DNA of 64,000 nt, from positions 32,102 through 96,101 of the IMG/VR virus record IMGVR_UViG_3300017912_001273; one strand, given 5' to 3'. The notes below the pieces were generated by a model, which had not been told where the DNA came from, ran no database searches, and saw only the letters and a list, made by a program, of their open reading frames with translations. The DNA is from a virus. Taxonomy: Duplodnaviria; Caudoviricetes. This document shows, one piece after another, positions 1 to 64,000 of the stretch; the stretch's first letter is position 1, and each line of letters begins with the position of its first letter. Both the position numbers and the translations under genes were made by a program.

Positions 1-48
1 CATGGATAATTCTTATACCTTTTGTCTCAATAGAATTTAAAACACCGT

Positions 49-873
49 ATGAAAACAATGAATCAAATACTCTTTAGATTACTATTAGTCTCAATAGTAT
101 TTGGGTCAGTGGTAACTTGCTGTTATGGGCAGCAAAGTAAAACCCATAATATAAGAACCTATTTTCCAGTACCAGAAAACTATGAAAGAATCTTCAAAGA
201 TGCATATTCAGAGTGGTTGATTGAACATCCACTCAAGAATTTTAATCGTGTAAAGTACTTTGATGGTAGAGTCAAACATAATGATGGCATATATGCTGCT
301 GTGTTTGACTATGATATTGGTAAAAGAGACTTACATCAGTGTGCTGATGCAGCTATATATCTTAGAGCATCATACAATTATGCAAGTAAGTTTCAAGATA
401 GGTTAGGATTTCACTTTACTAACGGAGATCAAGCGTGGTATTTAGATTATCTAAATGGTGCTACGTATATACCCGTTAATAATGGTGCTGACATAGAGAT
501 AGTATGGAACAAACCACGTAAAGATAACTGCAATACGTTTAGAAAGTGGCTTGATGCCGTATGGACCTATGCTGGCACTTGGTCAGTAGAACAATATGAT
601 ACTGACCCAGTAAGTATTCTAGAAATACAACCTGGTGATGTCTTTATACAGGGAGGATTTCCTGGTCATGCAGTAACAGTAGTTGATGTAGCAGAAAATG
701 ATAGAGGTCATAGGATCTTTATGCTTGCACAAAGCTATATGCCTGCACAGGAACAACATGTATTAATAAATCCGGCCATAGGTGATGTATGGTACTCAGC
801 AGATAATATGTCATATATTTTCACACCTGAGTGGACCTTTGAGCCAACAGATTTACGTAGATTTAAAAAATAA
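49..873 (+). CDS. DUF4846-family secreted protein (possible NlpC/P60-like Cys-His hydrolase)
   Basis: N-terminal signal-like hydrophobic stretch; motifs DLHQCADAAIYLRA, GDVFIQGGFPGHAV and LAQSYMPAQ match my recollection of DUF4846. Confidence 0.75.
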   Translation: MKTMNQILFRLLLVSIVFGSVVTCCYGQQSKTHNIRTYFPVPENYERIFKDAYSEWLIEHPLKNFNRVKYFDGRVKHNDGIYAAVFDYDIGKRDLHQCADAAIYLRASYNYASKFQDRLGFHFTNGDQAWYLDYLNGATYIPVNNGADIEIVWNKPRKDNCNTFRKWLDAVWTYAGTWSVEQYDTDPVSILEIQPGDVFIQGGFPGHAVTVVDVAENDRGHRIFMLAQSYMPAQEQHVLINPAIGDVWYSADNMSYIFTPEWTFEPTDLRRFKK

Positions 874-973
874 AGACCACATATGGACCACTAACAATAC
901 CAGTAATTAACTATATACTATATCACTAGTAGATAGGCCTTGTCATAAAAGCTATGGTTGAGTAGTGGAAACC

Positions 974-998
974 AAAAGGGGTAGATCTCTACCTTTTT
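974..998 (+). terminator. Intrinsic terminator-like hairpin
   Basis: aaaaggggtag-atct-ctaccttttt, downstream of ORF 49-873. Confidence 0.6.
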
Positions 999-1052
999 CT
1001 CATACTTGTTTAGGTATGGGTGACACCCCTTTAAACTTTTTAATAAATAATT

Positions 1053-1583
1053 ATGTCAAATAAAACAGTTACATTACCGGAGATCACAACAAATAAGATC
1101 TTCAAACAAATTATAGATCCTAGAGCAGTATCAAATAAATCTAATAAAGATTATATCTCAGATATGATTTTTAATGCCTTAGATGAACATACAATACAAC
1201 ATATCATTACACTTATGCTAATGGATGTAGAGTATAAAGTTCTTTCTATAGGAGATTATGTACGTGTAAAGCCAATAAGTTATCATGAAGGACAGGAATA
1301 TGAATCAGATGTCTTAAAAGATATGGGTCTTATGCACTCTAGCGGTAAAGTATATGGCTGTATTAAAGGTGATGCTTCTTGGTCATCAGGTTATAACCCT
1401 TTCTATAGTAAGTTAAAAGTTGATCTTCACTATCATGATGAAGATAAACAGCTTAAGCTTGTAGAGAAAGATATTAATCCTCTTGAACTTGAGTATGTAA
1501 GTAAAGGACATATAGCTTACTTTAAAAACAAAAAGAAAACTAAAGAAAAAAAAATATGCCTAGACTCTCCAGAGCACTTATAA
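1053..1583 (+). CDS. Hypothetical protein
   Basis: 176-aa ORF with A-rich start context, in a co-directional gene run. Confidence 0.7.
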   Translation: MSNKTVTLPEITTNKIFKQIIDPRAVSNKSNKDYISDMIFNALDEHTIQHIITLMLMDVEYKVLSIGDYVRVKPISYHEGQEYESDVLKDMGLMHSSGKVYGCIKGDASWSSGYNPFYSKLKVDLHYHDEDKQLKLVEKDINPLELEYVSKGHIAYFKNKKKTKEKKICLDSPEHL

Positions 1584-1738
1584 GTTTTGAATACAGAAAA
1601 TACAAAGGACCAGATCCGTTTGGTCTCTATATGAATACAAAGTATCTGTTAAAAGATCTCAAACTTGCTGAAGAGTTAGATAACAATGTAGCATTATTGA
1701 GGTTATTAAAAGATCATGTACCAGAAGAAGAGAGATAG
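1556..1738 (+). CDS. Hypothetical small protein
   Basis: 60-aa ORF overlapping both neighbours, filling the gap in the operon. Confidence 0.55.
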   Translation: MPRLSRALISFEYRKYKGPDPFGLYMNTKYLLKDLKLAEELDNNVALLRLLKDHVPEEER

Positions 1739-1970
1739 ATATGGAATAGTTAAACATCAAGTGCTTACTGATCCAAATCTATCTATACAGGCTAAGGGTT
1801 TGTATGCAGTATTATGCTGCTATGCAAATGCTAATAGGTTATGTTGGCCTTCAATTAGCACATTAGCTGATGATACTGACACAAGTCAAACATCAGTTAA
1901 AAGATGGATTAGAGAGCTAAAACAACATAATTACATAAGAAGAAAAGGCAGGAAGCTACAAATTATATAA
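1716..1970 (+). CDS. Helix-turn-helix protein (HTH_36 / replication-initiator N-terminal-like)
   Basis: LSIQAKGLYAVL...CWPSISTLA...TSVKRWIRELKQHNYI pattern. Confidence 0.75.
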   Translation: MYQKKRDRYGIVKHQVLTDPNLSIQAKGLYAVLCCYANANRLCWPSISTLADDTDTSQTSVKRWIRELKQHNYIRRKGRKLQII

Positions 1971-2052
1971 CCGTTAGCTATATTACTGCTGATTATTTTT
2001 GAAACAGACCAAATATGGACTTTTTATATTGAGTCAGAAAGGATTATATTAT

Positions 2053-2060
2053 TATCTTTG
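2053..2060 (+). promoter_or_regulatory. Bacteroidota -7 promoter element (TAnnTTTG)
   Basis: TATCTTTG ~20 nt upstream of ATG 2080. Confidence 0.55.
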
Positions 2061-2079
2061 ATAAACTATTAATAAGATA

Positions 2080-2346
2080 ATGATTATTCAACTTCCTAAT
2101 GGACGCATAATAGAATGTTCACTTGAACAGTATCTCTCATTAACAGATGAAGAGTATAATGATCTTAATGGTCTTAGTTCAGCATATACTAAGGAAGTGG
2201 GTGACCCGTTTTACAATAAATTTTCTAGAACATCAGTTGTTGATGTCATTGTCTCAGAACAAATTGAAGAGAATGAACCAGCATTAGATGAAATAGATGC
2301 TTTTGAAAAACTAGATGACCCGTATTTTCACTCAGATGATATTTAA
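2080..2346 (+). CDS. Hypothetical acidic protein
   Basis: 88-aa ORF, Asp/Glu-rich C-terminus. Confidence 0.65.
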   Translation: MIIQLPNGRIIECSLEQYLSLTDEEYNDLNGLSSAYTKEVGDPFYNKFSRTSVVDVIVSEQIEENEPALDEIDAFEKLDDPYFHSDDI

Positions 2347-2388
2347 ATCATCAATTATTATTTTATTCACCCTTTAAATTTTTTAAAA

Positions 2389-2958
2389 ATGCAAAATTCA
2401 GTAAACATCCTGGCGGATGACATGGGTAATGTTATACGTCAATCAAGTTCAAACTCAGAGTATGGCTATGTAAGGCTACAACAACAAAGAGTAACCTTTA
2501 GCAATACAGGTTGGGTTAAGAACTCAAACATTACAACACTATTACATGGTAAGATGGAAGATCTTCAAGCTTTAAATTTGAAAGCTGATGATACTTTACC
2601 AGGTAAAATTATTATCAAGGAGTCATTAGAGCCATTTAGCAATAATGATCCTGATAGAGATTTTAAATATGCAGGAGAAACAGGCATTATATGTGCTGTT
2701 GATGGCCAACCTATCTATAGGAAAACATTCTTTGTAGCAGATGCTAACGCAGAGGATGTACTTATTGCTCATACTAATGGTGATGCTATTAGAGAAGCAA
2801 ATGGTCAAAACACTGGTGTAAAATTAGATAAGGTCACATCTGCTGAAGCTTTCGGAATTGATAATGAAGAGGCAGAAACAGAAAAAGTTAGTGATGATGT
2901 AGAAGAAACTGTAGCTGAAAAGGAAGAAGTTGTTGAAGAAGAAACTTTTGAGCTTTAA
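2389..2958 (+). CDS. Hypothetical protein, possible ssDNA-binding protein
   Basis: Beta-rich N-terminal part and a long acidic tail ending EEETFEL; function inferred only from the tail. Confidence 0.45.
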   Translation: MQNSVNILADDMGNVIRQSSSNSEYGYVRLQQQRVTFSNTGWVKNSNITTLLHGKMEDLQALNLKADDTLPGKIIIKESLEPFSNNDPDRDFKYAGETGIICAVDGQPIYRKTFFVADANAEDVLIAHTNGDAIREANGQNTGVKLDKVTSAEAFGIDNEEAETEKVSDDVEETVAEKEEVVEEETFEL

Positions 2959-2972
2959 TCAGGTTTTCTGAA

Positions 2973-3026
2973 GATGAAAGGGGATAGTTAAGTGGCGTCA
3001 GGACCCACTTGCTATCCCTGGACATC
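2973..3026 (+). other. Long intergenic RNA stem-loop without a U-tract
   Basis: gatg..ggggatagt.aagtgg pairs with ccactt.gctatccct..catc. Confidence 0.5.
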
Positions 3027-3068
3027 AATTCCACTATAATCATTTACTAAACTTTTAAATAAACATGT

Positions 3069-3611
3069 ATGTTATCTCAAGATCAAATCCAAAAATTAAA
3101 ACTTAATGAAAGAGAATTAGAATTAAGCAGACGCAGAGAGCGTTATGAATACTTAGGCTTATTATCTGAGTATCAATTACATCCACCTTCAATAGTAAAT
3201 ACACTAAACTACCAGAAGTTAAACCCGTATCAACATTTTTTGTTTAAACGTGTACTTCATGGTCTTAATGTGTATAAACCTGAAGAAGTTAAGAAGTTAC
3301 ACTGGGATAAAAGAAGAAGAATTACAAGAGTATGGAAACGTGGGCAAAGAGAAATCAATGCTTGGAAACAATACCTTTGTAATAAGAAAATAAATCAGTA
3401 TCTTAGGGAAACTTTTAAACACAGTCCTTTAGCACAGTATATTGCAAATATACCAGCTGAAGAAACTTTAGAAGATTACAATAACACAATGACATTCAGA
3501 GACTTAGGTCTAACATATGAAGATGTTATACTTAAATTCTTGTCACTGGGATTATTACCACGTAATTACTTTAGTATAAAACCAAATGAGTATCAGAAAA
3601 GTCTCAAATAA
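3069..3611 (+). CDS. Hypothetical basic protein
   Basis: 180-aa ORF. Confidence 0.7.
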   Translation: MLSQDQIQKLKLNERELELSRRRERYEYLGLLSEYQLHPPSIVNTLNYQKLNPYQHFLFKRVLHGLNVYKPEEVKKLHWDKRRRITRVWKRGQREINAWKQYLCNKKINQYLRETFKHSPLAQYIANIPAEETLEDYNNTMTFRDLGLTYEDVILKFLSLGLLPRNYFSIKPNEYQKSLK

Positions 3612-3855
3612 AATGTCAAAGATTAATGCTAAGTATGCTAAACAGCGTAAAGAGTATTTATCTAACAATCCTATCTGTCATGCAAAGATCTATAAGTGTT
3701 CTTTGCATGCTACAGATATTCATCACAAAAATGGCCGTGGTATATACCACTTAGATGAATCCACATGGTTACCAGTTTGTAGAAACTGCCATATGTGGAT
3801 AGAAGAACATCCAGCTGAAGCCTATGAATTAGGTTTTTCAGGCTCAAGATCATAA
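3586..3855 (+). CDS. HNH endonuclease-like protein
   Basis: C..C, DIHH and CRNCH motifs. Confidence 0.75.
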   Translation: MSIRKVSNKMSKINAKYAKQRKEYLSNNPICHAKIYKCSLHATDIHHKNGRGIYHLDESTWLPVCRNCHMWIEEHPAEAYELGFSGSRS

Positions 3856-3861
3856 ATTTAT

Positions 3862-3935
3862 GGTCCCATAGCTCAACTGGATAGAGCAACAGCCTTCTAA
3901 GCTGTAGGTTCTAGGTTCAAGTCCTAGTGGGATCA
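3862..3935 (+). tRNA. tRNA-Arg(TCT)
   Basis: Cloverleaf: acceptor ggtccca/tgggatc, anticodon arm acagc-ctTCTaa-gctgt, T arm ctagg-ttcaagt-cctag. Confidence 0.95.
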
Positions 3936-3940
3936 CATAT

Positions 3941-4025
3941 GGCCGGATGATGGAATTGGTAGACATGACAGACTTAAAATCTGTTGGGCTGTTAGCCCGT
4001 GTGGGTTCAAGTCCCACTCCGGCTA
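3941..4025 (+). tRNA. tRNA-Leu(TAA)
   Basis: Acceptor ggccgga/tccggct, anticodon arm acaga-ctTAAaa-tctgt, long variable arm gggc-tgtta-gccc. Confidence 0.95.
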
Positions 4026-4028
4026 CTT

Positions 4029-4102
4029 GCACTCTTAGCTCAGTTGGTCAGAGCAACCGGCTCATAACCGGTAGGTCACAGGTTCAAGCCCTGTAGGGTG
4101 CA
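4029..4102 (+). tRNA. tRNA with CAT anticodon, probably tRNA-Ile2 (lysidine type) rather than Met
   Basis: Acceptor gcactct/agggtgc, anticodon arm accgg-ctCATaa-ccggt; paired 1-72 and no triple G-C initiator stem. Confidence 0.85.
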
Positions 4103-4120
4103 CCTTGCAAAAGAAATAGT

Positions 4121-4240
4121 ATGAAGAACAGAAATAAAATTATCATGATAAGGTTACTTGCCTGGTCATTAATAATAGGAATAACAATATTTATATGGTA
4201 CAACTTAATACATTGGATAGTGTTTCTAATAGGGATATAG
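4121..4240 (+). CDS. Small membrane protein (39 aa, not in ORF track)
   Basis: MKNRNKIIMIRLLAWSLIIGITIFIWYNLIHWIVFLIGI*; basic N-terminus plus hydrophobic helix. Confidence 0.45.
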   Translation: MKNRNKIIMIRLLAWSLIIGITIFIWYNLIHWIVFLIGI

Positions 4241-5325
4241 TCCAATCTGATGCACTTAAAGTTGCATTAGCAAATAAAAGATGTGGCTTGGGTATATCAA
4301 TGGGTGTTGGTAAAACACGTATTGCTATTGAACATCTATATAGTAATTATAACCCTCTTATATGTGCACTAGTTGTAGTACCAAAACTCTCTATTAGAGA
4401 TAGCTGGATAGATGAACTAAATATCAGCACAAAATATAGTGATCTATTAGATCATATTACATTCACTACATATCTATCACTTAATAAACATAATCCTAAT
4501 GATTATGATATAGTATATCTAGATGAATGTCACAGCCTAAAAGAGTCTCATGAGACCTTCTTAAACCAGTTCTCTGGTAAGATATTAGGCTTAACAGGGA
4601 CACCACCAAAGCATAAACACTCAGAAAAGGGTAGACTTGTGCAAAAGTATTGTCCCATGAAATACCTATTCAACGTAGATAAAGCTACTGACTCAAAGAT
4701 ATTAAATGATTATAAGATCATTGTACATGAGTTAGAGTTATCTAAACTACCAACTTTAAAGAAAAAGAGTAAAGCCGGTGGCTTTTGGTATACATCTGAG
4801 AAGAAAGATTATGACTATGTAACGTCAAGATGCAGGGACGCACAGACTCAAAAGCAAATACAATTTGCTAGAATCATGCGTATGAGAGCATTAATGGACT
4901 ATACAAGTAAAGAAAGCTATGTAAAGAGTATGATCAGTAATATTTCTACTAAGTGTATTGTATTTGCAAATACTCAGAAACAAGCAGACAGAATATGTAA
5001 GCATAGTTATCATTCTCAGAATCCTAAGTCAGAGGAGAACCTTGAGTTATTCTCTGACGGTAGGATAGATAAGTTATCTTGTGTATTACAATTATCAGAA
5101 GGTGTTACAATACCCAACTTAAAACAGGGTATTATTATGCATGCATATGGTAATGAACGTAAGACTGCACAGCGTATAGGTAGATTGCTAAGGCTTAATC
5201 CAACTGAGACAGCAGTATGTCACATATTGTGTTACAAAGGAACACAAGATGAAAGATGGGTTGATCAAGCTTTAAATTCATTTGATAATAATAAAATTCA
5301 AAGGTATAATCCACTAAATAGATAA
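4195..5325 (+). CDS. Superfamily 2 (DExH) helicase
   Basis: Motif I SMGVGKT, motif II DECH, motif III LTGT, motif VI QRIGRLLR. Confidence 0.9.
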   Translation: MVQLNTLDSVSNRDIVQSDALKVALANKRCGLGISMGVGKTRIAIEHLYSNYNPLICALVVVPKLSIRDSWIDELNISTKYSDLLDHITFTTYLSLNKHNPNDYDIVYLDECHSLKESHETFLNQFSGKILGLTGTPPKHKHSEKGRLVQKYCPMKYLFNVDKATDSKILNDYKIIVHELELSKLPTLKKKSKAGGFWYTSEKKDYDYVTSRCRDAQTQKQIQFARIMRMRALMDYTSKESYVKSMISNISTKCIVFANTQKQADRICKHSYHSQNPKSEENLELFSDGRIDKLSCVLQLSEGVTIPNLKQGIIMHAYGNERKTAQRIGRLLRLNPTETAVCHILCYKGTQDERWVDQALNSFDNNKIQRYNPLNR

Positions 5326-5327
5326 TT

Positions 5328-5561
5328 ATGGGAAAAATGAAAGAAATATACATGCAAATGATAGAGCATGAATATAATGGTGATTATGATGCACATATGC
5401 AAGAACTTGCTAGACAAACTTGTGAAGAGTTTATATCTGTACCAGAAGAAGATTGTAGCAATTGTGATACACCAGTTATAGTTAGAAATGAAAACACTGC
5501 AATTTGTGAAGCTTGCGGTGTAGAATATGTATATGTAAATGGAAGTAAAAGATTTAAATGA
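5328..5561 (+). CDS. Small zinc-ribbon protein
   Basis: CSNC...CEAC pairs. Confidence 0.6.
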   Translation: MGKMKEIYMQMIEHEYNGDYDAHMQELARQTCEEFISVPEEDCSNCDTPVIVRNENTAICEACGVEYVYVNGSKRFK

Positions 5562-5713
5562 TGAGAAATATATTTAAAAAAGTTCCTAAGCGTTATATAA
5601 CATTGGCAGAGCGTAGGAGAAAAAAAGAAATGGAAATGCAAATAGTTAATGTAATAGGTATAATATTTATAGCTATGATATTAGTTATGGGTGTAATACT
5701 TTTAGCAACATGA
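5558..5713 (+). CDS. Small membrane protein (51 aa, not in ORF track)
   Basis: MMRNIFKKVPKRYITLAERRRKKEMEMQIVNVIGIIFIAMILVMGVILLAT*; ATGA overlaps with both neighbours. Confidence 0.6.
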   Translation: MMRNIFKKVPKRYITLAERRRKKEMEMQIVNVIGIIFIAMILVMGVILLAT

Positions 5714-5982
5714 CAACTAAAGGAACAATAGAAATAGATATAGAAGGAACAGAAGTAGAGTTCCATTATACTTATGAATCAGGAGATCCAGGAATACACA
5801 CTTATCCTAATGGAGATCCTGGAGTGCCTCCAACAGGGCCAGATATTACAGTTACAGCAGCATATGCTGTAGTTGAAGATAAGAATGGGTCTCAAGTATA
5901 TGTAGATATTCTAGATGTACTTGAACCTCATATAGATTTAGATAGTATAGAAGAACAAATCATTGAAGATAATGAACCATAA
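5710..5982 (+). CDS. Hypothetical acidic protein
   Basis: 90-aa ORF, ATGA-coupled, very D/E-rich. Confidence 0.65.
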   Translation: MTTKGTIEIDIEGTEVEFHYTYESGDPGIHTYPNGDPGVPPTGPDITVTAAYAVVEDKNGSQVYVDILDVLEPHIDLDSIEEQIIEDNEP

Positions 5983-6118
5983 TGAAAAAAAAGAAAGAAC
6001 AGTTAAAGGAACAAAATATATATTAGAAAATGGAAGATGGATTAAAGCTCCATCTACAGAATTAGATCCTCATGACCCAGATTATAGTTGGGATTGGGAT
6101 CTAGAAAATAGAAGATAA
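5972..6118 (+). CDS. Hypothetical micro-protein (48 aa, not in track)
   Basis: MNHNEKKERTVKGTKYILENGRWIKAPSTELDPHDPDYSWDWDLENRR*; TAATG coupling to the next ORF. Confidence 0.55.
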   Translation: MNHNEKKERTVKGTKYILENGRWIKAPSTELDPHDPDYSWDWDLENRR

Positions 6119-6270
6119 TGAAAGAACATGTAAAAAACCTGGTGTGTCTCAAAGTTAATCATGCAATAGATATGTTGAATGAAATTGATATACACCCAGG
6201 TACTGATAGTAGAAAGCTGGATACAGCCATTATCTTATTAAATGAAGTTAAAAAATACTGTAAGTTATGA
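6118..6270 (+). CDS. Hypothetical micro-protein (50 aa, not in track)
   Basis: MKEHVKNLVCLKVNHAIDMLNEIDIHPGTDSRKLDTAIILLNEVKKYCKL*; coupled at both ends. Confidence 0.55.
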   Translation: MKEHVKNLVCLKVNHAIDMLNEIDIHPGTDSRKLDTAIILLNEVKKYCKL

Positions 6271-6395
6271 CAGAAGAAGATTATGAATATAGGCAAGGTA
6301 GAAGTAAACGTCAATACAGAAACTCTGCAATAGCAGTAGTAGTAAGTGTTGTAAGTTTACTTTTATGTTGTCTTGTACAAGCAATAATATCATGA
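6267..6395 (+). CDS. Small membrane protein (42 aa, not in track)
   Basis: MTEEDYEYRQGRSKRQYRNSAIAVVVSVVSLLLCCLVQAIIS*; ATGA overlaps at both ends. Confidence 0.55.
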   Translation: MTEEDYEYRQGRSKRQYRNSAIAVVVSVVSLLLCCLVQAIIS

Positions 6396-6775
6396 AAGAT
6401 CAATTATTTGTAGAAGCCCGTGTTAAAAACGGTGAATTACATTTCCCTATAAAAGCTTATGAGATTAAGTTTAAAAACTTTCTTAAAGAGCAGCCTGAAA
6501 GCGTAAGGCTAGATATATTCATAGGTGTGAATGATAACAAAGGTAGTAACCCGCAGTTAGCAAGAATACATGCTATGATCAGAGAGATAGCTAATGAGAT
6601 AGGTCATACATTTGAAGAGGTAAAGCTACAAGTAAAACGTAGAGCAGGACTATGTTTTGTTAAAAACAATGTAGAGTTTTGTAAATCCTTTGCTAAATGT
6701 GATAAAGATGAACTAAACCTAGCTATACAAGCAGCTTTAGAAATAGGAGACTTTAGTGGTATGCAATTAAGATGA
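6392..6775 (+). CDS. NinB/Orf-like recombination protein (start likely ATG 6392, not 6365)
   Basis: SNPQLARIHAMIREIANEIGHTFEEVK...KSFAKCDKDEL resembles NinB-like proteins; ATGA coupling at 6392. Confidence 0.5.
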   Translation: MKDQLFVEARVKNGELHFPIKAYEIKFKNFLKEQPESVRLDIFIGVNDNKGSNPQLARIHAMIREIANEIGHTFEEVKLQVKRRAGLCFVKNNVEFCKSFAKCDKDELNLAIQAALEIGDFSGMQLR

Positions 6776-7240
6776 GCTTATACCAATTTTATCTGCTATA
6801 TCAACTATTTTTTTCCAGGCTTCAGTATCAAGTAAGTCTTGATCTTTATTGCCTTCATTAATAGCTTTAGCATTAGCTGTTATAGTTTCAACTAAATCAG
6901 CAGGTACTTCAACATCAACTTTTTTGACTAGACCTTGCTCTCTTGCTTCATATCTAAAATATTGAATTAGGGACATTAAGAAATATAGATGTCTTTGAAA
7001 GTCATTATCAAGACTCATGTCATCTGTTATTTCTTTTCCCTCAGCAGTATATGTAAGTATTTTTTCAATTTTAGCTATAATGTCAGGAATCTGCATCTGC
7101 TGTTCTTCAGAGGCATCAAGAATAAATTTTGATACAATTTGCTGAAGACCAATAATATATCTAGGATTAATAACTAAACCCTTCATATCTTTATCAAAGT
7201 TATAAGAGTCTATTTGCTGCTTTCTAGTATTTTCTGACAT
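6767..7240 (-). CDS. Hypothetical protein (lone - strand gene in the early arm)
   Basis: 157-aa ORF that exactly fills the gap; no competing + ORF. Confidence 0.7.
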   Translation of the reverse strand: MSENTRKQQIDSYNFDKDMKGLVINPRYIIGLQQIVSKFILDASEEQQMQIPDIIAKIEKILTYTAEGKEITDDMSLDNDFQRHLYFLMSLIQYFRYEAREQGLVKKVDVEVPADLVETITANAKAINEGNKDQDLLDTEAWKKIVDIADKIGISSS

Positions 7241-7265
7241 AATTATAGTAATTTAAAACAAATAT

Positions 7266-7949
7266 ATGGAAAAAATTAGTGTTGACATAGTAAAATTAAG
7301 AGAAAATTTAAATGAAAAACTAGAATCATCAGGTTGGGACAGAATGTTATCACCTTATGTAAATGGTTTGAACTTTGACTATATAGTAAATGCTTTAGTA
7401 GATAATGTTAATGCAGGTAAAAGATTTACCCCAAAATTTAAAAACATATTTAATGCATTTAAAGAGTGTCCATATGATGATCTAAAGGTTGTCATAGTAG
7501 GACAAGACCCTTATCCTCAGCTTGGAGTGGCTGATGGTATAGCATTTAGTTGCTCCAACAAAGGAAAAGCAGAAAAATCCTTACAGTATATAAATAAAGC
7601 ATTAGGTACTAATCACATAGATTTAAGATGTTGGTCTAACCAGGGTGTGCTGTTAATAAATACAGCACTAACCGTGGAAGTCAATAAGATTGGATCACAT
7701 TATCACTTATGGAAAAGTTTTGATGAATATTTATTTGAAGGATTAAATAGATGTTGTCCTGATACTATCTTTATCCTTATGGGTAAGAAAGCAGAGGAAT
7801 GGCAAACCTATTTAACAAATTGTAAAGTTCTAAAATGTGCTCACCCAGCATCAGCTGCATATAGAGGTGGAGAATGGGATTGTAATGATGTCTTTAATAA
7901 GACAAATGAAATCCTGAAAAAGCAAAATAGAACTTGTATAAATTGGTAA
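7266..7949 (+). CDS. ung: Uracil-DNA glycosylase (family 1)
   Basis: KVVIVGQDPY, QGVLLINTALTV and HPAS motifs. Confidence 0.95.
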   Translation: MEKISVDIVKLRENLNEKLESSGWDRMLSPYVNGLNFDYIVNALVDNVNAGKRFTPKFKNIFNAFKECPYDDLKVVIVGQDPYPQLGVADGIAFSCSNKGKAEKSLQYINKALGTNHIDLRCWSNQGVLLINTALTVEVNKIGSHYHLWKSFDEYLFEGLNRCCPDTIFILMGKKAEEWQTYLTNCKVLKCAHPASAAYRGGEWDCNDVFNKTNEILKKQNRTCINW

Positions 7950-7956
7950 TTTTTCC

Positions 7957-7964
7957 TATATTTA
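7957..7964 (+). promoter_or_regulatory. Putative promoter element (TAnnTTTA variant)
   Basis: TATATTTA ~24 nt upstream of ATG 7988. Confidence 0.4.
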
Positions 7965-7987
7965 TAAACTTTAAAACCAACATGTAA

Positions 7988-8503
7988 ATGTCTGATTATC
8001 ACAAACATAGAGCAATAGAAGCGTTTAAACGTCATTTCAAAACAGAACATGGTGTTGATGTATATGTATTCCTTCCAAAAGTAACACATGCAAGATTTAA
8101 AGTAGATCTTAACCTACTTGAAAGCTGTACATACAATGCATTTATTAAAAATAACCCTGACTTAAAACATATTAAGTCAATGAAAGATAGAGTTAGAACT
8201 AGAAGATTCATGGCTTATTATCAAGCAATGTGTCAAATTGCTTGGGTAGATGGTCATAGAAAAAATTATATAGCAAATTATCTTGGAAAAAATCATGCTT
8301 CAATAATAAATGCTATTAGACAGGCTGATAACTTCTTCTTCGCAGAAGATAAAGAGTTCTTGCATGCCTATAGAGAAATATTAAAACAAATTTTAAAAGA
8401 TGTGGGAACTATTCCAAAGAATCTTAAAGAGAAACTTAAGTCCAAATCAAGTGTTGATCCTATTTGGGATGAAGCAAGGCGTTTCATTGCCCAAGACAAC
8501 TGA
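7988..8503 (+). CDS. DnaA C-terminal (domain IV)-like HTH DNA-binding protein
   Basis: IANYLGKNHASIINAIR resembles the DnaA signature IGxxFGGRDHTTVLHA. Confidence 0.65.
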   Translation: MSDYHKHRAIEAFKRHFKTEHGVDVYVFLPKVTHARFKVDLNLLESCTYNAFIKNNPDLKHIKSMKDRVRTRRFMAYYQAMCQIAWVDGHRKNYIANYLGKNHASIINAIRQADNFFFAEDKEFLHAYREILKQILKDVGTIPKNLKEKLKSKSSVDPIWDEARRFIAQDN

Positions 8504-8990
8504 TAAAGATAAAACTGAATTAGTAAACTTAGGATATTTAAACCTTGAAGATGGACAATATACACTGACAAGAGAAGCTAAGCTTCTGATAGTGTCACTT
8601 GATAATTATTTTATAAAAGCTAAGAAGAAGACTGATATCCAGCTTATGGGTAAGAATCATGTTGATAAGATAAATGCATACAGAGAGATATTTCCTGCTA
8701 AGAAACTACCTAGTGGTAAACCAGCAAGGAATAATGTAAAAGCTCTTGGTGAAGCATTTAGATGGTTCTTTGAAACATATGATTACACATGGGATGATAT
8801 AATAAATGCTACTAAAATGTATGTAAATGAGTACAGGGACAAAGAGTATATGTATATGCAAACTAGTCAGTACTTCATATGCAAACAAGATAAGCATAGA
8901 GTAAAGCATTCTACATTAGCTGACTACTGTGATATGATACTAGAAGGTATCAGCACAGAAGATGAACACTTTAAAGAAAATGTTGTATGA
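8400..8990 (+). CDS. Putative replication initiator / helicase loader
   Basis: Winged-HTH-like N-terminus, helical C-terminus, ATGA-coupled to the DnaB-like gene. Confidence 0.5.
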   Translation: MWELFQRILKRNLSPNQVLILFGMKQGVSLPKTTDKDKTELVNLGYLNLEDGQYTLTREAKLLIVSLDNYFIKAKKKTDIQLMGKNHVDKINAYREIFPAKKLPSGKPARNNVKALGEAFRWFFETYDYTWDDIINATKMYVNEYRDKEYMYMQTSQYFICKQDKHRVKHSTLADYCDMILEGISTEDEHFKENVV

Positions 8991-9943
8991 AAAAGACCAC
9001 AGATGCATGGATTGGACAATATGCAGCCTTTAATGAGGCACTTAAATATATGTATGCTAGATCTACCGGTGAGGAAAAATCTATATATACGCCCTGGCCA
9101 AAGTTCAATGATGCTACTACTGATGGTTTAGAATGGAATACACTAACTGTTATTGGTGGTAGGCCTGGCTCAGGTAAAACACTAATAAAAGATCAAATAG
9201 TAAGAGAATCATTCTTACTTAATCCAAATGATAAATTCAGAGTTTTAGAATTTCAATTTGAGATGGTAGGAAGAACCTCAGCTATTAGAGAGTTTAGTTC
9301 AATTACAGGTAAAACCTATAAAGAACTATGTAGTGCAGGGTCAACACTTTCTTCAGATGTATTAAATCAATGTCATTTGTATGCTAAAGAAAGAGTTAAG
9401 TATCCTGTTGATATTGTATCTACTCCTATGACTGTAAATCAAATGCGTGAACAAATAGATAGATATATGAATCATCACAAGGGTATACCAACAATAGTAA
9501 CGTTGGATCACAGTATGCTGGTTAAAAGAGCACCATATCAGAATAGTACATTAGATATGCTATTTGAGTTAGGTGAGTTCTTTACACAGTGTAAAAGAGA
9601 TTATCCATGTTTATTCATTTGTTTATCACAGTTGAACCGTAACATTGATAATCCAGATAGGGCTATAGATGGCAAGTATGGTAACTATATTCTTGAGTCA
9701 GATATATTTGGCTCAGATGCAATGCTACAGCATGCAGATACTTTAATAGGTATTAACAGGCCAGCAAAGCAGAAAATTAGATACTATGGTCCTGATAGAT
9801 ATATAATTGAAAATGATAGGACATTGGTATTACATTTCTTAAAAGCCAGAAATGGTGATGCAAGAATGTCATTCTTTAGAGCAAAGTTTGAACAAATGCA
9901 AATAGAAGAGATGCCAACTCCAGGACAACAAGAAAGAAGATGA
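8987..9943 (+). CDS. dnaB: DnaB-like replicative helicase (C-terminal RecA-fold domain only)
   Basis: Walker A GRPGSGKT, FEM, LDH, LSQLNR, KARNG. Confidence 0.9.
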   Translation: MKKTTDAWIGQYAAFNEALKYMYARSTGEEKSIYTPWPKFNDATTDGLEWNTLTVIGGRPGSGKTLIKDQIVRESFLLNPNDKFRVLEFQFEMVGRTSAIREFSSITGKTYKELCSAGSTLSSDVLNQCHLYAKERVKYPVDIVSTPMTVNQMREQIDRYMNHHKGIPTIVTLDHSMLVKRAPYQNSTLDMLFELGEFFTQCKRDYPCLFICLSQLNRNIDNPDRAIDGKYGNYILESDIFGSDAMLQHADTLIGINRPAKQKIRYYGPDRYIIENDRTLVLHFLKARNGDARMSFFRAKFEQMQIEEMPTPGQQERR

Positions 9944-10488
9944 TAAATACTAAGAATATAAATAAAAGTAAGATGGGACTAACACCAGAGCAACGCAAAG
10001 TAAAAGTTGCAAAATTAAGAGAAGAGCATGAAGATTACTTTCAGACAGAAGGTAAGATAAATGCACTATATATACCTAAGATGGCTTACAGGCCAACAGG
10101 TAAAGATGACTTACATGTATCATTCTTCCCAAGTGAGCTTGAGAAAAATGAGGATATATATACTGAGTTTGTGAGTATAGATTATGAAAGTGAAGATCCT
10201 AAAAGGACTCTTTATCTACATAAATATAATCCACATTGGAAAGATGAATATGAAATGATTACATCTAGCTCAGGATTTCAAAGACATATCATACCTGTAA
10301 GTGAATTGAAAGTTATTAATGATGTAACTAGTAGAGCAGGAAGTCAGATTATTGACTTTGCAAATCCAAACTTACCTAACCCTGATGAAAATATAGTTTC
10401 AGAAGATAGTAAGCTGATTGATAAATTAGAAGATATTAATCAGTCAATAATAACATTAACAAAAGTAATAAATAAATTAATTAAATAA
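9940..10488 (+). CDS. Hypothetical protein
   Basis: 182-aa ORF coupled to both neighbours. Confidence 0.7.
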   Translation: MINTKNINKSKMGLTPEQRKVKVAKLREEHEDYFQTEGKINALYIPKMAYRPTGKDDLHVSFFPSELEKNEDIYTEFVSIDYESEDPKRTLYLHKYNPHWKDEYEMITSSSGFQRHIIPVSELKVINDVTSRAGSQIIDFANPNLPNPDENIVSEDSKLIDKLEDINQSIITLTKVINKLIK

Positions 10489-11171
10489 TGGCACAAAGTA
10501 TTTTAGTTATTGCTGATTCAGGTACAGGAAAGTCTACCTCTATCAGAAATTTAGATCCAAAAGAGACTTTCATTATAAATATTGCTAATAAACCTTTGCC
10601 TTTTAAAGGTTGGAAAAGCAAGTATACACAAATAAGTAAAGATAACCCAAAAGGTAATCTTACTTCAGCTGCTACAGCTGCTGGTATCATTAAAGCTATG
10701 AAGCATGTTAATGATAAAATGCCAGAAGTCAAAACAATTGTTGTTGATGACTGGCAATATATGAGTTCTTTTGAGTATTTTGATAGAGCACAGGAGAAAG
10801 GTTATGATAAGTTTACTCAGATTGCATCCAACTTAGCTATGGTTGCAAAGCTTCCAAAAGATCTGAGAGATGACTTAACAGTTTTCTTCTTAACTCATTC
10901 AGAAGATTCAACAGATATCAATGGTAATAGGAAAGTGAAAGCAAAAACAATTGGTAAAATGATTGATAATGCCTTAACTTTGGAAGGTCTATTCTCTATT
11001 GTATTATTTGGTAGAGCTAAGAAAAATGATGATGATGGTCTTGACTATGGTTTTGAAACACAAAACAATGGAGAGAACACATGTAAATCACCAATGGGTA
11101 TGTTTGAGGATTTCTTCATTCCTAATGACCTACAGTATGTAAAAGAGTGCATACAGAAATATGAAGAGTAA
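10488..11171 (+). CDS. P-loop ATPase, AAA_24 / Sak4-like single-strand annealing protein
   Basis: ADSGTGKST, VVDD, LTH and KSPMGMF motifs. Confidence 0.8.
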   Translation: MAQSILVIADSGTGKSTSIRNLDPKETFIINIANKPLPFKGWKSKYTQISKDNPKGNLTSAATAAGIIKAMKHVNDKMPEVKTIVVDDWQYMSSFEYFDRAQEKGYDKFTQIASNLAMVAKLPKDLRDDLTVFFLTHSEDSTDINGNRKVKAKTIGKMIDNALTLEGLFSIVLFGRAKKNDDDGLDYGFETQNNGENTCKSPMGMFEDFFIPNDLQYVKECIQKYEE

Positions 11172-11203
11172 TTAATTAATAAATAAATTTTAAAAAGTAA
11201 ATT

Positions 11204-11878
11204 ATGTTAAGTACAAAAGACATGTCTGCAGGGTCAGGCAGTATTAAGCCAGTTCTTGGTCCAGGTAACCAAGTTGTTAGAATCAATTCAATTTCATTTG
11301 ATCAAACACCATATGATGCAGATGCATACAATATTGTATTGCATGTTGAGTCAGAGCCAATACAAGGAGAATTTCAAGGTTTCTTGAAAGATATGAATAA
11401 TCCAAATGGTCCACGTTATGAAGGCCAAGTTGGTAGAGTTAGGTTCTCACCTTATCCGTACAAAGATGCTACATTACCAAGCGGTAGAGAAGTATCTAGA
11501 GATACAGAGGTATTGAAAGCTATGGTATATTTATCAGAGGTTCTTGATAAGAGAGAAGCCCTTGATAAGATTGAGGCACAAACAATTGAAAACTTCATGG
11601 TAGAATGTAATAAGTTATTCTCTAATAGTGAGTTCTTCAATGCATGTTTGGGTGCACGTGAATGGGAAAATAAAGAAGGTTATATTAATAATGATTTATT
11701 CTTACCAAGAATGAGTAAGGATGGGATTCCATTGGAAGCAATAGGTAAAGAGAATTCTAGACTTCTTACATTTGACAGTAATAATACTAATCATCTAAGA
11801 AAATTAGAGAAAAAAGAGGCAGTAGCAACATCTACTTTTGAACCTGCAGCAGCTGCAGGGGATGATTTTGATCTCTAA
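11204..11878 (+). CDS. Putative ssDNA-binding protein
   Basis: Follows the Sak4-like gene; acidic aromatic tail AGDDFDL. Confidence 0.6.
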   Translation: MLSTKDMSAGSGSIKPVLGPGNQVVRINSISFDQTPYDADAYNIVLHVESEPIQGEFQGFLKDMNNPNGPRYEGQVGRVRFSPYPYKDATLPSGREVSRDTEVLKAMVYLSEVLDKREALDKIEAQTIENFMVECNKLFSNSEFFNACLGAREWENKEGYINNDLFLPRMSKDGIPLEAIGKENSRLLTFDSNNTNHLRKLEKKEAVATSTFEPAAAAGDDFDL

Positions 11879-11886
11879 TATAAACC

Positions 11887-11926
11887 AAAAGAGTGGGCTC
11901 AGTTAACGCTGGGCCCATTTCTTTTT
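11887..11926 (+). terminator. Intrinsic terminator
   Basis: gtgggctcag-ttaacg-ctgggcccat followed by ttcttttt. Confidence 0.75.
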
Positions 11927-11940
11927 AATATATTTGGATC

Positions 11941-12918
11941 ATGTTTAACACTAAAAACTTTGTATTAGAAGGTTCAGATGTTCCAAGCACGTGGGTATTT
12001 CAGTACTATTTAGAGCTACCAGAAAGACTAACAGGTCAAGACATTAAGATTAAGTCTATATTTAATCCTAATGAGAGAACACCAAGCTTTTGCATATATG
12101 TAGATAAATCTATAATGCAGTATAAGTTTAAAGATTTCTCAACTGGTAAGAATGGAAGTAAGGTTGATTTAGTTAAAGAACTATTTAATCTAGAGTTTCA
12201 TGAGGCAATGAATAAGATAGTACAAGATTATAATACGTACATCAAATCATCTGACTATAAAGATATCAAGATAAAACCAGCAGCTAGATGGAAAGTAGAT
12301 TACATCAAGGAAAGAGGTTGGACTATTGAAGATAGAAAGTTTTGGTTATCATTTAGGATAGGTAAAACTATGTTAGAAAAGTATAACGTTAGACCTATAG
12401 ATTATTATAATCTAGTTAAGGAAGAAGAAGATGGTATAAAAAAGTTAAAGATAGGTAGCAAGTGGTGCTATGGTTACTTTGATAAGGATGGTAATGTCTA
12501 TAAGATATATCAACCTAAGAGTAAAAAAAACAAATTCTTTAAAGTTAAGTCTCATCTTCAAGGGTATGATCAGCTTCAGTATAATAAACCATATCTTGTG
12601 ATATGTTCATCACTTAAAGATGCAATGTGTCTTAAAGGTATAGGTTATAATATTGAGGTAATTAGCCCTGACTCAGAAAATACTATGATTAAACCACACA
12701 TAGTAGAGTACCTGAAAAAGAAATATAAAAAGGTAATAACAGTTTTTGATAATGATGAAGCGGGTAAGCATGCAATCAAAAGATATCATGATACATATAA
12801 TATACATGGTGTATATCCTACACTAAGTAAAGATGTATCAGATGCTATGAAAGAGTATGGACTAAAAGAAGTTCATGCAATGCTTAAACCTTTATTAAAG
12901 GAAACACTAAATAAATAA
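11941..12918 (+). CDS. DNA primase (Toprim, crAss-like type)
   Basis: ERTPSF...FKDFSTG Cys-less Zn-finger-like N-terminus; Toprim ICSSLKD, FDND, KDVSD. Confidence 0.8.
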   Translation: MFNTKNFVLEGSDVPSTWVFQYYLELPERLTGQDIKIKSIFNPNERTPSFCIYVDKSIMQYKFKDFSTGKNGSKVDLVKELFNLEFHEAMNKIVQDYNTYIKSSDYKDIKIKPAARWKVDYIKERGWTIEDRKFWLSFRIGKTMLEKYNVRPIDYYNLVKEEEDGIKKLKIGSKWCYGYFDKDGNVYKIYQPKSKKNKFFKVKSHLQGYDQLQYNKPYLVICSSLKDAMCLKGIGYNIEVISPDSENTMIKPHIVEYLKKKYKKVITVFDNDEAGKHAIKRYHDTYNIHGVYPTLSKDVSDAMKEYGLKEVHAMLKPLLKETLNK

Positions 12919-12919
12919 T

Positions 12920-13312
12920 ATGCATAAACATAGATGGTTCATACCAGGTAATGTTCCCAGTAGCAAGAATGGTAGAAGATGGACCGGTAAATATTTTATT
13001 GCTAGTAAAGCTGTAGTTAACTACAGAAAAGCTACTAAAGAATATTATGCTAAATATGCAGATGATTTTAAAAGTGAAGTTGCTAAACAAAAATTACCAG
13101 TAAAGATTTCCTTTGAGTTTATAAGGGGTACAAGACATAAGTTTGATTATATTAATCCTGCACAGACAGTACAAGATGATATGGTTAAACATGGATGGAT
13201 TGAAGATGATAATGCTGAGTTTATTATACCAGCATTTGAACAATATTCTTATGATAAGAAAAACCCAGGCGTATGGATAGAATTAATAATAGAAAATGAC
13301 AAAGAACTTTAA
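12920..13312 (+). CDS. RusA-like Holliday junction resolvase
   Basis: VPSSKN, FDYIN, QDDM and IEDDN acidic motifs. Confidence 0.75.
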   Translation: MHKHRWFIPGNVPSSKNGRRWTGKYFIASKAVVNYRKATKEYYAKYADDFKSEVAKQKLPVKISFEFIRGTRHKFDYINPAQTVQDDMVKHGWIEDDNAEFIIPAFEQYSYDKKNPGVWIELIIENDKEL

Positions 13313-13607
13313 AAGAAAAATAATTACAGCTGAAGAGTTTTTTAGACTCAAAGAAATGTTTATGGGTGCTGAAGAAGATCAGGCTATAGCAGTACAAGTA
13401 TATAAAAATAGTGGGTTTGCAGATAAAGAAATTGTAGATCTACTAATGGCTAAAGCACTAGTCTTTGAACCCAGAAGAAAATTTTGTGATGCAATAAAAT
13501 TCACATTTAATCTGCCCTCTAATAAAGAAATATATGCTTATATGGAGGAACATGAAGCAGAAGAAGTATACTATAAAATTTTAAGAGATATGGGATATGA
13601 TACATAA
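13296..13607 (+). CDS. Hypothetical protein of the MoxR/vWA module
   Basis: Overlaps neighbours; shares a helical motif with ORFs 16043 and 17068. Confidence 0.65.
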   Translation: MTKNFKRKIITAEEFFRLKEMFMGAEEDQAIAVQVYKNSGFADKEIVDLLMAKALVFEPRRKFCDAIKFTFNLPSNKEIYAYMEEHEAEEVYYKILRDMGYDT

Positions 13608-14763
13608 TATTCAAGAGCTAGTTTCTAGAACTACTAAAACATTAATTTTTTCTGAGCCCTTCTACGGGCTCTTTTTAATTGGACTTAATAAAGAGTACAT
13701 TACTACTATACCTACTGCAGGTGTAAGTAAAAAAAATATAGGTGTCCAATTATCTATAAACCCTGAGTTCTTTACAGAGCTTAGTGAAGATCATAGATAT
13801 GGTCTTATAAAACATGAAATACTACATATTAGTTTTGGCCATATGGTTATGAGAGATTTATATAGTGATAAAAAGTTATTCAATATAGCTGCAGATCTAG
13901 AGATCAATCAATATATAGCAAGTCATCATTTACCTGAAGGCGGACTAATGCTTAGTAGTTTTCCTGAACTTAATCTTCCTGAGAGAGCTGGTACTAAAAC
14001 ATATTATGATTTATTACAACAGGCTAGAGAAGATGGTACATGCCCAAGTTTAGATAACTTGATGAGTCAAATGGATGGTAATTCACAATATTGTCATGCA
14101 GGATGGGATGAGATAGAAGATTTATCAGAAGCAGATAAGAAACTATTACAAAAGCAGATAGAACATCAGATTAAAGAGAGTGCTGAACAGACACAGAAGA
14201 AACATGGTACAGTGCCTGGTGAGCTAGCAGAGCTTATTAATAGACTTTTAAATGTAGAACCACCCAAGTTTGATTGGAAAGGTTACCTAAGAAGATTTGT
14301 AGGAAATTCTAGTGTAGTATATACAAAAAAGCTGAGACGTAAGTATAATAAAAGATACTCAGCAAATCCAGGACTTAAGATTAAATTTAAGAATCACATC
14401 CTTGTTGGTGTTGACACAAGTGGATCTGTAAATAGTGAAGAGCTAAAGGAATTCTTTAGTGAACTTACACACATGCATAAAACAGGACATAAGATTACAG
14501 TAGCACAGTGTGATACTGAATTGAAAAGTGTTAAAGAGTTTAATCCAAATAAAGATTGGGAAATACATGGTCGTGGTGGAACTAGTTTCCAACCAGTAAT
14601 TGATCACTATAATGAAAAGAAGGGGAGATATACTGCCCTTGTATACTTAACAGATGGTGAAGCTTATACACCAGAAGACTGCCCAAAAAATACCTTATGG
14701 GTACATAGCAGTGTTTCTAGTATAAATGATGAATTACCAGGATTAAAAATAAAATTAAATTAA
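13597..14763 (+). CDS. Metallopeptidase + vWA domain protein (DUF2201-like)
   Basis: HEILH zincin motif, NIAADLEIN, MIDAS DTSGS, GRGGTSF, LTDG. Confidence 0.9.
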   Translation: MIHNIQELVSRTTKTLIFSEPFYGLFLIGLNKEYITTIPTAGVSKKNIGVQLSINPEFFTELSEDHRYGLIKHEILHISFGHMVMRDLYSDKKLFNIAADLEINQYIASHHLPEGGLMLSSFPELNLPERAGTKTYYDLLQQAREDGTCPSLDNLMSQMDGNSQYCHAGWDEIEDLSEADKKLLQKQIEHQIKESAEQTQKKHGTVPGELAELINRLLNVEPPKFDWKGYLRRFVGNSSVVYTKKLRRKYNKRYSANPGLKIKFKNHILVGVDTSGSVNSEELKEFFSELTHMHKTGHKITVAQCDTELKSVKEFNPNKDWEIHGRGGTSFQPVIDHYNEKKGRYTALVYLTDGEAYTPEDCPKNTLWVHSSVSSINDELPGLKIKLN

Positions 14764-14769
14764 ATAAAA

Positions 14770-16041
14770 ATGCAAGTAAATTTAAATGTAACAGAGCTAA
14801 AAGGTTTTATTAACCACATTATTGAGAATAATAGATTTTTACAAGAGCAAGGTAAAGGACCAGTATCAGTAGAAGTTGTAGGTGAATCAGGTATTGGTAA
14901 AACATCTACAATTGTTGAGCTAGCAAAGGATAATAATTTAAACTTTGTAAAGCTTAATCTTGCTCAGATTGAGGAGATAGGTGATCTTGTAGGTTTTCCT
15001 GTTCGTCAATTCCAAATGTATAAAGAAAAGCAGGTCACTGTAAAAAACACACCTGATAATTTAGCCATGGTAACAGCAACTCAAAGAGCAGCTGGTGCTA
15101 GTCTAGCTAATCTAAACACAACAGTAACCAAAAAGGTTGGTCAGTGGGTAGATGAACTTGCCGTACAAGAGTATCTAAAGAATGGATACAAAATGACAGG
15201 TAAGAACAGAATGTCTTATTGTGCACCAGAATGGATTGCTGATAAGAAAGAAGGAGGCATTCTATTACTAGATGATTGGAACCGTGCAGATACAAGATTT
15301 ATCCAAGCAGTTATGGAATTGGTGGATAGACAGACTTATATTTCATGGACTCTTCCAAAAGATTGGCATATTATTCTTACAGCAAATCCAGATAATGGAG
15401 ACTATATGGTAAATAGTGTTGACTCAGCACAGAAGACTAGATATATTACAGCAAATCTAAAGTTTGATGTAAATGTTTGGGCACAATGGGCAGAGGGAGC
15501 TAATATAGATACAAGATGTATTAACTTCTTGTTACTACACCCAGAGCTTGTAACACAAGAAACAAATGCAAGATCCATCACAACTTTCTTTAATGCTATT
15601 TCTAGCTTTGAGAAGTTTGAAGACAGTCTCCCTATGATCCAAATGATTGGTGAAGGTAGTGTTGGTGATGCTTTTGCATCTATGTTTACTACCTTTATTA
15701 ATAATAAGTTAGACAAGCTTGTAACACCTGTAGATTTATTGACTCATGATAATGAGCAATATATTCTTAATGAGTTAAGAAGTTGCATAGGTAAAGATGA
15801 TACTTACCGTGCAGATATTGCATCTACATTGGCTACAAGGCTTGGTAACTATGCTGTAGTATACTCTAAAGAGAATACAGTAACACAGAAGATCACTGAT
15901 AGATTGAAGACTTTATGTACTGCAGATTATTTTACTAATGATCTTAAGTACTTAATTGTCAGAACAATCTTTAACGGTAATAAAAAGAAGTTTAATAAAC
16001 TAATGATGATCCCTGAGATCATTCAAATGACAATGAAGTAA
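14770..16041 (+). CDS. MoxR-like AAA+ ATPase
   Basis: Walker A GESGIGKT, GDLVGFP, Walker B LLLDDWNRAD, TANP sensor; next to the vWA gene. Confidence 0.85.
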   Translation: MQVNLNVTELKGFINHIIENNRFLQEQGKGPVSVEVVGESGIGKTSTIVELAKDNNLNFVKLNLAQIEEIGDLVGFPVRQFQMYKEKQVTVKNTPDNLAMVTATQRAAGASLANLNTTVTKKVGQWVDELAVQEYLKNGYKMTGKNRMSYCAPEWIADKKEGGILLLDDWNRADTRFIQAVMELVDRQTYISWTLPKDWHIILTANPDNGDYMVNSVDSAQKTRYITANLKFDVNVWAQWAEGANIDTRCINFLLLHPELVTQETNARSITTFFNAISSFEKFEDSLPMIQMIGEGSVGDAFASMFTTFINNKLDKLVTPVDLLTHDNEQYILNELRSCIGKDDTYRADIASTLATRLGNYAVVYSKENTVTQKITDRLKTLCTADYFTNDLKYLIVRTIFNGNKKKFNKLMMIPEIIQMTMK

Positions 16042-16042
16042 T

Positions 16043-17071
16043 ATGGCAAGTAAATCAGTATTTCAGAAATATGATACTGATGCATTGGACTACTTTGATT
16101 TGGCAAGTGACCCTATTTATGGGGTCATTGCCGGATCAAATATAGAAGATGTATTGGTTACACAAGATGAAACAACATATACTAATATCCGTGAGATAAT
16201 TGCAAAGCCAACTGAAACGGATCAGACTTTTATAAATAAGAAGAAAGCTTTTGTTCTTCCTAGTAGCCCGGTATCTAATGATAAGATAAAAGCAGCACTA
16301 AAAGAACATAAGATTACTGTAACTAATGATTATACACAGGCAGACTTAATTGTAACTCATGATGACTTTGATGACAATTTTGAGAGTAGTGAAACAATTA
16401 AGACAACTAAGATGATGTATAAACTTTGGAACTATGAAACTACTTCAGGTGATCCTAGTAGTAATTTAAGTCTCAATCAAATGATTAAGAATTGTGGGCG
16501 TCATGTGATTATAACTCCAAAGATCACAAATAACATACGTTATTATGCTTTAGATGTTGAGGATAGTCTCTATGATACTTGGGCTATTACAGGTCTTGCA
16601 CTTAATCTAGCATATGAAATATATGTTGGTAATAAAAGCACTGTATCAATTGAAACTGTACTACACACATCTGCAACAAAACAACCTCTGAATGAAGATG
16701 TTGTTGACCAGGTTATTAGAATGTGGAAAGCAGGAGGAGATGATAGAGAAGTTGCTACACAGTTATTAACTACACTTGACTATACAACAAATCATCATTT
16801 GATGTGGAAGTTGACTCAAGAGTTGGGTAGTCTACATTATAATCACCATAATAAAGATCTCAACCACTGGATGACAGCCAGCAATTGGGAGTTTTATTAT
16901 AACCAGAATGCAGAATCTATGATACAATGGATGGAGGAGAATGGATATCTAAATAAGATAAGCTTTAAATATCTAGAACCTATAGTTCGTAAGGATATAA
17001 CCATTCATAATAGAGAACTATATGTATTCAAGGTATCAGTTAAGAAAGAATATCAAAAATATTTAGTATGA
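16043..17071 (+). CDS. Hypothetical protein with a BRCT-like segment
   Basis: KAFVLPSS...KITVTNDYTQADLIV; apparent paralog of the next ORF. Confidence 0.6.
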   Translation: MASKSVFQKYDTDALDYFDLASDPIYGVIAGSNIEDVLVTQDETTYTNIREIIAKPTETDQTFINKKKAFVLPSSPVSNDKIKAALKEHKITVTNDYTQADLIVTHDDFDDNFESSETIKTTKMMYKLWNYETTSGDPSSNLSLNQMIKNCGRHVIITPKITNNIRYYALDVEDSLYDTWAITGLALNLAYEIYVGNKSTVSIETVLHTSATKQPLNEDVVDQVIRMWKAGGDDREVATQLLTTLDYTTNHHLMWKLTQELGSLHYNHHNKDLNHWMTASNWEFYYNQNAESMIQWMEENGYLNKISFKYLEPIVRKDITIHNRELYVFKVSVKKEYQKYLV

Positions 17072-18216
17072 AAAAGTATTATATAATTAAGATATCTCTT
17101 GAAGAAGATTCAATTGCTATGGATGCTAATGGCAACTATGTCATTAGCACCGGCATTGAATTAAAAGACGGAGGTATATTTATAACAAACACAAACAGTT
17201 GGAATATAACAGCTAAGGACTTAAAGTATTGTAATATAGTGGCAAGTAAAGATACTATTGATTTACAAGACAAGTCTATATATAGATTTCCAAAACTAAA
17301 TTTGCCTAGACAAAAAGTAGATTTACTTAAAGATAAGTTTAATTTAAAAGTAGTTAGAAATAAAGACAAAGCAGATTATCATGTTATATCACATAAATTT
17401 TTAGGAAGTTTATTTCAAACCAATTGGGATACTGCTATAACATTTAAAGATCTTTATAAAATATTTCAAACATGGAAAGAAGATGGCTTATTATCAGAAA
17501 CCGCTTTATTAAAATGTAGAGATATATTAGAGCTTGAAAAAGATGCAATGTTTTTAATTCATAGACCAGGTTACTATTATAGTAATAAAAGTGATGACTA
17601 TGATAAGTTTTGTAATAATGTATTAGCACCAATTTCAGATGCTAAAAAACCTTATGAAACTAATAGAATTTTCTCTGTAAATCCAACTGAAGTAAAATCA
17701 TTTCTAGATATGGTTGGCTCAAATAAATTAATAATGGATGGTCAACTACTTGATATTATTGATGAAGATCTGGCAGTAATAGATAACACTCAGTATGATC
17801 AAATAGAGAATATGATTAAGAGTAGTGACAGAGATAACAGAAATATGGCGGTAGAAATGATTGCTAATTGTAATATTAACAAATCATTTGATGTTGTTTC
17901 TGGTATTTATTGGTGGCATTATGATTGGTTTAAAGATACTGATCACTGGAATAGTGTAAATGTTAAAGCCATGCGTCAGCAATTGAAAGATTATGAAGGT
18001 GGCCATAGTAATAGTGGCATTTATTCTTACAATGCATACATAGAAAAGCTTGCAAAAGACGGAAAATTAACTAAATTTGCAGTAGATAGGACAAGGGAAA
18101 AGCTTATGAAAGATTTCTTAAGCAATTATGTTGGAAAATCTGCTCAGGTCTTTGCAGTAGATTTGGATAATTTAAAACTAAATGAAAAATTTGAAAAGCA
18201 AGTTATAGATGAATAG
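17068..18216 (+). CDS. Hypothetical protein with a BRCT-like segment
   Basis: SIYRFPKL...NLKVVRNKDKADYHV; apparent paralog of the previous ORF. Confidence 0.6.
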   Translation: MKKYYIIKISLEEDSIAMDANGNYVISTGIELKDGGIFITNTNSWNITAKDLKYCNIVASKDTIDLQDKSIYRFPKLNLPRQKVDLLKDKFNLKVVRNKDKADYHVISHKFLGSLFQTNWDTAITFKDLYKIFQTWKEDGLLSETALLKCRDILELEKDAMFLIHRPGYYYSNKSDDYDKFCNNVLAPISDAKKPYETNRIFSVNPTEVKSFLDMVGSNKLIMDGQLLDIIDEDLAVIDNTQYDQIENMIKSSDRDNRNMAVEMIANCNINKSFDVVSGIYWWHYDWFKDTDHWNSVNVKAMRQQLKDYEGGHSNSGIYSYNAYIEKLAKDGKLTKFAVDRTREKLMKDFLSNYVGKSAQVFAVDLDNLKLNEKFEKQVIDE

Positions 18217-19195
18217 AGATCATCAGAAAGAAGAAGAGTTTTATGCTGAAGCATTTAACTTCAGCTACTCTTCTCTTAATAAATTAATTTTTTCACCCTC
18301 TTTGTTTTACAAAGATTATATTTTACAGGACAGAGAACTGAAAACAGATAAGCACCTTATTGAAGGTAAACTCATACACTGTTTATTATTTGAGCCTGAG
18401 AACTTTGATAAGAAGTTTAACCTGGTCCCAGGTAAGACACCAAGTGATAATGTAAGAAAGGTCTTAAAAGACATGTCTTTACATACTGATGCTAAAACTT
18501 TAGTTGACTGTGAGGATTTTATAATTCTAGATTCTTTAAAGGATTTAAACTTATATCAATCTTTAAAAACAGATGAACAAAGAATAGCAAAAATTAGAAC
18601 TGAGGATAATGAACCTTATTGGACATTCTTATCTAATAATAATGTAGATGTAATAGATCGTGCAACTTTTGACAAATGTTCAGAAGATATTACATATCTA
18701 AAAAATAATGATGATGTAATGTCTATATTTGCAGAGACCTCAACAGACTTTGATTTGGACCCTATTACAACTTATAAAGAACATTATTTACGTTCTGAAA
18801 TGGATGGCTACCCATTTGGATTACATGGTTATGTAGATTACTTAAAGATAGATTCAGACAAGAAAATAGCAACTATATGTGATTTAAAAACAACTAGTAA
18901 AACTATTGCAGATTTTACTGAGACAGTTGACTTTTATAATTACTGGTTACAAGCTGCTATATATAGTAAACTAGTATATGATTTCCTAGGGGATGACGCT
19001 GATGAATATACAATTGAATTTAAGTTTATAGTGATAGATCAGTATAAACAAGTGTATGTCTTTGATGTATCCCAAACAACCTTATCTGCTTGGGCAGAGG
19101 GGTTAGGAGGCACTTTAAAGACTGCTAAGTATCATTTTGAGGAGAAAAACTACTCTTTGCCCTATGATTTCTTGGTAAATAAGATTAACTTATAG
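18209..19195 (+). CDS. PD-(D/E)XK exonuclease (RecE/ExoVIII, DUF3799-like)
   Basis: SYSSL, GKLIHCLL, HGYVD, ICDLKTT, YWLQAAIY. Confidence 0.85.
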   Translation: MNRDHQKEEEFYAEAFNFSYSSLNKLIFSPSLFYKDYILQDRELKTDKHLIEGKLIHCLLFEPENFDKKFNLVPGKTPSDNVRKVLKDMSLHTDAKTLVDCEDFIILDSLKDLNLYQSLKTDEQRIAKIRTEDNEPYWTFLSNNNVDVIDRATFDKCSEDITYLKNNDDVMSIFAETSTDFDLDPITTYKEHYLRSEMDGYPFGLHGYVDYLKIDSDKKIATICDLKTTSKTIADFTETVDFYNYWLQAAIYSKLVYDFLGDDADEYTIEFKFIVIDQYKQVYVFDVSQTTLSAWAEGLGGTLKTAKYHFEEKNYSLPYDFLVNKINL

Positions 19196-19196
19196 T

Positions 19197-19775
19197 ATGA
19201 AGGGTGTTTACACAGATTATTTTCAAAAGAGTAAAGTCTTTCTGTATCCTTTATTAAGGCTGCAGAAAGGCATTACCTATGTTCCTCAAGAAACTTATGT
19301 TGCTTGGGAGAATATGTATACTTTTGAAAGTACTAGATTTCTGTGTGAATATAAATACAAGAATGTAAACAAGTTTAAACTATTTAGTCATAAAACTTTA
19401 GAAAGACATCCATTGTATGAAGGCTCCGTAGAGCTAGATGATGGTAGACACTTAGTCATATTTGATTTTACACAATATAAACATGATTTTAATGCATTTG
19501 TACAAGGCAAATACTCAAAGTTTAGTTTAGATAGTAAGATCCACATAATAGACTTCTTTGGTGACAAAGGTAAGATTGCAGACTATATACAAGGTTTTCT
19601 TTCTCCTCCAGATGTGCATGAGAACTATGCAGATTTTCTTGGTGTAAGAAAAGAATTACTTGAAGAAGTATATGAAGTTTGTAGTCCGCCTGACTTAGTT
19701 AAAGAAACATTAGTTGATAATAATTCTATAATTTATCAATTATTAAAAAATGATTCCATATCTTTGGAAAAATAA
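19197..19775 (+). CDS. Hypothetical protein
   Basis: 192-aa ORF in the replication operon. Confidence 0.7.
   Translation: MKGVYTDYFQKSKVFLYPLLRLQKGITYVPQETYVAWENMYTFESTRFLCEYKYKNVNKFKLFSHKTLERHPLYEGSVELDDGRHLVIFDFTQYKHDFNAFVQGKYSKFSLDSKIHIIDFFGDKGKIADYIQGFLSPPDVHENYADFLGVRKELLEEVYEVCSPPDLVKETLVDNNSIIYQLLKNDSISLEK
19759..19766 (+). promoter_or_regulatory. Bacteroidota -7 promoter element
   Basis: TATCTTTG ~22 nt upstream of ATG 19788. Confidence 0.5.
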
Positions 19776-19787
19776 ATCAATAATTAT

Positions 19788-20204
19788 ATGGCACAAATTG
19801 GACAAAATATGTTGCTAGTTCACTCTAGCTTCAGAAACGCTAAATCTTTTACACTTATACCAGTGAGTTTAGACTCACCTTATGTTGAAGCTATGTATGA
19901 CCCTTCATCAGGGATACTAGCTGTTATTAGTAAAGTTATGAAAAAATCTTTTCATATGATGCCTAGGTTAGATGACAACGGACAACCTATGAGGCTAAAA
20001 GTTCCTAATAAACAAACCGGGAAGACTGTTAAAGAACAAAGAACTCAAGTTGAAACATTCTCAGAATTTTACATTGCTGATAAAGATGATATAGATCTTT
20101 TCATTAATATGTTTGCTGTGAATGCAGAGCAGTTTGATTGGAAACAGTACGTGGTTGATGTTGATGAAACTAAAACATCACCTATTATTATGCCAGGTCA
20201 ATAG
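19788..20204 (+). CDS. Hypothetical protein
   Basis: 138-aa ORF bounded by its own promoter-like element and terminator. Confidence 0.7.
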   Translation: MAQIGQNMLLVHSSFRNAKSFTLIPVSLDSPYVEAMYDPSSGILAVISKVMKKSFHMMPRLDDNGQPMRLKVPNKQTGKTVKEQRTQVETFSEFYIADKDDIDLFINMFAVNAEQFDWKQYVVDVDETKTSPIIMPGQ

Positions 20205-20244
20205 GATTTCCTATATCCGTCCAATGTCTCTATTGATACTGGTT

Positions 20245-20276
20245 AAAAAGGCATGCACACTGCGTGCCTTTTTTTT
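20245..20276 (+). terminator. Intrinsic (possibly bidirectional) terminator
   Basis: aaaaaggcatgca-cac-tgcgtgcctttttttt. Confidence 0.8.
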
Positions 20277-20297
20277 GTAAACTAAAAATGTAAAAAA

Positions 20298-22289
20298 ATG
20301 AAACACTGGGTAATGGACTATGAAACACTATCCAATTGTTTTGTTGGCGTCTTTGTACACTATAAGACAAATGAGAAAAAAGTTTTTGTCGTACATGAGT
20401 TACAAAATGATTTTGATAGCTTCATAGAATTTCTTAGAGAGAATGTTAATGAAAGACAGTGGCATATCTCTTACAATGGATTGGCCTTTGATTCACAGGT
20501 CACTCAATATATTATAGAAAATCACTCTCAATGGGAGGATTACTCAGCTGATCAGATTGCTAGAACTATTTTTAAGTATGCACAGAGATGTATATATAAA
20601 GCAAACAATAAAGAATGGTCAGACTATCCGCTATGGAAACTCAGTATAGGACAGATTGATATATTCAAGATGCACCACTGGGATAATCCTGCTAAGCGTT
20701 CTAGTCTTAAGTGGATACAATACAGTATGGACTGGCAGAACATATTAGATATGCCTATCCATCATGATACAGAAATTAGTAAACAAGAAGAGTTAGATAC
20801 TATTATAGAGTATTGTGTTAATGACGTTGAGTCAACAAAAGAAATCTTTAATAGATCTAAATCACAGATACAATTAAGAAAAGAACTTACTAAAGCATAT
20901 GGCATTAATTTATTTAGTGCCTCAGAACCACGGATTAGTAAAGAACTATTTGGATATTATCTATCTAAAAAGCTTAACATTCATAAAAGTGAAATCAAAA
21001 AGATGAGAACTTTTAGGGATACTATAGTTATGAAGGATATTATCCTACCATATGTAAAATTTACTTCACCAGAATTCCAAACTCTACTAGATAGATTCAA
21101 CTCTCTTGAGATAGATCCTAGTAGACTCAAAGGTAGTTTCAGGTACAGTGTAACATATAAAGATGTTAAGACTGACTTTGGCCTTGGCGGTGTTCATGGT
21201 GCTAGAAACAAAGGGGTATATGAAAGTGATGATGATATGGTTATTATATCATCAGATGTTACTAGTTTCTATCCTAATCTAGCTATTAGAAATAAATTTT
21301 CTCCTGGTCACTTTCCTAAAGAAGAGTTTTGTGATCAGTATGAATGGTTCTTTAATGAAAGAAAGAAGATTCCTAAGAGCAATCCTATGAATTATGTATA
21401 TAAGATTATACTGAATTCTACTTTTGGTCTTAGTAATGATGAGAATAGTTTCTTTTATGATCCAGAGTTATGTATGAAGATTACAGTAAATGGTCAACTT
21501 ACTTTGATGATGCTCTATGAGCAAATCATGGAAAGGATCCCTGATGCTGTAGCTTTATTACATAATACAGATGGTATTGAGACAATGATACCACGTAAAT
21601 ACTATGATGATTACATGGAAATATGCAAAGAGTGGGAAGATTTAACTAATCTTGAGCTTGAGCATGATGAATATCAAAAGCTGGTCCTTGGGGATGTCAA
21701 CAACTATATTGGTGTGAATAACTTCAAAGATGTTGATATTACCACATGGAGAGAATTAAAACAGTCACAACCACATTATGTATATAAAGTGGACAATGAT
21801 AAATTTTCATTTGCACCTGTGAAACTTAAGGGCCGTTTTGATTTTCATAATCTTCAATTACATAAAAACAAATCAAAGCTTGTTATCAAGAAAGCTATCT
21901 ATCAGTATTTTGTAAATAATGTTTTGCCAGAAGACTATCTGGATCAAAACAAAAACATACTAGATTATTGTATAGGTGGCAAATCAAAGGGTGATTGGCA
22001 ACAAGTAGCTAGATTTGTAGACACAGGTAATTATAAAGAAGAGTATCTTCAAAAGATAAATAGATACTATATATCTAATGGGGGTGTAAAAATTATCAAA
22101 GTAAACAAGAATGATGGGCGTGAGATACAGTTAGAATCAGGTAAATGGTTACAGACTGTATATAATAAAATGGATATAGCTCCTAAATGGGAGACATATG
22201 ATATTAATAAAGCCTATTATTTATCTGCTATAGAGAAGGAGATAAATGATATTCTTGCAGTTAGTAGTAATCAATTAAAATTATTTTAA
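20298..22289 (+). CDS. polB: Family B DNA polymerase
   Basis: Exo motifs DYE, YNGLAFD, YCVND; polymerase motifs DVTSFYP, KIILNSTFG, NTDG. Confidence 0.92.
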   Translation: MKHWVMDYETLSNCFVGVFVHYKTNEKKVFVVHELQNDFDSFIEFLRENVNERQWHISYNGLAFDSQVTQYIIENHSQWEDYSADQIARTIFKYAQRCIYKANNKEWSDYPLWKLSIGQIDIFKMHHWDNPAKRSSLKWIQYSMDWQNILDMPIHHDTEISKQEELDTIIEYCVNDVESTKEIFNRSKSQIQLRKELTKAYGINLFSASEPRISKELFGYYLSKKLNIHKSEIKKMRTFRDTIVMKDIILPYVKFTSPEFQTLLDRFNSLEIDPSRLKGSFRYSVTYKDVKTDFGLGGVHGARNKGVYESDDDMVIISSDVTSFYPNLAIRNKFSPGHFPKEEFCDQYEWFFNERKKIPKSNPMNYVYKIILNSTFGLSNDENSFFYDPELCMKITVNGQLTLMMLYEQIMERIPDAVALLHNTDGIETMIPRKYYDDYMEICKEWEDLTNLELEHDEYQKLVLGDVNNYIGVNNFKDVDITTWRELKQSQPHYVYKVDNDKFSFAPVKLKGRFDFHNLQLHKNKSKLVIKKAIYQYFVNNVLPEDYLDQNKNILDYCIGGKSKGDWQQVARFVDTGNYKEEYLQKINRYYISNGGVKIIKVNKNDGREIQLESGKWLQTVYNKMDIAPKWETYDINKAYYLSAIEKEINDILAVSSNQLKLF

Positions 22290-22687
22290 TGTATAGACCG
22301 TTACCACCTTCAGTTACGGTTAGACAATCAGTTATAGATGGGTTAGGCTTGTTTGCAGCAGAAAATATTGCTTCTGGTACAGACTTAGGTATAACCCATA
22401 TATATGACCAAAGATTTGAAAACCGTTATATTAGAACTCCATTGGGTGGTTTTATTAATCATAGTAAAGAGCCTAATGCAAAACTCATTGGTTGTAAAGA
22501 ATCAAGAGATATAGATTGTGGAATTCTGCATCTTCAATTGATTAAAGATGTTAAGTCTGGAGATGAGATTACCACACAGTATTCTCTCTATGAAGTAGAT
22601 GTAAAAGATATTACAGTAAACGGAGTAGAGATAATAGCAGGCACTGAGGCTGCATATGTGATAGATAAACCTATAATAAATGATTAA
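22289..22687 (+). CDS. SET-domain protein-lysine methyltransferase-like protein
   Basis: GLGLFA, GFINHSKEPN, GDEITTQY. Confidence 0.88.
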   Translation: MYRPLPPSVTVRQSVIDGLGLFAAENIASGTDLGITHIYDQRFENRYIRTPLGGFINHSKEPNAKLIGCKESRDIDCGILHLQLIKDVKSGDEITTQYSLYEVDVKDITVNGVEIIAGTEAAYVIDKPIIND

Positions 22688-23513
22688 GGTACAGAATACT
22701 AAAACCTTAGTTACAAAACCCAATAACAATAGTGCAAACTGCATAGCTCCCAATGTAATCTATGGTTGCTTTGGTGGCTGTGTAGACACTTATTGTTATA
22801 TGTCTCGTTATAATGGACGTAGAGTTTTTGTAAATAAGAATGTTGACCAGATTTTTCAGTCTGTAGTTGAATGGGAAAAAACTTTTTATAAAGAACCAGA
22901 TCAACAGGACCCTATATATACTATGGTAGATATTGCATGTAACTCAGATCTTGTTCTGATGCAGAAACATATGCCTGAACCATTAATTGATTATCTAAAA
23001 AGATATGATGATCATCCCCGTCTTAACAGTACTATGGCTACTAAGTATCCAGGATTACTAAAATTAGATGTAAATCATTTTAATAAACCACCAAGAGTAC
23101 GTGTAAGCCTTATGCCTCAAAAGTATTCAAATATACTTGAGCCTAAAATGCAAAATATATTGAGCCGTATTGAAGATGTAAACCGTCTAAAAGATTTAGG
23201 ATGGCAAGTTCATATTAATTATAGTCCACTTGTATTTCATTTTTATTGGAAAGAGCTGTATTATGAACTGTTTAGTAAGGTAAAAGAAATAGCCGGGGTA
23301 AATAAATGTGAGGTGATAGCACTCACAAATCATAAACAACAGATGGCCAGAGCATCAGAACTTGCAAAAGAACTAATGAGAAGGTCTTCTGAGATAAAAA
23401 ATGCATCAGGTGTTATGCGTTATCCTTTAGAGCATAAAACCAGACTCCTAAATGAATTCAAAGACATATACAAAGAATTTTTTCCATTAGATACTATTAG
23501 ATATATATTTTAA
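22680..23513 (+). CDS. Spore photoproduct lyase-like radical SAM protein
   Basis: GCFGGCVDTYCYM cluster motif, CNSD, ATK, RVRVSLMP, C-terminal MRY. Confidence 0.8.
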   Translation: MIKVQNTKTLVTKPNNNSANCIAPNVIYGCFGGCVDTYCYMSRYNGRRVFVNKNVDQIFQSVVEWEKTFYKEPDQQDPIYTMVDIACNSDLVLMQKHMPEPLIDYLKRYDDHPRLNSTMATKYPGLLKLDVNHFNKPPRVRVSLMPQKYSNILEPKMQNILSRIEDVNRLKDLGWQVHINYSPLVFHFYWKELYYELFSKVKEIAGVNKCEVIALTNHKQQMARASELAKELMRRSSEIKNASGVMRYPLEHKTRLLNEFKDIYKEFFPLDTIRYIF

Positions 23514-23537
23514 TTTGGGTGACTCAGTATTTTTTAT

Positions 23538-23545
23538 TATATTTA
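23538..23545 (+). promoter_or_regulatory. Putative promoter element (TAnnTTTA variant)
   Basis: TATATTTA ~20 nt upstream of ATG 23565. Confidence 0.4.
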
Positions 23546-23564
23546 CACTTTAAAAGTTTAAGAT

Positions 23565-24482
23565 ATGGGATATAAAAAACCAACAAATACTACCAGAGCA
23601 TATCTGGAGAATGCACCCTTACCAAATCACGGTAAGAGTTATACAGTAATATCACATAAAACAGTGATAGACAATACGTTAGATCTATTAAAGAATAGTG
23701 GATTCAAAGTTCTAGAAGAAAAGTATAGAACTAATATGAATGCAAACGTTGCACAGGGAATATATTATATTCATCCTACCTCAACAGATCAACAGATTAA
23801 TGATGAGGAAGAGTTGGGTATGATGTTTACCTGGGTGAATTCATATGACAAGAGTAGAATGTTTAATTGTACAATTGGAGCATATGTTAAAGTATGTAGT
23901 AACGGTATGTGTGCAGGAGACATGTACCACTATAAAAGAAAACATACTGGAGCTGCAGATACTGATGTAAGAAATCATATATCTAGTCAGATCAAAAATG
24001 CTGAAAAGTATTATAAAAGGTTAATTAGTGATAAAGAAACAATGAAGCAGATTGATTTATCTACTAAACAAATGTCTGAGTTGACAGGAAGATTGTTTAT
24101 AGATGAAGATATGATTGACTCACAACAAGTAACCTGCATCAAGAAAGAAATAGATACGCCTTCTTTTAAGTACAAAGGAGGGACAGGCACTGCTTGGGCT
24201 TACTATAATCATGTTACGCATGCATTAAAGAAAGCACACCCAAGAGATTGGATGAATGACCAGAGAGACTTTCATGATTTTATGACTGCAGAAATATTAA
24301 ATCTTTCTACCATACAACCATATGAAGAATGGATTCTTAACTTTGATAATGATGAGTTAGGTATTACCAACGCTGATACAGAGCACGGTATTGATATTGA
24401 AGTAGAAACATTTGAACCAATTGAAGTTGATACTGAAATCAACTACAACAGACTATTACAGGACGTATATATGGGCAGATAG
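23565..24482 (+). CDS. DUF932-family protein
   Basis: NSYDKS...GAYVKVCSNG, RKHT and TAWAYYNHVT motifs. Confidence 0.7.
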   Translation: MGYKKPTNTTRAYLENAPLPNHGKSYTVISHKTVIDNTLDLLKNSGFKVLEEKYRTNMNANVAQGIYYIHPTSTDQQINDEEELGMMFTWVNSYDKSRMFNCTIGAYVKVCSNGMCAGDMYHYKRKHTGAADTDVRNHISSQIKNAEKYYKRLISDKETMKQIDLSTKQMSELTGRLFIDEDMIDSQQVTCIKKEIDTPSFKYKGGTGTAWAYYNHVTHALKKAHPRDWMNDQRDFHDFMTAEILNLSTIQPYEEWILNFDNDELGITNADTEHGIDIEVETFEPIEVDTEINYNRLLQDVYMGR

Positions 24483-24575
24483 TGGGCATATATCTTGTAA
24501 TATTGTTAGCCATAGTTTGTTTTTACATATGTAGTAAAAATAACCTTGATTATTAAACGGAGAGAAAAACCAACA

Positions 24576-24612
24576 TGGGTCCAAGTTTTTGCATTCTTGG
24601 GCCCGCTCTCTT
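24576..24612 (+). terminator. Hairpin, possible terminator
   Basis: tgggtccaag-tttttgcatt-cttgggcccg followed by ctctctt. Confidence 0.45.
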
Positions 24613-24643
24613 ATATATGTCCACCCTATAAAAGGAATAACAC

Positions 24644-24820
24644 ATGAAACCAAAACAGAAGTATGATGCTAGTTATACCAGAAAGAAAAATAGAAAGACT
24701 ATTATCATTGATGGTAAAGAATATAAATATGATGATGCCTCTTCGTTTAAACAAACGTATCACTGGCAAAGATTTAATATGCAAACTACTGCTAAAAGAA
24801 AAAATAAAAACAAAAGCTAA
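24644..24820 (+). CDS. Hypothetical basic micro-protein (58 aa, not in track)
   Basis: MKPKQKYDASYTRKKNRKTIIIDGKEYKY...*; TAATG coupling to ORF 24820. Confidence 0.55.
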   Translation: MKPKQKYDASYTRKKNRKTIIIDGKEYKYDDASSFKQTYHWQRFNMQTTAKRKNKNKS

Positions 24821-25104
24821 TGAATGCTAAAGAAAGAAAAGAAAGACCTGTATTTACAGGAGTATTAAAATATTTCCCGGATGCTATCATGGAGATAGCT
24901 AGGGTATCATTGGCTGGTAATAAACAACACCACCCTGATAAGCCGTTACACTGGGATCGTAGTAAATCAACTGATGACTATGATGCTCTTGCTAGACATC
25001 TTATTGATGCTGGCACTATAGATGATGACGGAATCCGTCATACTGCAAAAGTAGCATGGCGTGCATTAGCTTGCTTACAAAAAGAACTAGAAAATGAAAA
25101 GTAA
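24820..25104 (+). CDS. dATP/dGTP diphosphohydrolase domain protein (DUF5664-like)
   Basis: EIARVSLAGNKQH...W...YDALARHL...HTAKVAWRALA. Confidence 0.75.
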   Translation: MNAKERKERPVFTGVLKYFPDAIMEIARVSLAGNKQHHPDKPLHWDRSKSTDDYDALARHLIDAGTIDDDGIRHTAKVAWRALACLQKELENEK

Positions 25105-25234
25105 TACATATAAAAGCCATATAACTGGCAATACTGCAATAAAGAAAGAAGATGGCTGGTATGACTCTATAACTAATAAACGTCTTATGAGCTATGAAGT
25201 ATATAAATTTGTATCGTTATCTAAGAAACAATGA
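25094..25234 (+). CDS. Hypothetical micro-protein (46 aa, not in track)
   Basis: MKSNTYKSHITGNTAIKKEDGWYDSITNKRLMSYEVYKFVSLSKKQ*; ATGA coupling to 25231. Confidence 0.5.
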   Translation: MKSNTYKSHITGNTAIKKEDGWYDSITNKRLMSYEVYKFVSLSKKQ

Positions 25235-25569
25235 AAAAGTGTAACGTATGCAACCGCAATAGACCAGAATGGTTCTATAAAACTGATAAAAAGAAGACAT
25301 GCCGTAGATGTGAATACAGATGGTGGCGTGATCTTCTAAGGATGATGGTCCGTGATAGAAGACTAACACCTGTAGAAAGACTAGCTAGCCGTGCTGGATA
25401 TATGGGCACAGGTTTTCTTATTGCTGGTCAATGGTCTGTAGAACCTATATTTTTTATGATAGGATTTGTCCTTGTACTAATACAAGTAACCACTAGAAGA
25501 CAATGGAATCTTGTTGCATTACAGTTAAATGGACTAATAGCTTGGACAATTCATTTCTTTACAAGCTAG
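25231..25569 (+). CDS. Zn-finger + membrane protein
   Basis: CNVC...CRRC followed by 2-3 hydrophobic helices. Confidence 0.65.
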   Translation: MKKCNVCNRNRPEWFYKTDKKKTCRRCEYRWWRDLLRMMVRDRRLTPVERLASRAGYMGTGFLIAGQWSVEPIFFMIGFVLVLIQVTTRRQWNLVALQLNGLIAWTIHFFTS

Positions 25570-25623
25570 GAAATCTTATTATTTTACCGTATCTTTATAT
25601 TATAGTAACATTAATTTAACATT

Positions 25624-25827
25624 ATGAAGTATCTAGTAATAATGGTGATGTTATTAACTTTTGTGTCTTGTGGTCCTACACAAGAGTTAATATCAAAGAC
25701 ACCTAAAACAACAAGGGAAGCTGTCATTTATGAAGACAAAGTAGTAATTATAACAAGAACTACTATTTCCAAGGACCGCTATAAAGAGCTTATAGCTTCA
25801 AGAAATAAAAATCCAGAAGGTAATTAA
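25624..25827 (+). CDS. Small lipoprotein
   Basis: Lipobox FVSC after a hydrophobic stretch; TATCTTTA element at 25590. Confidence 0.65.
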   Translation: MKYLVIMVMLLTFVSCGPTQELISKTPKTTREAVIYEDKVVIITRTTISKDRYKELIASRNKNPEGN

Positions 25828-25830
25828 TTT

Positions 25831-28800
25831 TTACAAACTAAATCCTATACTGTTAAGCCCTGCTCTAACTTGATTATAGTAAAAACTTGCAGTTGAACCA
25901 TTAGTCATATTATTTCTATAAGCAATTCTAGTTGGAGCACCGCTTGACTGATTATACAATGTCTGAGTATTTACATCGTAAGCTGTTGCATCAGGAGCAT
26001 ATGTAAATCCATTTGAAGCTCTACCACCTGTAGCACACAAACCTGTTGCTCCTAATATAGGTTCTAAGTTTGCACCATTAGCTCCAGTTTCTTGGACATT
26101 ATAGAATATAGCTCTGTATACACTATTATTTCCAGCAGCAGTCTCTATACTATTTATATAGCTCTGAACATCTTGTATGTCACTAACAATATCAGTAACT
26201 ACAGTATTTGCACGGTCTGACCAAGTGCCTGCACCAGTTCCAGCAATATTATATACACTAGATTCATCAGCAAACCCTAGTATAACAATATTTTCTGCAT
26301 CTGGGAAATAACCAGAAGAACCTATTGTAAATCCTTCACCAGCGTTTGAAAGATATTGTATTTGTCTTTCTTCTACCATGTGACCCCAATATATATGAGA
26401 GTCATACATATCTTGACCATTTGTAGCTGGATCTGTATTAAAATCTGGTGATCCTTTGACTCCACCTGTTGCATAGAAATCTTGTAATAAGTTTCTTAAA
26501 TTAGTTGAGTCAGCATAGTCTGTATCTTTTTGTGCTTGAGTTGTAGTAAATGTAAGAACTTGATTAGAAGTTGCTGTAATACTATTGCTAAGTTGAATAT
26601 TATTACCACCACCACCACTTACTACAGTAGTTCCAGCTGGTACACCACTACCGCTTACTTCCATACCATTAGTAACACATAAATATGCATTTGATGCTTT
26701 ACCAGAACTATCATTTATTTTTTTAGATTCAACATTACCAGCACCAGCAGCACTAAGATTGATATTTGTTCCACTTTGACCGCTTGCTCCAAGGAAGACT
26801 TTTACTTCTGCAGCACTTACCATTCCTGCCATTACTTGAATAGTAGTATTCATAGATCCAGAAGTATCACTCCAAAATACAAAATATGTATCTTTTGTTA
26901 CTGCTAAGCCACCAATATCAAAACTTTGTGATGCAGTACTTGTTCCATCACTAACATTTAATTGAACAGGGAAATTACCACCAGTATTAGGGAAGGTACC
27001 TGTTAATGTACCAGTACAGTCTCCATTATTAGTAAACGTTAACCAACTTGGAATAGTCTGAGATGGGAATGTTAAGCTACCACAAGGTGTATCTACATCT
27101 GCAACTGTCCAGTTGTATGTCCATGTGTCACCACCTGTTAGGTTAGGGTATGTATTAGCACTTACAGGATCAGTAGATGTCCATTCTGGAGCATCATCAA
27201 CAGCATTAACTGTTACAGTTACTGTAGCTATATTACTATCACAGTATCCGTCATTTGCTTGATAAGTAAATGTTATTGTACCAAAGAAGTTATCATCTGG
27301 TTCAAGTGTAAATGCACCAGTAGCAGCATCAAATGTAAATGTTTTAGTATCATTTGGTTGCTGAATAACAGTATATGTTAAACCATAACCACCATATCCA
27401 TCATCTGAAACGTTTAGAGTGTTTACTAGTGCTTCATCTTCATTAATAGTAAAGCTTAAAGGGCCTGCAACAGGGCACTGATTATCTGAATATATCTTAC
27501 AACATGCATCCCAATTCATTTGCCTTGCTGAAGAACCTGGTGTATCATACATCTCACCTCTAATCTTAAGCTTTTCTCCATATAAAAGAGTTGAGGTCTG
27601 ATATCCATTATCAATTGCCCCAGTCCAACCAGTACCTACACTTGCTTGATTCCAAGAAGTTTGATTGAATACTGTGCTGGTTCCCCAATTTGGGAATCTA
27701 AGAACATTATCTGCTAACAAGCTACCAGTCTTAACATTTTCAGCAATTACAAGAACTCTATCACCATCACGAAGCCAATTCATGTCTTTGATATTCTTAA
27801 CAGCTGTAGTTGAGTCATCTAGTTTTACATATGCATTAAAGTTACCATCAGTAGATGCCCACCCATCTGGTGTCATATCTAATGTATCAAAGCCAACTGC
27901 AGGTTTGATTGATGCAGCATCTCTAAACTTAAGAATATTATCATTTGCAGGATCTCTTACAACAACTTGAACAAGAGCATCATCTTGTGCAAGAGTATCT
28001 AATTTTGTTGTACCATTAATTTCAACATTTCCCTCAACAGTTAGATTACCTTGAACTGTACCATCAGCTTCTACTGTAGCATTATTTTCAACAGTTAAAT
28101 CACCTGTAACTAAAGCGTCACCTTGTACAGTTACCTTAGTTGCTGGAGTACTTGCGTCTCCATCTTGTATCAAAATAGAATCTCCTAATGAATCACCATC
28201 AGGAGTCCATAAAGGTAATCTATATACTGTACCACTACCATCTACGTAAGGATCATCTTGCCATGAAAAAGTAGTACCATCAGATATAAGAATCTGACCT
28301 GCAGTACCAATTGGTAGTTCTACTTTATAGTTTGTTGAATCTCCTTGCCATAGTGCACCATATGTAAGTGCTTCTACTACGTCATCATCTTGCCATTTTA
28401 CTCTACCATCAGCTAAACCAACAAGTACTTTGTTAAGGCTACCTATATTACCTAATGAATCATATACAGGGCCTTCTAGTTTTAAATTAGAGTTTATGGT
28501 TGTTGTCTCAGCTGGAGTACCTCCAGGGACATCAGTACCATGTACTACATTCACATTTGCTGTAAAAGTAGTTCCATCCATTGTGAAGTTAGCATCATCT
28601 TCTAACTCACCATTTGGACCTACAATAACTATTCTATCTTCAGTTAGATCTTCTACATTTGCACTAGCAAGAGTAGCTTGATCATCAACATTTAAAGTTC
28701 CAACAATTTGAGTATTACCTGTGCTTACTTGTACAGTAAAGTTACCTTGGCCTATATTAAAGAATGCTCCGTCAAAAGTAAAATTACCATCATCTTCTAG

Positions 28801-29274
28801 TTCTCCATTAGGGCCAACTATAACAATACGGTCTTCTGTAAGATCTAAAATATTTGCTGAGCCAGCTGTTAATTGTAAATCAATGACTGCATTACCATCT
28901 ACATTTAAATTATTATCTACATCTAAATCACCAGCAATATTAATTTCATTTCCTGCTATATTCTGTGATATAATTGTTTTAGTAATAGTAGCTGTTTGAC
29001 AATCACCTTGAAAGACGGGATCAGTCCACATAGTGATATGACGTTCTTCTGTTCCAGTAGGGTCTTGTCTAACCATACCTTCTTCTGTAGCACACTTGAA
29101 GTCTCCCCATTTAATAACAAAGGGCTCCATAGTTGGATTATAAACAGCACCAGTATTTAAAGTACTATTTCTGTACAGCTTACCAAACTCAAAATGATCC
29201 CTAATTTTGTCAAGTTTGATCTTCTTTTTATTTCTCTTTAAGAGTCCTAAGACTTCTTGTGTATATACACTCAT
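25831..29274 (-). CDS. Tail fibre / receptor-binding structural protein with Ig-like and vWA-like domains
   Basis: G/T/N/D-rich; internal repeats; cadherin/Big-like (INEDE...FTYQANDG...SNIATVTVTV) and He_PIG-like (PSWLTF...GTLTGT) segments; C-terminal DTSGS MIDAS. Confidence 0.75.
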   Translation of the reverse strand: MSVYTQEVLGLLKRNKKKIKLDKIRDHFEFGKLYRNSTLNTGAVYNPTMEPFVIKWGDFKCATEEGMVRQDPTGTEERHITMWTDPVFQGDCQTATITKTIISQNIAGNEINIAGDLDVDNNLNVDGNAVIDLQLTAGSANILDLTEDRIVIVGPNGELEDDGNFTFDGAFFNIGQGNFTVQVSTGNTQIVGTLNVDDQATLASANVEDLTEDRIVIVGPNGELEDDANFTMDGTTFTANVNVVHGTDVPGGTPAETTTINSNLKLEGPVYDSLGNIGSLNKVLVGLADGRVKWQDDDVVEALTYGALWQGDSTNYKVELPIGTAGQILISDGTTFSWQDDPYVDGSGTVYRLPLWTPDGDSLGDSILIQDGDASTPATKVTVQGDALVTGDLTVENNATVEADGTVQGNLTVEGNVEINGTTKLDTLAQDDALVQVVVRDPANDNILKFRDAASIKPAVGFDTLDMTPDGWASTDGNFNAYVKLDDSTTAVKNIKDMNWLRDGDRVLVIAENVKTGSLLADNVLRFPNWGTSTVFNQTSWNQASVGTGWTGAIDNGYQTSTLLYGEKLKIRGEMYDTPGSSARQMNWDACCKIYSDNQCPVAGPLSFTINEDEALVNTLNVSDDGYGGYGLTYTVIQQPNDTKTFTFDAATGAFTLEPDDNFFGTITFTYQANDGYCDSNIATVTVTVNAVDDAPEWTSTDPVSANTYPNLTGGDTWTYNWTVADVDTPCGSLTFPSQTIPSWLTFTNNGDCTGTLTGTFPNTGGNFPVQLNVSDGTSTASQSFDIGGLAVTKDTYFVFWSDTSGSMNTTIQVMAGMVSAAEVKVFLGASGQSGTNINLSAAGAGNVESKKINDSSGKASNAYLCVTNGMEVSGSGVPAGTTVVSGGGGNNIQLSNSITATSNQVLTFTTTQAQKDTDYADSTNLRNLLQDFYATGGVKGSPDFNTDPATNGQDMYDSHIYWGHMVEERQIQYLSNAGEGFTIGSSGYFPDAENIVILGFADESSVYNIAGTGAGTWSDRANTVVTDIVSDIQDVQSYINSIETAAGNNSVYRAIFYNVQETGANGANLEPILGATGLCATGGRASNGFTYAPDATAYDVNTQTLYNQSSGAPTRIAYRNNMTNGSTASFYYNQVRAGLNSIGFSL
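28573..28860 (-). repeat. Two ~31-aa intragenic repeats in the fibre gene
   Basis: SANILDLTEDRIVIVGPNGELEDDGNFTFDG (28768-28860) and SANVEDLTEDRIVIVGPNGELEDDANFTMDG (28573-28665). Confidence 0.9.
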
Positions 29275-29284
29275 GATTCAAATT

Positions 29285-29632
29285 TTATAAAAACAGTGCA
29301 GCCAGTTTTACTGAGCTTACAGCTGAGCAAGTTATTTTAATATTACCAGATGAGTCATTAAATGCCTTGGTCTCAAAAGGTCCTAAGAAACCTTCTTCAC
29401 CAGCAGCTAGATTTAAGACTGCATTTTCTTTTTTTAATGTTCCTAATAAAGGATCCACTACAGTTGTAATCTCAGGCACAACAGTTGCTGTAATTGCTGA
29501 TCCACTATCATTTTGTACGTGGAAGAACTGTTTGCCTGTATTAGCAACCTTGTCTCCTTCAGTTACAGTAGGAGTTACGTAAACAGGCTCTAGACCTGCT
29601 TGTGTTATTTGTTGTGCTGTTAATTGTGCCAT
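29285..29632 (-). CDS. Putative small virion protein
   Basis: 115-aa beta-rich ORF in the structural arm. Confidence 0.6.
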   Translation of the reverse strand: MAQLTAQQITQAGLEPVYVTPTVTEGDKVANTGKQFFHVQNDSGSAITATVVPEITTVVDPLLGTLKKENAVLNLAAGEEGFLGPFETKAFNDSSGNIKITCSAVSSVKLAALFL

Positions 29633-29643
29633 AGTTAATTATT

Positions 29644-29841
29644 TTATCCTTTTCTATATCCTTTCTTAAAAGCTGCTGACTGAACAGGTTCTGCTGCTCT
29701 AGTTGACTTTTGAGGAGGATTTAAATTACTTTTTTTAGCCATTCTAATCCTTGCTTCTACTTGCTTTCTATTCTTCTTTTGTTGAATAGCTTGTGCAATA
29801 GAAGTAGGATCATAGTAGGAGTTTTCCATATTATGTTTCAT
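29644..29841 (-). CDS. Hypothetical basic protein
   Basis: 65-aa K/R-rich ORF. Confidence 0.55.
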   Translation of the reverse strand: MKHNMENSYYDPTSIAQAIQQKKNRKQVEARIRMAKKSNLNPPQKSTRAAEPVQSAAFKKGYRKG

Positions 29842-29848
29842 TGTTCTA

Positions 29849-29929
29849 TTATTTACAAGTTAAATGTGAACCATCACAGTTTCCATTTGGATTTTGTGTA
29901 TGTCCACATATGCATTGAGTATTCTTCAT
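29849..29929 (-). CDS. CDGSH-type iron-sulfur micro-protein (26 aa, not in track)
   Basis: MKNTQCICGHTQNPNGNCDGSHLTCK*; fits exactly between ORFs 29932-30138 and 29644-29841. Confidence 0.8.
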   Translation of the reverse strand: MKNTQCICGHTQNPNGNCDGSHLTCK

Positions 29930-29931
29930 GA

Positions 29932-30138
29932 TTAATATCCTTTAGATTTTTTCATTTTTTTCTTTTTCTTCTTCATGGAGCCACCTCTCTTATATTCCAT
30001 TTCTTTTCCCATTGCTGCTCCACCCATTGAGCCGTACATTTCTGTTACGTCTCCACCGTCCATCATTCCTAATAAACCGGCAGTAAGGTCACCATCTCCG
30101 GCACCTCTTGTTTTCATGTATACTTTATCTCTTGGCAT
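29932..30138 (-). CDS. Small Met/Gly/Lys-rich protein
   Basis: xxGG repeats and poly-Lys tail. Confidence 0.6.
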   Translation of the reverse strand: MPRDKVYMKTRGAGDGDLTAGLLGMMDGGDVTEMYGSMGGAAMGKEMEYKRGGSMKKKKKKMKKSKGY

Positions 30139-30150
30139 GATTTCTAAATT

Positions 30151-30621
30151 TTATTTGTTATTACTAATTGTTTTAAATTTTTCAGCTCCTCTGGAACCAA
30201 AATAAGCCACATAGACAGTAATTAAAAGTGACTTGAGTAAATCTACCCAACCACTATCTATACTAAAGTCTATATTAAAGCCATCTAACAAGATAAATAT
30301 AACTAATGAAACAGTTAAAAATATCAAAGTTAGAGGTCTTGTATTTTTAGAAAGATATGAGTCAGACTTCATATCAGCCTGCCATCTCTTACTTACTTCT
30401 TGCTGCTCAACCATATCTTGTTCTAACAGCTTTAATGCGTATTCTTTGTCTTCAGGTGATAGAACTTTAGGATCTTCCTTTTCTATCAAACCTTTTACAA
30501 CACCAAGTACTCCTGCATCAGGTAATACATCACCAACAACACCTAATATGCTAGGTACTTTTTCAGTGAGAAATTGTCCCACCTTGGTTTCTTTAAATTT
30601 CTTTTTAGGTTTTGTACTCAT
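30151..30621 (-). CDS. Holin (3TM / GTA-holin-like)
   Basis: RWQADM...SKNTRPL, two C-terminal TM helices, AYFGSRGAEK. Confidence 0.75.
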   Translation of the reverse strand: MSTKPKKKFKETKVGQFLTEKVPSILGVVGDVLPDAGVLGVVKGLIEKEDPKVLSPEDKEYALKLLEQDMVEQQEVSKRWQADMKSDSYLSKNTRPLTLIFLTVSLVIFILLDGFNIDFSIDSGWVDLLKSLLITVYVAYFGSRGAEKFKTISNNK

Positions 30622-31625
30622 TACGGATATATTTTTATTGTTAATGGTGTTCTATATAATAAATCATCTCCCAAAGTTGATCCTCCACTAGGTGAATGCA
30701 GCATTGAACTAATTTTAAATCCATCATTACCTGAATCATAAACATGTGCATATCCATATCTATTTTTAAACACCATGCCTATATTTATGACTACTTTGTC
30801 TGCGTCAGCAACAGCTGAACTATATGTTAAATCATATAATCCTGCACTTGAACGGGCAAAAGTAAATGTTTTACCTGTTGAATTGTGCAATATATTAGCT
30901 GTTGGAGCTGAACTACCAGTCTGCTCTATCAACATCTCAGCATATGTATATGGTAATGATATGTCAACATGATTAGTATTCTGTGCAATATCTAAAGTAT
31001 TATCTGTTGATCTTAGAGTTCTAAATTCTAAATCAACTCCTGTCTTCTGTTTGAAAAAACCTGCATCACCACCAAGATTACTTGCAGTATTAGCTTCACC
31101 ACTACCACCGCCTGTTGCACTTATAGTAATCTCATTACCACTTTGGCTAATATTAACATTAGAACCTCCTACTAGAGATCTAAAGTTTAATGTTTCACCA
31201 ACTTTATCTTTCCAAATACCAACTCCACCACCTACGTTGGCAGCAGTGTTTGGCTCTCCTGATGTAGTTATCTCTATATAATTATCATCAGCAGATGTAG
31301 CAAGGGTGAGGTTGCTGCTCAGAGACTTCAGAGATCTGTAAAATACAGTACATGTCTCAAGAACTTCATCAGATACTGTTTTCTGATATACTTGACCAGT
31401 GCCAGCAGCTGGAGTAGCTGGAGAATTTGCGTGAGCACAGTGTTCTGCAGCAACCTTAAGATCCCTTACTTTTATGATCTTAATACTTTTATAAGGTATT
31501 GGTGAGGCAACACCCGTCATTTCTGGTTCCTCATTAGTACCTAGGACAAGAACATCATTTAAGTCTGCCTTCTTGACAAACTGGCTTCTCCTTATTAAAC
31601 TTAATACGTCAGTTAAAATATTCAT
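30621..31625 (-). CDS. Fibre/structural protein with internal repeats
   Basis: Two GExNTAxNxGG...LxFRxL repeats; N-terminus resembles that of ORF 25831-29274. Confidence 0.7.
   Translation of the reverse strand: MNILTDVLSLIRRSQFVKKADLNDVLVLGTNEEPEMTGVASPIPYKSIKIIKVRDLKVAAEHCAHANSPATPAAGTGQVYQKTVSDEVLETCTVFYRSLKSLSSNLTLATSADDNYIEITTSGEPNTAANVGGGVGIWKDKVGETLNFRSLVGGSNVNISQSGNEITISATGGGSGEANTASNLGGDAGFFKQKTGVDLEFRTLRSTDNTLDIAQNTNHVDISLPYTYAEMLIEQTGSSAPTANILHNSTGKTFTFARSSAGLYDLTYSSAVADADKVVINIGMVFKNRYGYAHVYDSGNDGFKISSMLHSPSGGSTLGDDLLYRTPLTIKIYP
31014..31259 (-). repeat. Two 29-aa intragenic repeats
   Basis: GEPNTAANVGGGVGIWKDKVGETLNFRSL (31173-31259) and GEANTASNLGGDAGFFKQKTGVDLEFRTL (31014-31100). 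Confidence 0.85.
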
Positions 31626-31798
31626 TATCCACTGTATGTATTATGGGTACCTCCACCTAACTTAGCTTTCTTACCACCCTTATTATATTTTTCTAACATA
31701 GACTTTTCCATTATCTCATCAAGCTCACCACCCTTGCCTAAAAGTAATTTAAACTTTTGTCTACTCATTTTTTGCTTTGGTAACTTCTTATGTTTCAT
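31625..31798 (-). CDS. Basic micro-protein with KGG repeats (57 aa, not in track)
   Basis: MKHKKLPKQKMSRQKFKLLLGKGGELDEIMEKSMLEKYNKGGKKAKLGGGTHNTYSG*; TAATG coupling. Confidence 0.6.
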   Translation of the reverse strand: MKHKKLPKQKMSRQKFKLLLGKGGELDEIMEKSMLEKYNKGGKKAKLGGGTHNTYSG

Positions 31799-31801
31799 CT
31801 T

Positions 31802-31945
31802 TTAGATATCTAACGTTAATGTTATAAATAACAAATACAGCTTGAAGGTATAATAATTATTCCTTTCATCTGGTTTGATACACTCCCATCCCAAAGCCAA
31901 TCTATCATGCGGCCAATGGAATGCTATTTCTAAATGCCAATCCAT
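31802..31945 (-). CDS. Aromatic-rich micro-protein (47 aa, not in track)
   Basis: MDWHLEIAFHWPHDRLALGWECIKPDERNNYYTFKLYLLFITLTLDI*. Confidence 0.6.
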   Translation of the reverse strand: MDWHLEIAFHWPHDRLALGWECIKPDERNNYYTFKLYLLFITLTLDI

Positions 31946-31947
31946 GT

Positions 31948-32052
31948 TTACTTTTGCTTAGAGTCTTTCTTAGAGCATACACCCTCACGGCAGTGCCCCA
32001 AACAGACTTTACCAAAAGTTAACCATTTTATTAGTACGCATATGTTTCTCAT
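31948..32052 (-). CDS. Cys-rich micro-protein (34 aa, not in track)
   Basis: MRNICVLIKWLTFGKVCLGHCREGVCSKKDSKQK*; ATGA coupling. Confidence 0.55.
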   Translation of the reverse strand: MRNICVLIKWLTFGKVCLGHCREGVCSKKDSKQK

Positions 32053-32183
32053 CTTCCTTGACCTCTATATGGTTTAATATAATTTTTACTTCCTTTCCCC
32101 TTACTGGTCTTAGTTTTAGCATGAACACCTGGCCTTTTTTTCTTAGGAGGCTTCTCATATGCTTTTACTACGTATCTAGCCAT
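32049..32183 (-). CDS. Basic micro-protein ending YRGQGR (44 aa, not in track)
   Basis: MARYVVKAYEKPPKKKRPGVHAKTKTSKGKGSKNYIKPYRGQGR*. Confidence 0.7.
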   Translation of the reverse strand: MARYVVKAYEKPPKKKRPGVHAKTKTSKGKGSKNYIKPYRGQGR

Positions 32184-32424
32184 TTTTCTTTCTGCCTTTT
32201 CTTGCTTTACCTTTTAAAGCATCATCAATATCACCAAGTTGATTACCAACTTGTTTTATAGCCTTACCAACATCTGCTAACTCAGCTGCAGTAAGTTTAT
32301 ATCTCTTCTTGATTTCTTTCAGTGTCTCCACTGCTTTTTCATCAATAGAAGTTTTAGACCATAAGCCTACCCAATAGTCCTGTGGGCTATAGGTCCAAAT
32401 AATATTTACAAATTTTTTAAACAT
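32176..32424 (-). CDS. Hypothetical protein (start likely ATG 32424, not 32550)
   Basis: MFKKFVNIIWTYS...; the longer track start runs through promoter-like DNA. Confidence 0.6.
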   Translation of the reverse strand: MFKKFVNIIWTYSPQDYWVGLWSKTSIDEKAVETLKEIKKRYKLTAAELADVGKAIKQVGNQLGDIDDALKGKARKGRKKNG

Positions 32425-32443
32425 AATAAAGTATTTTAATAGT

Positions 32444-32551
32444 ACTATATGAATAATATACAAATTTTGTATCACTTTAGCAACAGAATACGGCATATAA
32501 ATGCTATATTTGTGTGGCTGAGGCAGATACGGTATATACATAATATACAAA
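32444..32551 (-). promoter_or_regulatory. Tandem putative late promoter motifs (TTTGTATATTATnnATATA)
   Basis: On the - strand, TTTGTATATTATTCATATAG (~32445-32464) and TTTGTATATTATGTATATAC (~32532-32551), upstream of the - strand structural operon. Confidence 0.5.
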
Positions 32552-32585
32552 AATTATGTGAAGTTTAACCTTAAGAATTGAATAT

Positions 32586-32774
32586 ATGGAACAACCTAAT
32601 CCTATGACATTTAAGCACAAATTTAGTTTGGAAATTTTACCAACTGAAAGTTTATTGGGTGTTAAAATTATTAATTGTGAAGTCTTGTGTGATGATAAAC
32701 AATATCATCATGTAGTAGGCTTTGAATTAGGATTTATATTTTTTACTATCTCTTATGTAAATTTAATTAATTAG
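32586..32774 (+). CDS. Hypothetical small protein
   Basis: 62-aa ORF; TATATTTG element at 32505. Confidence 0.55.
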   Translation: MEQPNPMTFKHKFSLEILPTESLLGVKIINCEVLCDDKQYHHVVGFELGFIFFTISYVNLIN

Positions 32775-32818
32775 ACTTTTATGTCTCCTTAATTTTTCTT
32801 ACATTATAATTACTTGAC

Positions 32819-32853
32819 AGCTGCACTTTCATCAGAGAGGGTGCGGCTATTTT
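32819..32853 (+). other. Stem-loop upstream of the RNR operon (terminator or 5' UTR structure)
   Basis: agctgcactttc-atcaga-gagggtgcggct followed by atttt. Confidence 0.5.
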
Positions 32854-32878
32854 ATCCTATAACCGTAAATATATTATT

Positions 32879-33859
32879 ATGAACAAAAACATTTTCAAAC
32901 CCAGAGTAAATATTCTGCCTTATGAATACCCACAATTATTAGAATATAAAGATGCAATAAGACACTCTTATTGGATAGATACAGAATTTAATTTTACAGA
33001 AGACGTACAAGATTTTAAGATTCATATTACTCCTGGGGAGAAAGATGTTATTAAAAAAACAATGTTAGCAATTGCACAGATTGAAGTTAATGTAAAAACT
33101 TTCTGGGGTGATCTATATAAACGCATGCCTATCACAGAAATTGGTGATGTAGGTTTTACTTTTGCTGAGTCAGAAGTAAGACATAAAGATGCATATGCAA
33201 GACTACTAAGAATTCTTGGACTAGAAAAAGAATTTGAGAATGTAGTTGAAGTACCAGCTATTGCAAATAGAATTAAATATTTAAAGAAGTACTTAGACGG
33301 TACAAGATCTAGAGATAATAAAATGTACACTAAGTCTGTATTATTGTTCTCACTCTTCATAGAACATGTTAGTTTGTTTAGTCAGTTCTTAATTATGATG
33401 AGCTTTAACAAAGAAAAAAATGTACTTAAGGGTATCTCTAATGTGGTTGAGGCTACTAGTAAAGAAGAAGAAATACATGGTAACTTTGGTGCTGAGCTTA
33501 TTAATATAATTAAAAAAGAGAACCCGGAGTGGTTTGATGAAGATTTTGAAGAGTTAGTATATTCTGCATGCAGAAAAGCTTACAGTGCTGAGTGTGGTAT
33601 TCTTGATTGGATATTTGAGAGTGGTGAATTACCATTTTTACCAAAGTATACTATTTATAATTTTATTAAGAATAGATTTAATAATTCACTTGTAAAGATT
33701 GGAATGTCTCCTATCTTTACGGTTAATAGTGAAGCATTAAAAGTAACTGAGTGGTTTGATGTTGAGATTACATCTACCAAGGAAGGAGATTTCTTTTATA
33801 AGAAGTCTGTAGACTATAATAAGAAGAGTAAAAGCATCACAGTTGATGACTTATTTTAA
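32879..33859 (+). CDS. nrdB: Ribonucleotide reductase class I, beta subunit
   Basis: Di-iron motifs ESEVRHKDAY, IEHVSLFSQF, EEEIH; C-terminal DFF...DY. Confidence 0.93.
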   Translation: MNKNIFKPRVNILPYEYPQLLEYKDAIRHSYWIDTEFNFTEDVQDFKIHITPGEKDVIKKTMLAIAQIEVNVKTFWGDLYKRMPITEIGDVGFTFAESEVRHKDAYARLLRILGLEKEFENVVEVPAIANRIKYLKKYLDGTRSRDNKMYTKSVLLFSLFIEHVSLFSQFLIMMSFNKEKNVLKGISNVVEATSKEEEIHGNFGAELINIIKKENPEWFDEDFEELVYSACRKAYSAECGILDWIFESGELPFLPKYTIYNFIKNRFNNSLVKIGMSPIFTVNSEALKVTEWFDVEITSTKEGDFFYKKSVDYNKKSKSITVDDLF

Positions 33860-33870
33860 AACCAAAATAA

Positions 33871-35496
33871 ATGGAATATAGTAAATACTATTGGCTAAAT
33901 GAAGATAGCCGTAAATTTTTATCAAGAGGATATATATCAGAGGAACCAGAACAAAGAATAAAAGACATAGCAAATACTGCAGAAAAATATTTGCATATGC
34001 CAGGCTTTGCACAAAAGTTTGAAGAGTACATGTCAAAGGGTTTCTATAGTTTATCTACACCAGTATGGATAAACTTTGGTAAACAAAAAGGTTTACCTAT
34101 TAGTTGTTATGGATCAAATATAGATGATAATCTAGATAGCATATTAAATGCTGGGCGTGAGATAGGTATGATGTCTAAGTATGGTGGTGGCACTAGTTGC
34201 TACCTAGGTAATATAAGACCTAGAGGATCTGTAATATCAACAGGAGGACATGCAGATGGACCTGTTCACTATGCTAGAATATATGATACAGTTGTTGATG
34301 TATGTAAACAATCTGAAGCAAGGCGTGGAGCGTGTGCTGCATACTTACCTTTAGAGCATCCAGATATCATGGAGTTCTTAGATATTGGTACTGAGGGAAA
34401 TCCAATACAAAACTTACAGTATGGTGTTACTGTAAGTAATAACTGGATGGAGCAGATGAGAGCTGGAGATAAAGATAAACGTAAGATATGGGCCAAAGTT
34501 ATTCAAAGAAGAAGTGAGTTTGGATTTCCATATATAATGTTTAAGGATAACTCCAATAATAACTCTCCTTATAAAGAGATAGGAATGGAGATCACTGCAT
34601 CTAATTTATGTTCTGAGATTCAGTTACCTACAGATACTTATAACTCTTTTGTTTGTTGTCTTGGTTCTATTAACCTATTACACTGGGATGAAATCATAAA
34701 GACTGATGCAATAGAAACTTATGTATTCTTCCTTAATGCTGTTATGGATGAATTCATTAAGAAGGCTGAAGTAAAAGCAGGCCTTAGAAGAGCTTATAAC
34801 TTTGCAAAGGATCATAGAGCAATTGGTTTAGGGGTGTTAGGATATCATAGTTTGTTTCAATCAAAGCTAATTGAGTTTGAATCTCTTGCAGCTAAGCAAT
34901 TAAACAATCATATATTTAAACACTTAAAAGAAACATCAGATGCTGCATCTAGATGGTTATATGAACATAGAGGTTACAGATCCTTACGTGAAGGTTTTGC
35001 AAACACTACACTAATGGCTATAGCACCCACTAAATCTAGTTCATTTATACATGGTGCTGTGTCAATGGGTATTGAGCCAATCAAGTCTAATTACTTTATC
35101 AAGGATCTTGCTAAGTCTAAAACTATATATAAGAATCCATTTTTAGAATGTGAGTTAGAAAAGTATGGTTTAAATAATAAGAAGACCTGGGATAGTATAT
35201 TAAAGAAAGATGGATCTGTACAGCATCTAGACTTTCCAACTAAAGCAGTCTTTAAGTCATTTGTAGAGATAACACCAAAAGAGTTAGTTCTTCAAGCGGC
35301 ACAAAGACAGAAGTATATTGATCAGTCACAGTCACTAAACTTAATGATACACCCATCAGTACCAGCAAAAGATATAAATGCTCTTTATATATATGCTTAT
35401 GAAGAAGGTGTAAAAACTTTGTACTATCAATTTAGTCAAAGCTCAGCTCAAGCATTCTCTAGAAATATATTGGATTGTGCAAGTTGTGAAGGTTAA
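33871..35496 (+). CDS. nrdA: Ribonucleotide reductase class I, alpha subunit (no ATP cone)
   Basis: PISC, SNLCSEI, CCLGSIN, AIAPT, GVKTLYY, C-terminal CASCEG. Confidence 0.95.
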   Translation: MEYSKYYWLNEDSRKFLSRGYISEEPEQRIKDIANTAEKYLHMPGFAQKFEEYMSKGFYSLSTPVWINFGKQKGLPISCYGSNIDDNLDSILNAGREIGMMSKYGGGTSCYLGNIRPRGSVISTGGHADGPVHYARIYDTVVDVCKQSEARRGACAAYLPLEHPDIMEFLDIGTEGNPIQNLQYGVTVSNNWMEQMRAGDKDKRKIWAKVIQRRSEFGFPYIMFKDNSNNNSPYKEIGMEITASNLCSEIQLPTDTYNSFVCCLGSINLLHWDEIIKTDAIETYVFFLNAVMDEFIKKAEVKAGLRRAYNFAKDHRAIGLGVLGYHSLFQSKLIEFESLAAKQLNNHIFKHLKETSDAASRWLYEHRGYRSLREGFANTTLMAIAPTKSSSFIHGAVSMGIEPIKSNYFIKDLAKSKTIYKNPFLECELEKYGLNNKKTWDSILKKDGSVQHLDFPTKAVFKSFVEITPKELVLQAAQRQKYIDQSQSLNLMIHPSVPAKDINALYIYAYEEGVKTLYYQFSQSSAQAFSRNILDCASCEG

Positions 35497-35900
35497 AGAC
35501 TTGCTCTATTAGGAGGGACAAGCGTTTGTTTCTTACCCCCGTGGTATACATATGCATGTCCTTCCTCTATTAAAGTTTTACACACGTCTATCTCTATACC
35601 CTGATCATTTAGTATAAAGATCTCTGCTAGCACTCTGCCATATTTGCCTGTGCCATAAGATCTAATTCGGAAGAACATTTTCTTTTCTGACACATCTGAT
35701 AGTAGTTCTTTAGTTCGTGCCTTAGCTGCTAAGCCTTTCTTCTTCTCTTCTAAGTCCTTCGTCCTACATTCCCATGTATCTAATCCGTGAAATCTAATTC
35801 TTTTTTTAACCCAGGTATCAAAACCTAAATCAATCATAGCGTCAACCGTATCACCGTCAACAACTCTGACTAACTTAGCTTTGTATATATATTTTTCCAT
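35493..35900 (-). CDS. SNase-like (thermonuclease) protein
   Basis: RVVDGDT, RIRFHGLDTWE, GKYGRVLA, EGHA. Confidence 0.88.
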   Translation of the reverse strand: MEKYIYKAKLVRVVDGDTVDAMIDLGFDTWVKKRIRFHGLDTWECRTKDLEEKKKGLAAKARTKELLSDVSEKKMFFRIRSYGTGKYGRVLAEIFILNDQGIEIDVCKTLIEEGHAYVYHGGKKQTLVPPNRASL

Positions 35901-35905
35901 GATTA

Positions 35906-36304
35906 TTAAAACTGGCTAGCTTTAGATAGTTCTTCTATATCTGATTGTAGCTCTTCTAATGTTACTGGGCACTCTAGATCCAGGCCAGCTTTGTAACTAA
36001 ATTCTTTGAATCCTTCTTTGAATACAATAATAGTAGGAGCCATTCTTACTTTATATTTTTTCTTAGCTCCAGGAGATTTAGCAATATCACACCTATAATA
36101 TTTAACTCCTTTAAGTTTATTCCAATCTGCAAATGCATTGTCTTTATTAAACTCTGCATAAAACTCTACAACTATAATATCTTGGTCTTCTCCAAATGCA
36201 CTTTTACCTGAAATTGCACTATCAAATCCATCATCTGTTACCCAATCTTGGGCTGATGCGGTTGTACCTACTAGTAATAATAGTATTAGTAGTACTTTTT
36301 TCAT
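35906..36304 (-). CDS. Secreted thioredoxin-fold protein lacking CxxC
   Basis: Signal peptide ending ASA-Q; VVEFYAEFN replaces FxAxWCxxC; KYKVRMAPTIIVFKEG cis-Pro motif. Confidence 0.7.
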   Translation of the reverse strand: MKKVLLILLLLVGTTASAQDWVTDDGFDSAISGKSAFGEDQDIIVVEFYAEFNKDNAFADWNKLKGVKYYRCDIAKSPGAKKKYKVRMAPTIIVFKEGFKEFSYKAGLDLECPVTLEELQSDIEELSKASQF

Positions 36305-36309
36305 GTCTT

Positions 36310-36600
36310 TTATTTAGTACTCAATTCATAAAGACGTTGCTCTACCTTCTCTAGTGTGCCTTTTATTTCCTCAACGTCTTCTTGAGTATTCATAATTGTT
36401 TCCCTAATTAGTTCATCTTTAAGATCATATTCCACTCTATCAATAGGTGGTTCTGGTTTTTCCATTGCTAATGCTATGTCTGCTTTTAAAGTAAACCACA
36501 TGGTAGCTAGGGTTATTGTAAAACCTATAATCATACCTATTGTTTTTAGATCTAAAGTAACTTTAGTTTGTTCTCCAATCTGAGGTGCGTTCTGTGCCAT
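36310..36600 (-). CDS. Single-TM membrane protein with coiled coil
   Basis: Hydrophobic helix IGMIIGFTITLATMWF, then heptad-rich C-terminus. Confidence 0.7.
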   Translation of the reverse strand: MAQNAPQIGEQTKVTLDLKTIGMIIGFTITLATMWFTLKADIALAMEKPEPPIDRVEYDLKDELIRETIMNTQEDVEEIKGTLEKVEQRLYELSTK

Positions 36601-36606
36601 TTCTAA

Positions 36607-36963
36607 TTATTTAGTTTTTTTAAATTCAAATTTTTCTCCAGTTATAGAAAGCTTATCTATTACTTCAGTTTGAAGATCTCTTAGTAGTTTTTCTAGTTTA
36701 TCTTTTTCTATAACCATTCCAGAAACTTTATCCTCTAATGCTTCATTCTTTGCTTTCAATGCTTCTACCTCTTCTGGGTTCTTACCTATAAAAGTGTATA
36801 TGACTACTGATAGTGAGCCAACAAGCATACCTACAATAACTTTAAATATATCATTATTAGTATCTGGTATTTCAAAAAAAGCTAAAAATAACAATAAGCC
36901 CATTACAAGTATAAATACTGTAGCAGCTCCTATATATCCTCTTAATTCTTTATCTTTTAACAT
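36607..36963 (-). CDS. Two-TM membrane protein with coiled coil
   Basis: Two hydrophobic helices followed by a long coiled coil. Confidence 0.7.
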   Translation of the reverse strand: MLKDKELRGYIGAATVFILVMGLLLFLAFFEIPDTNNDIFKVIVGMLVGSLSVVIYTFIGKNPEEVEALKAKNEALEDKVSGMVIEKDKLEKLLRDLQTEVIDKLSITGEKFEFKKTK

Positions 36964-36969
36964 AACTTA

Positions 36970-37530
36970 TTAATTTAATAAATATCCATATGGAGTTGAT
37001 TCAACATCTTGTCCAATTGGAAAATTTTCTAATCTTATTGATACAGTCATTGTTCTTTGTACATAAGGGTTATAAAATTCACCTTCAGCAGTTAAACAAA
37101 TTAATCCTGAATGTGGCCCTCCTAGTTGACCTGCATCTTGTACTATTACTTCATTCCAAACTACATACTCCTGATCCCCTGGTATTTCAACACCAGCATA
37201 CTTATTGTCTGGATTTTCCCAGGTATAAGTACCTACATCTAATAGTTCTCCATCATCATTTGCATCTGAATCCAAACAGTATAATGCAAAGTGTTGTCTA
37301 TCTAACCTAATTTCACCATCATCAATTTGCAGATACAAAATAAATATCTTCTTAAGAAATCCATCTACATATTTACTTCCTCCAAATGAATTTACTTTAG
37401 CATATCTTTCATATGGATCAAATGTTTCACCATCTAAAGTTATTTCAAACACTTGTTCTAATACAACCTCTTCTTCTTTTTCACAACCTAATAAAAAGAA
37501 AACAGATATAAGTAATAATAATTTTTTCAT
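36970..37530 (-). CDS. Lipoprotein
   Basis: Lipobox LLGC followed by acidic EKEEE. Confidence 0.75.
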   Translation of the reverse strand: MKKLLLLISVFFLLGCEKEEEVVLEQVFEITLDGETFDPYERYAKVNSFGGSKYVDGFLKKIFILYLQIDDGEIRLDRQHFALYCLDSDANDDGELLDVGTYTWENPDNKYAGVEIPGDQEYVVWNEVIVQDAGQLGGPHSGLICLTAEGEFYNPYVQRTMTVSIRLENFPIGQDVESTPYGYLLN

Positions 37531-37531
37531 T

Positions 37532-38773
37532 TTATTTAAATGTATAATTTATTCCTACACTACTCTGGTATAGTTCACTATCCCAAAATTTACCATATTC
37601 ACCTTCTATAAATAATCCAAAGTTTTTGCTGAGTCTCCAGCCAAAATTTATACCTAGATTATAATCATCCCATTGTTCTGGTTCTGAATCTTGTTTCAGA
37701 CCGCCTTTACCCCAATTATTTCTATTTAAATAGCTAAAGTCTTCATCACCCATAACATATTTATGATATGGTAATATATAATTAGCATATGCATGTAACC
37801 AGAAATTACTTTTATAATGATAGAAATCAAATCCCACAATAGGTGCAATCTCACCAAATGCATCAATGAGATCCCACTGTTCATTATTATATCTATTAAT
37901 TAAATCTCTAAACACAGTGTTTCTAAACTGTAGATCAGAGTATGCTACTATTTGGTCTTGTGGATTATACCAATACCAATCAAAGTTTTGTACCTCTTCT
38001 CCTGTATTAGGATTAATACTTGTTGACTGATAAGATACATCATAGAATCCATATTCATATCCTAAAGAATACCAAGGGTTAGCTGGGTACTCTATCACCT
38101 CTCCATCTGGAGTTGTAAATGTTTCAGTTTCATTTAACCAGATCTCAATTGGGTTATATCCATAAGCACGTTCATGAGTACGGAAGATTGTACCCGCAGA
38201 TATGCTAAACTTTTTACCTATTGGTAGTCTTAGTCTTACTTCTGCTGATTGATAGTTTAAGTTTATACTACCAACTTCTCTTGACTCAGCTTTAATTATA
38301 TGATGTTTACCTGTGTGTTTAATAAAGTATCTGTGGTTTTCAAAGTCCTCTCCACGTAATCTTTCTTTTTCAAAATGAAATTGATATTCTAATCCAGCTA
38401 GTGCTGAGCTAGGTGCAGTAAATGCTAATTGTTGTTCTGTTCCATCATACCAGTTTCTAGGCTTTCTTTCATAGTCAAACCTAGCTAGTTTTCTGATTCC
38501 AAATCCAACTCTATAATCAAAGTCATAGTATTCCGTTACATTAATTACTCTTGGGATGCCGTAAAGATCACCATCTGCTGGTCTCTCTACAAAAAAGTCT
38601 TGTCTGCTTGATTCATATGAACTACGTGCATCTCCTGCACCATAGATAGTTCCATACTGTAAGAAATCTTTATATAGTGCTTTGAAAAATTTACCCTTAT
38701 CTTCCTGTCCATAAGATAAGTTTGGTATGCACAATAAAAGTATAAGTACCAACAGACTTAAATAGTTTTTCAT
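37532..38773 (-). CDS. Putative outer-membrane beta-barrel protein
   Basis: Signal peptide; aromatic-rich alternating strands; C-terminal SVGINYTFK beta-signal-like. Confidence 0.7.
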   Translation of the reverse strand: MKNYLSLLVLILLLCIPNLSYGQEDKGKFFKALYKDFLQYGTIYGAGDARSSYESSRQDFFVERPADGDLYGIPRVINVTEYYDFDYRVGFGIRKLARFDYERKPRNWYDGTEQQLAFTAPSSALAGLEYQFHFEKERLRGEDFENHRYFIKHTGKHHIIKAESREVGSINLNYQSAEVRLRLPIGKKFSISAGTIFRTHERAYGYNPIEIWLNETETFTTPDGEVIEYPANPWYSLGYEYGFYDVSYQSTSINPNTGEEVQNFDWYWYNPQDQIVAYSDLQFRNTVFRDLINRYNNEQWDLIDAFGEIAPIVGFDFYHYKSNFWLHAYANYILPYHKYVMGDEDFSYLNRNNWGKGGLKQDSEPEQWDDYNLGINFGWRLSKNFGLFIEGEYGKFWDSELYQSSVGINYTFK

Positions 38774-38798
38774 ATTTAAAGTTTAATAATTAATTTAA

Positions 38799-38840
38799 AT
38801 TCTTGTTGGTCTATATAATAATATAACCATTCTTGTTGGT
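38799..38840. promoter_or_regulatory. 12-bp direct repeat flanking a promoter-like AT motif
   Basis: attcttgttggt at 38799-38810 and 38829-38840; the - strand between them reads GGTTATATTATTATATAG. Confidence 0.6.
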
Positions 38841-38880
38841 GTGTACAAATCTTTTTAATGAAAATTTGTCCTGTTTAAAC

Positions 38881-41800
38881 TTACTTAATAAAGAAATCTT
38901 CCATGTTTAAGTAAGCATCCCACTTCTGAATAGTATATAAAATAGGAACAGCATCTTTCCAGTTCTTGTAAACCTTGAGCTCTCCCTTTCTAGGCTTGTT
39001 CTGGTATACATACTCAGAGTTAGCATAGAAATCTTTTTCACTTTGTACCATGTATGCAAGAGGCGTCATTACAGTTAATGATAATGCCTCACCTATTTCA
39101 CCTAATGTTCTAGTAGAAGCTATAGGTGATTTTAACATTTGGAATTGTTGCTGTAACCCCGGAGGTAGTGGTGTAAACATAATAAGTTCTTTATATGTTC
39201 TATCCGCTTGATACTTGGCCATATTTTTAAATCTCTTAGTTACCTCATCATCATCATCTTCTCCTGCTAATATTGAGTTTAATATCTGACTCAGTAAGAA
39301 TACGGATGACATAATACCAATCTCACCCATAGTTCTGTAGAAACCAAACAATTTATTCTTTGCTCTCTGATCTCTGTTTCCTCCTTCACCCGTAAAGCCA
39401 TACTCTTTTAAGAAACCTTTACCATAACTACTCATCTGTAGGTTACCTTTAGATATTTCATTCTTCATATAAGATAAAAACTTAAGGAATGATATATATC
39501 TACCTTCCATCCATCCTAAGTTCTCATCAAAGTATTCTCTTTGGTATCTTGCTCTAATAGCTGGAGCAACCCACTTATGGAACTGAGCCGCAAGATTACC
39601 AATAGTTGTGCTTTGCATAACCATTCTATCTTCTCTTGCATAGTTACCATGTATTTGTTTGTTAACCTCTCTGATTTGATTTCTTAATTCATATCTAAAC
39701 TGATCTGTATACTCTACTTCAGTACCGTTCTTCTTAACAATAGTATCATATCCTTCTTTAAGAACATTCTTATGTGTTTTAGCATCATAATCAAATGCAT
39801 CATATAAAGATAAGGTCTCACCAGTTGTGCTATTTTTTATTGTAGTATCCATAAGAAGGGCCATACCCACCTTAGTTTGTACATTGTATTCTGCTGAATC
39901 CTGAAGAACATACCCCCATTCAGCAGCACGTGCAAACCAACTCTTTTCTCCTGTAGTTGAAGCAGACTGCTCTCGTATATCAGACATCTTATCCATCATT
40001 CTAAATAGATCTACAAATGCCTCATACTTACTGTTTGGTTTCTTTGGATCATAATCTGATTTATTTAGACCTGGTATAACACCTAATGTTGCTATGTCAG
40101 CAAGATCTGTAGTATTATAACTTGTTCTCTTTACTAGATCTGGTATTGCTCTCTTATTAAACTCTAAACTTGCTCTCATGAATGCAGCCTTACCAAAGAA
40201 TCTACCACCAAGGAGTTCTATATTATTGTTTATTCTACCAATAACATAGTTATTAAAGTTACCAAATGGGTTAAATGCAACATATGACAAAGAAGACAAC
40301 TGAATTAAGCCATCAGCAAGTTTATCAAAGAAGCCTTTAGATACAAGTTCATTGTCATAATAAACCATAGACATAAACTTCTTAGCTCTTCTTACAACAT
40401 TTGCTTCAACACCCTCTCCTTTTTTCTTACCAATTTTTTTGAATTGACCATCTAACCATTTACCTGTCTCTATAGAAGTATCAGCGGGAGTATACTCTCT
40501 ATTCTCTAATACTTTAATCATAGCATTAAGAGTATCTTCAATGGTACCCATAGTCTCATAGTTCTGTGCCATAGCACTAAACTTCAAAAGACTTGTAGTC
40601 ATATCAGTACTAATTTGACCTAGGGATGGTGTAGCTCTAAGTCTAGACATCTTACCATTAAGTATTGCTAGTTCTTTATCATACTTTTCTTTAACTATTC
40701 TGCCCTTTTTAAACTCTGCTTGTAGATTACTAATCTCTTTTTCTACAACTTCCATTTCACCGTCAACCTTTGGTCTACCTGTATAGAAGATAGGAAGAGT
40801 ACTAATCATATTACCATTCTCATCAGTTACAACACCCTTTTGTTGAGATGTTTGCTTAAACATATTCCATGCATTACTACCAATAGTCTTAGCATATAGT
40901 TTAGTAACTAGATTTGGTTTGCCTTTAAGATCATCAATAACATTATTTTTAACTAAAGGTACACGTCCAAGCATCTGTGTTCTTACACCCACTGGTAGTT
41001 TATTAAGTAAATCATTCTCATATAAGTCTATAAATAACTCATAGAATTCTTTTTTAGCTTGACCTAATGCATCTGTAGGAGTCATAATCTCTACATACTT
41101 TGCATTACGCATATCTTGGCCTTTACTAGTTATTTCTCTTGCTTCTCTATATTCAGGCTTTGGAGATCTAAATGTTTGATCTTTTACTATAGCACCAGTA
41201 GGTTGACCATTTACTCTAACTGCTTTTGTGTATCCAATAAAGTCATAGTACTTTGCTTCATAAATTGCATAGTCTCTATCTGATATTCTAGGCTTTCTAT
41301 ACCAAGTACCATGTGGACTAGCCTCACTACCAGGAACCCAGAACTCAAACTTATCTCTTTCAGCCTTGAATTCATCTGTATATCTATGATATTCTCCGTC
41401 AGCAAGATCACCATTCTCATCTTTAGTCTCTGCTCTAAAAAATTCTGATAGTCTGCTTTTCTTTTCAGCTAATGCTTTATTGTATTTTATATCTTCTTCA
41501 CTTGCCTCATCAAGATTCTTTATATCTCTATACTCATAAGGATGTCCATCATTATCATATAACTCATTTCTTAGTTCCTGTTGTAGATTATAATACTGCT
41601 GTCCTATTTTTTGTGTATAGAACCCAGTAAAGTTTCCTTCTGAATCTCTCTCAAGCATAAAATCATAAAGCTTTTCAACATCACTCTCTGATGATAGTTT
41701 TAAAAGCTTTGCTCCAGCTGCTCTAATTAGTGCTTCTCTGTCACCAATCCTGTCAAGTAATTCTTGTTTCTTTGCCTTATAAATCTTATCCATTAGTGCA

Positions 41801-44565
41801 AGTATGACATCAGGAGATGTTGCCATGTCTCTTGTCATATATTCTGTACCATTAATATCAGGAGCAATCTTCATAAGCTCATCTAGATCTTCCATAGTAA
41901 ATACACTTCCTTCTCCTCCAAAGTCTCTACCAGATCTAGTTTTTATAATCTCTTTTACATAGTTATCAATTGCTGTATCTATTAATCCAGGCTGATTTGT
42001 ACTACCTCCACTTAGTTTATTTAGTTCTAGTTGTAAAGAAAGCACTAAGGATCTTTGTGTAGCATTTAATTCTTTTGAGTCTGCAATAGCATAAAGTCCC
42101 TCAAAGGTTTTAATAAATCTATCAAAGTTAAGAGCATAGGTAATATACTCTGACTTACCAAAGTTTTTAGGATCTTGTATATAGTCAGAAAAAGATCTAA
42201 CTTGTTTTAAAGCATCTCTTAATAATGATGAGTAAGCTTGAGATCTAGAAATAGGACCCTCACTTATTGCAATACCTATGTATGCTAACGTACTTGCAAT
42301 ATTTTCTTGAGTTTGTTCCTTTGTTCTATCCATAAAAATACTACTCTTAATTTGCTCAAGAGCTTTCTTCCTATCTAATAAACCAATTCTATAGTTTTCT
42401 AGAGCACCTAAGATTGTATTGTATTCAGGATATTCATTTGGATCAATAGAGTCTGCAACAAACTCATCTTCTTGGAATTCTTTTTCTCCTTTGTAAATTG
42501 CATCTTCTGCATTTTCAATAGCACTCTCTAATTTCTCTGACTCAACATTATCTGTAATTCTTGGTACAAGCTTGTCAACATAAAGAGCATTCTGAGAAGC
42601 TGGATGATCTACCCATTGATCTGCTTTTATGTTACCATCAAACTTTTGATTTTTACCCTTACCAGTAATGCCGGCTACAAAGTGTATTGTAGATGCAGCA
42701 TAGTCTCCATCATATACAGTATAACCCATGTTCTCAAACATTCTCCTGTATAAGTTGACTTGTAAGTTGTGTTGACCTCTTGTAGATAATGTATCAACAC
42801 CAGCTTGTTTTAGTAAGCTATCCTCTGAAAGGTCCCACTCTTTATCATATAACTTCTTTTGTCTTCTGCCAGATATAGTATCTGTATAAGACAATGTTTT
42901 TAATGAATTCTTTGTAGTCTTAAGATCTACTATTTTTATCTTACCATTCTTATCTATAATTACTAAGTCTGCTGTACCTGCAAGTTTTGTAGCTTCATCA
43001 AATACTACAACCTGTGACAAAGCAACAGATCCCTCTGGCATTATATTAGCAAGAGTTGTAGAAAGATTGTTATAAGTTTCTTTAGCTGTTTCTTCACTAA
43101 GGATTTTCATCTCAGGAATAACATCTTCTAGTTTTCTATGTGTTACTATAGCATCTAGCAATGCATCTACATCATTACCTATATCTAAATTAAGCTGAAC
43201 ATCTTCTTGATTCTTAAGCTCACCTTTGATAGCAGTTGTTACTGATGTATATATTTCACCATTAGTAATATCTACATATGTATGATTCTCTTCATTAAGA
43301 GTAACAATTGTACCTGATGACGTATCATTTAAGTTAGCTGACAAAGAATCAATCTCTTGCTCACTTGCTCTTGCTTGGAAAAATAGTCTGTCTATAATCT
43401 CTGCCTGTAATCCGTTTGCCTCAGCAAGAGCTGCATCAACAACTCTTTTCTTTTCAGGGCTTAAGCTATATCTTACTTTACCATTTACTCTACTCTCAAG
43501 TTTAAATTGTATTCCTTCTGTATTAAGAAGTTTGGCAATATCACTCATACTTGTATTAGCATTTATCTCTGATACAGGTATAGCTCTACCAGTAAGGTAT
43601 TCATTTAAGTTGTTTATTATATTCCTAAACCACTCAAGTACCTCCTTAACTCTATCTAAGAATCTTTTGGTTGGTTGGTTCTCATACTCTTTATTAAAGT
43701 GTCTAGATAAAGCCTGTGTTACAATTTCTAAATCTCTTTCTACATCATTAAAACTTCTCTCCTCATTATAAGAATCTTCAATTTCTTGAACCATCTCTGG
43801 AAAGTTGCTTCTTGCTTCTGCTAGTAAACTATTAAATAATCCTTCATTATCTATTTTAATTGCATCTACAAAAGGGTGTAACATTTCTTCTATTGCTACT
43901 TCATCAGTTACTCTTCCTTTTATTAAGTATGCTACACCATCTACATAAAAAGACCTCATCTGATCAAATGGCACATTGTTTTTCTTCCACTCAGGAAAGC
44001 CTTCGTACATTTGTCTTGCTTGACTTACAGATAACATTTGTACATTTATCTGTGGGAACATTCTTTTAAGATGCATTACAACAGCTCTAGCTCTTGGGGT
44101 ATCCCATGATCTAGAAGACTCTATCATATCTTTAGCTGAAAACATATCTTCATTTACAGTAACTCTATATGTTTTTGCTGTTCTTTCTAGTGTAACTCTA
44201 TTTTCTGGTATATTATTTATATGCAAATATCTCTTGAGTCTTTTTAGATTAGATGCTAAATACATCTCATCATATTCTCTTGTAGTTGGGTTTGAGTTAT
44301 TAACATAAAAGCTACCCTGATAACTATGTCCAATTCTTTCTCTACGCAAGTTGTTTAGCAATGCATCACCAAACTGTCTTTGTCTTAATGAAAAGGCAAG
44401 TTTTTGATTACTAACAAAGTCTTGTGCTTCTAAAACTGTAGGAAATGTATCTACATTGTTGAGTTTCTGCCAGTTATTTACAACATTAGCAGTATCAACA
44501 TCTGTTTTATACACATCTTTTAGTGCTTTGTATTCCGGTAAATTTACATTTAAACACGTAGCCAT
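38881..44565 (-). CDS. Large virion cargo/ejection protein with a PD-(D/E)XK nuclease domain
   Basis: 1894 aa; LAGTADLVIID...IVDLKT...LQVNLY; degenerate zincin EEMLH; hydrophobic segments near the C-terminus; downstream of the vRNAP gene. Confidence 0.7.
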   Translation of the reverse strand: MATCLNVNLPEYKALKDVYKTDVDTANVVNNWQKLNNVDTFPTVLEAQDFVSNQKLAFSLRQRQFGDALLNNLRRERIGHSYQGSFYVNNSNPTTREYDEMYLASNLKRLKRYLHINNIPENRVTLERTAKTYRVTVNEDMFSAKDMIESSRSWDTPRARAVVMHLKRMFPQINVQMLSVSQARQMYEGFPEWKKNNVPFDQMRSFYVDGVAYLIKGRVTDEVAIEEMLHPFVDAIKIDNEGLFNSLLAEARSNFPEMVQEIEDSYNEERSFNDVERDLEIVTQALSRHFNKEYENQPTKRFLDRVKEVLEWFRNIINNLNEYLTGRAIPVSEINANTSMSDIAKLLNTEGIQFKLESRVNGKVRYSLSPEKKRVVDAALAEANGLQAEIIDRLFFQARASEQEIDSLSANLNDTSSGTIVTLNEENHTYVDITNGEIYTSVTTAIKGELKNQEDVQLNLDIGNDVDALLDAIVTHRKLEDVIPEMKILSEETAKETYNNLSTTLANIMPEGSVALSQVVVFDEATKLAGTADLVIIDKNGKIKIVDLKTTKNSLKTLSYTDTISGRRQKKLYDKEWDLSEDSLLKQAGVDTLSTRGQHNLQVNLYRRMFENMGYTVYDGDYAASTIHFVAGITGKGKNQKFDGNIKADQWVDHPASQNALYVDKLVPRITDNVESEKLESAIENAEDAIYKGEKEFQEDEFVADSIDPNEYPEYNTILGALENYRIGLLDRKKALEQIKSSIFMDRTKEQTQENIASTLAYIGIAISEGPISRSQAYSSLLRDALKQVRSFSDYIQDPKNFGKSEYITYALNFDRFIKTFEGLYAIADSKELNATQRSLVLSLQLELNKLSGGSTNQPGLIDTAIDNYVKEIIKTRSGRDFGGEGSVFTMEDLDELMKIAPDINGTEYMTRDMATSPDVILALMDKIYKAKKQELLDRIGDREALIRAAGAKLLKLSSESDVEKLYDFMLERDSEGNFTGFYTQKIGQQYYNLQQELRNELYDNDGHPYEYRDIKNLDEASEEDIKYNKALAEKKSRLSEFFRAETKDENGDLADGEYHRYTDEFKAERDKFEFWVPGSEASPHGTWYRKPRISDRDYAIYEAKYYDFIGYTKAVRVNGQPTGAIVKDQTFRSPKPEYREAREITSKGQDMRNAKYVEIMTPTDALGQAKKEFYELFIDLYENDLLNKLPVGVRTQMLGRVPLVKNNVIDDLKGKPNLVTKLYAKTIGSNAWNMFKQTSQQKGVVTDENGNMISTLPIFYTGRPKVDGEMEVVEKEISNLQAEFKKGRIVKEKYDKELAILNGKMSRLRATPSLGQISTDMTTSLLKFSAMAQNYETMGTIEDTLNAMIKVLENREYTPADTSIETGKWLDGQFKKIGKKKGEGVEANVVRRAKKFMSMVYYDNELVSKGFFDKLADGLIQLSSLSYVAFNPFGNFNNYVIGRINNNIELLGGRFFGKAAFMRASLEFNKRAIPDLVKRTSYNTTDLADIATLGVIPGLNKSDYDPKKPNSKYEAFVDLFRMMDKMSDIREQSASTTGEKSWFARAAEWGYVLQDSAEYNVQTKVGMALLMDTTIKNSTTGETLSLYDAFDYDAKTHKNVLKEGYDTIVKKNGTEVEYTDQFRYELRNQIREVNKQIHGNYAREDRMVMQSTTIGNLAAQFHKWVAPAIRARYQREYFDENLGWMEGRYISFLKFLSYMKNEISKGNLQMSSYGKGFLKEYGFTGEGGNRDQRAKNKLFGFYRTMGEIGIMSSVFLLSQILNSILAGEDDDDEVTKRFKNMAKYQADRTYKELIMFTPLPPGLQQQFQMLKSPIASTRTLGEIGEALSLTVMTPLAYMVQSEKDFYANSEYVYQNKPRKGELKVYKNWKDAVPILYTIQKWDAYLNMEDFFIK

Positions 44566-44571
44566 AACTTA

Positions 44572-47500
44572 TTATTTTAATATACAAGACTTAATAAAGT
44601 CTAAATATTGTTCTGTATCATCATAAACGCCTTCTTCATATTTTCCTATAAAGTCTTCTAAAGATAATATTTTTTGAGCTCTTAGCAATCTCATTGCATC
44701 TTTATTTCCTTGGATGTTTGCATCCCAAAAATCTGCTATCTCTGGATATTGCTCATCTATTTCAGTTTCAAAATCAAGCATAAGTTGTTCTTCAACTTGA
44801 CTGACTTCTGGTAATGACTGATCAACATCATCAATAACATTGGCCTCTGCCTCACCTCTATCTTGTGCTTCAGTATCCATGCCAAGTTGTTCAAGTAATG
44901 CTGCTGTATTAGCTAAGTTTACAGCTTCTGCTTCAGGATCTAATTGTACTTCTACTGAACTTTCCGTTGCTTCAATATTACTGTTATCATTTTTAAGAAC
45001 CTGCTCTTGAATACCTTTGGTTTCATCAATAGCAATGCTGTCTGTTATATCTTTTACAGAAGTATCTTGGTTCTTCTTTTTTACATAGTCTCTTACACTC
45101 TTATAAGTAGGTCTATCACCAAACATAAACCCAATAGCAGTTTGTTGATTTGATCCCATAGTCTCTACAACCTCATAGTTATTTGATTCCTGTATTCTAC
45201 CATAGGTTTTATAATTTGTAACACCTGATAAAATATTTGTAACACCCACTCTTAAATATTTTGGTGAGTTTTCTATTCCCATTCTTTCCCAAGCTACAGT
45301 TACAACATCATCTTTTATTGATACACCTTGAGGTAAACTACCAGTAACTTCATTACGTACAAACGTGTATAACTTTGCACCAGAAACATTAGACAAAAGA
45401 TATCCATTCTCAAACTCTTGTTGTAATTCTTCTTGGCTCATACCAAATACAGACTCAAAACTTGCTTCACCTCTTAGAGCCTTTTCTACACTGTTAATTT
45501 GATCAAGGTAATTACCTATAACAAAAGGACTGATAGCTTCTAAAAGTGATGCATATTTAACTTGCAATCCATCTTTAACCATTATATAGTTTACAATTGA
45601 CATTGCATCATTCTTAGTTTTTACTGAGCCAAATAGTTTTGCAAAGTCACTTTGTAAGTCAACTTTTTGTGCAGCTGATAGATTTCTAAAGGTATTTGCA
45701 TTTGCAAGATTAAGACCTGTTTGGTTATCAACTTCATTAGCACGCAGGCTAATTATAAAGTTGTCTAGGAAGAAGTTGTTTGCACCTTCTTCTGTACCCT
45801 TTAATCTATTTATTATATCATTTATAGATTCATAGTCTGTTGGATATAATATATCATTACTTAGTGTAGCAACTCTCTGTTGATCATTTTCTAATTGATT
45901 TTGTTGGTATGCTTTTATTGTTAAGTAAGACAATAGATCTGTAGAAATACTTTCTATTACCTCTTCATTAAAACTAATACGTCTAGTATCCATATTATCT
46001 AAAACGCTTGATAATATATCATTAAAAGTTGCACTTGCAGTTAAGAATGTTGCAGGTAATAAATCATCTGTAATCTGATAGAATATTTTTAAGTATTGAT
46101 TTTGCCAAGTCTTACCTTTATATATAGGAGATAAATCCATAGGTACATCTTGAGCAAATAGTGATTTTATATTAGTAGATTTTTCTCTTATAGCAACCAT
46201 ATTTTTACCTAAACCTTTAGATAAACTTGTAACAGCTCCCATCTTATCAGTATAATTTTTAATTGTCAATACTTGGCTAAATAATGAAAGAACACCTTTA
46301 AGTTCTCCTGCACTTTCATCCTGTGGATTATCTATAACATCTAACAAGAATCTATCATTGACAGGCTCTGCCTTAACTTCTTTCTTAATCTCTGCAAGTT
46401 TGTTTCTTACTAAAGTATCCATACCAGGATCAAGCTTATCTTTTTTATTAAGAGCTTCTGAGTATAAATCTTGTATGACTGGATGATTAATTAATAATAT
46501 AGAAGTTTGTATAGGTACACCTAATGCTGTCAAGTTAGCAACAACACCCATTGCATGTCTATTTAATCCTAGCTTAGCAACAAGCCTATCTTTTGCATTA
46601 TCTGTTGCCATAGTAATTAGTGCTGATAATGTATCTTGTTTTCTTTGACCATTATCATCTAGCGTTCTACCAAAGTCATTATATGATTTACCATTAATGC
46701 TAATACTTTCATTCAGTTTAATGTTGTACTCAGTTAATAAACTTAAATATAAGTTAGGTAATACAATAGCACCAATAGAAGCACCCTTGTTAGCTCTAAA
46801 TGCTTTTATCTTACCTGATAAATTATCTACATCAACGTTATCTTCTTGAACTCTTTCAGCAAAAACTTCAGACTGACTTGCTAAGAAGTCAAGGGTATCT
46901 GTAAGCACATCTGTTGTTGCTGGTTGATATGATATAGGATTACTTCCTTCTGTAACACCACGGTTGCCCATAAGTGCATATCTATAGTCAAGTACATCAT
47001 TATTCATAGGTGCCTCATATGGCTCTCCATGTTTAGCTACATACTCCCCATACTGTTTTTGTGTAATAGGTAGGCCAAGAATCTTTAATGCATTTAATGC
47101 ATTTTCTGATAAACCTGCATCAGTTGCAATATCTTGCTCAACATCATCAACTGAGTTTTGAATTCTTGCAGCTCCTTCTCTATTATTATAGATACCTAAT
47201 GCTTCTGAGTACTGAGTTCCTTTTTGTTCTACTTTGTTATTTACATATTGTACATACTCACTATATTTTTCACTTACATTTTTACCTTTACCATACTCAA
47301 TAAACTGATCATCTTTTACATAGAACTCTTTTATCTGTGCAAATACTTTATCAATATCAAAGTCAGCACCTGATATTTCTATTAGCTCTTCTGCAAACAT
47401 TGCTGATGATCCAAAATATACTGGTAAAAAGTCAACCATCTTCATATTTACTGTAGAATGATTATCTTGTGATGGTATTCTCACACCAAACATTTTAGCT

Positions 47501-50500
47501 ACTACATCAGGAATAGGTGCATCAGTATCTTGTATTAAGTCCATAACCTCTTTTTGGTGAGCTGGCATCATCATCTCAGTATATCTTTGCCCTGTAGGTT
47601 TTCCTTGTGCATCATACTCTATAAGGCCAGATCTTAATCTATCTAATACAATCACACCTTCTTTAGGTATATTGTTATTTGTAAGATCTTCTATGTTGGA
47701 AAGCTCAGGCTTATTAGCCATTCTTTCCCAAACATCTTGTCTTATGACTTCTGATCTTACTGGTACTCCCTTTTCATCTATTTCAAATACTCTTCTATAT
47801 ACACTATTACCAAAGTCAGAAACAAGAGTTAATGAAACACCTGGCGTTCTTTCAGATAATACACCTCTACTAAAGTAACTAAAAAACAACTGCTCAAACT
47901 TCTTAATAGTAATAGGGTTATTAAGATTGTAATTTTGAACACCATCCGTAGTAGAAAAGAACTCTAATAAATTACTACTAGCTTGTGATGCTTTTAATCC
48001 AGCAACTGCATAGTTTAAGAATGCAGAAAGATTTGGAGTAATAGCCCCTTCTTGTTTAGATACTCTAAACTCATCAAGAGCGGTATTCAAACTGAAGATT
48101 AAATTTCTTTTGTTTTTATATTTTAGTACAACTCTTCTTGAGACAGCATCATTATATGCTTGTCTGATTTCTCCAACAGTCATGTTAAGTCCATCAACAA
48201 ACACATCATCTTTTTGCTCTGATGTTGCAATTTCTTTTATCTGTGTAGGATCTACTATTTCTAACTTATTAGATGGATTCAGAACTTGTAATCCCATAAA
48301 TCTTGCATCTAGTGTAGTATGACCATTACTAAATGGACTATCTGTTTTAAGGTCATCAAGAGAGTTGATACGTTGCTTTTTCATTTTAATTGCACTCAAT
48401 GGAGCTGCAATACTTATAGTGTCTTTTGTATCCTCAATTGCCTCAAGCTTTACTCTTAGATTATGAAGTGCTACTCTATTAGGTTTAGCAACCCATTTAG
48501 AACCATCCCAGTTTGAAGTATAGTCAGGTGTAAGCACAAAAGCAGACATCTTTAAGAATGTACTGCCATCACCATAAACAAGCTTTTTAGAGTTAAGCAT
48601 AGCCTGCATTTTGGCTAAACCTTCAGGTGATTCAGCGGTACCAAATATTCTATCAGAGCTAATTGGTATACCATTTTCTACATCTGTTATCAGCTTTGCT
48701 TGTGCTGGACTTAACTTACCAAAACCAAAGAACATATATCTAAATGCTTTAGTAGTAATATACATTTGTGCATCTGCAACATCTATATTACCAGACTTAG
48801 GCTCTTCTAATGTAACTAAACTAATATCTTCTACTGGATGAGTTACACCTAGTTCAGGAGCAGTAATAGCACTATACGCACTATAGTATGATGCATTTTG
48901 CATCTTAGCTCTTTTAACTTGATCAACAGAATCTTTTAGAGATACAGCCTGATCACCAAGCAGTATTTCATTTATTGCATTACTATTAATCCAATCATTA
49001 AAGAATATCTGCTTTAGGTTATGTGTCTCATCAAAATTTAGGTTCAGTGCCTTTGCAGATGCTATAGTATTCTTTCTAGATACACCTTGTGCAACAACTA
49101 AACCATCTGTTATGTTTTTAGATATTTGATCTTTTATCTTAAGTTCTGTAATTAGTTCTTGGAACTCATTAAATTGTATTTCTAAATTATCTACAACTTC
49201 TTTTCTTAGTTGTGTCATAGTAATACCTGCAAACTTTAGTGACTCATCAAGAGTTATAGGATTACCATCTTTACCTTGTGATACTGCAATACCTTCTAAT
49301 TTTGTTTTAGTTTCATTACTTAATAAAAGTCTAGTATTATGTAGTTTGTAAGCTCTACCATCAATACTATTATAACCAAGTATCTCTTCACCAGTAAGTG
49401 TTGCTTCATTTGATTCTCTATTTATTCTTGAGAATTCAGTTCTAATTTGATTTACATAAACATCTACAGCTTCTTCTGTTAATACTGCCTTACCATTTAC
49501 AAGCTCAACAGCTTTAATTACAGGTAGATTAATCATATCTCCTGTATTAGATGCTTCCATAACTCTAATTAATACAGGAGCTAGTGCCGTGACAATAGCT
49601 TTACCCTCTTCATCTAAGCTTTCTACAGTTTGTACTCTATTACTTTTTGTATTGAATAAAGCAGTGTAATTATTTATAATACTAAGTGCAAACTCTTGTG
49701 GAGTAAAATCACCATATGTAGATGTTGATGTAACACCAGATATATTATCATTAATATCAGACTCACTCTGTAATGACTGTCCTACTTTACTACCAGCAAC
49801 TCTAGTTACTTTTAGTCTATTCTCTTCAGACATTTTATTAAAAGCACTATTATTAAGCAGGTAATTATTGTCCATATATGGATCAGAGTCTTTAATTTTT
49901 TCTAACTCAACCTGGTTATTTAATGATGCTACTTTTTTAAGATGGTATGTAGGCAGCTGATGTGCATATACCAAATCACCATTTGGATTTTTAAATACTG
50001 ATGCACCAATTGTTTCATCAAAAGGAGCATTATTTATACTCATTACTTTTAGTCTTGAGCTCATTCCTGAGTCATCTGTTGCAAAAATATTCTGATCTTG
50101 TTGCAGTAATAAGTTTAACTGATTTACATCATCTACAGATAAAGGTGTTTCTTGTGCATATAAATTAACTAATGCTTTTTGTTTTACAGTAAGTTTATTG
50201 GATGGTCTATTAGCCACCATACTAAACTGCAAATACATAGGACTAAGCTTTATACCAACTAAATCAAATAATAACTCTGAGTATTTTTTAGAGTCATTTT
50301 CCATTCTAATGTTAGTAATTGCTTTTTCAGATACTTGTAGATCAGATGATATATCTTCTAATAAGTTCTTTGTTGATCTCTTTCTTTTTGGGTTAGATAC
50401 TAGTTGTTTTCTTTTACTAATAAAAGCTTGGCTCCATCTATCAAGTTGTGAGTTAATATCATCTCTTTCAGATGCACTGTAGATTCTTATATTACCTTGT

Positions 50501-53500
50501 AAATCTCTTTCATTAAATATATAGTCAACTCTAAAGTTTTCAAAACCTTTTAGAATAGACTGTAATAATGGTGCATTTTTCAACTCTACTGGTAATGAAG
50601 CACCAGATAGTAATTCTTCTTCTGATATTCCTACATCTTGTAAAATTCTATTTACAACAGCTCCAGCTTGCGGATTGTCTTGACCAAAGAAGTACATGCT
50701 CTGTAAGATCTTTAATGGATCTTCTATACTTTTTACAGATTTTAATAATCCATTATATGCATCTACAAAGTTGACAGCTACAATTAATTTTTCACCATCA
50801 ACCAGCTCTTCATTACCAAAGTAGTCTGTTGACGCAACAGTTGTTGTTGCAATATAAGCTCTTAATTTAGAAGATAATGATCTAAATCCTCCAATTAGTG
50901 ATGCATCCTTGTCATACTGAGATGTAGTTCTTAGACCTGTATCATCTTGGAATTCATCAACTGTAAATTCTTGATCTACATCTTGATCACTAATAATATT
51001 TAAAAGCTTAACAGTTTCTTCTAATATTTCTTCTGAGTAATCATCAAAAGCTAATTCTATTTCAGATAGTCTTTTCTTTTGTAACTCATCTTTGTTTTGG
51101 TTAGTTGGGTTGTCAGGACTATATAACCAAGCAAAATCATCCATAAGCTCATTTAGAACAGCTTGTGGATTATATGCTCCTTCTATAGCTGCTGTTCTGT
51201 TTAAAAACATTGCTGCTATGCTACGGATCATTGGGTCTGCTATATCACTATCTAAATAAATATAACCAACTTTATCACCTGATCTTTCTGATGCATAAGG
51301 TATCAATGCATTTGCTTCTACACTTATACCTTCTACTAATGGTGCAGTAAACTCATTTGATGCTATTGACGCACCTTTAAATTTACCTGAGTCAATTTTT
51401 TCAAATAATGTTTGTAACTCGTTCTTGTTATATGAACTAAATACAGATCTAATCCAATCCAAAATCCTAGTAAATAAAGACTTGACACTAGCATCTGTCT
51501 TAGTGCTCTTTGGATTTGTCTTAAACTTCTCAAACTCATCTGCCATATACTCTTCATAGTACTCATTCTCAAGTTCCTTTCTGCTCATATTAGTATATGT
51601 ATCAGCAGAGTTTCTAAATCTTTCTAGTTCTTTCTCAAAGCTTTTGCCTTCTGCTCTGAGTTTTGCACGTACTTCTTTTCTAGCAATGCTACGGTACTTT
51701 GCTATATCTTGATCAGATAATAACATTCTAAATACACCGTGGAAAGCCTCATGATATTTAAATGGACTTCTTGCACCTGTATATATTGTACCTGATACTT
51801 TTACATTACCCGCAATATTATTTAAACCAAGAACAAATGCACCTACACGTACACCACCTGCCTTAAGATTATCACCTAAAGTAGCAATGTCTTGTATATC
51901 TATATAGTCTGGTAAGTTATCACTTGCCCATACTGTAAATGCATTTATGTCTTCTATATTTTCATTAGATAGTTCAGCTGGCAATACTTTGTTTGCTTCT
52001 TTCTCAAGTGCCTTCCGTATCTTTAAAAGATCTTGGTACTCTTTATTTTCTCTTAGTACTTTGTTTCTACTTCTACCATCAACTCCTTCAAGTAATTGAG
52101 CTTTTAACTCATCAAGTTGTCTAATAACTTGTGATAGAGAATCTTTTTTCTCAACTGTTTCTGTCTCAGTCTCAATAGTAACTGAACCTTCACCACCACG
52201 TTTAGCAACAGCCAGTGTAATTTCACTAAGCTTTATTCTTTCTACTTGTTTTTCTCTATCATTAAGTTCTTCACCTCTTAGCTTTTTATTTACAATATGC
52301 TCCATAAACTCTGATGGCATATTAACAAAGTCATCAGCTGCATAATCATTAAACTCTTCTTCACTAAGATCTAATATACTTTCTTCAGCTTCTTCAGCAA
52401 TAGTTACTGTTGGCTCTGGTCTTGCAATAGGCTCTACTTTTCTGTCTGTATTTGCATCAACATCTCTTGATGCTTGTATTGCTGCTGAGTCAGCAGTAAG
52501 TCTTAATTTCTGTTGCTTGATAACCTGCGGTGTAACATTAGTGGTTGTTTTACTAATAATTTCTTCTACCGTAGTCCCATCAGGAAATGAGTTTCTGAAG
52601 TTCTTACCACTGATACTTACACCTGATGCTTTGATGTCAGCTTCTTCATTAAATGAATCAATTAATGTTTGCATCTTATCAGATACACTTAAAGATGTGT
52701 CATTAATCTTATCCTTAGATAGCTCTACAGTCTTACCAACTTGCTGCTGGCTTGTCTTATTAAAGAGCTGCATCTGTATTTTACCAAAAGGATTAACTTG
52801 TAATTGTACTGTATATCCAGGGATAGTACTAATAAATAAATTTTCTCCTAACTGTGCATTATATTCACTATTATAAGCTAGATCTTTCTCTTTGCCTTTA
52901 TCATCAAGATTTTCTTTTTGTGTAAGCTGTGCTCTTTCTACCAAGTCTGTAGCTAAACCAGTCAAGTCTTCTGCACTAAACTGCTCTGCCTTTAAGTTTA
53001 CTAAACCATATGTACCATTTGGTAATAATACAGCAGCTACATATCTGTCTGTACCTTCTATCATTTGATTCCATAAACCTTGAGCTTTCAATCCAGCTTC
53101 TACCTGATCTCTTAAAGCACGTGCCTCAGAGCCTTCTAGATTAGTTATTGATTGTTCTGTTCTCTTACCATCCTTGCCTAATTTTAAATCATAAACTAAG
53201 AAGTTACCTTGGTTATCTGCAGACTGATAATTTAAATCTCTTAGAGATCTTGTAGAACTATTATCATAATCCATTACACCGCCCTCTATAATAATAGACA
53301 TACTAAACGGTAAATCATTAGCAGATAAAACAGCTGTAGTTTCTGATGTAATACCTAGGGAGTCAAGTGTAGATACTAATAGTGCATTTAGTGCAAAATT
53401 GTTTTGAGCAAGTTTTAATATATCTGGCTTACTCATCTGTTGACTAAGTGTGTTGCTTACAAATATTGTATTATTAGCTTGATCTCTAGACATGTTTCTA

Positions 53501-56500
53501 GGATCTATAATATTACCTTGTGGATCTACCATCTCAACATTTTGATTTGGCAGGTATGCAAATATATTTTGATTACTATCTACTTGTGGTATACCATTTC
53601 TTTCAAGAACTAAATTAACTCTTGCTTGAGTATCTGGGTTATTTATTCTAAGACCAATAACATACTTGCTTCTTTTAATCTTTATATAAGGATTAGAAGG
53701 GTTACCAGGTATAGTATAGAAACCACTTTCTGTACCACCTTGTGGATCTAATGTAACAACAAGCTCTAATGCTGCTATCTCAGCAGGAGTTAGCTCAGAG
53801 ATTATAGCGTTGTATCTAGATAATGCACCTTCTCTACTTTCTCCAGTAGTAAAGTTCATATGAGGATATGGTGTAATAGGCTCACTGATGTTCAGTCTAG
53901 ATACATTCTTAGGTAGTACCTCAAACTTAAGTTCCTGTACAGAATAGTTATTTGCAAACTGACCTTCTTGTAACTTGATTACTTTTTTCTCTCTTTCTTT
54001 TACGTTAGCAATGTTGTCTTCTGATGCAACTAAACGTAAGTAACCACCTTGTATTTGCTTTGGTGTGCTTAATACAACAAATTCTTTACCATTCTTGTCA
54101 TATACAAGCATACCTTGATTTAGTACAACATCATCAAACAAAAAGTCTGCTGAGTCCGGTGCTGTCTTTTCTATCTTCTTAAGTGCTGCTACTGCAGAAC
54201 TAGCATTATCAAATGTACCATATTGGGAACTAACTAGGTCTAACAATGCTGATGGTAAATTATTACCTTGGCTATCTACTAATTTGAATAAAGCTACTGC
54301 ATCTCCTGATACAGGATCTATTGTAGTAATCTTAACAACGTTAGCAATTATGCCTTTCTTATAGATAGTTTTATTCTTATCACCTTTTACTATATCACCT
54401 TCTTCTGGTAATATCTCTTCTTGCTCTACAATATCAGAAATTTCTAAACCAGCAGATTTTAAAACACTAGCTATTAAATCACTTTCTCTAGCCTCTCTTG
54501 AATTTAAATATTCCTTAAACCCTTTTTCTGATTTTAAATCTGCTTCTGATACTTCTATAAATACTGCATTACCTTTTGCATCAGTAGTATAGTATCCTTG
54601 TGCCCATACTTTCTTTATAGCATTAAATGTATTTTGTAATGTAAGGCCTTCTTCTGTATTTCTCCACTCTTCAAATGGTAATACCTTTTCTCCAATTACA
54701 GCCTGTGTAGATGCATACCTTTTATATCTTCTCTCTAATAACTCATTAAGCATAGGAGTATTATTACTTTCAGGTAATATTACATCAACTTCATTTTCTT
54801 CTAAGATTTGGTCTTGGGTATTTTTTGTTTCTTGTGCATCAACCTGAGCTTGTTTCTCACTAGTTTCTGTTGCTTCTGTTGTATCAACTTCAGTAGCCTT
54901 TCTATATGTATCAAGTTTTCTTTGAATTTGCTCATACTTTGCTTTATCAACTCTCTTATCAACTAAACCTTGCTCTGTATAAAAACTCTTTAGATAGTTT
55001 GCATTACCACTCATCAAGAAATTCTTGACTTCTGTAGGATCTCCATAGACACCAAGCTCAGCCAATTCATTTACTAATTGATTTGCCTCAACAATTTCTA
55101 TATACTTTTCAATATTTTGTTTGTGTCTTTTTTGAAGATTTTTATATATTTCTTTGTTGATTTCTAATTGTCTATCAACAATCTCATTAAATCTTTCTGG
55201 GTTTTGTAAATACTCAATAGCTTTATCATAAACCTTAGCTCTATCTTTTAATGCATGATAATCTACCACTTCTTTTAGTGCCTCATCTATCTTTGTATTA
55301 TCTACAAAAGATCCAGCAGAAGATGCCATATATCTTACATAGTTATAAAACTCTTTTCTAAGGCTCCTTATCTTTCTTCTATCAAAAGCACCACTCTTTG
55401 TTAAGTTCTTAGGATCTGTAAGAATAGCTTTGATAGCTGTAAGTCTTTTTAACTTTTCTTCTTTTTTCTTTTTATCCTTTCTAGTTGTAGCATTATCACC
55501 TTCATTGATTATAATCTCAGTAGCAAGTAACCTTAACTCATTATCTATAGCATCTAGATCTAACAACACTGTCATATCACTAGCCGCCATGTTCTCAAAT
55601 AGTGGATCATTTGCAAGATTCTGAAATATAGAATTAGATCTTTCTAATGCACGTGTAAATCCATCTTGAGTGAACATATAAAGATATCTAGCATGTTCAT
55701 ATGCTGATTCTTTAAGTGCTTCTTGTATATACTCTCTTGTACCTTTTTTATATTGAGTTCTATCAAAAGGGTTTTGGAATCTATTCTTAGCTTCATTATA
55801 TTGATCCTCAACCTTATCTATGTTGTTGATCATATCCTGAATCCTACTTCTAATTTTACCCTGTTTAATATCTGTTTTAGATGATGGGAATGCTTCTGCT
55901 AATTCTTCATCAGTCATAGTTAAGTAGTCTTGTAACTGACCTCTGAATATATTAGATGTACCCATTTGGAATATAGTATACATCTGCTGAAACTTAGCAA
56001 AGTCTTTTTGATCTATAAAACCAAACTTATCTTGATCAAATACATTGCTCTTCATAGCATCTGCTACTTGCTTTTGAACCATAAAGTTTAACTTATTAGG
56101 ATCAAACATAGCTGTTGGATCATCTACTTGACTATTCCATGCATTGTTATGTGTTTCTACAAGACTCTTAATTAACTCTTCTTTGTTCTTTTTATATTCT
56201 GCAAAAGCATCTTTTTGTTTTTGCGTACCAACATTTATACCTAAAGGGTTAAGACCATAATCATAGATTGCTGGAACCCCCTGAAAAAATAATTTTTGTG
56301 GTCCTTGTACAATACCACCCATCAAGAATCCAGACATAAATACACTAAAGCCTTCTCCACTAAGCTGATCACCCATACCAGATAGGATCATATCATTTTG
56401 CAAATCAATACCACCAGCCATTGGGTCTTCAAGTACGGTTGTAAAGTAACCTCTTGTTGCTGATGACACAGCTTCTTGTGATACTTCTTGTATACCCTCA

Positions 56501-58047
56501 GCAACATTAGCAGCAAAATACCTTAAAGTTGCAGCAGCAGCCATACCAGCATTACCTTTTATACCACCTGCTCTAACTTTCTTTAACCAGCCTTTAAATC
56601 CTGCTCCTGCATCACTAAATACATTTTTATTTAATTTACCTGCAGCATCTCTTGTTGCTTTTGTTTTTATAATTCTACCAGCAAAGCCTTTTCTAAAGCT
56701 ATCATTAAATACTCTACCTAGTGATCTATTAAAACCTCCTAATGCATTTCCTAGTACAAACCAATTACTAGCATAAATAATGGGTGCATTAGCTAATGAT
56801 GTATAGTATGCACCTTTAGCAGCTTTACTTTGTATAGTAGCCATTTCATCAGGAGTAACTGTACCACCTGATTTGTTTTGCATTATATCAACCCCTTCTC
56901 TTACAATTTCATTGTAAACCATACCACCTTCTAGCTTACTTTCAGCTATAGCAAGATTTACAGCTCTTAGATCTCTATAAAAACCACCAAAACCGGCTCT
57001 CATTTTAGCTAAGTTGACAGCATTTTGAGATGCATTCTTTGCTGTCTTTAAATTTTTAATTGCATAAATTGTGTTTGGAGTAAACATTTGTCCTAATACT
57101 TTACCACCTGTGCTTGCAGCAGACCAGAAATCTTTAGCTGCATCTACATTTCTTAGTGTATTTAGGAACTCTCTACTCTTAGAAAAGAATTTAGGTACTT
57201 GTAAACCAAGCTTACCAAGTCTTAAAACATTATAACCAGTTCTTGCTGCTGCAGCTGGTGCCGCACCACCACCAGTTAGCACTGTTGCACCAGCTAATGC
57301 AAGTTCTTCTACAGCAATAGAACCAATAATACCAAATGTATAACCACTATTTAGTAATAAGTTATTAGTCCAAGCCAATGCACCACCTCTACTTGAGTTA
57401 CCTATTGCCATAGCATCCTCAAACTCTGTGGCTGTATTTAAATCAGGTGCAGTAAAATATGCATCATCATCAAATAAATCACCTATAGATCTATATACAC
57501 TGGTAAATCCTGAGCCAACAAGACTACCAAATTGACCACGCATTCTAGCCATGTCATCCCATACTGTAGAGTTAGCATTATAATACTCTTCTATGTTAGA
57601 GTATGGTCTGTAACCCAACTCTTCAAACTCTGGATGCTCAAAGTATCTAAGAAAGTTATTAGCTCTAATACCAGAGAATGTAGGTGCAACTACATCTGCT
57701 GCAGGACCATCTGATCTTGCTTGTAATATGTTTCTAACGTTGCTATATGTATTCTGTGGAGGATTCTGTTGAAGTACAGGATCAAATGTATCAGTAGCTA
57801 AGGTAGGACGTGCTACACCAAGATTAGCCATAGCATCAATACCATATCTATCTATATCAACTTTATGTTGATCTATTAAAGCAATCTCATCAGGATTAGT
57901 TGCTATAGCTGTAGCTAAATCTGTCTCAGGTGTTTCAAACATACTCTCAATTGGAACAAAATTAAATTGTTCTTGAGGAATTACGCTAGCCTGTCTCTCA
58001 CTACTTTTGATAGTAGTATCCAAAGATGTGTTATTGTTATCTTCCAT
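44572..58047 (-). CDS. Giant virion polyprotein containing a crAss-like virion RNA polymerase and a zincin protease domain
   Basis: 4491 aa; GVRIPSQ and ISGADFDIDK (DFDID at 47350-47364) as in phi14:2 gp66-type RNAP; HEAFH at 51739-51753; Gly/Ala hydrophobic N-terminal segments. Confidence 0.85.
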   Translation of the reverse strand: MEDNNNTSLDTTIKSSERQASVIPQEQFNFVPIESMFETPETDLATAIATNPDEIALIDQHKVDIDRYGIDAMANLGVARPTLATDTFDPVLQQNPPQNTYSNVRNILQARSDGPAADVVAPTFSGIRANNFLRYFEHPEFEELGYRPYSNIEEYYNANSTVWDDMARMRGQFGSLVGSGFTSVYRSIGDLFDDDAYFTAPDLNTATEFEDAMAIGNSSRGGALAWTNNLLLNSGYTFGIIGSIAVEELALAGATVLTGGGAAPAAAARTGYNVLRLGKLGLQVPKFFSKSREFLNTLRNVDAAKDFWSAASTGGKVLGQMFTPNTIYAIKNLKTAKNASQNAVNLAKMRAGFGGFYRDLRAVNLAIAESKLEGGMVYNEIVREGVDIMQNKSGGTVTPDEMATIQSKAAKGAYYTSLANAPIIYASNWFVLGNALGGFNRSLGRVFNDSFRKGFAGRIIKTKATRDAAGKLNKNVFSDAGAGFKGWLKKVRAGGIKGNAGMAAAATLRYFAANVAEGIQEVSQEAVSSATRGYFTTVLEDPMAGGIDLQNDMILSGMGDQLSGEGFSVFMSGFLMGGIVQGPQKLFFQGVPAIYDYGLNPLGINVGTQKQKDAFAEYKKNKEELIKSLVETHNNAWNSQVDDPTAMFDPNKLNFMVQKQVADAMKSNVFDQDKFGFIDQKDFAKFQQMYTIFQMGTSNIFRGQLQDYLTMTDEELAEAFPSSKTDIKQGKIRSRIQDMINNIDKVEDQYNEAKNRFQNPFDRTQYKKGTREYIQEALKESAYEHARYLYMFTQDGFTRALERSNSIFQNLANDPLFENMAASDMTVLLDLDAIDNELRLLATEIIINEGDNATTRKDKKKKEEKLKRLTAIKAILTDPKNLTKSGAFDRRKIRSLRKEFYNYVRYMASSAGSFVDNTKIDEALKEVVDYHALKDRAKVYDKAIEYLQNPERFNEIVDRQLEINKEIYKNLQKRHKQNIEKYIEIVEANQLVNELAELGVYGDPTEVKNFLMSGNANYLKSFYTEQGLVDKRVDKAKYEQIQRKLDTYRKATEVDTTEATETSEKQAQVDAQETKNTQDQILEENEVDVILPESNNTPMLNELLERRYKRYASTQAVIGEKVLPFEEWRNTEEGLTLQNTFNAIKKVWAQGYYTTDAKGNAVFIEVSEADLKSEKGFKEYLNSREARESDLIASVLKSAGLEISDIVEQEEILPEEGDIVKGDKNKTIYKKGIIANVVKITTIDPVSGDAVALFKLVDSQGNNLPSALLDLVSSQYGTFDNASSAVAALKKIEKTAPDSADFLFDDVVLNQGMLVYDKNGKEFVVLSTPKQIQGGYLRLVASEDNIANVKEREKKVIKLQEGQFANNYSVQELKFEVLPKNVSRLNISEPITPYPHMNFTTGESREGALSRYNAIISELTPAEIAALELVVTLDPQGGTESGFYTIPGNPSNPYIKIKRSKYVIGLRINNPDTQARVNLVLERNGIPQVDSNQNIFAYLPNQNVEMVDPQGNIIDPRNMSRDQANNTIFVSNTLSQQMSKPDILKLAQNNFALNALLVSTLDSLGITSETTAVLSANDLPFSMSIIIEGGVMDYDNSSTRSLRDLNYQSADNQGNFLVYDLKLGKDGKRTEQSITNLEGSEARALRDQVEAGLKAQGLWNQMIEGTDRYVAAVLLPNGTYGLVNLKAEQFSAEDLTGLATDLVERAQLTQKENLDDKGKEKDLAYNSEYNAQLGENLFISTIPGYTVQLQVNPFGKIQMQLFNKTSQQQVGKTVELSKDKINDTSLSVSDKMQTLIDSFNEEADIKASGVSISGKNFRNSFPDGTTVEEIISKTTTNVTPQVIKQQKLRLTADSAAIQASRDVDANTDRKVEPIARPEPTVTIAEEAEESILDLSEEEFNDYAADDFVNMPSEFMEHIVNKKLRGEELNDREKQVERIKLSEITLAVAKRGGEGSVTIETETETVEKKDSLSQVIRQLDELKAQLLEGVDGRSRNKVLRENKEYQDLLKIRKALEKEANKVLPAELSNENIEDINAFTVWASDNLPDYIDIQDIATLGDNLKAGGVRVGAFVLGLNNIAGNVKVSGTIYTGARSPFKYHEAFHGVFRMLLSDQDIAKYRSIARKEVRAKLRAEGKSFEKELERFRNSADTYTNMSRKELENEYYEEYMADEFEKFKTNPKSTKTDASVKSLFTRILDWIRSVFSSYNKNELQTLFEKIDSGKFKGASIASNEFTAPLVEGISVEANALIPYASERSGDKVGYIYLDSDIADPMIRSIAAMFLNRTAAIEGAYNPQAVLNELMDDFAWLYSPDNPTNQNKDELQKKRLSEIELAFDDYSEEILEETVKLLNIISDQDVDQEFTVDEFQDDTGLRTTSQYDKDASLIGGFRSLSSKLRAYIATTTVASTDYFGNEELVDGEKLIVAVNFVDAYNGLLKSVKSIEDPLKILQSMYFFGQDNPQAGAVVNRILQDVGISEEELLSGASLPVELKNAPLLQSILKGFENFRVDYIFNERDLQGNIRIYSASERDDINSQLDRWSQAFISKRKQLVSNPKRKRSTKNLLEDISSDLQVSEKAITNIRMENDSKKYSELLFDLVGIKLSPMYLQFSMVANRPSNKLTVKQKALVNLYAQETPLSVDDVNQLNLLLQQDQNIFATDDSGMSSRLKVMSINNAPFDETIGASVFKNPNGDLVYAHQLPTYHLKKVASLNNQVELEKIKDSDPYMDNNYLLNNSAFNKMSEENRLKVTRVAGSKVGQSLQSESDINDNISGVTSTSTYGDFTPQEFALSIINNYTALFNTKSNRVQTVESLDEEGKAIVTALAPVLIRVMEASNTGDMINLPVIKAVELVNGKAVLTEEAVDVYVNQIRTEFSRINRESNEATLTGEEILGYNSIDGRAYKLHNTRLLLSNETKTKLEGIAVSQGKDGNPITLDESLKFAGITMTQLRKEVVDNLEIQFNEFQELITELKIKDQISKNITDGLVVAQGVSRKNTIASAKALNLNFDETHNLKQIFFNDWINSNAINEILLGDQAVSLKDSVDQVKRAKMQNASYYSAYSAITAPELGVTHPVEDISLVTLEEPKSGNIDVADAQMYITTKAFRYMFFGFGKLSPAQAKLITDVENGIPISSDRIFGTAESPEGLAKMQAMLNSKKLVYGDGSTFLKMSAFVLTPDYTSNWDGSKWVAKPNRVALHNLRVKLEAIEDTKDTISIAAPLSAIKMKKQRINSLDDLKTDSPFSNGHTTLDARFMGLQVLNPSNKLEIVDPTQIKEIATSEQKDDVFVDGLNMTVGEIRQAYNDAVSRRVVLKYKNKRNLIFSLNTALDEFRVSKQEGAITPNLSAFLNYAVAGLKASQASSNLLEFFSTTDGVQNYNLNNPITIKKFEQLFFSYFSRGVLSERTPGVSLTLVSDFGNSVYRRVFEIDEKGVPVRSEVIRQDVWERMANKPELSNIEDLTNNNIPKEGVIVLDRLRSGLIEYDAQGKPTGQRYTEMMMPAHQKEVMDLIQDTDAPIPDVVAKMFGVRIPSQDNHSTVNMKMVDFLPVYFGSSAMFAEELIEISGADFDIDKVFAQIKEFYVKDDQFIEYGKGKNVSEKYSEYVQYVNNKVEQKGTQYSEALGIYNNREGAARIQNSVDDVEQDIATDAGLSENALNALKILGLPITQKQYGEYVAKHGEPYEAPMNNDVLDYRYALMGNRGVTEGSNPISYQPATTDVLTDTLDFLASQSEVFAERVQEDNVDVDNLSGKIKAFRANKGASIGAIVLPNLYLSLLTEYNIKLNESISINGKSYNDFGRTLDDNGQRKQDTLSALITMATDNAKDRLVAKLGLNRHAMGVVANLTALGVPIQTSILLINHPVIQDLYSEALNKKDKLDPGMDTLVRNKLAEIKKEVKAEPVNDRFLLDVIDNPQDESAGELKGVLSLFSQVLTIKNYTDKMGAVTSLSKGLGKNMVAIREKSTNIKSLFAQDVPMDLSPIYKGKTWQNQYLKIFYQITDDLLPATFLTASATFNDILSSVLDNMDTRRISFNEEVIESISTDLLSYLTIKAYQQNQLENDQQRVATLSNDILYPTDYESINDIINRLKGTEEGANNFFLDNFIISLRANEVDNQTGLNLANANTFRNLSAAQKVDLQSDFAKLFGSVKTKNDAMSIVNYIMVKDGLQVKYASLLEAISPFVIGNYLDQINSVEKALRGEASFESVFGMSQEELQQEFENGYLLSNVSGAKLYTFVRNEVTGSLPQGVSIKDDVVTVAWERMGIENSPKYLRVGVTNILSGVTNYKTYGRIQESNNYEVVETMGSNQQTAIGFMFGDRPTYKSVRDYVKKKNQDTSVKDITDSIAIDETKGIQEQVLKNDNSNIEATESSVEVQLDPEAEAVNLANTAALLEQLGMDTEAQDRGEAEANVIDDVDQSLPEVSQVEEQLMLDFETEIDEQYPEIADFWDANIQGNKDAMRLLRAQKILSLEDFIGKYEEGVYDDTEQYLDFIKSCILK

Positions 58048-61000
58048 TATCTCTCTCCGTATTGCTCTGTATCTTTTTTCTTGGCAAGTCTATTTGAATT
58101 ACGTATGCCTTCAAAATAAGATTGTAGTTCTTTTACTTGTCTATCTACACCAGGTAAACCTAATGAAAAATCTACAGGTGCAGTTGCTGTTTCGGGTACA
58201 TATATTCCTGTTGTGCCTTGTGCAGCATTAGGATTATATGGTACATATCTATTTACAGTATAGTTTATTTTATAATCTCCAGTTCCAGCTTTAATGACTC
58301 TGTATTCTGCAGTATTAACTAAACCATCAGGTATAGTATAATCTGCAAATCCATTTTCACTTGCAAGTATATCAGACTCTACAAAAGAGTAATAAGAGTT
58401 GTTTGTTCCTTTAGTATTATTATCAAGCCTTTGCTCAAATACTATAGAAATTCCAGCTGATGTTTCTGATTCATCATCTAGTCCTTGTAGCTGTCTAATT
58501 TCTACAGCAGTAAATGCTCCAAGTGGGGCATCTTCTGTTCCTGCTTTTTTAGAAGCCAACCACTCAGGACTAAATATAATCTGATATCCGGCTGTTGTTT
58601 TTACAGCCTCTCCTGCTGGGCCGTATACTGGTTTATATTTTAATGTAGCTATTGGTGCTATTTTATCTGTACGGCTTTGTTTAGGATCATTTAAGTATGT
58701 TGCTAAATCTTCTTTATAAAGATCTAGTGCTCTTACAGCTAAAGGATTCTTTGTAAGTAAATCTTCTACATCTACATTATCTAAATCACCTGGTAATATA
58801 CCATAAACTTGTCCCTTTTTATCAAATGTATTTAGTTGATTAAATAAATTAACCATTTCAGCACGTGCATTTGGATCAAGACCAGCTAATGGATTTATAG
58901 GATATGTATATGTAGGCATGCTAATTGCATCTGATGGATTCTGATCAGCACCATATCTTAAAGAATTGTATGTTGCAGTAGGTATATCACCCTTAGCACC
59001 TGTTCTAGCTTGATTAAGCATATTATACATTTGATCATATATAGCATTAACATCATTTGCTACTGCTTCTCTGTCAATTTCCATTACTGGATTACCTTTA
59101 CTATCATATTTATAGTTTCTCTCTGCACCAAATTCATAATACTGAGTAGTATAAGCATGAACCTTATAGTCTTTAGCTCCTGTACCACTATCATACCCAT
59201 ATAAGTCTGGGTTTTCAATAGTTCCATTTTCAACACCTTGTATAACTAAATTAGTATATTCTTCTTTGCTTAATACACTACCATTTGCATCTACAATTCT
59301 TGGAAACCCTGCTTGAGTAAGTATATTAATATTGTTTTTTCCTTTACTTTCACCTAATGCTTCAGATTCCATTAAGTCATATGCCTGTAATGTCAGATCA
59401 TTTATTTTTTTTGTATGTACTGCTAAAGTATTTCTTTGTGTCTCAATACCATTTAGACCAAAAAATGCGTTATATAAATCATCATATTGTGTTCTTTGAT
59501 CCTCACTAAGAGTTACATTAGGATCATTCATGGTAACTTGTTTAGCATCTTTTACTCTATCAGCTTGTATATCATATACTTGATCTACAATATCTCTATT
59601 TATATAACTAATAACAGAGCCATCCTCTTCATTTGTATTAGCTTGAGTAAGTAAATTTCTAAGCGTTTCTATATTACCTTCTAATGGTACACCACCAACC
59701 ATAAGAACATTACCATCACTACCTTTAAGTTGGTATGTTTGATCTTGTGCTGGTGTATTACCTTTTGGATCTAAAATTTGTAATGACTCTAGTATACCAT
59801 TAACTTGATTAGTATGTATTTTATTATCTTCATTTTGAAATTGTTGCTGATTTAATAATACTATATCTGTATTAGGACTGATTTCTCCATCATCATCAAC
59901 AGCAACTACTGTAGAAGAACCATCTCCAACTTCTACTCCAGGCTTAGTTAATAAACTAGCAAGAGGGTCATTCTGGATAAGCTCACCTTTTGCTGCAGCT
60001 AATTCAAGTCTATTTCTTTGTTTTTCTGCTTCAAGGATTCTTGCATTATTTAATGCATTTGCAGATCTTGCTCTTTCTAATGCTAAATCATATTTAAATT
60101 CTTTTTCTGCCAAGGCAAATCTATTCTCTCTAATAGTATACTCTTGATCTCTTGCAGCAAAGTCAGTAGCAGCTTTCTGCATATCATCCATAATGTTGTA
60201 GTTCATTAGTAGATTATATGCTTTATTAAGACTACCCTGTACACTTTTGCTTGGTGTTCTAGCTTCTTGATTCATATTAAGCATATCATCAAGTGCTTGC
60301 TGTGTTTGTTCTGCAACAGATAGTTGTTCTTCTATTGCTTCTGCTTCATCAGAACCAGGTACTATTCCATTATTAGCTTGATAGTTTGACCAACGTACAT
60401 TTGCATCATCAAGTTTTTTTACTTCTTTTATAGTTTCTTGAGTTCTCTGCTCATTAAGTGCATTAATTCTTGATATTGTTTCATCAGCCCAAGCCTGTTG
60501 ACCTTGCTCAACACTATTAAACTGACCAGCATTCATACCTGCTGCTGCAAAATCCCTGCTCTTTACAAAGGCATCTGCATAGTATGCTCTTTGTACTCTT
60601 GGATCATCTAATAATCTATTCTTGATAATATTTAATGCTGCTCCAGTAACAAGTCTTCCGTTTTGTTCTGTAATAATAAAGTCTGTTTGTACATTACCAT
60701 CTTCATCAGTAGCAAAACGGTCCATCTTCATTTTCAGTGGAGGATCCATTTCAGATAAAATCTGTTGAGCTAGTTCATTTAAGTCTGCGTCTTCAATATA
60801 CTTTGGTAGTGGTGCAGATAATGCTGCTGACTCACTTCCATTTATAAAGTCATCCATCTCATACTGCATCTTTCTAATACCAGTCTCCCAGTATTTTTCT
60901 CTTTGCACTTGATCAGGATTATCTAATAATCTATTAGCATATGCCATCTCATCTCTATACTGCTTAGTATAAACAATATCTTTTACAGTAAGATCATCAT

Positions 61001-61301
61001 CATAAAAAGGGGCAAATACAGACTTTGCTTGATCTACATTTTGTTGCAATGATAAATCTAATCCTGAAATCTGTTGAATTTGGGGTGCAATAGTTTCTGC
61101 ATACTGATCTCTTCTATCTTTTGTATCTTGTCTAGATAGATCAGCATACACAACCTTATTATAAAGGTCATTAGTTGCCTGGAAATTAGCATCATATTTA
61201 TCTGTTCTAGTATCTAAAACAGCAGACAGAAATTTAAAATCCGGTGTAAACGGAGTAATCTCTGGTAAATATGTATCTGCTCCTTTAATATATGTTGCCA
61301 T
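58047..61301 (-). CDS. Large putative virion cargo protein
   Basis: 1084 aa, helical/coiled coil; TAATG-coupled to the vRNAP gene. Confidence 0.65.
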   Translation of the reverse strand: MATYIKGADTYLPEITPFTPDFKFLSAVLDTRTDKYDANFQATNDLYNKVVYADLSRQDTKDRRDQYAETIAPQIQQISGLDLSLQQNVDQAKSVFAPFYDDDLTVKDIVYTKQYRDEMAYANRLLDNPDQVQREKYWETGIRKMQYEMDDFINGSESAALSAPLPKYIEDADLNELAQQILSEMDPPLKMKMDRFATDEDGNVQTDFIITEQNGRLVTGAALNIIKNRLLDDPRVQRAYYADAFVKSRDFAAAGMNAGQFNSVEQGQQAWADETISRINALNEQRTQETIKEVKKLDDANVRWSNYQANNGIVPGSDEAEAIEEQLSVAEQTQQALDDMLNMNQEARTPSKSVQGSLNKAYNLLMNYNIMDDMQKAATDFAARDQEYTIRENRFALAEKEFKYDLALERARSANALNNARILEAEKQRNRLELAAAKGELIQNDPLASLLTKPGVEVGDGSSTVVAVDDDGEISPNTDIVLLNQQQFQNEDNKIHTNQVNGILESLQILDPKGNTPAQDQTYQLKGSDGNVLMVGGVPLEGNIETLRNLLTQANTNEEDGSVISYINRDIVDQVYDIQADRVKDAKQVTMNDPNVTLSEDQRTQYDDLYNAFFGLNGIETQRNTLAVHTKKINDLTLQAYDLMESEALGESKGKNNINILTQAGFPRIVDANGSVLSKEEYTNLVIQGVENGTIENPDLYGYDSGTGAKDYKVHAYTTQYYEFGAERNYKYDSKGNPVMEIDREAVANDVNAIYDQMYNMLNQARTGAKGDIPTATYNSLRYGADQNPSDAISMPTYTYPINPLAGLDPNARAEMVNLFNQLNTFDKKGQVYGILPGDLDNVDVEDLLTKNPLAVRALDLYKEDLATYLNDPKQSRTDKIAPIATLKYKPVYGPAGEAVKTTAGYQIIFSPEWLASKKAGTEDAPLGAFTAVEIRQLQGLDDESETSAGISIVFEQRLDNNTKGTNNSYYSFVESDILASENGFADYTIPDGLVNTAEYRVIKAGTGDYKINYTVNRYVPYNPNAAQGTTGIYVPETATAPVDFSLGLPGVDRQVKELQSYFEGIRNSNRLAKKKDTEQYGER

Positions 61302-61360
61302 AGTTCAAAATTAGTTTTATTTTTTAAGTTTACAAAAGATTGAAAATAAACTCTTTAAGT

Positions 61361-64000
61361 TTATGAACCCATCTTGCCACTATAGAAAGGCACTACAAAC
61401 TTCTTTAATTTTTTTTCTTTACCTTCTCTTGCGTTATCTCCCTGATTATTACCCATTATACTAACATTAGACCCTGGATAACCTGGTATACCTCTCTGCT
61501 GCAATTCATTCTGTCCTGCTGTTGTACCAGGCATAACTTGATTACTACCCATACCCATATACATTTTTAAGAAATCTTCATCAACTTCAACATCCGGTCC
61601 TAAATTCTTTTTAAGATCAATGTAGTCATTAAGCATTTGTTGTTTACCATCTACTTGGCTTTGCTTATATAATTGTCTACCGCCTGGTGTAAATACAACA
61701 TCTCCACCAGCACTTGGATCTACATTATAATAGTCATACAAAGTATTCATGTTATATGCATTAGATGCATTTGTAATAGCAGTATTAAATAGTTCTGCAT
61801 TTTTAGCTGTCTTCCAATTGTCAAAATTATCTTTATTTTGTAATGCTACTGTTGTATCATCATATAAATCTTTAGCTCTTTTATTATTAAAAGCATCAAC
61901 CCTCATATTTAATTGAGGTTGTAATGCAGCTACCCTATTCATAGTTCTAACATTATTTTGATTTACTGTGTTTATAGCTTTAGCATTAGCATCTAAAGTT
62001 TTACCTTGTATATTACTACGTGCTATAGCCTGTGGTCCATATGCACCTAGTGCATTTGCCATAGTATTTTGTGCAGCAAGATTTGCATTTACTCTACCAG
62101 TATAATCATCTAATACATAGTCTATTTTCTGATCCTCCAGTACAGGTTGAAATGGTAGATATAAATTATCATCAATAAACCCTAAAGCATTTAGATTATT
62201 TATATCTTGTGCAAACATTTCTTTTTCTGGTAGAGGTGCTGGAGTTATTTGAGGTGGTATTATTTCTTCTGGTTCTTCTGGTATGTCAAAGAATTGCTCA
62301 TCTTCAGAACTAAAATCAACATCTAACCTAGGTGTATTGAATGTGTGTAATCCAAAGTCACCGTCAAAGCCAGATCCCTTAACAAAATTTTCATCATCAC
62401 TGTCCATAAAGTATGGAACATAAGGGATACCAAATTTTTCTGCTTCTTCTTTTCTTGTTTTTTCTGCAAGCTTTTGAAACTCTAACCACTGTGGATCACT
62501 TCTACCTGCATTATAATCAAAGCCTTCTATTTGACTTACAACATCACCCCATCTATTCATGAAGTCTGCCTTAGCCTCATCACTTTCTATTTCTGCTGAC
62601 CCAAAGCTACCTTCACCTGTAACTGCTTGATTCTCAGGTCTGTTACCACCTGATAAGATACCATATCTATATTGACCAATAGGTGATCCTTGTAATACTT
62701 GACCTTGACCCTCTATATCTTCACTATAAATAGGTACTGATCCTGTACCAGATCCTTGAGCTTCTCTTCTTTCTCCTGCTTCTACATCTTGGAATCTTGA
62801 TTGGAAAGGTTTATATGCTCTTACTCTACCATCTACAACAGATAATTCATAACCACTATTCTGTAGTTCTTCTAGTTGTCTACGTGTATCACTACCTTCT
62901 GGGTATCTACTTAAAATTTTATCTGTTTCTTTTGGTGCTTCTTTTTGAACCTCTTGATTAACTTTTTCTTCATTTTTCTGCACTACCTCAACAATTTCAT
63001 CTGATCCAGAATCTGATGCATTAGAATATCTCTCTGCAAAGACCTCATCACTAATACTTAAATCACCCACTAGAGGATTTGTTTTAGCCTCAAATATATC
63101 CCAGTCATCTATATCTTCAAATGCTTTACCATAAAGTTTAATTTCATCTGCAGAAAGTCCATCAATAAAGTCTTGATCTAGTTTTCCATCAAAGTCTCTA
63201 TGCATATTATTTCTAATTGCATAATCAACATAAGTAGCTCTATCTACAATTTGCCCATTTATGCTATATGTACTAGTTACATTACTCTGCTCTGCGTTAC
63301 CATCTTGAGCTTTCATAAGAAAGTCTTTCATCTCCAAACCATCTTTAGCCATTAAGCTTTGCATAAGTGCATCATCACCTTGTGCAAGATTAGATTGCAT
63401 TGCAGAAGTTGCTGGAGTATTCATTGTATTTTCAGCAGCCTGATTTGCTTGTTGTTCTGCTGCTACTAACATTTGTTGTAGCATTCTTAATTGATCTTGC
63501 TGATCTTGTGGTAATTGAGAAATAGTATTCTCTGCAGCTTGTCTTTCAGTTATTCCCTCAACTTGTGCTGTAAACTGCAGTGGGTCAATACCATTTTGAA
63601 CTAAGTAAGGGTGTGATACTAAAGGTACACCATCTTCAAAGTTCTTCTTTGCTTCTTGCATAAAACCTAACTTAGATAAATCTTGCATATTTTTTCTAAG
63701 CATAAGCTCAGCACTCCTTGAAGATATATCATCTGCATACTGACTATCTAATTCTGCGTAGTAATCATTCAACTGAAACTTTTTAGAAATTTGTGCAGGA
63801 GTTTTTCTTTGCCCTCCCATATCAAACTCTTTCATTTCTTCTTTTGTAAATTTAAGTTTTGGTGTATCACTATAAATAAATGATTGTTCTGGCAAAAACA
63901 TAGGCACACCACCTTGAGAATGTCTTGGTCCGTTTATATTATATAAACCAAACATACCATCATTGTTAAGATCTGTTAGTACAGTTTCTCCACCTTCTGC
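61361..64000 (-). CDS. Putative virion cargo protein, 5'-truncated by the window edge
   Basis: Frame is open to the edge (AEGGETVLTDLNNDGM...); AEGGE and GPRHSQGGV motifs recalled from crAss-like virion proteins; Q/N-rich C-terminus. Confidence 0.65.
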   Translation of the reverse strand, partial: AEGGETVLTDLNNDGMFGLYNINGPRHSQGGVPMFLPEQSFIYSDTPKLKFTKEEMKEFDMGGQRKTPAQISKKFQLNDYYAELDSQYADDISSRSAELMLRKNMQDLSKLGFMQEAKKNFEDGVPLVSHPYLVQNGIDPLQFTAQVEGITERQAAENTISQLPQDQQDQLRMLQQMLVAAEQQANQAAENTMNTPATSAMQSNLAQGDDALMQSLMAKDGLEMKDFLMKAQDGNAEQSNVTSTYSINGQIVDRATYVDYAIRNNMHRDFDGKLDQDFIDGLSADEIKLYGKAFEDIDDWDIFEAKTNPLVGDLSISDEVFAERYSNASDSGSDEIVEVVQKNEEKVNQEVQKEAPKETDKILSRYPEGSDTRRQLEELQNSGYELSVVDGRVRAYKPFQSRFQDVEAGERREAQGSGTGSVPIYSEDIEGQGQVLQGSPIGQYRYGILSGGNRPENQAVTGEGSFGSAEIESDEAKADFMNRWGDVVSQIEGFDYNAGRSDPQWLEFQKLAEKTRKEEAEKFGIPYVPYFMDSDDENFVKGSGFDGDFGLHTFNTPRLDVDFSSEDEQFFDIPEEPEEIIPPQITPAPLPEKEMFAQDINNLNALGFIDDNLYLPFQPVLEDQKIDYVLDDYTGRVNANLAAQNTMANALGAYGPQAIARSNIQGKTLDANAKAINTVNQNNVRTMNRVAALQPQLNMRVDAFNNKRAKDLYDDTTVALQNKDNFDNWKTAKNAELFNTAITNASNAYNMNTLYDYYNVDPSAGGDVVFTPGGRQLYKQSQVDGKQQMLNDYIDLKKNLGPDVEVDEDFLKMYMGMGSNQVMPGTTAGQNELQQRGIPGYPGSNVSIMGNNQGDNAREGKEKKLKKFVVPFYSGKMGS

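What the first reader, a model, noticed from the sequence alone, without database searches (positions are those of the whole stretch)
1..64000. Near-complete, strand-asymmetric avoidance of the trinucleotide CGA
Seen: I read the CG dinucleotides by eye and found only a few hundred in 64 kb, far fewer than base composition predicts. Nearly all are CGT, CGG or CGC. I found a single CGA on the + strand (27770-27772) and roughly 20 TCG, which is CGA on the - strand (e.g. ~246, 2852, 8340, 25976, 35667, 44003, 58192). No TCGA was seen. The bias holds in both the + strand and - strand gene arms, so it is not simply Arg-codon usage. All three tRNAs have TTCAAG rather than the common TTCGA T-loop. Known: phage T7 orients its EcoP15I sites on one strand to escape Type III restriction. 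Inference: strong selection against a very short, orientation-sensitive motif targeted by a host defence, or a strand-biased methylation/deamination process acting on CGA. A 3-nt target would be unusual and could point to an undescribed defence or modification system.
Basis: partly seen in the sequence, partly recalled or inferred. Interest (0 to 1): 0.85.

Follow-up and report, generated by a model that had tools for sequence, protein, structure and literature searches.

The report
Phage genome purged of CGA/TCG
A marine crAss-like phage and its many uncultured relatives have removed almost every copy of the three-letter DNA word CGA/TCG by silent changes, more thoroughly from one physical strand than the other, which suggests that something still unidentified reads this very short word on phage DNA.

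Summary
The window has 1 CGA, 20 TCG, 0 TCGA and 333 CG (o/e 0.19).

It is not explained by CpG scarcity or codon usage. In the whole 96-kb genome, synonymous-codon shuffles expect 340 sense CGA and 240 sense TCG; 15 of each are seen. Other CpG trinucleotides are only 1.2-2.7x low.

The strand bias follows the genome strand, not transcription. CGA/TCG is the only one of 32 trinucleotide pairs that keeps its strand ratio in both gene arms. All four codon-phase classes flip with the arm.

The purge is clade-wide. CGA obs/Markov is below 0.3 in 74 of 80 related loci, and TCGA is absent from 70 of 80. The strand rule holds in 7 of 11 longer genomes and fails in 4.

CGA sites on the + strand are short-lived: 0 of 19 are shared between genomes more than 3% apart, against 68 of 134 TCG.

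Sampled candidate hosts and cultured marine phages lack the purge.

The agent is unknown. I favour selection by an activity that reads TCG strand by strand. No DNA methyltransferase and no sequence-specific nuclease was identified in the phage.

This scan had already found the same purge in other genomes. My two searches on the topic found no paper describing it.

The parts
1..64000 (.). Whole window: the domain of CGA/TCG avoidance (1 CGA, 20 TCG, 0 TCGA, 333 CG). The window is bases 32102-96101 of a 96,101-bp phage genome.
27770..27772 (+). The only CGA on the + strand of the window. It lies inside the - strand gene 25831-29274, where it reads as sense T|CGT.
246..25216 (+). Twelve TCG on the + strand in the + arm, at 246, 2852, 8340, 14571, 15003, 16987, 18658, 20389, 22805, 24743, 24957 and 25214. 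Ten lie in + genes and two (8340, 25214) are intergenic. Ten of the 12 are TCGT; 2852 is TCGG and 8340 is TCGC. In the + genes of the whole genome, 8 of 11 sense TCG are in the T|CGN phase.
25976..58194 (+). Eight TCG on the + strand inside - strand genes, at 25976, 35667, 35715, 35759, 39973, 44003, 51419 and 58192. These read as CGA on the sense strand of those genes.
49..24482 (+). The + arm (replication and early genes): DUF4846, helicase, family-1 UDG, DnaB, AAA_24, DnaG-type primase, MoxR/vWA module, PD-(D/E)XK, PolB, SET, SPL-like, DUF932. Sense CGA is 0 in the + genes of the genome.
25831..31625 (-). Short - strand block between the two + blocks.
32879..35496 (+). Ribonucleotide reductase block on the + strand.
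35493..63955 (-). The - arm (late genes, including ORFs of 1894, 4491, 1084 and 864 aa). Here sense CGA exceeds sense TCG, the reverse of the + arm.
3862..4104 (+). tRNA-Arg(TCT), tRNA-Leu(TAA) and tRNA-Met(CAT). All three T-loops read GGTTCAAG, so none carries TTCGA.
7266..7949 (+). Family-1 (UNG-like) uracil-DNA glycosylase. It is relevant only to the deamination rival.
11941..12918 (+). DnaG-type primase (CHC2 zinc ribbon plus Toprim). I considered it as a possible reader of a trinucleotide and rejected that idea.
20298..22289 (+). DNA polymerase. It was used to find and orient the relatives.

Best explanation
Shown: this marine crAss-like phage lineage removes the duplex trinucleotide TCG/CGA from its DNA, essentially all by synonymous choices. 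The palindrome TCGA is excluded absolutely. TCGC and TCGG are almost excluded, and TCGT is the least excluded. The pressure is stronger on one physical strand. CGA written on the strand that carries the polymerase gene's sense (that is, TCG on the other strand) is 3-10x rarer than the reverse, whichever way the genes point. Such sites do not survive between genomes more than 3% apart. Inferred: these are the marks of purifying selection imposed by a nucleic-acid-targeting activity. That activity would be a nicking or cutting nuclease, or a base modifier, belonging either to the host or to the phage itself (for degrading host DNA). It would recognise the bare word 5'-TCG-3', best as TCGV, one strand at a time. 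In the main clade the - strand would be the more exposed strand, for example as lagging-strand template if replication runs co-directionally with the late genes. TCGA would be worst because it presents the word on both strands at one place. Neither the enzyme nor the host is identified.
For: 1. Specificity. In 300 synonymous shuffles of 97 ORF-called genes, sense CGA is 15 against 340±16 and sense TCG is 15 against 240±11. TCGA is 0 against 84±7. CGT, ACG, CGG, CCG, CGC and GCG are only 1.2-2.7x low.
2. The unit is the 3-mer. All seven NCGA/CGAN classes are depleted to 0-0.26 of Markov expectation, and the 304 surviving sites share no longer consensus apart from a T at +1 in 71% and never an A.
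3. DNA-level strand rule. Pooled over six genomes, + genes hold TCG 105 and CGA 13, and - genes hold TCG(+) 169 and CGA(+) 39. This is the only one of 32 trinucleotide pairs whose strand ratio keeps its sign in both arms with any size.
4. Arm-specific shuffles. CGA(+) stands at 0.017 and 0.046 of expectation and TCG(+) at 0.18 and 0.12. The controls CGT and ACG show no such effect.
5. Codon phase. All four phase classes (C|GA, CG|A, TC|G, T|CG) flip with the arm.
6. No mutational skew. Four-fold degenerate sites show no strand-wide skew.
7. TCGA is 0 in six genomes, where at least 18 are expected from the trinucleotide counts (P = 1e-8).
8. Turnover. CGA(+) sites are shared in 0 of 19 cases between genomes 80-97% identical, against 68 of 134 for TCG(+) (Fisher p = 6e-6). 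Other CpG trinucleotides are shared at 0.11-0.77.
9. Age and spread. Across 80 related loci (1.49 Mb), CGA obs/Markov is below 0.3 in 74 and TCG(+) exceeds CGA(+) in 74. The surviving sites are not positionally conserved: 50 TCG fall in 23 alignment columns of 68 distinct polymerase genes.
10. Phage-specific. Sampled DNA of a CpG-poor MAG that holds two contigs of this clade has CGA/Markov 0.84-0.99. Twenty-six Bacteroidia stretches give 0.72-1.41. Cellulophaga phage phi14:2 gives 0.89, Leptolyngbya phage Lbo-JY46 0.77, Pelagibacter phage HTVC010P 1.40 and P-SSP7 1.12.
11. Precedents for very short, strand-specific readers exist. Nt.CviPII nicks at CCD and phage HNH nickases at CG^GT (passages of PMC3592412). 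DarT2 acts on TNTC in single-stranded DNA (passages of PMC11543638).
Against: No enzyme was found. About 47 of the 97 ORFs were scanned against Pfam, PHROGs or PADLOC without a DNA methyltransferase or a sequence-specific nuclease turning up, and most proteins had no match at all. The host is unknown, so no host system could be examined. The strand rule is absent from 4 of the 11 longer genomes. In G309-G311 sense CGA exceeds sense TCG in both arms, and G313 is symmetric and weakly depleted. One fixed polarity therefore does not cover the whole clade. The surviving TCG(+) sites turn over no faster than other CpG trinucleotides, so they may be neutral rather than mildly harmful. Opposite-orientation sites do not avoid each other beyond about 35 bp, which gives no support to a nearby-nicks-make-a-break model. 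Replication direction is inferred, not shown. The six genomes are relatives and not independent samples. My gene calls are crude (longest ATG ORFs of at least 50 aa). Selection and site-specific hypermutation cannot be separated with sequence alone.
Confidence: 0.4

Rival explanations
1. Site-specific hypermutation rather than selection. The cytosine of TCG would be lost at a very high rate, mainly when the strand is single-stranded. The cause could be enzymatic deamination by an APOBEC-like single-strand deaminase with a TCG preference, or methylation of TCG followed by deamination. This would give both the depletion and a bias towards the lagging-strand template.
For: Partner states at non-shared sites are mostly transitions: CGA pairs with TGA 9 times and CAA 3 times; TCG pairs with TCA 18 times and TTG 15 times. 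All CpG trinucleotides turn over faster than non-CpG ones. The phage keeps a family-1 uracil-DNA glycosylase, which was found by tblastn in 9 of the 11 genomes or contigs searched. The 3-10x strand asymmetry resembles what I recall, without a call, for APOBEC mutagenesis at replication forks.
Against: Four-fold degenerate sites show no strand-wide C-to-T or G-to-A skew. TC as a dinucleotide is not depleted (o/e 1.01). Transitions dominate equally at the control words CGT and ACG. A depletion to 0.008-0.05 of expectation, and 0 TCGA in about 650 kb, is more extreme than CpG decay achieves in the same genomes (other CpG words stand at 0.5-0.9 of expectation). No methyltransferase or deaminase was found among the roughly 47 proteins scanned.
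Confidence: 0.2
2. Ordinary restriction-site avoidance. Hosts would carry TaqI-like (TCGA) and other CG-containing Type II systems. Combined with general CpG scarcity and codon-context effects, this would merely look like a 3-mer purge.
For: TCGA is the most strictly excluded word: 0 in six genomes and 12 in 1.49 Mb of relatives. Other palindromes are also low and vary by lineage: GCGC 0 in three of six genomes, CATG 0.56, GGTACC 0.22. That pattern is typical of Type II avoidance in virulent phages (abstract of PMC6286503).
Against: After TCGA is set aside, every other CGA-containing 4-mer class is still at 0.03-0.26 of Markov expectation. The avoidance is strand-asymmetric, which palindromic sites cannot produce. 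ACGT and CCGG are plentiful (134 and 39). Codon shuffles already account for codon usage.
Confidence: 0.12
3. Escape from a Type III-like or Type ISP-like enzyme that needs two head-to-head sites. The phage would keep its remaining sites in one orientation, as T7 does for EcoP15I.
For: The orientation bias is independent of transcription. One relative has 28 TCG and 0 CGA on the + strand of 110 kb. T7 has 36 EcoP15 sites, all in one orientation, and a known Type III site (HinfIII, CGAAT) contains CGA (passages of PMC3874151).
Against: Known Type III sites are 5-6 bp (PMC3874151), and no extended consensus surrounds the survivors. Under this model the majority orientation should be neutral, yet it stands at 0.12-0.18 of expectation. 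Most genomes keep a few reverse-orientation sites (4-18), which would still allow cleavage. No lineage with the reversed orientation fixed was seen. A survey reports avoidance of Type III sites as very rare (abstract of PMC6286503).
Confidence: 0.08
4. RNA-level or translational causes: avoidance of the poorly decoded CGA codon, codon-pair bias, or an mRNA-cleaving enzyme.
For: The CGA and TCG codons are rare (6 and 2 in the genome). In the subclade G309-G311 the bias follows the sense strand in both arms.
Against: Most of the missing sites are out of frame: NNC|GAN is 6 against 294 expected, and NTC|GNN is 2 against 178. The preferred orientation flips between arms in the main clade. Intergenic DNA and the tRNA genes also lack the word.
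Confidence: 0.05
5. Sunlight photochemistry. T=C cyclobutane dimers in a TCG context are recalled to deaminate fast, so free virions in surface water would steadily lose TCG.
For: The phage is marine: the stretch queried (window 15001-25000), or parts of it, lies in 20 runs of 10 studies labelled seawater, sponge or marine. It carries a spore-photoproduct-lyase-like gene. Earlier notes of this scan report TCG purges in other aquatic viruses (I did not check them).
Against: CCG/CGG, the other dipyrimidine CpG context, is over-represented (1.5-1.8x Markov). TC is not depleted. Damage to duplex DNA in virions cannot give a strand rule. Other marine phages sampled keep CGA/TCG (HTVC010P 1.40, P-SSP7 1.12). 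The photochemistry is recalled from memory and comes from no call.
Confidence: 0.04

Closest known systems
Phage T7 and EcoP15I: Type III sites all kept in one orientation (PMC3874151, passages read)
   Same: An asymmetric word survives mainly in one orientation along the whole genome, independently of gene direction. One relative has 28:0.
   Different: Here the word is 3 nt with no longer consensus. The surviving orientation is itself 5-10x depleted, a few reverse sites remain, and the palindrome TCGA is banned as well.
Restriction-site avoidance in virulent dsDNA phages (Rusinov et al. 2018, PMC6286503, abstract read)
   Same: A short word is eliminated genome-wide and clade-wide by silent changes. 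Palindromes such as TCGA and GCGC are absent.
   Different: Known cases concern 4-8 bp Type II sites and are strand-symmetric. Here the unit is a non-palindromic trinucleotide with a strand rule, and no cognate enzyme is known.
Total absence of AGCT from pandoravirus genomes (Poirot et al. 2019, bioRxiv 10.1101/712018, abstract read)
   Same: [quoted passage not shown] Known host-virus antagonisms do not explain it.
   Different: That case is a palindromic 4-mer in giant viruses of amoebae. This one is a 3-mer with strand polarity in a bacteriophage clade.
Frequent, strand-specific nicking endonucleases: Nt.CviPII (^CCD, chlorella virus) and phage HNH nickases (CG^GT) (PMC3592412, passages read)
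   Same: They show that virus-associated enzymes can read 3-4 nt asymmetric words and act on one strand. That is the kind of reader the pattern implies.
   Different: No such gene was identified here. The specificity TCG is not among those I saw described. The chlorella virus is recalled to protect its DNA by methylation rather than by losing the word, and PMC3592412 itself says only that over-expression in E. coli needs the cognate methylase.
DarT2 of the DarTG defence system: ADP-ribosylation of thymidine in the four-base motif TNTC on single-stranded DNA (PMC11543638, passages read)
   Same: A defence enzyme that reads a very short motif on single strands, so its effect would depend on which strand is exposed.
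   Different: The motif and the chemistry are different. The passages I read do not mention avoidance of its motif by phages, and nothing links DarTG to this phage or its unknown host.

Membership tests
Type II restriction-site avoidance | The avoided word is a 4-8 bp, usually palindromic, recognition site | tested here: not met
   TCGA is absent (0 in six genomes). But all seven CGA-containing 4-mer classes stand at 0-0.26 of Markov expectation, so the avoided unit is the non-palindromic 3-mer.
Type II restriction-site avoidance | Avoidance is equal on both strands | tested here: not met
   TCG(+)/CGA(+) is 28/4 in this genome and 304/54 in six genomes, with the same sign in both gene arms.
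Type II restriction-site avoidance | A cognate enzyme is present in the host | not testable with these tools
   The host is unknown. Contigs of the clade sit in MAGs labelled Pseudomonadales, Flavobacteriales and Campylobacteraceae, which is no proof of host.
Type III strand-bias escape (T7/EcoP15I type) | An asymmetric recognition site of 5-6 bp | tested here: not met
   The 304 majority and 54 minority sites share no consensus beyond TCG, apart from T at +1 in 71% of majority sites.
Type III strand-bias escape (T7/EcoP15I type) | Sites survive in one orientation only, and that orientation is not itself selected against | tested here: not met
   The majority orientation stands at 0.12-0.18 of the synonymous-shuffle expectation. 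Reverse sites number 0-18 per genome.
Type III strand-bias escape (T7/EcoP15I type) | Orientation bias is independent of transcription direction | tested here: met
   Searches show this for 7 of the 11 longer genomes. It is not met in G309-G311 and G313.
Generic CpG depletion (host-like or methylation-driven) | All CpG contexts are depleted to a similar degree | tested here: not met
   ACG+CGT 535, CCG+CGG 272, GCG+CGC 153 and TCG+CGA 32 in the genome. Against shuffles, CGA is 0.04 and TCG 0.06, while the others are 0.36-0.83.
Generic CpG depletion (host-like or methylation-driven) | The composition is shared with the host | tested here: inconclusive
   The CpG-poor MAG G002 (o/e 0.18-0.28) and Pelagibacter phage HTVC010P (0.32) show that CpG-poor marine systems exist, but neither avoids CGA (0.84-0.99 and 1.40). 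Bacteroidia stretches have CpG o/e 0.68-1.28. The host is unknown.
Codon or translational bias against CGA | The effect is confined to the reading frame and the sense strand | tested here: not met
   Out-of-frame classes carry most of the deficit. The bias flips between arms. Intergenic DNA has 0 CGA and 2 TCG in 5.5 kb.
Crassvirales-like phages (context only) | A crAss-type major capsid protein | tested here: met
Pfam Crass_capsid, E = 7e-30, above the cut-off, on genome 12258-13877 (-). Other hallmarks were not tested.
Virus- or host-encoded frequent nickase (Nt.CviPII / phage HNH type) | A nuclease gene of that kind is present | tested here: inconclusive
   There are two PD-(D/E)XK-like proteins. 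One (window 18209-19195) matches DUF3799 and PDDEXK_1 just above their cut-offs. The other (genome 21847-22659, -) scores below the cut-off at E = 6e-4. The fold of the second was not resolved (pLDDT 50.6), and a PDB profile search gave nothing.

The most novel reading that the evidence does not exclude
An undescribed nucleic-acid-targeting system, belonging either to an abundant marine bacterium or to the phage itself, reads the bare three-base word TCG on single-stranded DNA. A whole ocean-wide phage clade has answered by recoding its genome to lose the word. The strand on which the ban is stricter then marks which strand is exposed during replication. The target would be shorter than any restriction-type recognition site that I know of.
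Probability: 0.3. Interest if true: 0.9.

Novelty: new variant of a known kind. Interest (0 to 1): 0.75.

Why it matters
Motif avoidance is how several phage defences and counter-defences were first noticed. Here the avoided word is only three bases long and the purge is about 20-50-fold. It holds in 74 of the 80 related loci examined, from a clade with at least 254 related viral contigs, in marine and sponge-associated samples. It also carries a strand polarity that ordinary restriction cannot produce.

If an enzyme lies behind it, that enzyme would be a new kind of very short-word, strand-wise DNA reader and a possible tool. The strand rule would also give a sequence-only readout of replication polarity in uncultured phages.

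If the cause is mutational instead, it would be a new context-specific mutator acting on phage DNA.

Either way the pattern is easy to test once a host is in culture. It can also be mined across viromes straight away.

Tried and rejected
Primase site idea. The phage has a DnaG-type primase, and such primases are recalled to start at trinucleotides. A primase site would not be banned from the strand that is never primed, yet CGA(+) is the rarer form. Rejected.

Functional-site idea. The surviving TCG are not positionally conserved in 68 distinct polymerase genes, so they are not conserved signals.

Nearby-opposite-nicks idea. Minority sites are no farther from majority sites than chance predicts (none within 20 bp against 1.2 expected; 4 within 50 bp against 2.8). 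This is uninformative.

Either-orientation-can-fix idea. No lineage with a clearly reversed bias was found.

Clade contigs occur in three differently labelled MAGs. G002 and G003 lack an L2 hit, and G002 also lacks an rpoB hit, so both are incomplete bins. The phage's DUF4846 protein has homologues of up to 50% identity in 78 of 301 sampled genomes of G003's class. That tally includes the unpublished genome G102 and is only weak support for a Bacteroidota link. Neither G002 nor G003 matched it. The host remains unknown.

Nearest cultured phages. A blastn of the giant gene found nothing. The polymerase is at most about 35% identical to cultured phages. The capsid protein's best match is 30%, to a Leptolyngbya phage.

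Enzyme search. PHROGs, Pfam and PADLOC scans of about 47 proteins gave no methyltransferase and no specific nuclease. The PHROG label 'HNH endonuclease' on window 13597-14763 is contradicted by Pfam, which finds DUF2201 peptidase plus a vWA-like domain.

The conserved late PD-(D/E)XK-like protein. It has 3317 homologues and is 78-84% identical in the five other complete genomes. It folded poorly (pLDDT 50.6), so I ran no fold search. A PDB profile search gave only chance-level hits.

Literature. Two searches for a description of CGA/TCG or CpG-context avoidance in phages listed nothing relevant among the papers shown. PMC11282364 (passages) does not treat phages or trinucleotides. Supplementary files were not consulted.

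The sequencing-run listing was used only to show a marine origin and independent occurrence.

Full report
**What is there.** The window is bases 32102-96101 of a single 96,101-bp phage contig. It has 33% G+C. Its genes form a left - strand arm (outside the window), a + strand replication arm, a short - block, a short + block with ribonucleotide reductase, and a long - strand late arm with ORFs of up to 4491 aa. Pfam's crAss-type capsid family matches the major capsid protein. The polymerase is at most about 35% identical to those of cultured phages, and the capsid protein's best match is 30%, to a Leptolyngbya phage. The stretch queried (window 15001-25000), or parts of it, lies in 20 runs of 10 studies labelled seawater, sponge or marine metagenome. 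This is therefore an uncultured marine crAss-like phage, and the sequence is not a one-off assembly product.

**The observation.** In the whole genome the counts are CGA 4, TCG 28 and TCGA 0. CGA and TCG are the two most under-represented trinucleotides (0.03 and 0.16 of first-order Markov expectation; the next lowest is 0.65). On both strands together CGA has z = -16, ahead of every other 3- to 6-mer. CATG (0.56), GCGC (0 of about 24-37 expected) and GGTACC (0.22) are also low.

**Not CpG scarcity, not codon usage.** I called 97 genes crudely (longest ATG ORFs of at least 50 aa, 94% coding). I then shuffled synonymous codons 300 times, keeping the proteins and the codon usage.
- Sense CGA is 15 against 340±16, sense TCG is 15 against 240±11, and TCGA is 0 against 84±7.
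- CGT, ACG, CGG, CCG, CGC and GCG stand at only 0.36-0.83 of expectation.
- Most of the deficit is out of frame: NNC|GAN is 6 against 294, and NTC|GNN is 2 against 178.
- Intergenic DNA (5.5 kb) has 39 CG but 0 CGA and 2 TCG.
- The three credible tRNAs read GGTTCAAG in the T-loop. So do their counterparts in two relatives, making 9 of 9.

**The strand rule.** Base skews follow transcription: the sense strand is A- and G-rich in both arms. CGA/TCG does not follow it. In + genes TCG is 11 and CGA 0. In - genes TCG(+) is 15 and CGA(+) 4 (Fisher p = 5e-5 on the sense-strand table).

I fetched five near-complete relatives (polymerase 74-79% identical, 108-116 kb) and oriented them by the polymerase gene. 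Their + strand TCG/CGA counts, with this genome first, are 28/4, 28/0, 71/18, 66/17, 50/5 and 61/10. TCGA is 0 in all six.

Pooled over the six, CGA/TCG is the only one of 32 trinucleotide pairs whose strand ratio keeps its sign in both arms with any size (log2 -2.97 and -2.10). The next, ACG/CGT, has -0.20 and -0.43, and all the rest flip with gene direction.

Against arm-specific synonymous shuffles, CGA(+) stands at 0.017 (+ arm) and 0.046 (- arm) of expectation, and TCG(+) at 0.18 and 0.12. The controls CGT (0.86 and 0.84) and ACG (0.54 and 0.61) behave alike in both arms.

All four codon-phase classes flip with the arm:

| Class | + arm | - arm |
|---|---|---|
| C\|GA | 0.008 | 0.086 |
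| CG\|A | 0.037 | 0.145 |
| TC\|G | 0.055 | 0.017 |
| T\|CG | 0.37 | 0.064 |

The effect is therefore not a by-product of Arg CGT codons. Those codons do, however, make up many of the TCG in small + strand genes. Four-fold degenerate sites show no strand-wide skew.

**Spread and limits.** The polymerase has 254 relatives in the viral collection, of which 80 loci were kept. Across those 80 loci (1.49 Mb; 68 distinct polymerase genes):
- CpG o/e is below 0.4 in 80 of 80.
- CGA obs/Markov is below 0.3 in 74 of 80 (range 0.03-0.52).
- TCGA is absent from 70 of 80 (12 copies in all).
- TCG(+) exceeds CGA(+) in 74; it is equal in 2 and lower in 4.

The strand rule is not universal. In the subclade G309-G311 the purge is as strong, but sense CGA exceeds sense TCG in both arms. 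G312 shows the + strand rule (98/35). G313 is weakly depleted and symmetric (40/46). No lineage with a clearly reversed rule was seen.

**Anatomy and dynamics of the survivors.** Of the 304 majority sites, 71% are TCGT and none is TCGA. There is no longer consensus. In 4-mer terms TCGA is 0, GCGA 0.03, CCGA 0.08 and ACGA 0.26 of Markov expectation. TCGA is missing beyond what the two trinucleotides predict: 0 against at least 18 (P = 1e-8).

The survivors are not positionally conserved. In pairwise alignments of 25 related pairs, CGA(+) sites are shared in 34 of 38 cases at 97% identity or more. They are shared in 0 of 9 at 90-97% and in 0 of 10 at 80-90%. TCG(+) sites are shared in 52 of 86 and 16 of 48 in those two lower bands, much like other CpG trinucleotides (0.46-0.77 and 0.11-0.52). 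The contrast of 0/19 against 68/134 has Fisher p = 6e-6. CGA on the + strand is therefore transient, while the surviving TCG(+) behave like ordinary CpG sites. Partner states at non-shared sites are mostly transitions, for the CGT and ACG controls as well as for CGA and TCG.

**Is it inherited from the host?** The host is unknown. Clade contigs sit in MAGs labelled Pseudomonadales (51% G+C, clearly unlike the phage), Flavobacteriales (CpG o/e 0.84-0.89) and Campylobacteraceae. The last MAG is truly bacterial DNA (ValRS, UvrD, AcrB, LepA and others). It has 28-30% G+C and CpG o/e 0.18-0.28, but CGA/Markov of 0.84-0.99, and it contains TCGA.

Twenty-six stretches from Bacteroidia genomes have CpG o/e 0.68-1.28 and CGA/Markov 0.72-1.41. 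Four cultured phages were sampled:

| Phage | CpG o/e | CGA/Markov |
|---|---|---|
| Cellulophaga phi14:2 | 0.49 | 0.89 |
| Leptolyngbya Lbo-JY46 | 0.43 | 0.77 |
| Pelagibacter HTVC010P | 0.32 | 1.40 |
| Prochlorococcus P-SSP7 | 0.75 | 1.12 |

General CpG poverty may therefore be host-like, since CpG-poor marine systems exist. The CGA/TCG purge is peculiar to this phage clade among everything sampled.

**Mechanism.** The shown facts are:
- a 3-nt unit of avoidance;
- silent removal of the word;
- a DNA-strand polarity with no general mutational skew;
- an absolute ban on the palindrome;
- fast loss of the disfavoured orientation;
- absence of the purge from the candidate host DNA sampled.

My inference, at about 0.4, is selection by an activity that reads TCG one strand at a time. 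On this view the - strand is the more exposed one in the main clade, for example as lagging-strand template if forks run with the late genes. TCGA is worst because both strands carry the word at one spot. Where transcription bubbles are the main source of exposure, or where replication is arranged differently, the bias would follow the sense strand, as in G309-G311. This last step is speculative.

Precedents for such short, strand-wise readers exist. Nt.CviPII nicks at CCD and phage HNH nickases at CG^GT (PMC3592412). DarT2 acts on TNTC in single-stranded DNA (PMC11543638).

I could not find the enzyme. Roughly 47 of the 97 proteins were scanned without yielding a methyltransferase or a sequence-specific nuclease, and most matched nothing. 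A well-conserved late PD-(D/E)XK-like protein could not be folded with confidence.

**Rivals.**
- Site-specific hypermutation (0.2) fits the transitions and the phage's UNG-type glycosylase. It does not fit the lack of any skew or the extremity of the purge.
- Ordinary Type II avoidance (0.12) explains TCGA and GCGC. It does not explain the other CGA words or the asymmetry.
- Type III-like escape (0.08) explains an orientation bias (PMC3874151). It does not explain a 3-nt unit or the depleted majority orientation.
- RNA-level causes (0.05) fail on the arm flip.
- Sunlight chemistry (0.04) fails on the abundance of CCG and on the strand rule.

**Known or new.** Motif avoidance in phages is well known (abstract of PMC6286503). 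An unexplained clade-specific loss of a 4-mer is known in pandoraviruses (abstract). My two searches on the topic found no description of a trinucleotide-level, strand-polarised purge.

Earlier agents of this scan reported the same purge in other genomes of this marine clade, in a lake crAss-like phage and in freshwater giant viruses. I did not check those notes, apart from the two papers they pointed to. I class this as a new variant of a known kind.

Noticed in passing
whole genome G000 (window 1-64000 included): Other short palindromes are low or absent. GCGC is 0 (about 24-37 expected), CGCG is 0, CATG is 0.56 and GGTACC is 0.22 of expectation. GGATG/CATCC is the most depleted 5-mer (0.61). 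GCGC is absent from three of six complete genomes but present 14-40 times in the other three, which looks like lineage-specific ordinary restriction avoidance.
   Followed up: partly
window 94-184 (+): ARAGORN calls a 91-nt tRNA-His(atg) inside the DUF4846 ORF (49-873). It is over-long and has no TTCRA T-loop, so it is probably a false call.
   Followed up: partly
relatives: G006 23.7-24.4 kb, G005 7.1-7.4 kb and 97.8-99.4 kb, G007 16.2-17.0 kb, G008 36.9-38.0 kb: Small + strand genes form CpG-richer islands (o/e 0.43-0.89). Each holds 7-9 TCG, mostly T|CGT Arg codons, with 0-1 CGA. They may be recently acquired or differently expressed genes that obey only the stricter half of the ban.
   Followed up: partly
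genome 21847-22659 (-), outside the window (L158:6847-7659): A 270-aa late-arm protein has a sub-threshold PD-(D/E)XK/Cas4-like match. It is 78-84% identical in the five other complete genomes, about as conserved as the polymerase or more. It has 3317 database homologues, some named 'exonuclease V beta subunit' by a source. Its fold was not resolved.
   Followed up: partly
L096-L098 (MAG G002): A marine bacterial MAG labelled Campylobacteraceae has 28-30% G+C and CpG o/e of only 0.18-0.28, with ordinary housekeeping genes. It holds two contigs of this phage clade, possibly only because binning uses composition.
   Followed up: partly
six genomes, four-fold degenerate sites: G+C at four-fold sites is only 7% in late genes and 12.6% in early genes. 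Early and late genes differ about two-fold in the use of C- and G-ending codons and of CGT for Arg.
   Followed up: no
whole genome G000: GAC/GTC is the third most under-represented trinucleotide pair (0.73 of Markov expectation). Its strand ratio flips with gene direction, so it looks transcription- or codon-linked.
   Followed up: no
window 13597-14763 (+): The PHROG family label 'HNH endonuclease' (phrog_1314) conflicts with Pfam, which finds a DUF2201 metallopeptidase plus a vWA-like domain next to a MoxR-type ATPase. The PHROG label is probably wrong.
   Followed up: partly

What the first reader, a model, noticed from the sequence alone, without database searches (positions are those of the whole stretch)
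35493..38840. Self-contained phage envelope operon: OM beta-barrel, lipoprotein, two coiled-coil membrane proteins, Cys-less periplasmic thioredoxin and nuclease
Seen: six tightly spaced - strand genes (gaps of 1-6 nt) behind their own promoter-like motif flanked by 12-bp direct repeats. Five carry export or membrane signals covering outer membrane, periplasm and inner membrane; the last is an SNase without a signal peptide. The holin lies elsewhere and no endolysin is adjacent. Inference: a trans-envelope apparatus built in the infected cell, such as a superinfection-exclusion/DNA-trap system, an uptake pore or a non-canonical outer-membrane disruption device. I do not recognise it as a described system; it is the best multi-gene candidate for novelty here.
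Basis: partly seen in the sequence, partly recalled or inferred. Interest (0 to 1): 0.8.

Follow-up and report, generated by a model that had tools for sequence, protein, structure and literature searches.

The report
Phage outer-membrane barrel lysis-linked module
Three envelope proteins (an outer-membrane barrel, an inner-membrane tether and a thioredoxin without its active site) travel together in many uncultured marine phages, usually beside the cell-bursting genes, and may be an undescribed way of breaking the host's outer membrane.

Summary
The six minus-strand ORFs, their 1-6 nt gaps and the 12-bp repeat are real. The 413-aa protein models as an outer-membrane beta-barrel of about 14 strands (pLDDT 83).

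The six genes are not one conserved unit. The conserved core is three genes:
- the barrel;
- a 96-aa single-pass coiled-coil protein (TM96);
- a signal-peptide thioredoxin fold lacking CxxC.

This core is complete in 73 of 76 related viral loci. It recurs in a second clade whose barrel is about 33% identical. The lipoprotein, the 2-TM protein (TM118) and the SNase are lineage-specific additions.

The window's own genome has no lysis gene next to the module. In relatives, 47 of 76 loci have an endolysin within 3 kb on the same strand, from five different families. In the second clade the figure is 36 of 82.

Best reading (confidence 0.4): a lysis-linked envelope module acting like a spanin, with a barrel in place of the outer-membrane lipoprotein.

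Against this reading:
- one complete close relative lacks the module;
- a few loci also carry spanin-like pairs;
- nothing has been tested experimentally.

The host is inferred to be Bacteroidota. No family, structure or paper was found that describes the trio.

The parts
38774..38880 (-). Intergenic region upstream of the barrel gene. It holds two exact 12-bp direct repeats (38829-38840 and 38799-38810) and a conserved motif TATATTAT..TATAGACCAAC. It is a possible module-specific regulatory site; promoter activity is not shown.
   Evidence: Searches show the repeats. One search shows the motif kept in 7 of 7 relatives, with the distal repeat only in the window and L001. One search shows no excess of sigma-70-like sites. 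Searches show the motif is not recurrent on this strand of the window.
37532..38773 (-). Core gene 1. A 413-aa protein with a signal peptide (cleavage before Q, by inspection). It is predicted to be an outer-membrane beta-barrel of about 14 strands. It has an N-terminal helix, a conserved but low-confidence periplasmic turn (residues about 98-117) and long conserved loops.
   Evidence: AF2 gives pLDDT 72.0, and 83.4 with pTM 0.78. Foldseek against the PDB gives 74 and 79 hits at E<=1e-3; every row shown is an outer-membrane barrel. VIA-align gives EstA Z 13.0, KdgM 12.1 and NanC 11.8. Pfam and PHROGs give no hit. There are 2373 homologues, none named.
36970..37530 (-). Accessory gene. A 186-aa lipoprotein with a lipobox (LLGC) followed by E-K-E-E-E, which matches the Bacteroidetes lipoprotein export signal K-(D/E)2. 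It is therefore predicted to be surface-exposed. Its function is unknown.
   Evidence: One search gives the sequence. One search shows 8 of 8 family members (window included) with C-x-K-(D/E)(D/E). The signal is taken from the PMC5080379 abstract. It is present in 7 of 80 loci, always beside the trio. There are 607 unnamed homologues. Pfam and PHROGs give no family.
36607..36963 (-). Inserted gene. A 118-aa protein with two hydrophobic segments and a charged coiled C-terminus. Its topology resembles a holin, but it matches no holin family. It is a recent, mobile insertion.
   Evidence: It is absent from the closest relative L001. One contig from an RNA library joins 36617 to 36970 and skips it. 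Homologues of 87-97% identity sit at other positions in L005-7, L055 and L058. Only sub-threshold family hits were found.
36310..36600 (-). Core gene 2 (TM96). It has a short N-terminus, one conserved hydrophobic segment (about residues 21-38), a P-x-P hinge and a conserved helical or coiled C-terminal domain of about 58 aa. Its topology resembles an i-spanin or an antiholin.
   Evidence: Alignment A2 covers 35 sequences and has 10 invariant columns. The gene is in 78 of 80 loci by tblastn and in 62 of 82 second-clade loci by HMM. No family or PDB relative was found.
35906..36304 (-). Core gene 3. A 132-aa protein with a signal peptide and a thioredoxin fold. The WCGPC site is replaced by the conserved F-N-x-x-N-x-F. 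The cis-Pro motif (R-M-A-P-T) is kept. There is no conserved Cys, and the C-terminus ends in a conserved aromatic residue.
   Evidence: PF00085 scores 26.9 bits. A PDB profile search finds 153 thioredoxin-type hits. Alignment A3 has Q19, F52, N53, N56, F58 and P90 invariant in 31 of 31 sequences.
35493..35900 (-). A 135-aa staphylococcal-nuclease-like endonuclease without an export signal. It is a variable neighbour. It more likely belongs with the adjacent nucleotide-metabolism genes (nrdA/nrdB) than with the envelope trio.
   Evidence: PF00565 and phrog_452 match. It is in 9 of 80 loci by tblastn. In the second clade an SNase cluster is in 20 of 82 loci and often lies next to the barrel. nrdA and nrdB lie at 33871-35496 and 32879-33859.
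30151..30621 (-). Context. A holin-family protein (phrog_3427) lies among tail-fibre-like genes. The same family sits directly beside the trio in other phages.
   Evidence: One search gives E 6.4e-18. Searches cover L059-type loci, where the order is trio, Amidase_2 endolysin, phrog_3427 holin.

Best explanation
The functional unit is a conserved three-protein envelope module of a large group of uncultured marine phages, whose hosts are inferred to be Bacteroidota:
- an outer-membrane beta-barrel;
- an inner-membrane-anchored coiled-coil protein (TM96);
- a periplasmic, redox-dead thioredoxin-fold protein.

The module belongs to the phage's lysis gene set. Most likely it acts at the last step of lysis, breaching the outer membrane, as a spanin analogue.

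Proposed mechanism (all steps inferred):
1. TM96 plays the part of the i-spanin.
2. The barrel, inserted beforehand by the host BAM machinery, replaces the usual outer-membrane lipoprotein.
3. The thioredoxin-fold protein is an adaptor or chaperone between them. It may dock on the barrel's conserved periplasmic turn.

What is shown: the folds and signals, the co-occurrence of the three genes, and the lysis-gene neighbourhood.

What is inferred: localisation, physical contact between the three proteins, timing of expression, and the membrane-disrupting activity.

The surface-type lipoprotein, the 2-TM protein and the SNase are lineage-specific additions.
For: 1. The trio is conserved.
- It is complete in 73 of 76 loci with a barrel ORF. 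The three misses are two contig ends and one ORF hidden by my overlap filter.
- In a second clade (barrel about 33% identical) both partners lie within 6 kb in 62 of 82 loci, in several gene orders.

2. The trio is linked to lysis genes.
- A recognised endolysin lies within 3 kb on the same strand in 47 of 76 loci: Peptidase_M15_3 in 27, PG_binding_1+Amidase_2 in 11, Amidase_2 in 4, phrog_33083-like in 3, DUF5675 in 2. DUF5675 is only a putative endolysin.
- In the second clade the figure is 36 of 82.
- In the 11 PG_binding_1+Amidase_2 loci the endolysin starts 24-27 nt after the Trx-like gene. A Phage_holin_4_1 holin follows in all 11.
- Five different endolysin families at the same position suggest the linkage survived repeated gene replacement.

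3. The topology fits.
- The barrel is predicted with a signal peptide.
- TM96 has one N-terminal hydrophobic segment and a helical C-terminal domain.
- A TM96 paralogue, or TM96 itself, directly follows an unstructured Y/N/P-rich lipoprotein in L005, L006, L052 and L008. That looks like an o-spanin/i-spanin pair.

4. No canonical partner is hidden. An embedded lipobox ORF in the TM96-Trx stretch was found in 0 of 71 loci and not in the window.

5. There is an apparent replacement.
- The complete relative G009 lacks barrel and TM96. It carries instead an overlapping pair: a 109-aa protein with a TM segment and coiled coil, and a 158-aa signal-peptide protein.
- That pair is absent from the window's genome and from the 6 barrel-positive portal relatives.

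6. The idea has been raised in print. Kongari et al. 2018 wrote that 'an OMP could act as an o-spanin' for the roughly 13% of phages with no identifiable spanin (PMC6139136, section 15 read in full).
Against: - In the window's own genome, and in its 10-locus lineage (L001-8, L077, L078), no endolysin or holin is adjacent. The endolysin is about 43 kb away.
- The module is dispensable in at least one complete close relative (G009: portal 83% identical, direct terminal repeats, 100% complete by CheckV).
- Some loci hold the trio and a spanin-like candidate as well. L025 has a 64-aa lipobox protein with a C-terminal TM segment. L039 and L076 have an overlapping c109/c110 pair, distantly similar to the G009 pair (E 5e-5 and 0.058).
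- TM96's periplasmic part is only about 58 residues, which is short for bridging a periplasm.
- The strong conservation of TM96's membrane segment hints at a partner inside the inner membrane instead.
- No barrel-type spanin has been shown experimentally.
- Linkage counts come from related contigs and are not independent events.
- Expression timing is unknown.
- No sequence or profile similarity to any known lysis protein was found.
Confidence: 0.4

Rival explanations
1. Superinfection exclusion or surface remodelling. The barrel changes or masks the infected cell's surface so that further phages cannot adsorb or inject, or so that progeny are not lost on debris. In some phages the surface-exposed lipoprotein takes part. 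TM96 and the Trx-like protein serve in assembly or signalling.
For: - All parts are exported or membrane proteins.
- The lipoprotein carries a surface-export signal in 8 of 8 family members.
- In the second clade a large secreted protein with a T9SS sorting domain sits next to the barrel in 67 of 82 loci. Its PF18962 match was seen in 2 of 3 members tested.
- The module is absent from a complete relative, as accessory genes often are.
- In the window's lineage it lies away from the lysis genes.
Against: - The trio is conserved across two deep clades and thousands of proteins, unlike typically sporadic exclusion genes.
- The inferred external loops of the barrel are among its most conserved parts (invariant columns). 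That does not fit a surface protein under diversifying selection.
- The repeated tight linkage to endolysin and holin genes is left unexplained.
Confidence: 0.2
2. Lysis-timing regulator. TM96 acts like an antiholin or holin accessory in the inner membrane. The periplasmic Trx-like protein and the barrel relay an envelope signal that delays or triggers the holin.
For: - TM96 is about the size and topology of small signal-anchored periplasmic lysis regulators (this comparison is recalled, not tested).
- Its membrane segment and the flanking residues are highly conserved, suggesting a specific partner within the membrane.
- Small 2-TM proteins (clusters c8, c7, c17; no family match) flank the trio in many loci. 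Some holin-like protein lies within 1.5 kb in 41 of 76 loci, of which only c12 and c60 have holin-family support.
Against: - No similarity to any holin or antiholin family was found.
- A 391-residue barrel is an elaborate part for a timing device.
- No holin is adjacent in the window's genome.
Confidence: 0.12
3. Transport channel. The barrel is a substrate channel for uptake (for example nucleosides for the neighbouring nucleotide-metabolism genes) or for export of a phage protein. The Trx-like protein would be a periplasmic binding partner.
For: - The best structural matches are small channels and translocator barrels: KdgM, NanC, Tsx, autotransporters and FapF.
- The module lies next to nrdA/nrdB in both orientations, and often next to an SNase.
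- Charged residues line one face of several strands (by inspection).
Against: - The structural matches are generic, with low TM-scores (0.2-0.5).
- The SNase has no export signal.
- The nrd linkage looks like shared synteny at a module boundary.
- TM96 has no counterpart in such channels.
- PorP/SprF kinship found no support: hhalign probability 7.9%, with only the signal peptides aligned.
- This reading does not explain the endolysin and holin linkage.
Confidence: 0.1
4. Outer-membrane enzyme. The barrel modifies or degrades outer-leaflet lipid and so weakens the outer membrane, in the manner of barrel lipases or deacylases. This would be a different mechanism for the same lysis step.
For: - Many invariant His, Ser, Asn, Asp and Glu residues lie in loops and strands.
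- Conservation is unusually high for an outer-membrane protein (55-94% identity in clade 1).
- LpxR is among the structural matches (Z 10.2).
Against: - No sequence or profile match to any barrel enzyme family was found.
- LpxR does not stand out from other 12-stranded barrels in the same list.
Confidence: 0.08

Closest known systems
Two-component spanins (lambda Rz/Rz1, T4 PseT.3/PseT.2)
   Same: - An inner-membrane protein with an N-terminal anchor and a periplasmic helical domain is paired with an outer-membrane component.
- The genes sit in or beside holin and endolysin genes in most relatives.
- TM96 (93-107 aa) is close in size to the 117-aa T4 i-spanin (PMC6139136, passages).
   Different: - The conserved outer-membrane partner is a roughly 390-residue beta-barrel, not a small lipoprotein.
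- There is a third, periplasmic thioredoxin-fold subunit.
- No embedded or overlapping lipobox gene exists (0 of 71 loci).
- The Trx-like protein has no conserved Cys, and no Cys column in TM96 or the barrel is invariant or nearly so. Most spanins use intermolecular disulfides.
- There is no sequence similarity to spanin families.
Hypothetical 'OMP as o-spanin' (Kongari et al. 2018, section on spanin-less phages)
   Same: This is exactly the architecture those authors suggested might exist in phages with no identifiable spanin.
   Different: It was a one-sentence speculation without an example. Here a concrete, widespread candidate family is described, but no function is shown.
phiKT gp28 'disruptin' (cationic peptide for outer-membrane disruption)
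   Same: It is a non-spanin solution for the outer-membrane step of lysis in a spanin-less phage (bioRxiv 10.1101/515445; search listing and start of abstract only).
   Different: It is a single small amphipathic peptide. It is not a barrel, not membrane-anchored and not a multi-protein set.
Small outer-membrane barrels: autotransporter translocators, KdgM/NanC, Tsx, FapF
   Same: The predicted fold class is the same, and an N-terminal helix precedes the barrel.
   Different: - No sequence relationship was found (nothing below E 0.28).
- TM-scores are low.
- About 14 long strands are predicted, against 12 in the best matches.
- It is phage-encoded, with long conserved loops.
Classical thioredoxins
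   Same: The fold and the cis-proline motif are shared, and Pfam and PDB profile matches are found.
   Different: - It is exported.
- CxxC is replaced by the conserved F-N-x-x-N-x-F.
- No Cys is conserved, so thiol-disulfide chemistry is excluded.
Phage-encoded outer-membrane proteins such as lambda Lom and Bor, or porin-like morons (recalled, not examined here)
   Same: They are phage genes whose products go to the host outer membrane.
   Different: Those are sporadic accessory genes of temperate phages, and none has a fixed inner-membrane or periplasmic partner. BFVD holds porin-like viral barrels, but only one close structural relative of this family (A0A516LKJ4, E 9e-26).

Membership tests
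Two-component spanin | i-spanin: a type II inner-membrane protein with an N-terminal transmembrane segment and a periplasmic coiled-coil domain | tested here: met
   TM96 has one conserved hydrophobic segment (about residues 21-38) followed by a charged helical domain (alignment A2). This rests on inspection only. No topology predictor was run and the orientation is inferred from charge.
Two-component spanin | o-spanin: an outer-membrane lipoprotein (lipobox) encoded embedded in, overlapping or next to the i-spanin gene | tested here: not met
   A lipobox ORF in any frame of the TM96-Trx stretch was found in 0 of 71 loci and not in the window. A lipoprotein gene directly precedes TM96 or its paralogue only in L005, L006, L008 and L052. 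The window's lipoprotein is separated from TM96 by TM118 and carries a surface-export signal.
Two-component spanin | Location in a lysis cassette with holin and endolysin | tested here: inconclusive
   Met in relatives: an endolysin lies within 3 kb in 47 of 76 loci and in 36 of 82. Not met in the window's own genome.
Two-component spanin | Sequence membership of a known spanin family | tested here: not met
   No Pfam or PHROGs lysis family reaches significance for any of the six proteins.
Unimolecular spanin | One protein with an N-terminal lipobox and a C-terminal transmembrane segment | tested here: not met
   None of the six window proteins has both (inspection). A 64-aa protein of that design exists in relative L025.
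Outer-membrane beta-barrel proteins | Signal peptide plus a closed antiparallel barrel of an even number of strands | tested here: met
   The AF2 model (pLDDT 83.4, pTM 0.78) has 14 long strands. The PDB gives 79 hits at E<=1e-3, and every row shown is an outer-membrane barrel. VIA-align gives Z 13.0-11.4 to 12-stranded barrels. This is a prediction only.
Outer-membrane beta-barrel proteins | C-terminal aromatic beta-signal | tested here: inconclusive
   The consensus C-terminus is ..G-x-N-Y-T-F-x. The aromatic residue is second from last rather than last.
T9SS PorP/SprF barrels | Profile similarity to PF11751 | tested here: not met
   No Pfam hit at E<=1. hhalign of A4 against 5 PorP/SprF proteins from MAG genomes gave probability 7.9%, with only the signal peptides aligned. 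No PF11751 was found in the window's genome.
Thioredoxin family | Thioredoxin fold with the cis-proline loop | tested here: met
   PF00085 scores 26.9 bits against a cut-off of 23.5. There are 153 PDB thioredoxin-type hits. P90 is invariant.
Thioredoxin family | CxxC redox site | tested here: not met
   The site reads F-N-K-D-N-A-F. F52, N53, N56 and F58 are invariant in 31 of 31 sequences, and no Cys column is conserved.
Staphylococcal nuclease (SNase) | Pfam PF00565 above its cut-off | tested here: met
   26.6 bits against a cut-off of 21, and phrog_452 at 8.3e-36. Catalytic residues were not examined.
Holins (for the 118-aa protein) | Membership of a holin family | tested here: not met
   Only sub-threshold, unrelated hits were found. 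The two hydrophobic segments plus a charged C-terminus were seen by inspection.
Bacteroidetes surface-exposed lipoproteins | Lipobox Cys followed by the export signal K-(D/E)2 | tested here: met
   C-E-K-E-E in the window. All 8 of 8 family members show C-x-K-(D/E)(D/E). The signal definition is from the PMC5080379 abstract. Localisation was not tested.

The most novel reading that the evidence does not exclude
This would be a third architecture for breaching the outer membrane at phage lysis. A BAM-inserted beta-barrel is tethered through a catalytically dead thioredoxin to an inner-membrane coiled-coil protein. It would be used by a very abundant group of uncultured marine Bacteroidota phages, and would be interchangeable with other spanin-like gene pairs.
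Probability: 0.3. Interest if true: 0.85.

Novelty: new variant of a known kind. Interest (0 to 1): 0.65.

Why it matters
- About 13-15% of phages of Gram-negative hosts have no recognisable spanin (PMC6139136 section 15; bioRxiv 10.1101/515445 abstract).
- In a study of cultivated marine flavobacterial phages, a spanin is mentioned in the passages I read for only three of them: Ingeline, Nekkels and Harreka (PMC8776804).
- How Bacteroidota phages open the outer membrane is therefore largely unknown. This trio is a concrete candidate that can be tested.
- The trio is also abundant. There are 2373 barrel homologues, on contigs up to about 175 kb among the 120 listed, from many marine data sets.
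- If the lysis reading is wrong, the module is still an undescribed, strongly conserved set of phage proteins targeted to three envelope compartments. It includes a thioredoxin fold put to a non-redox use.

Tried and rejected
**Jobs that gave no usable result**
- Complex prediction on barrel 23-413, Trx-like 19-132 and TM96 39-96 (partner TM96) returned 'no answer' with score 0.00, and no controls were run. This is no evidence either way.
- A second VIA-align wide search on the better model was not available.
- The search for related loci with the alignment of distant barrels failed for lack of conserved stretches. The single proteins P0020 and P0011 were used instead.

**Searches that found nothing**
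- GenBank phages (INPHARED): no tblastn match for the barrel, TM96, P0058 or P0020. The only blastn match was a 104-nt stretch of the SNase gene in two Staphylococcus phages.
- Genome contigs: only 7 loci, all in MAGs. They are labelled Maricaulis (1), Woesearchaeota (3) and Flavobacteriaceae or Bacteroidetes (3). These are probably binned phage contigs.
- PDB sequence profiles for the barrel and TM96: nothing below E 0.28.
- Protein atlas: only unnamed viral clusters. DUF2730 at 0.82 for TM96 is a weak lead only.
- PorP/SprF kinship found no support. No T9SS sorting domain or PorP/SprF gene was found in the window's genome, but that tool's control genomes did not reach the cut-off either, so the absence is weak.
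- PorV-like, FadL-like or enzyme barrels did not stand out in the fold lists. This does not exclude them.

**Checks that did not support a feature**
- Promoter scan: not above chance.

**RNA evidence**
- Contigs from four metatranscriptomic libraries of two studies carry pieces of TM96, the lipoprotein and the barrel at 90-99% likeness.
- Contigs cannot show transcription, its level or its timing. DNA carry-over is possible.

**Literature**
- Searches for a barrel-type spanin or for this trio found nothing relevant.
- Supplements were closed and not consulted. The spanin tables of PMC6139136 and SI file 7 of PMC8776804 might list further Bacteroidota-phage lysis genes.

Full report
**1. The observation**

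One search confirms six minus-strand ORFs between 35493 and 38773, separated by 5, 5, 6, 6 and 1 nt. They lie downstream of four very large ORFs (864, 1084, 4491 and 1894 aa). They run convergent with nrdB and nrdA.

The 12-bp repeat ACCAACAAGAAT is present twice, 30 nt apart, in the 107-nt gap upstream of the first gene. A sigma-70-type scan finds no more promoter-like sites than in shuffles (15 against 19.7 +/- 4.9). A motif TATATTAT..TATARACCAAC about 40 nt before the start codon is kept in 7 of 7 aligned relatives, while the distal repeat copy is only in the window and its closest relative. An own regulatory site is therefore plausible but not shown.

The window is part of a 96,101-base IMG/VR virus record, linear and estimated 84% complete. 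It carries replication genes, a portal, a major head protein and an endolysin.

**2. What the six proteins are**

- **413-aa protein.** It has no Pfam, PHROGs or PDB sequence relative.
  - With an alignment of 35 homologues AlphaFold gave pLDDT 72.0. With 59 sequences and the mature chain it gave pLDDT 83.4 and pTM 0.78.
  - The model shows an N-terminal helix, about 14 long strands, a conserved but low-confidence segment (mature residues 76-95) and several long loops with helices.
  - Foldseek finds 74 and 79 PDB chains at E<=1e-3, and every row shown is an outer-membrane barrel. TM-scores are only 0.2-0.5.
  - VIA-align ranks 12-stranded barrels first: EstA Z 13.0 (rmsd 4.1, 196 aligned), KdgM 12.1, NanC 11.8, NalP 11.7, Tsx 10.9 and LpxR 10.2.
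  - The fold class is well supported. No particular barrel family is.
- **132-aa protein.** It is a thioredoxin fold behind a signal peptide (PF00085; 153 PDB hits). The WCGPC site is replaced by an invariant F-N-x-x-N-x-F, the cis-proline is retained, and no Cys is conserved.
- **96-aa protein (TM96).** It has one conserved hydrophobic segment and a conserved helical C-terminal domain.
- **186-aa protein.** It has a lipobox followed by K-E-E. This matches the Bacteroidetes lipoprotein export signal K-(D/E)2 (PMC5080379 abstract) in 8 of 8 family members. It is therefore predicted to be surface-exposed, not facing the periplasm.
- **118-aa protein (TM118).** It has two hydrophobic segments and matches no family.
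- **135-aa protein.** It is an SNase-type nuclease without an export signal.

**3. The conserved unit is three genes, not six**

The barrel has 88 confirmed relatives in IMG/VR, of which 80 loci were kept. It has 2373 homologues in the large protein collection, none named. Against 1.84 billion representatives it has 342 matches at E<=1e-3. The atlas clusters nearest to it are 100% viral.

tblastn of the window's proteins against the 80 loci finds:

| Protein | Loci with a match (of 80) | Note |
|---|---|---|
| TM96 | 78 | |
| Trx-like protein | 71 | |
| Lipoprotein | 7 | always beside the trio |
| SNase | 9 | |
| TM118 | 5 | always elsewhere in the locus |
| 1894-aa protein | 10 | |

Clustering all neighbouring ORFs shows barrel, TM96 and the Trx-like gene together in 73 of 76 loci that have a barrel ORF. 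The three misses are two contig ends and one ORF masked by my overlap filter. More divergent Trx-like genes of 107-111 aa account for the loci that tblastn missed. Gene order is barrel-TM96-Trx in most loci and TM96-Trx-barrel in a few.

TM118 is a recent insertion. It is absent from the 94-100% identical relative L001, and a contig from an RNA library joins across it.

**4. The neighbourhood in relatives is a lysis cassette**

Family checks on the neighbouring clusters gave:
- cluster c5: Peptidase_M15_3 and phrog_894 endolysin;
- cluster c14: PG_binding_1 plus Amidase_2;
- cluster c12: Phage_holin_4_1;
- cluster c59: Amidase_2 and phrog_822 (6e-52);
- cluster c60: phrog_3427 holin;
- cluster c68: phrog_33083 endolysin (1e-17);
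- cluster c93: DUF5675, weakly Tlde1-like, so only a putative endolysin.

One of these endolysin types lies within 3 kb on the same strand in 47 of 76 loci. That is 47 of the 63 loci that either have 3 kb of flank on both sides or already show one. By type the counts are 27, 11, 4, 3 and 2.

In the 11 PG_binding_1+Amidase_2 loci the endolysin starts 24-27 nt after the Trx-like gene, and the holin follows in all 11. In the four Amidase_2 loci the order is TM96, Trx-like, barrel, endolysin, phrog_3427 holin.

Small 2-TM proteins without family matches (c8, c7, c17) often flank the trio.

As a rough yardstick, one endolysin in a genome of about 100 kb would fall within this span by chance in well under a tenth of genomes. 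The loci are related, so the counts are not independent. The presence of five different endolysin families at the same position is the stronger argument.

The exception is the window's own lineage (L001-8, L077, L078). There the trio sits between the 1894-aa gene and nrdA, and the endolysin is far away. In the window's genome it lies at 23772-24692, about 43 kb from the module.

**5. A second clade, and the host**

A distant barrel (P0020, about 33% identical to the window's) has 110 relatives in IMG/VR. I analysed 82 second-clade loci: 80 from the P0020 search and 2 from the P0011 search.
- HMMs built from my alignments find TM96 in 62 loci and the Trx-like protein in 69.
- Both are present in 62 loci, neither in 15 (11 of these have a short flank), and only the Trx-like protein in 5.
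- An endolysin lies within 3 kb in 36 of 82, and a holin of an annotated family in 42 of 82.

In this clade a large secreted protein sits directly upstream of the barrel in 67 of 82 loci. It carries a T9SS C-terminal sorting domain (PF18962, E 2e-9 and 2e-11) in 2 of the 3 members tested.

Four observations point to a Bacteroidota host:
- this T9SS sorting domain;
- the invariant Gln after the signal peptide in 31 of 31 Trx-like proteins, which fits the Bacteroidetes Q-rule (PMC5837995 and PMC10653852, search listing and start of abstracts);
- the lipoprotein export signal;
- G+C of 30-37%.

The host has not been observed.

**6. Is the module indispensable?**

No. The portal has at least 599 relatives. 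Among 12 portal-related records the barrel profile matches 6, which are 6 of the 8 records of 63 kb or more.

One of the two complete records, G009 (118,325 bases, terminal repeats, portal 83% identical), has neither barrel nor TM96. There the 1894-aa gene runs straight into nrdA.

Near nrdB, G009 carries instead:
- a 104-aa protein with a TM segment and a coiled coil;
- an overlapping gene pair: a 109-aa protein with a TM segment and a coiled coil, and a 158-aa signal-peptide protein ending in an aromatic residue.

These are absent from the window's genome and from the 6 barrel-positive records. This looks like a functional swap, but it is essentially one event.

Loci L039 and L076 carry both the trio and a distantly similar pair. 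L025 carries a unimolecular-spanin-like gene beside the trio.

**7. How it most likely works**

Shown by calls:
- the predicted folds;
- the co-occurrence of the three genes;
- the linkage to lysis genes.

By inspection only: the export signals.

Inferred: the barrel is inserted into the outer membrane during infection. TM96 is anchored N-in in the inner membrane with its helical domain in the periplasm. The Trx-like protein is periplasmic. Together they link the two membranes and destroy or open the outer membrane once the endolysin has removed the wall.

Points in favour:
- TM96 resembles a short i-spanin.
- TM96 or its paralogue directly follows unstructured Y/N/P-rich lipoproteins in four loci. 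This fits a family of i-spanin-like anchors that pair with different outer-membrane partners.
- The barrel's conserved but disordered periplasmic turn is a natural docking site.

Points against:
- TM96's periplasmic part is short.
- Its membrane segment is conserved.
- The module can be lost.
- It co-occurs with other spanin-like candidates.
- There is no experiment.

I put this reading at 0.4. The rivals are surface remodelling or exclusion (0.2), a lysis-timing device (0.12), a channel (0.1) and a barrel enzyme (0.08).

**8. Comparison with what is known**

The module works like a spanin in outline but fails the membership test:
- it has no lipoprotein partner gene in the expected place (0 of 71 loci);
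- it has no similarity to spanin families;
- it has a third subunit.

It is not a PorP/SprF barrel. The Trx-like protein is a thioredoxin by fold but not by chemistry.

Kongari et al. 2018 wrote that an OMP might act as an o-spanin (section 15 read in full). My four literature searches found no example and no description of this trio. The searched library does not hold most subscription journals, and supplements were closed.

**9. Verdict**

The six-gene 'operon' reduces to a conserved three-gene core plus lineage-specific additions.

The comparative evidence moves the interpretation from a stand-alone apparatus towards a lysis-linked module, probably for the outer-membrane step. It is undescribed, abundant in marine viromes and testable, but its function remains inferred.

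Noticed in passing
window 36607-36963: The 118-aa 2-TM gene is a presence/absence variant. L001 lacks it, and one contig from an RNA library joins 36617 to 36970. Copies of 87-97% identity sit at unrelated positions in phages whose other genes are only 40-85% identical (L005-7, L055, L058). It behaves like a small mobile membrane-protein gene.
   Followed up: partly
window 38881-63955: Four consecutive very large ORFs (1894, 4491, 1084 and 864 aa) have no PHROGs family. Their only Pfam match is a sub-threshold PD-(D/E)XK hit in the 1894-aa protein (E 9e-4). The 4491-aa ORF was scanned in Pfam only, not in PHROGs. Upstream of the barrel, other lineages have equally large but unrelated proteins (2700-3200 aa).
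   Followed up: no
L104 1796-5959; L168 8062-12456 (second clade): A large secreted protein with a T9SS C-terminal sorting domain (PF18962) is encoded directly upstream of the barrel in 67 of 82 second-clade loci. It would be a phage-encoded T9SS cargo whose role is unknown.
   Followed up: partly
L262 2601-2915 and 3232-3961 (complete relative G009): The trio-less relative carries a 104-aa protein with a TM segment and coiled coil. It also carries an overlapping pair: a 109-aa protein with a TM segment and coiled coil, and a 158-aa signal-peptide protein ending ..YKLF. This is a possible non-lipoprotein spanin-like pair, distantly similar to c109/c110 of L039 and L076.
   Followed up: partly
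L005 12440-12871 and 12875-13210; L052 12237-12668; L008 11227-11955: Y/N/P-rich, apparently unstructured lipoproteins sit immediately before TM96 or a TM96 paralogue. The paralogue shares the N-terminal and membrane part of TM96 but has a different periplasmic domain (phrog_20984, function unknown).
   Followed up: partly
L013 11949-13621; L014 13261-14959: Two further conserved envelope genes lie downstream of the lysis genes in many relatives. One is a 365-417-aa protein with several TM segments and a long coiled coil (c10). The other is a 137-142-aa signal-peptide protein that looks like a small outer-membrane barrel (c11). Neither has a family match.
   Followed up: no
window 25231-25827: A 112-aa protein with a Cys-rich N-terminus and C-terminal TM segments is followed by a 67-aa lipobox protein, at the end of the replication block. 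Relatives of the 112-aa protein (cluster c16) lie next to nrd genes in other phages.
   Followed up: no
window 30151-31625: The phrog_3427 holin-family gene sits among tail-fibre-like genes, next to a 334-aa protein with repeated motifs and a 1147-aa Big_9 protein. It is not next to the endolysin. The lysis genes of this phage are therefore scattered over at least three sites.
   Followed up: partly
window 35493-35496: The stop of nrdA (plus strand) and the stop of the SNase gene (minus strand) overlap by 4 nt, so the two convergent genes share their ends.
   Followed up: no
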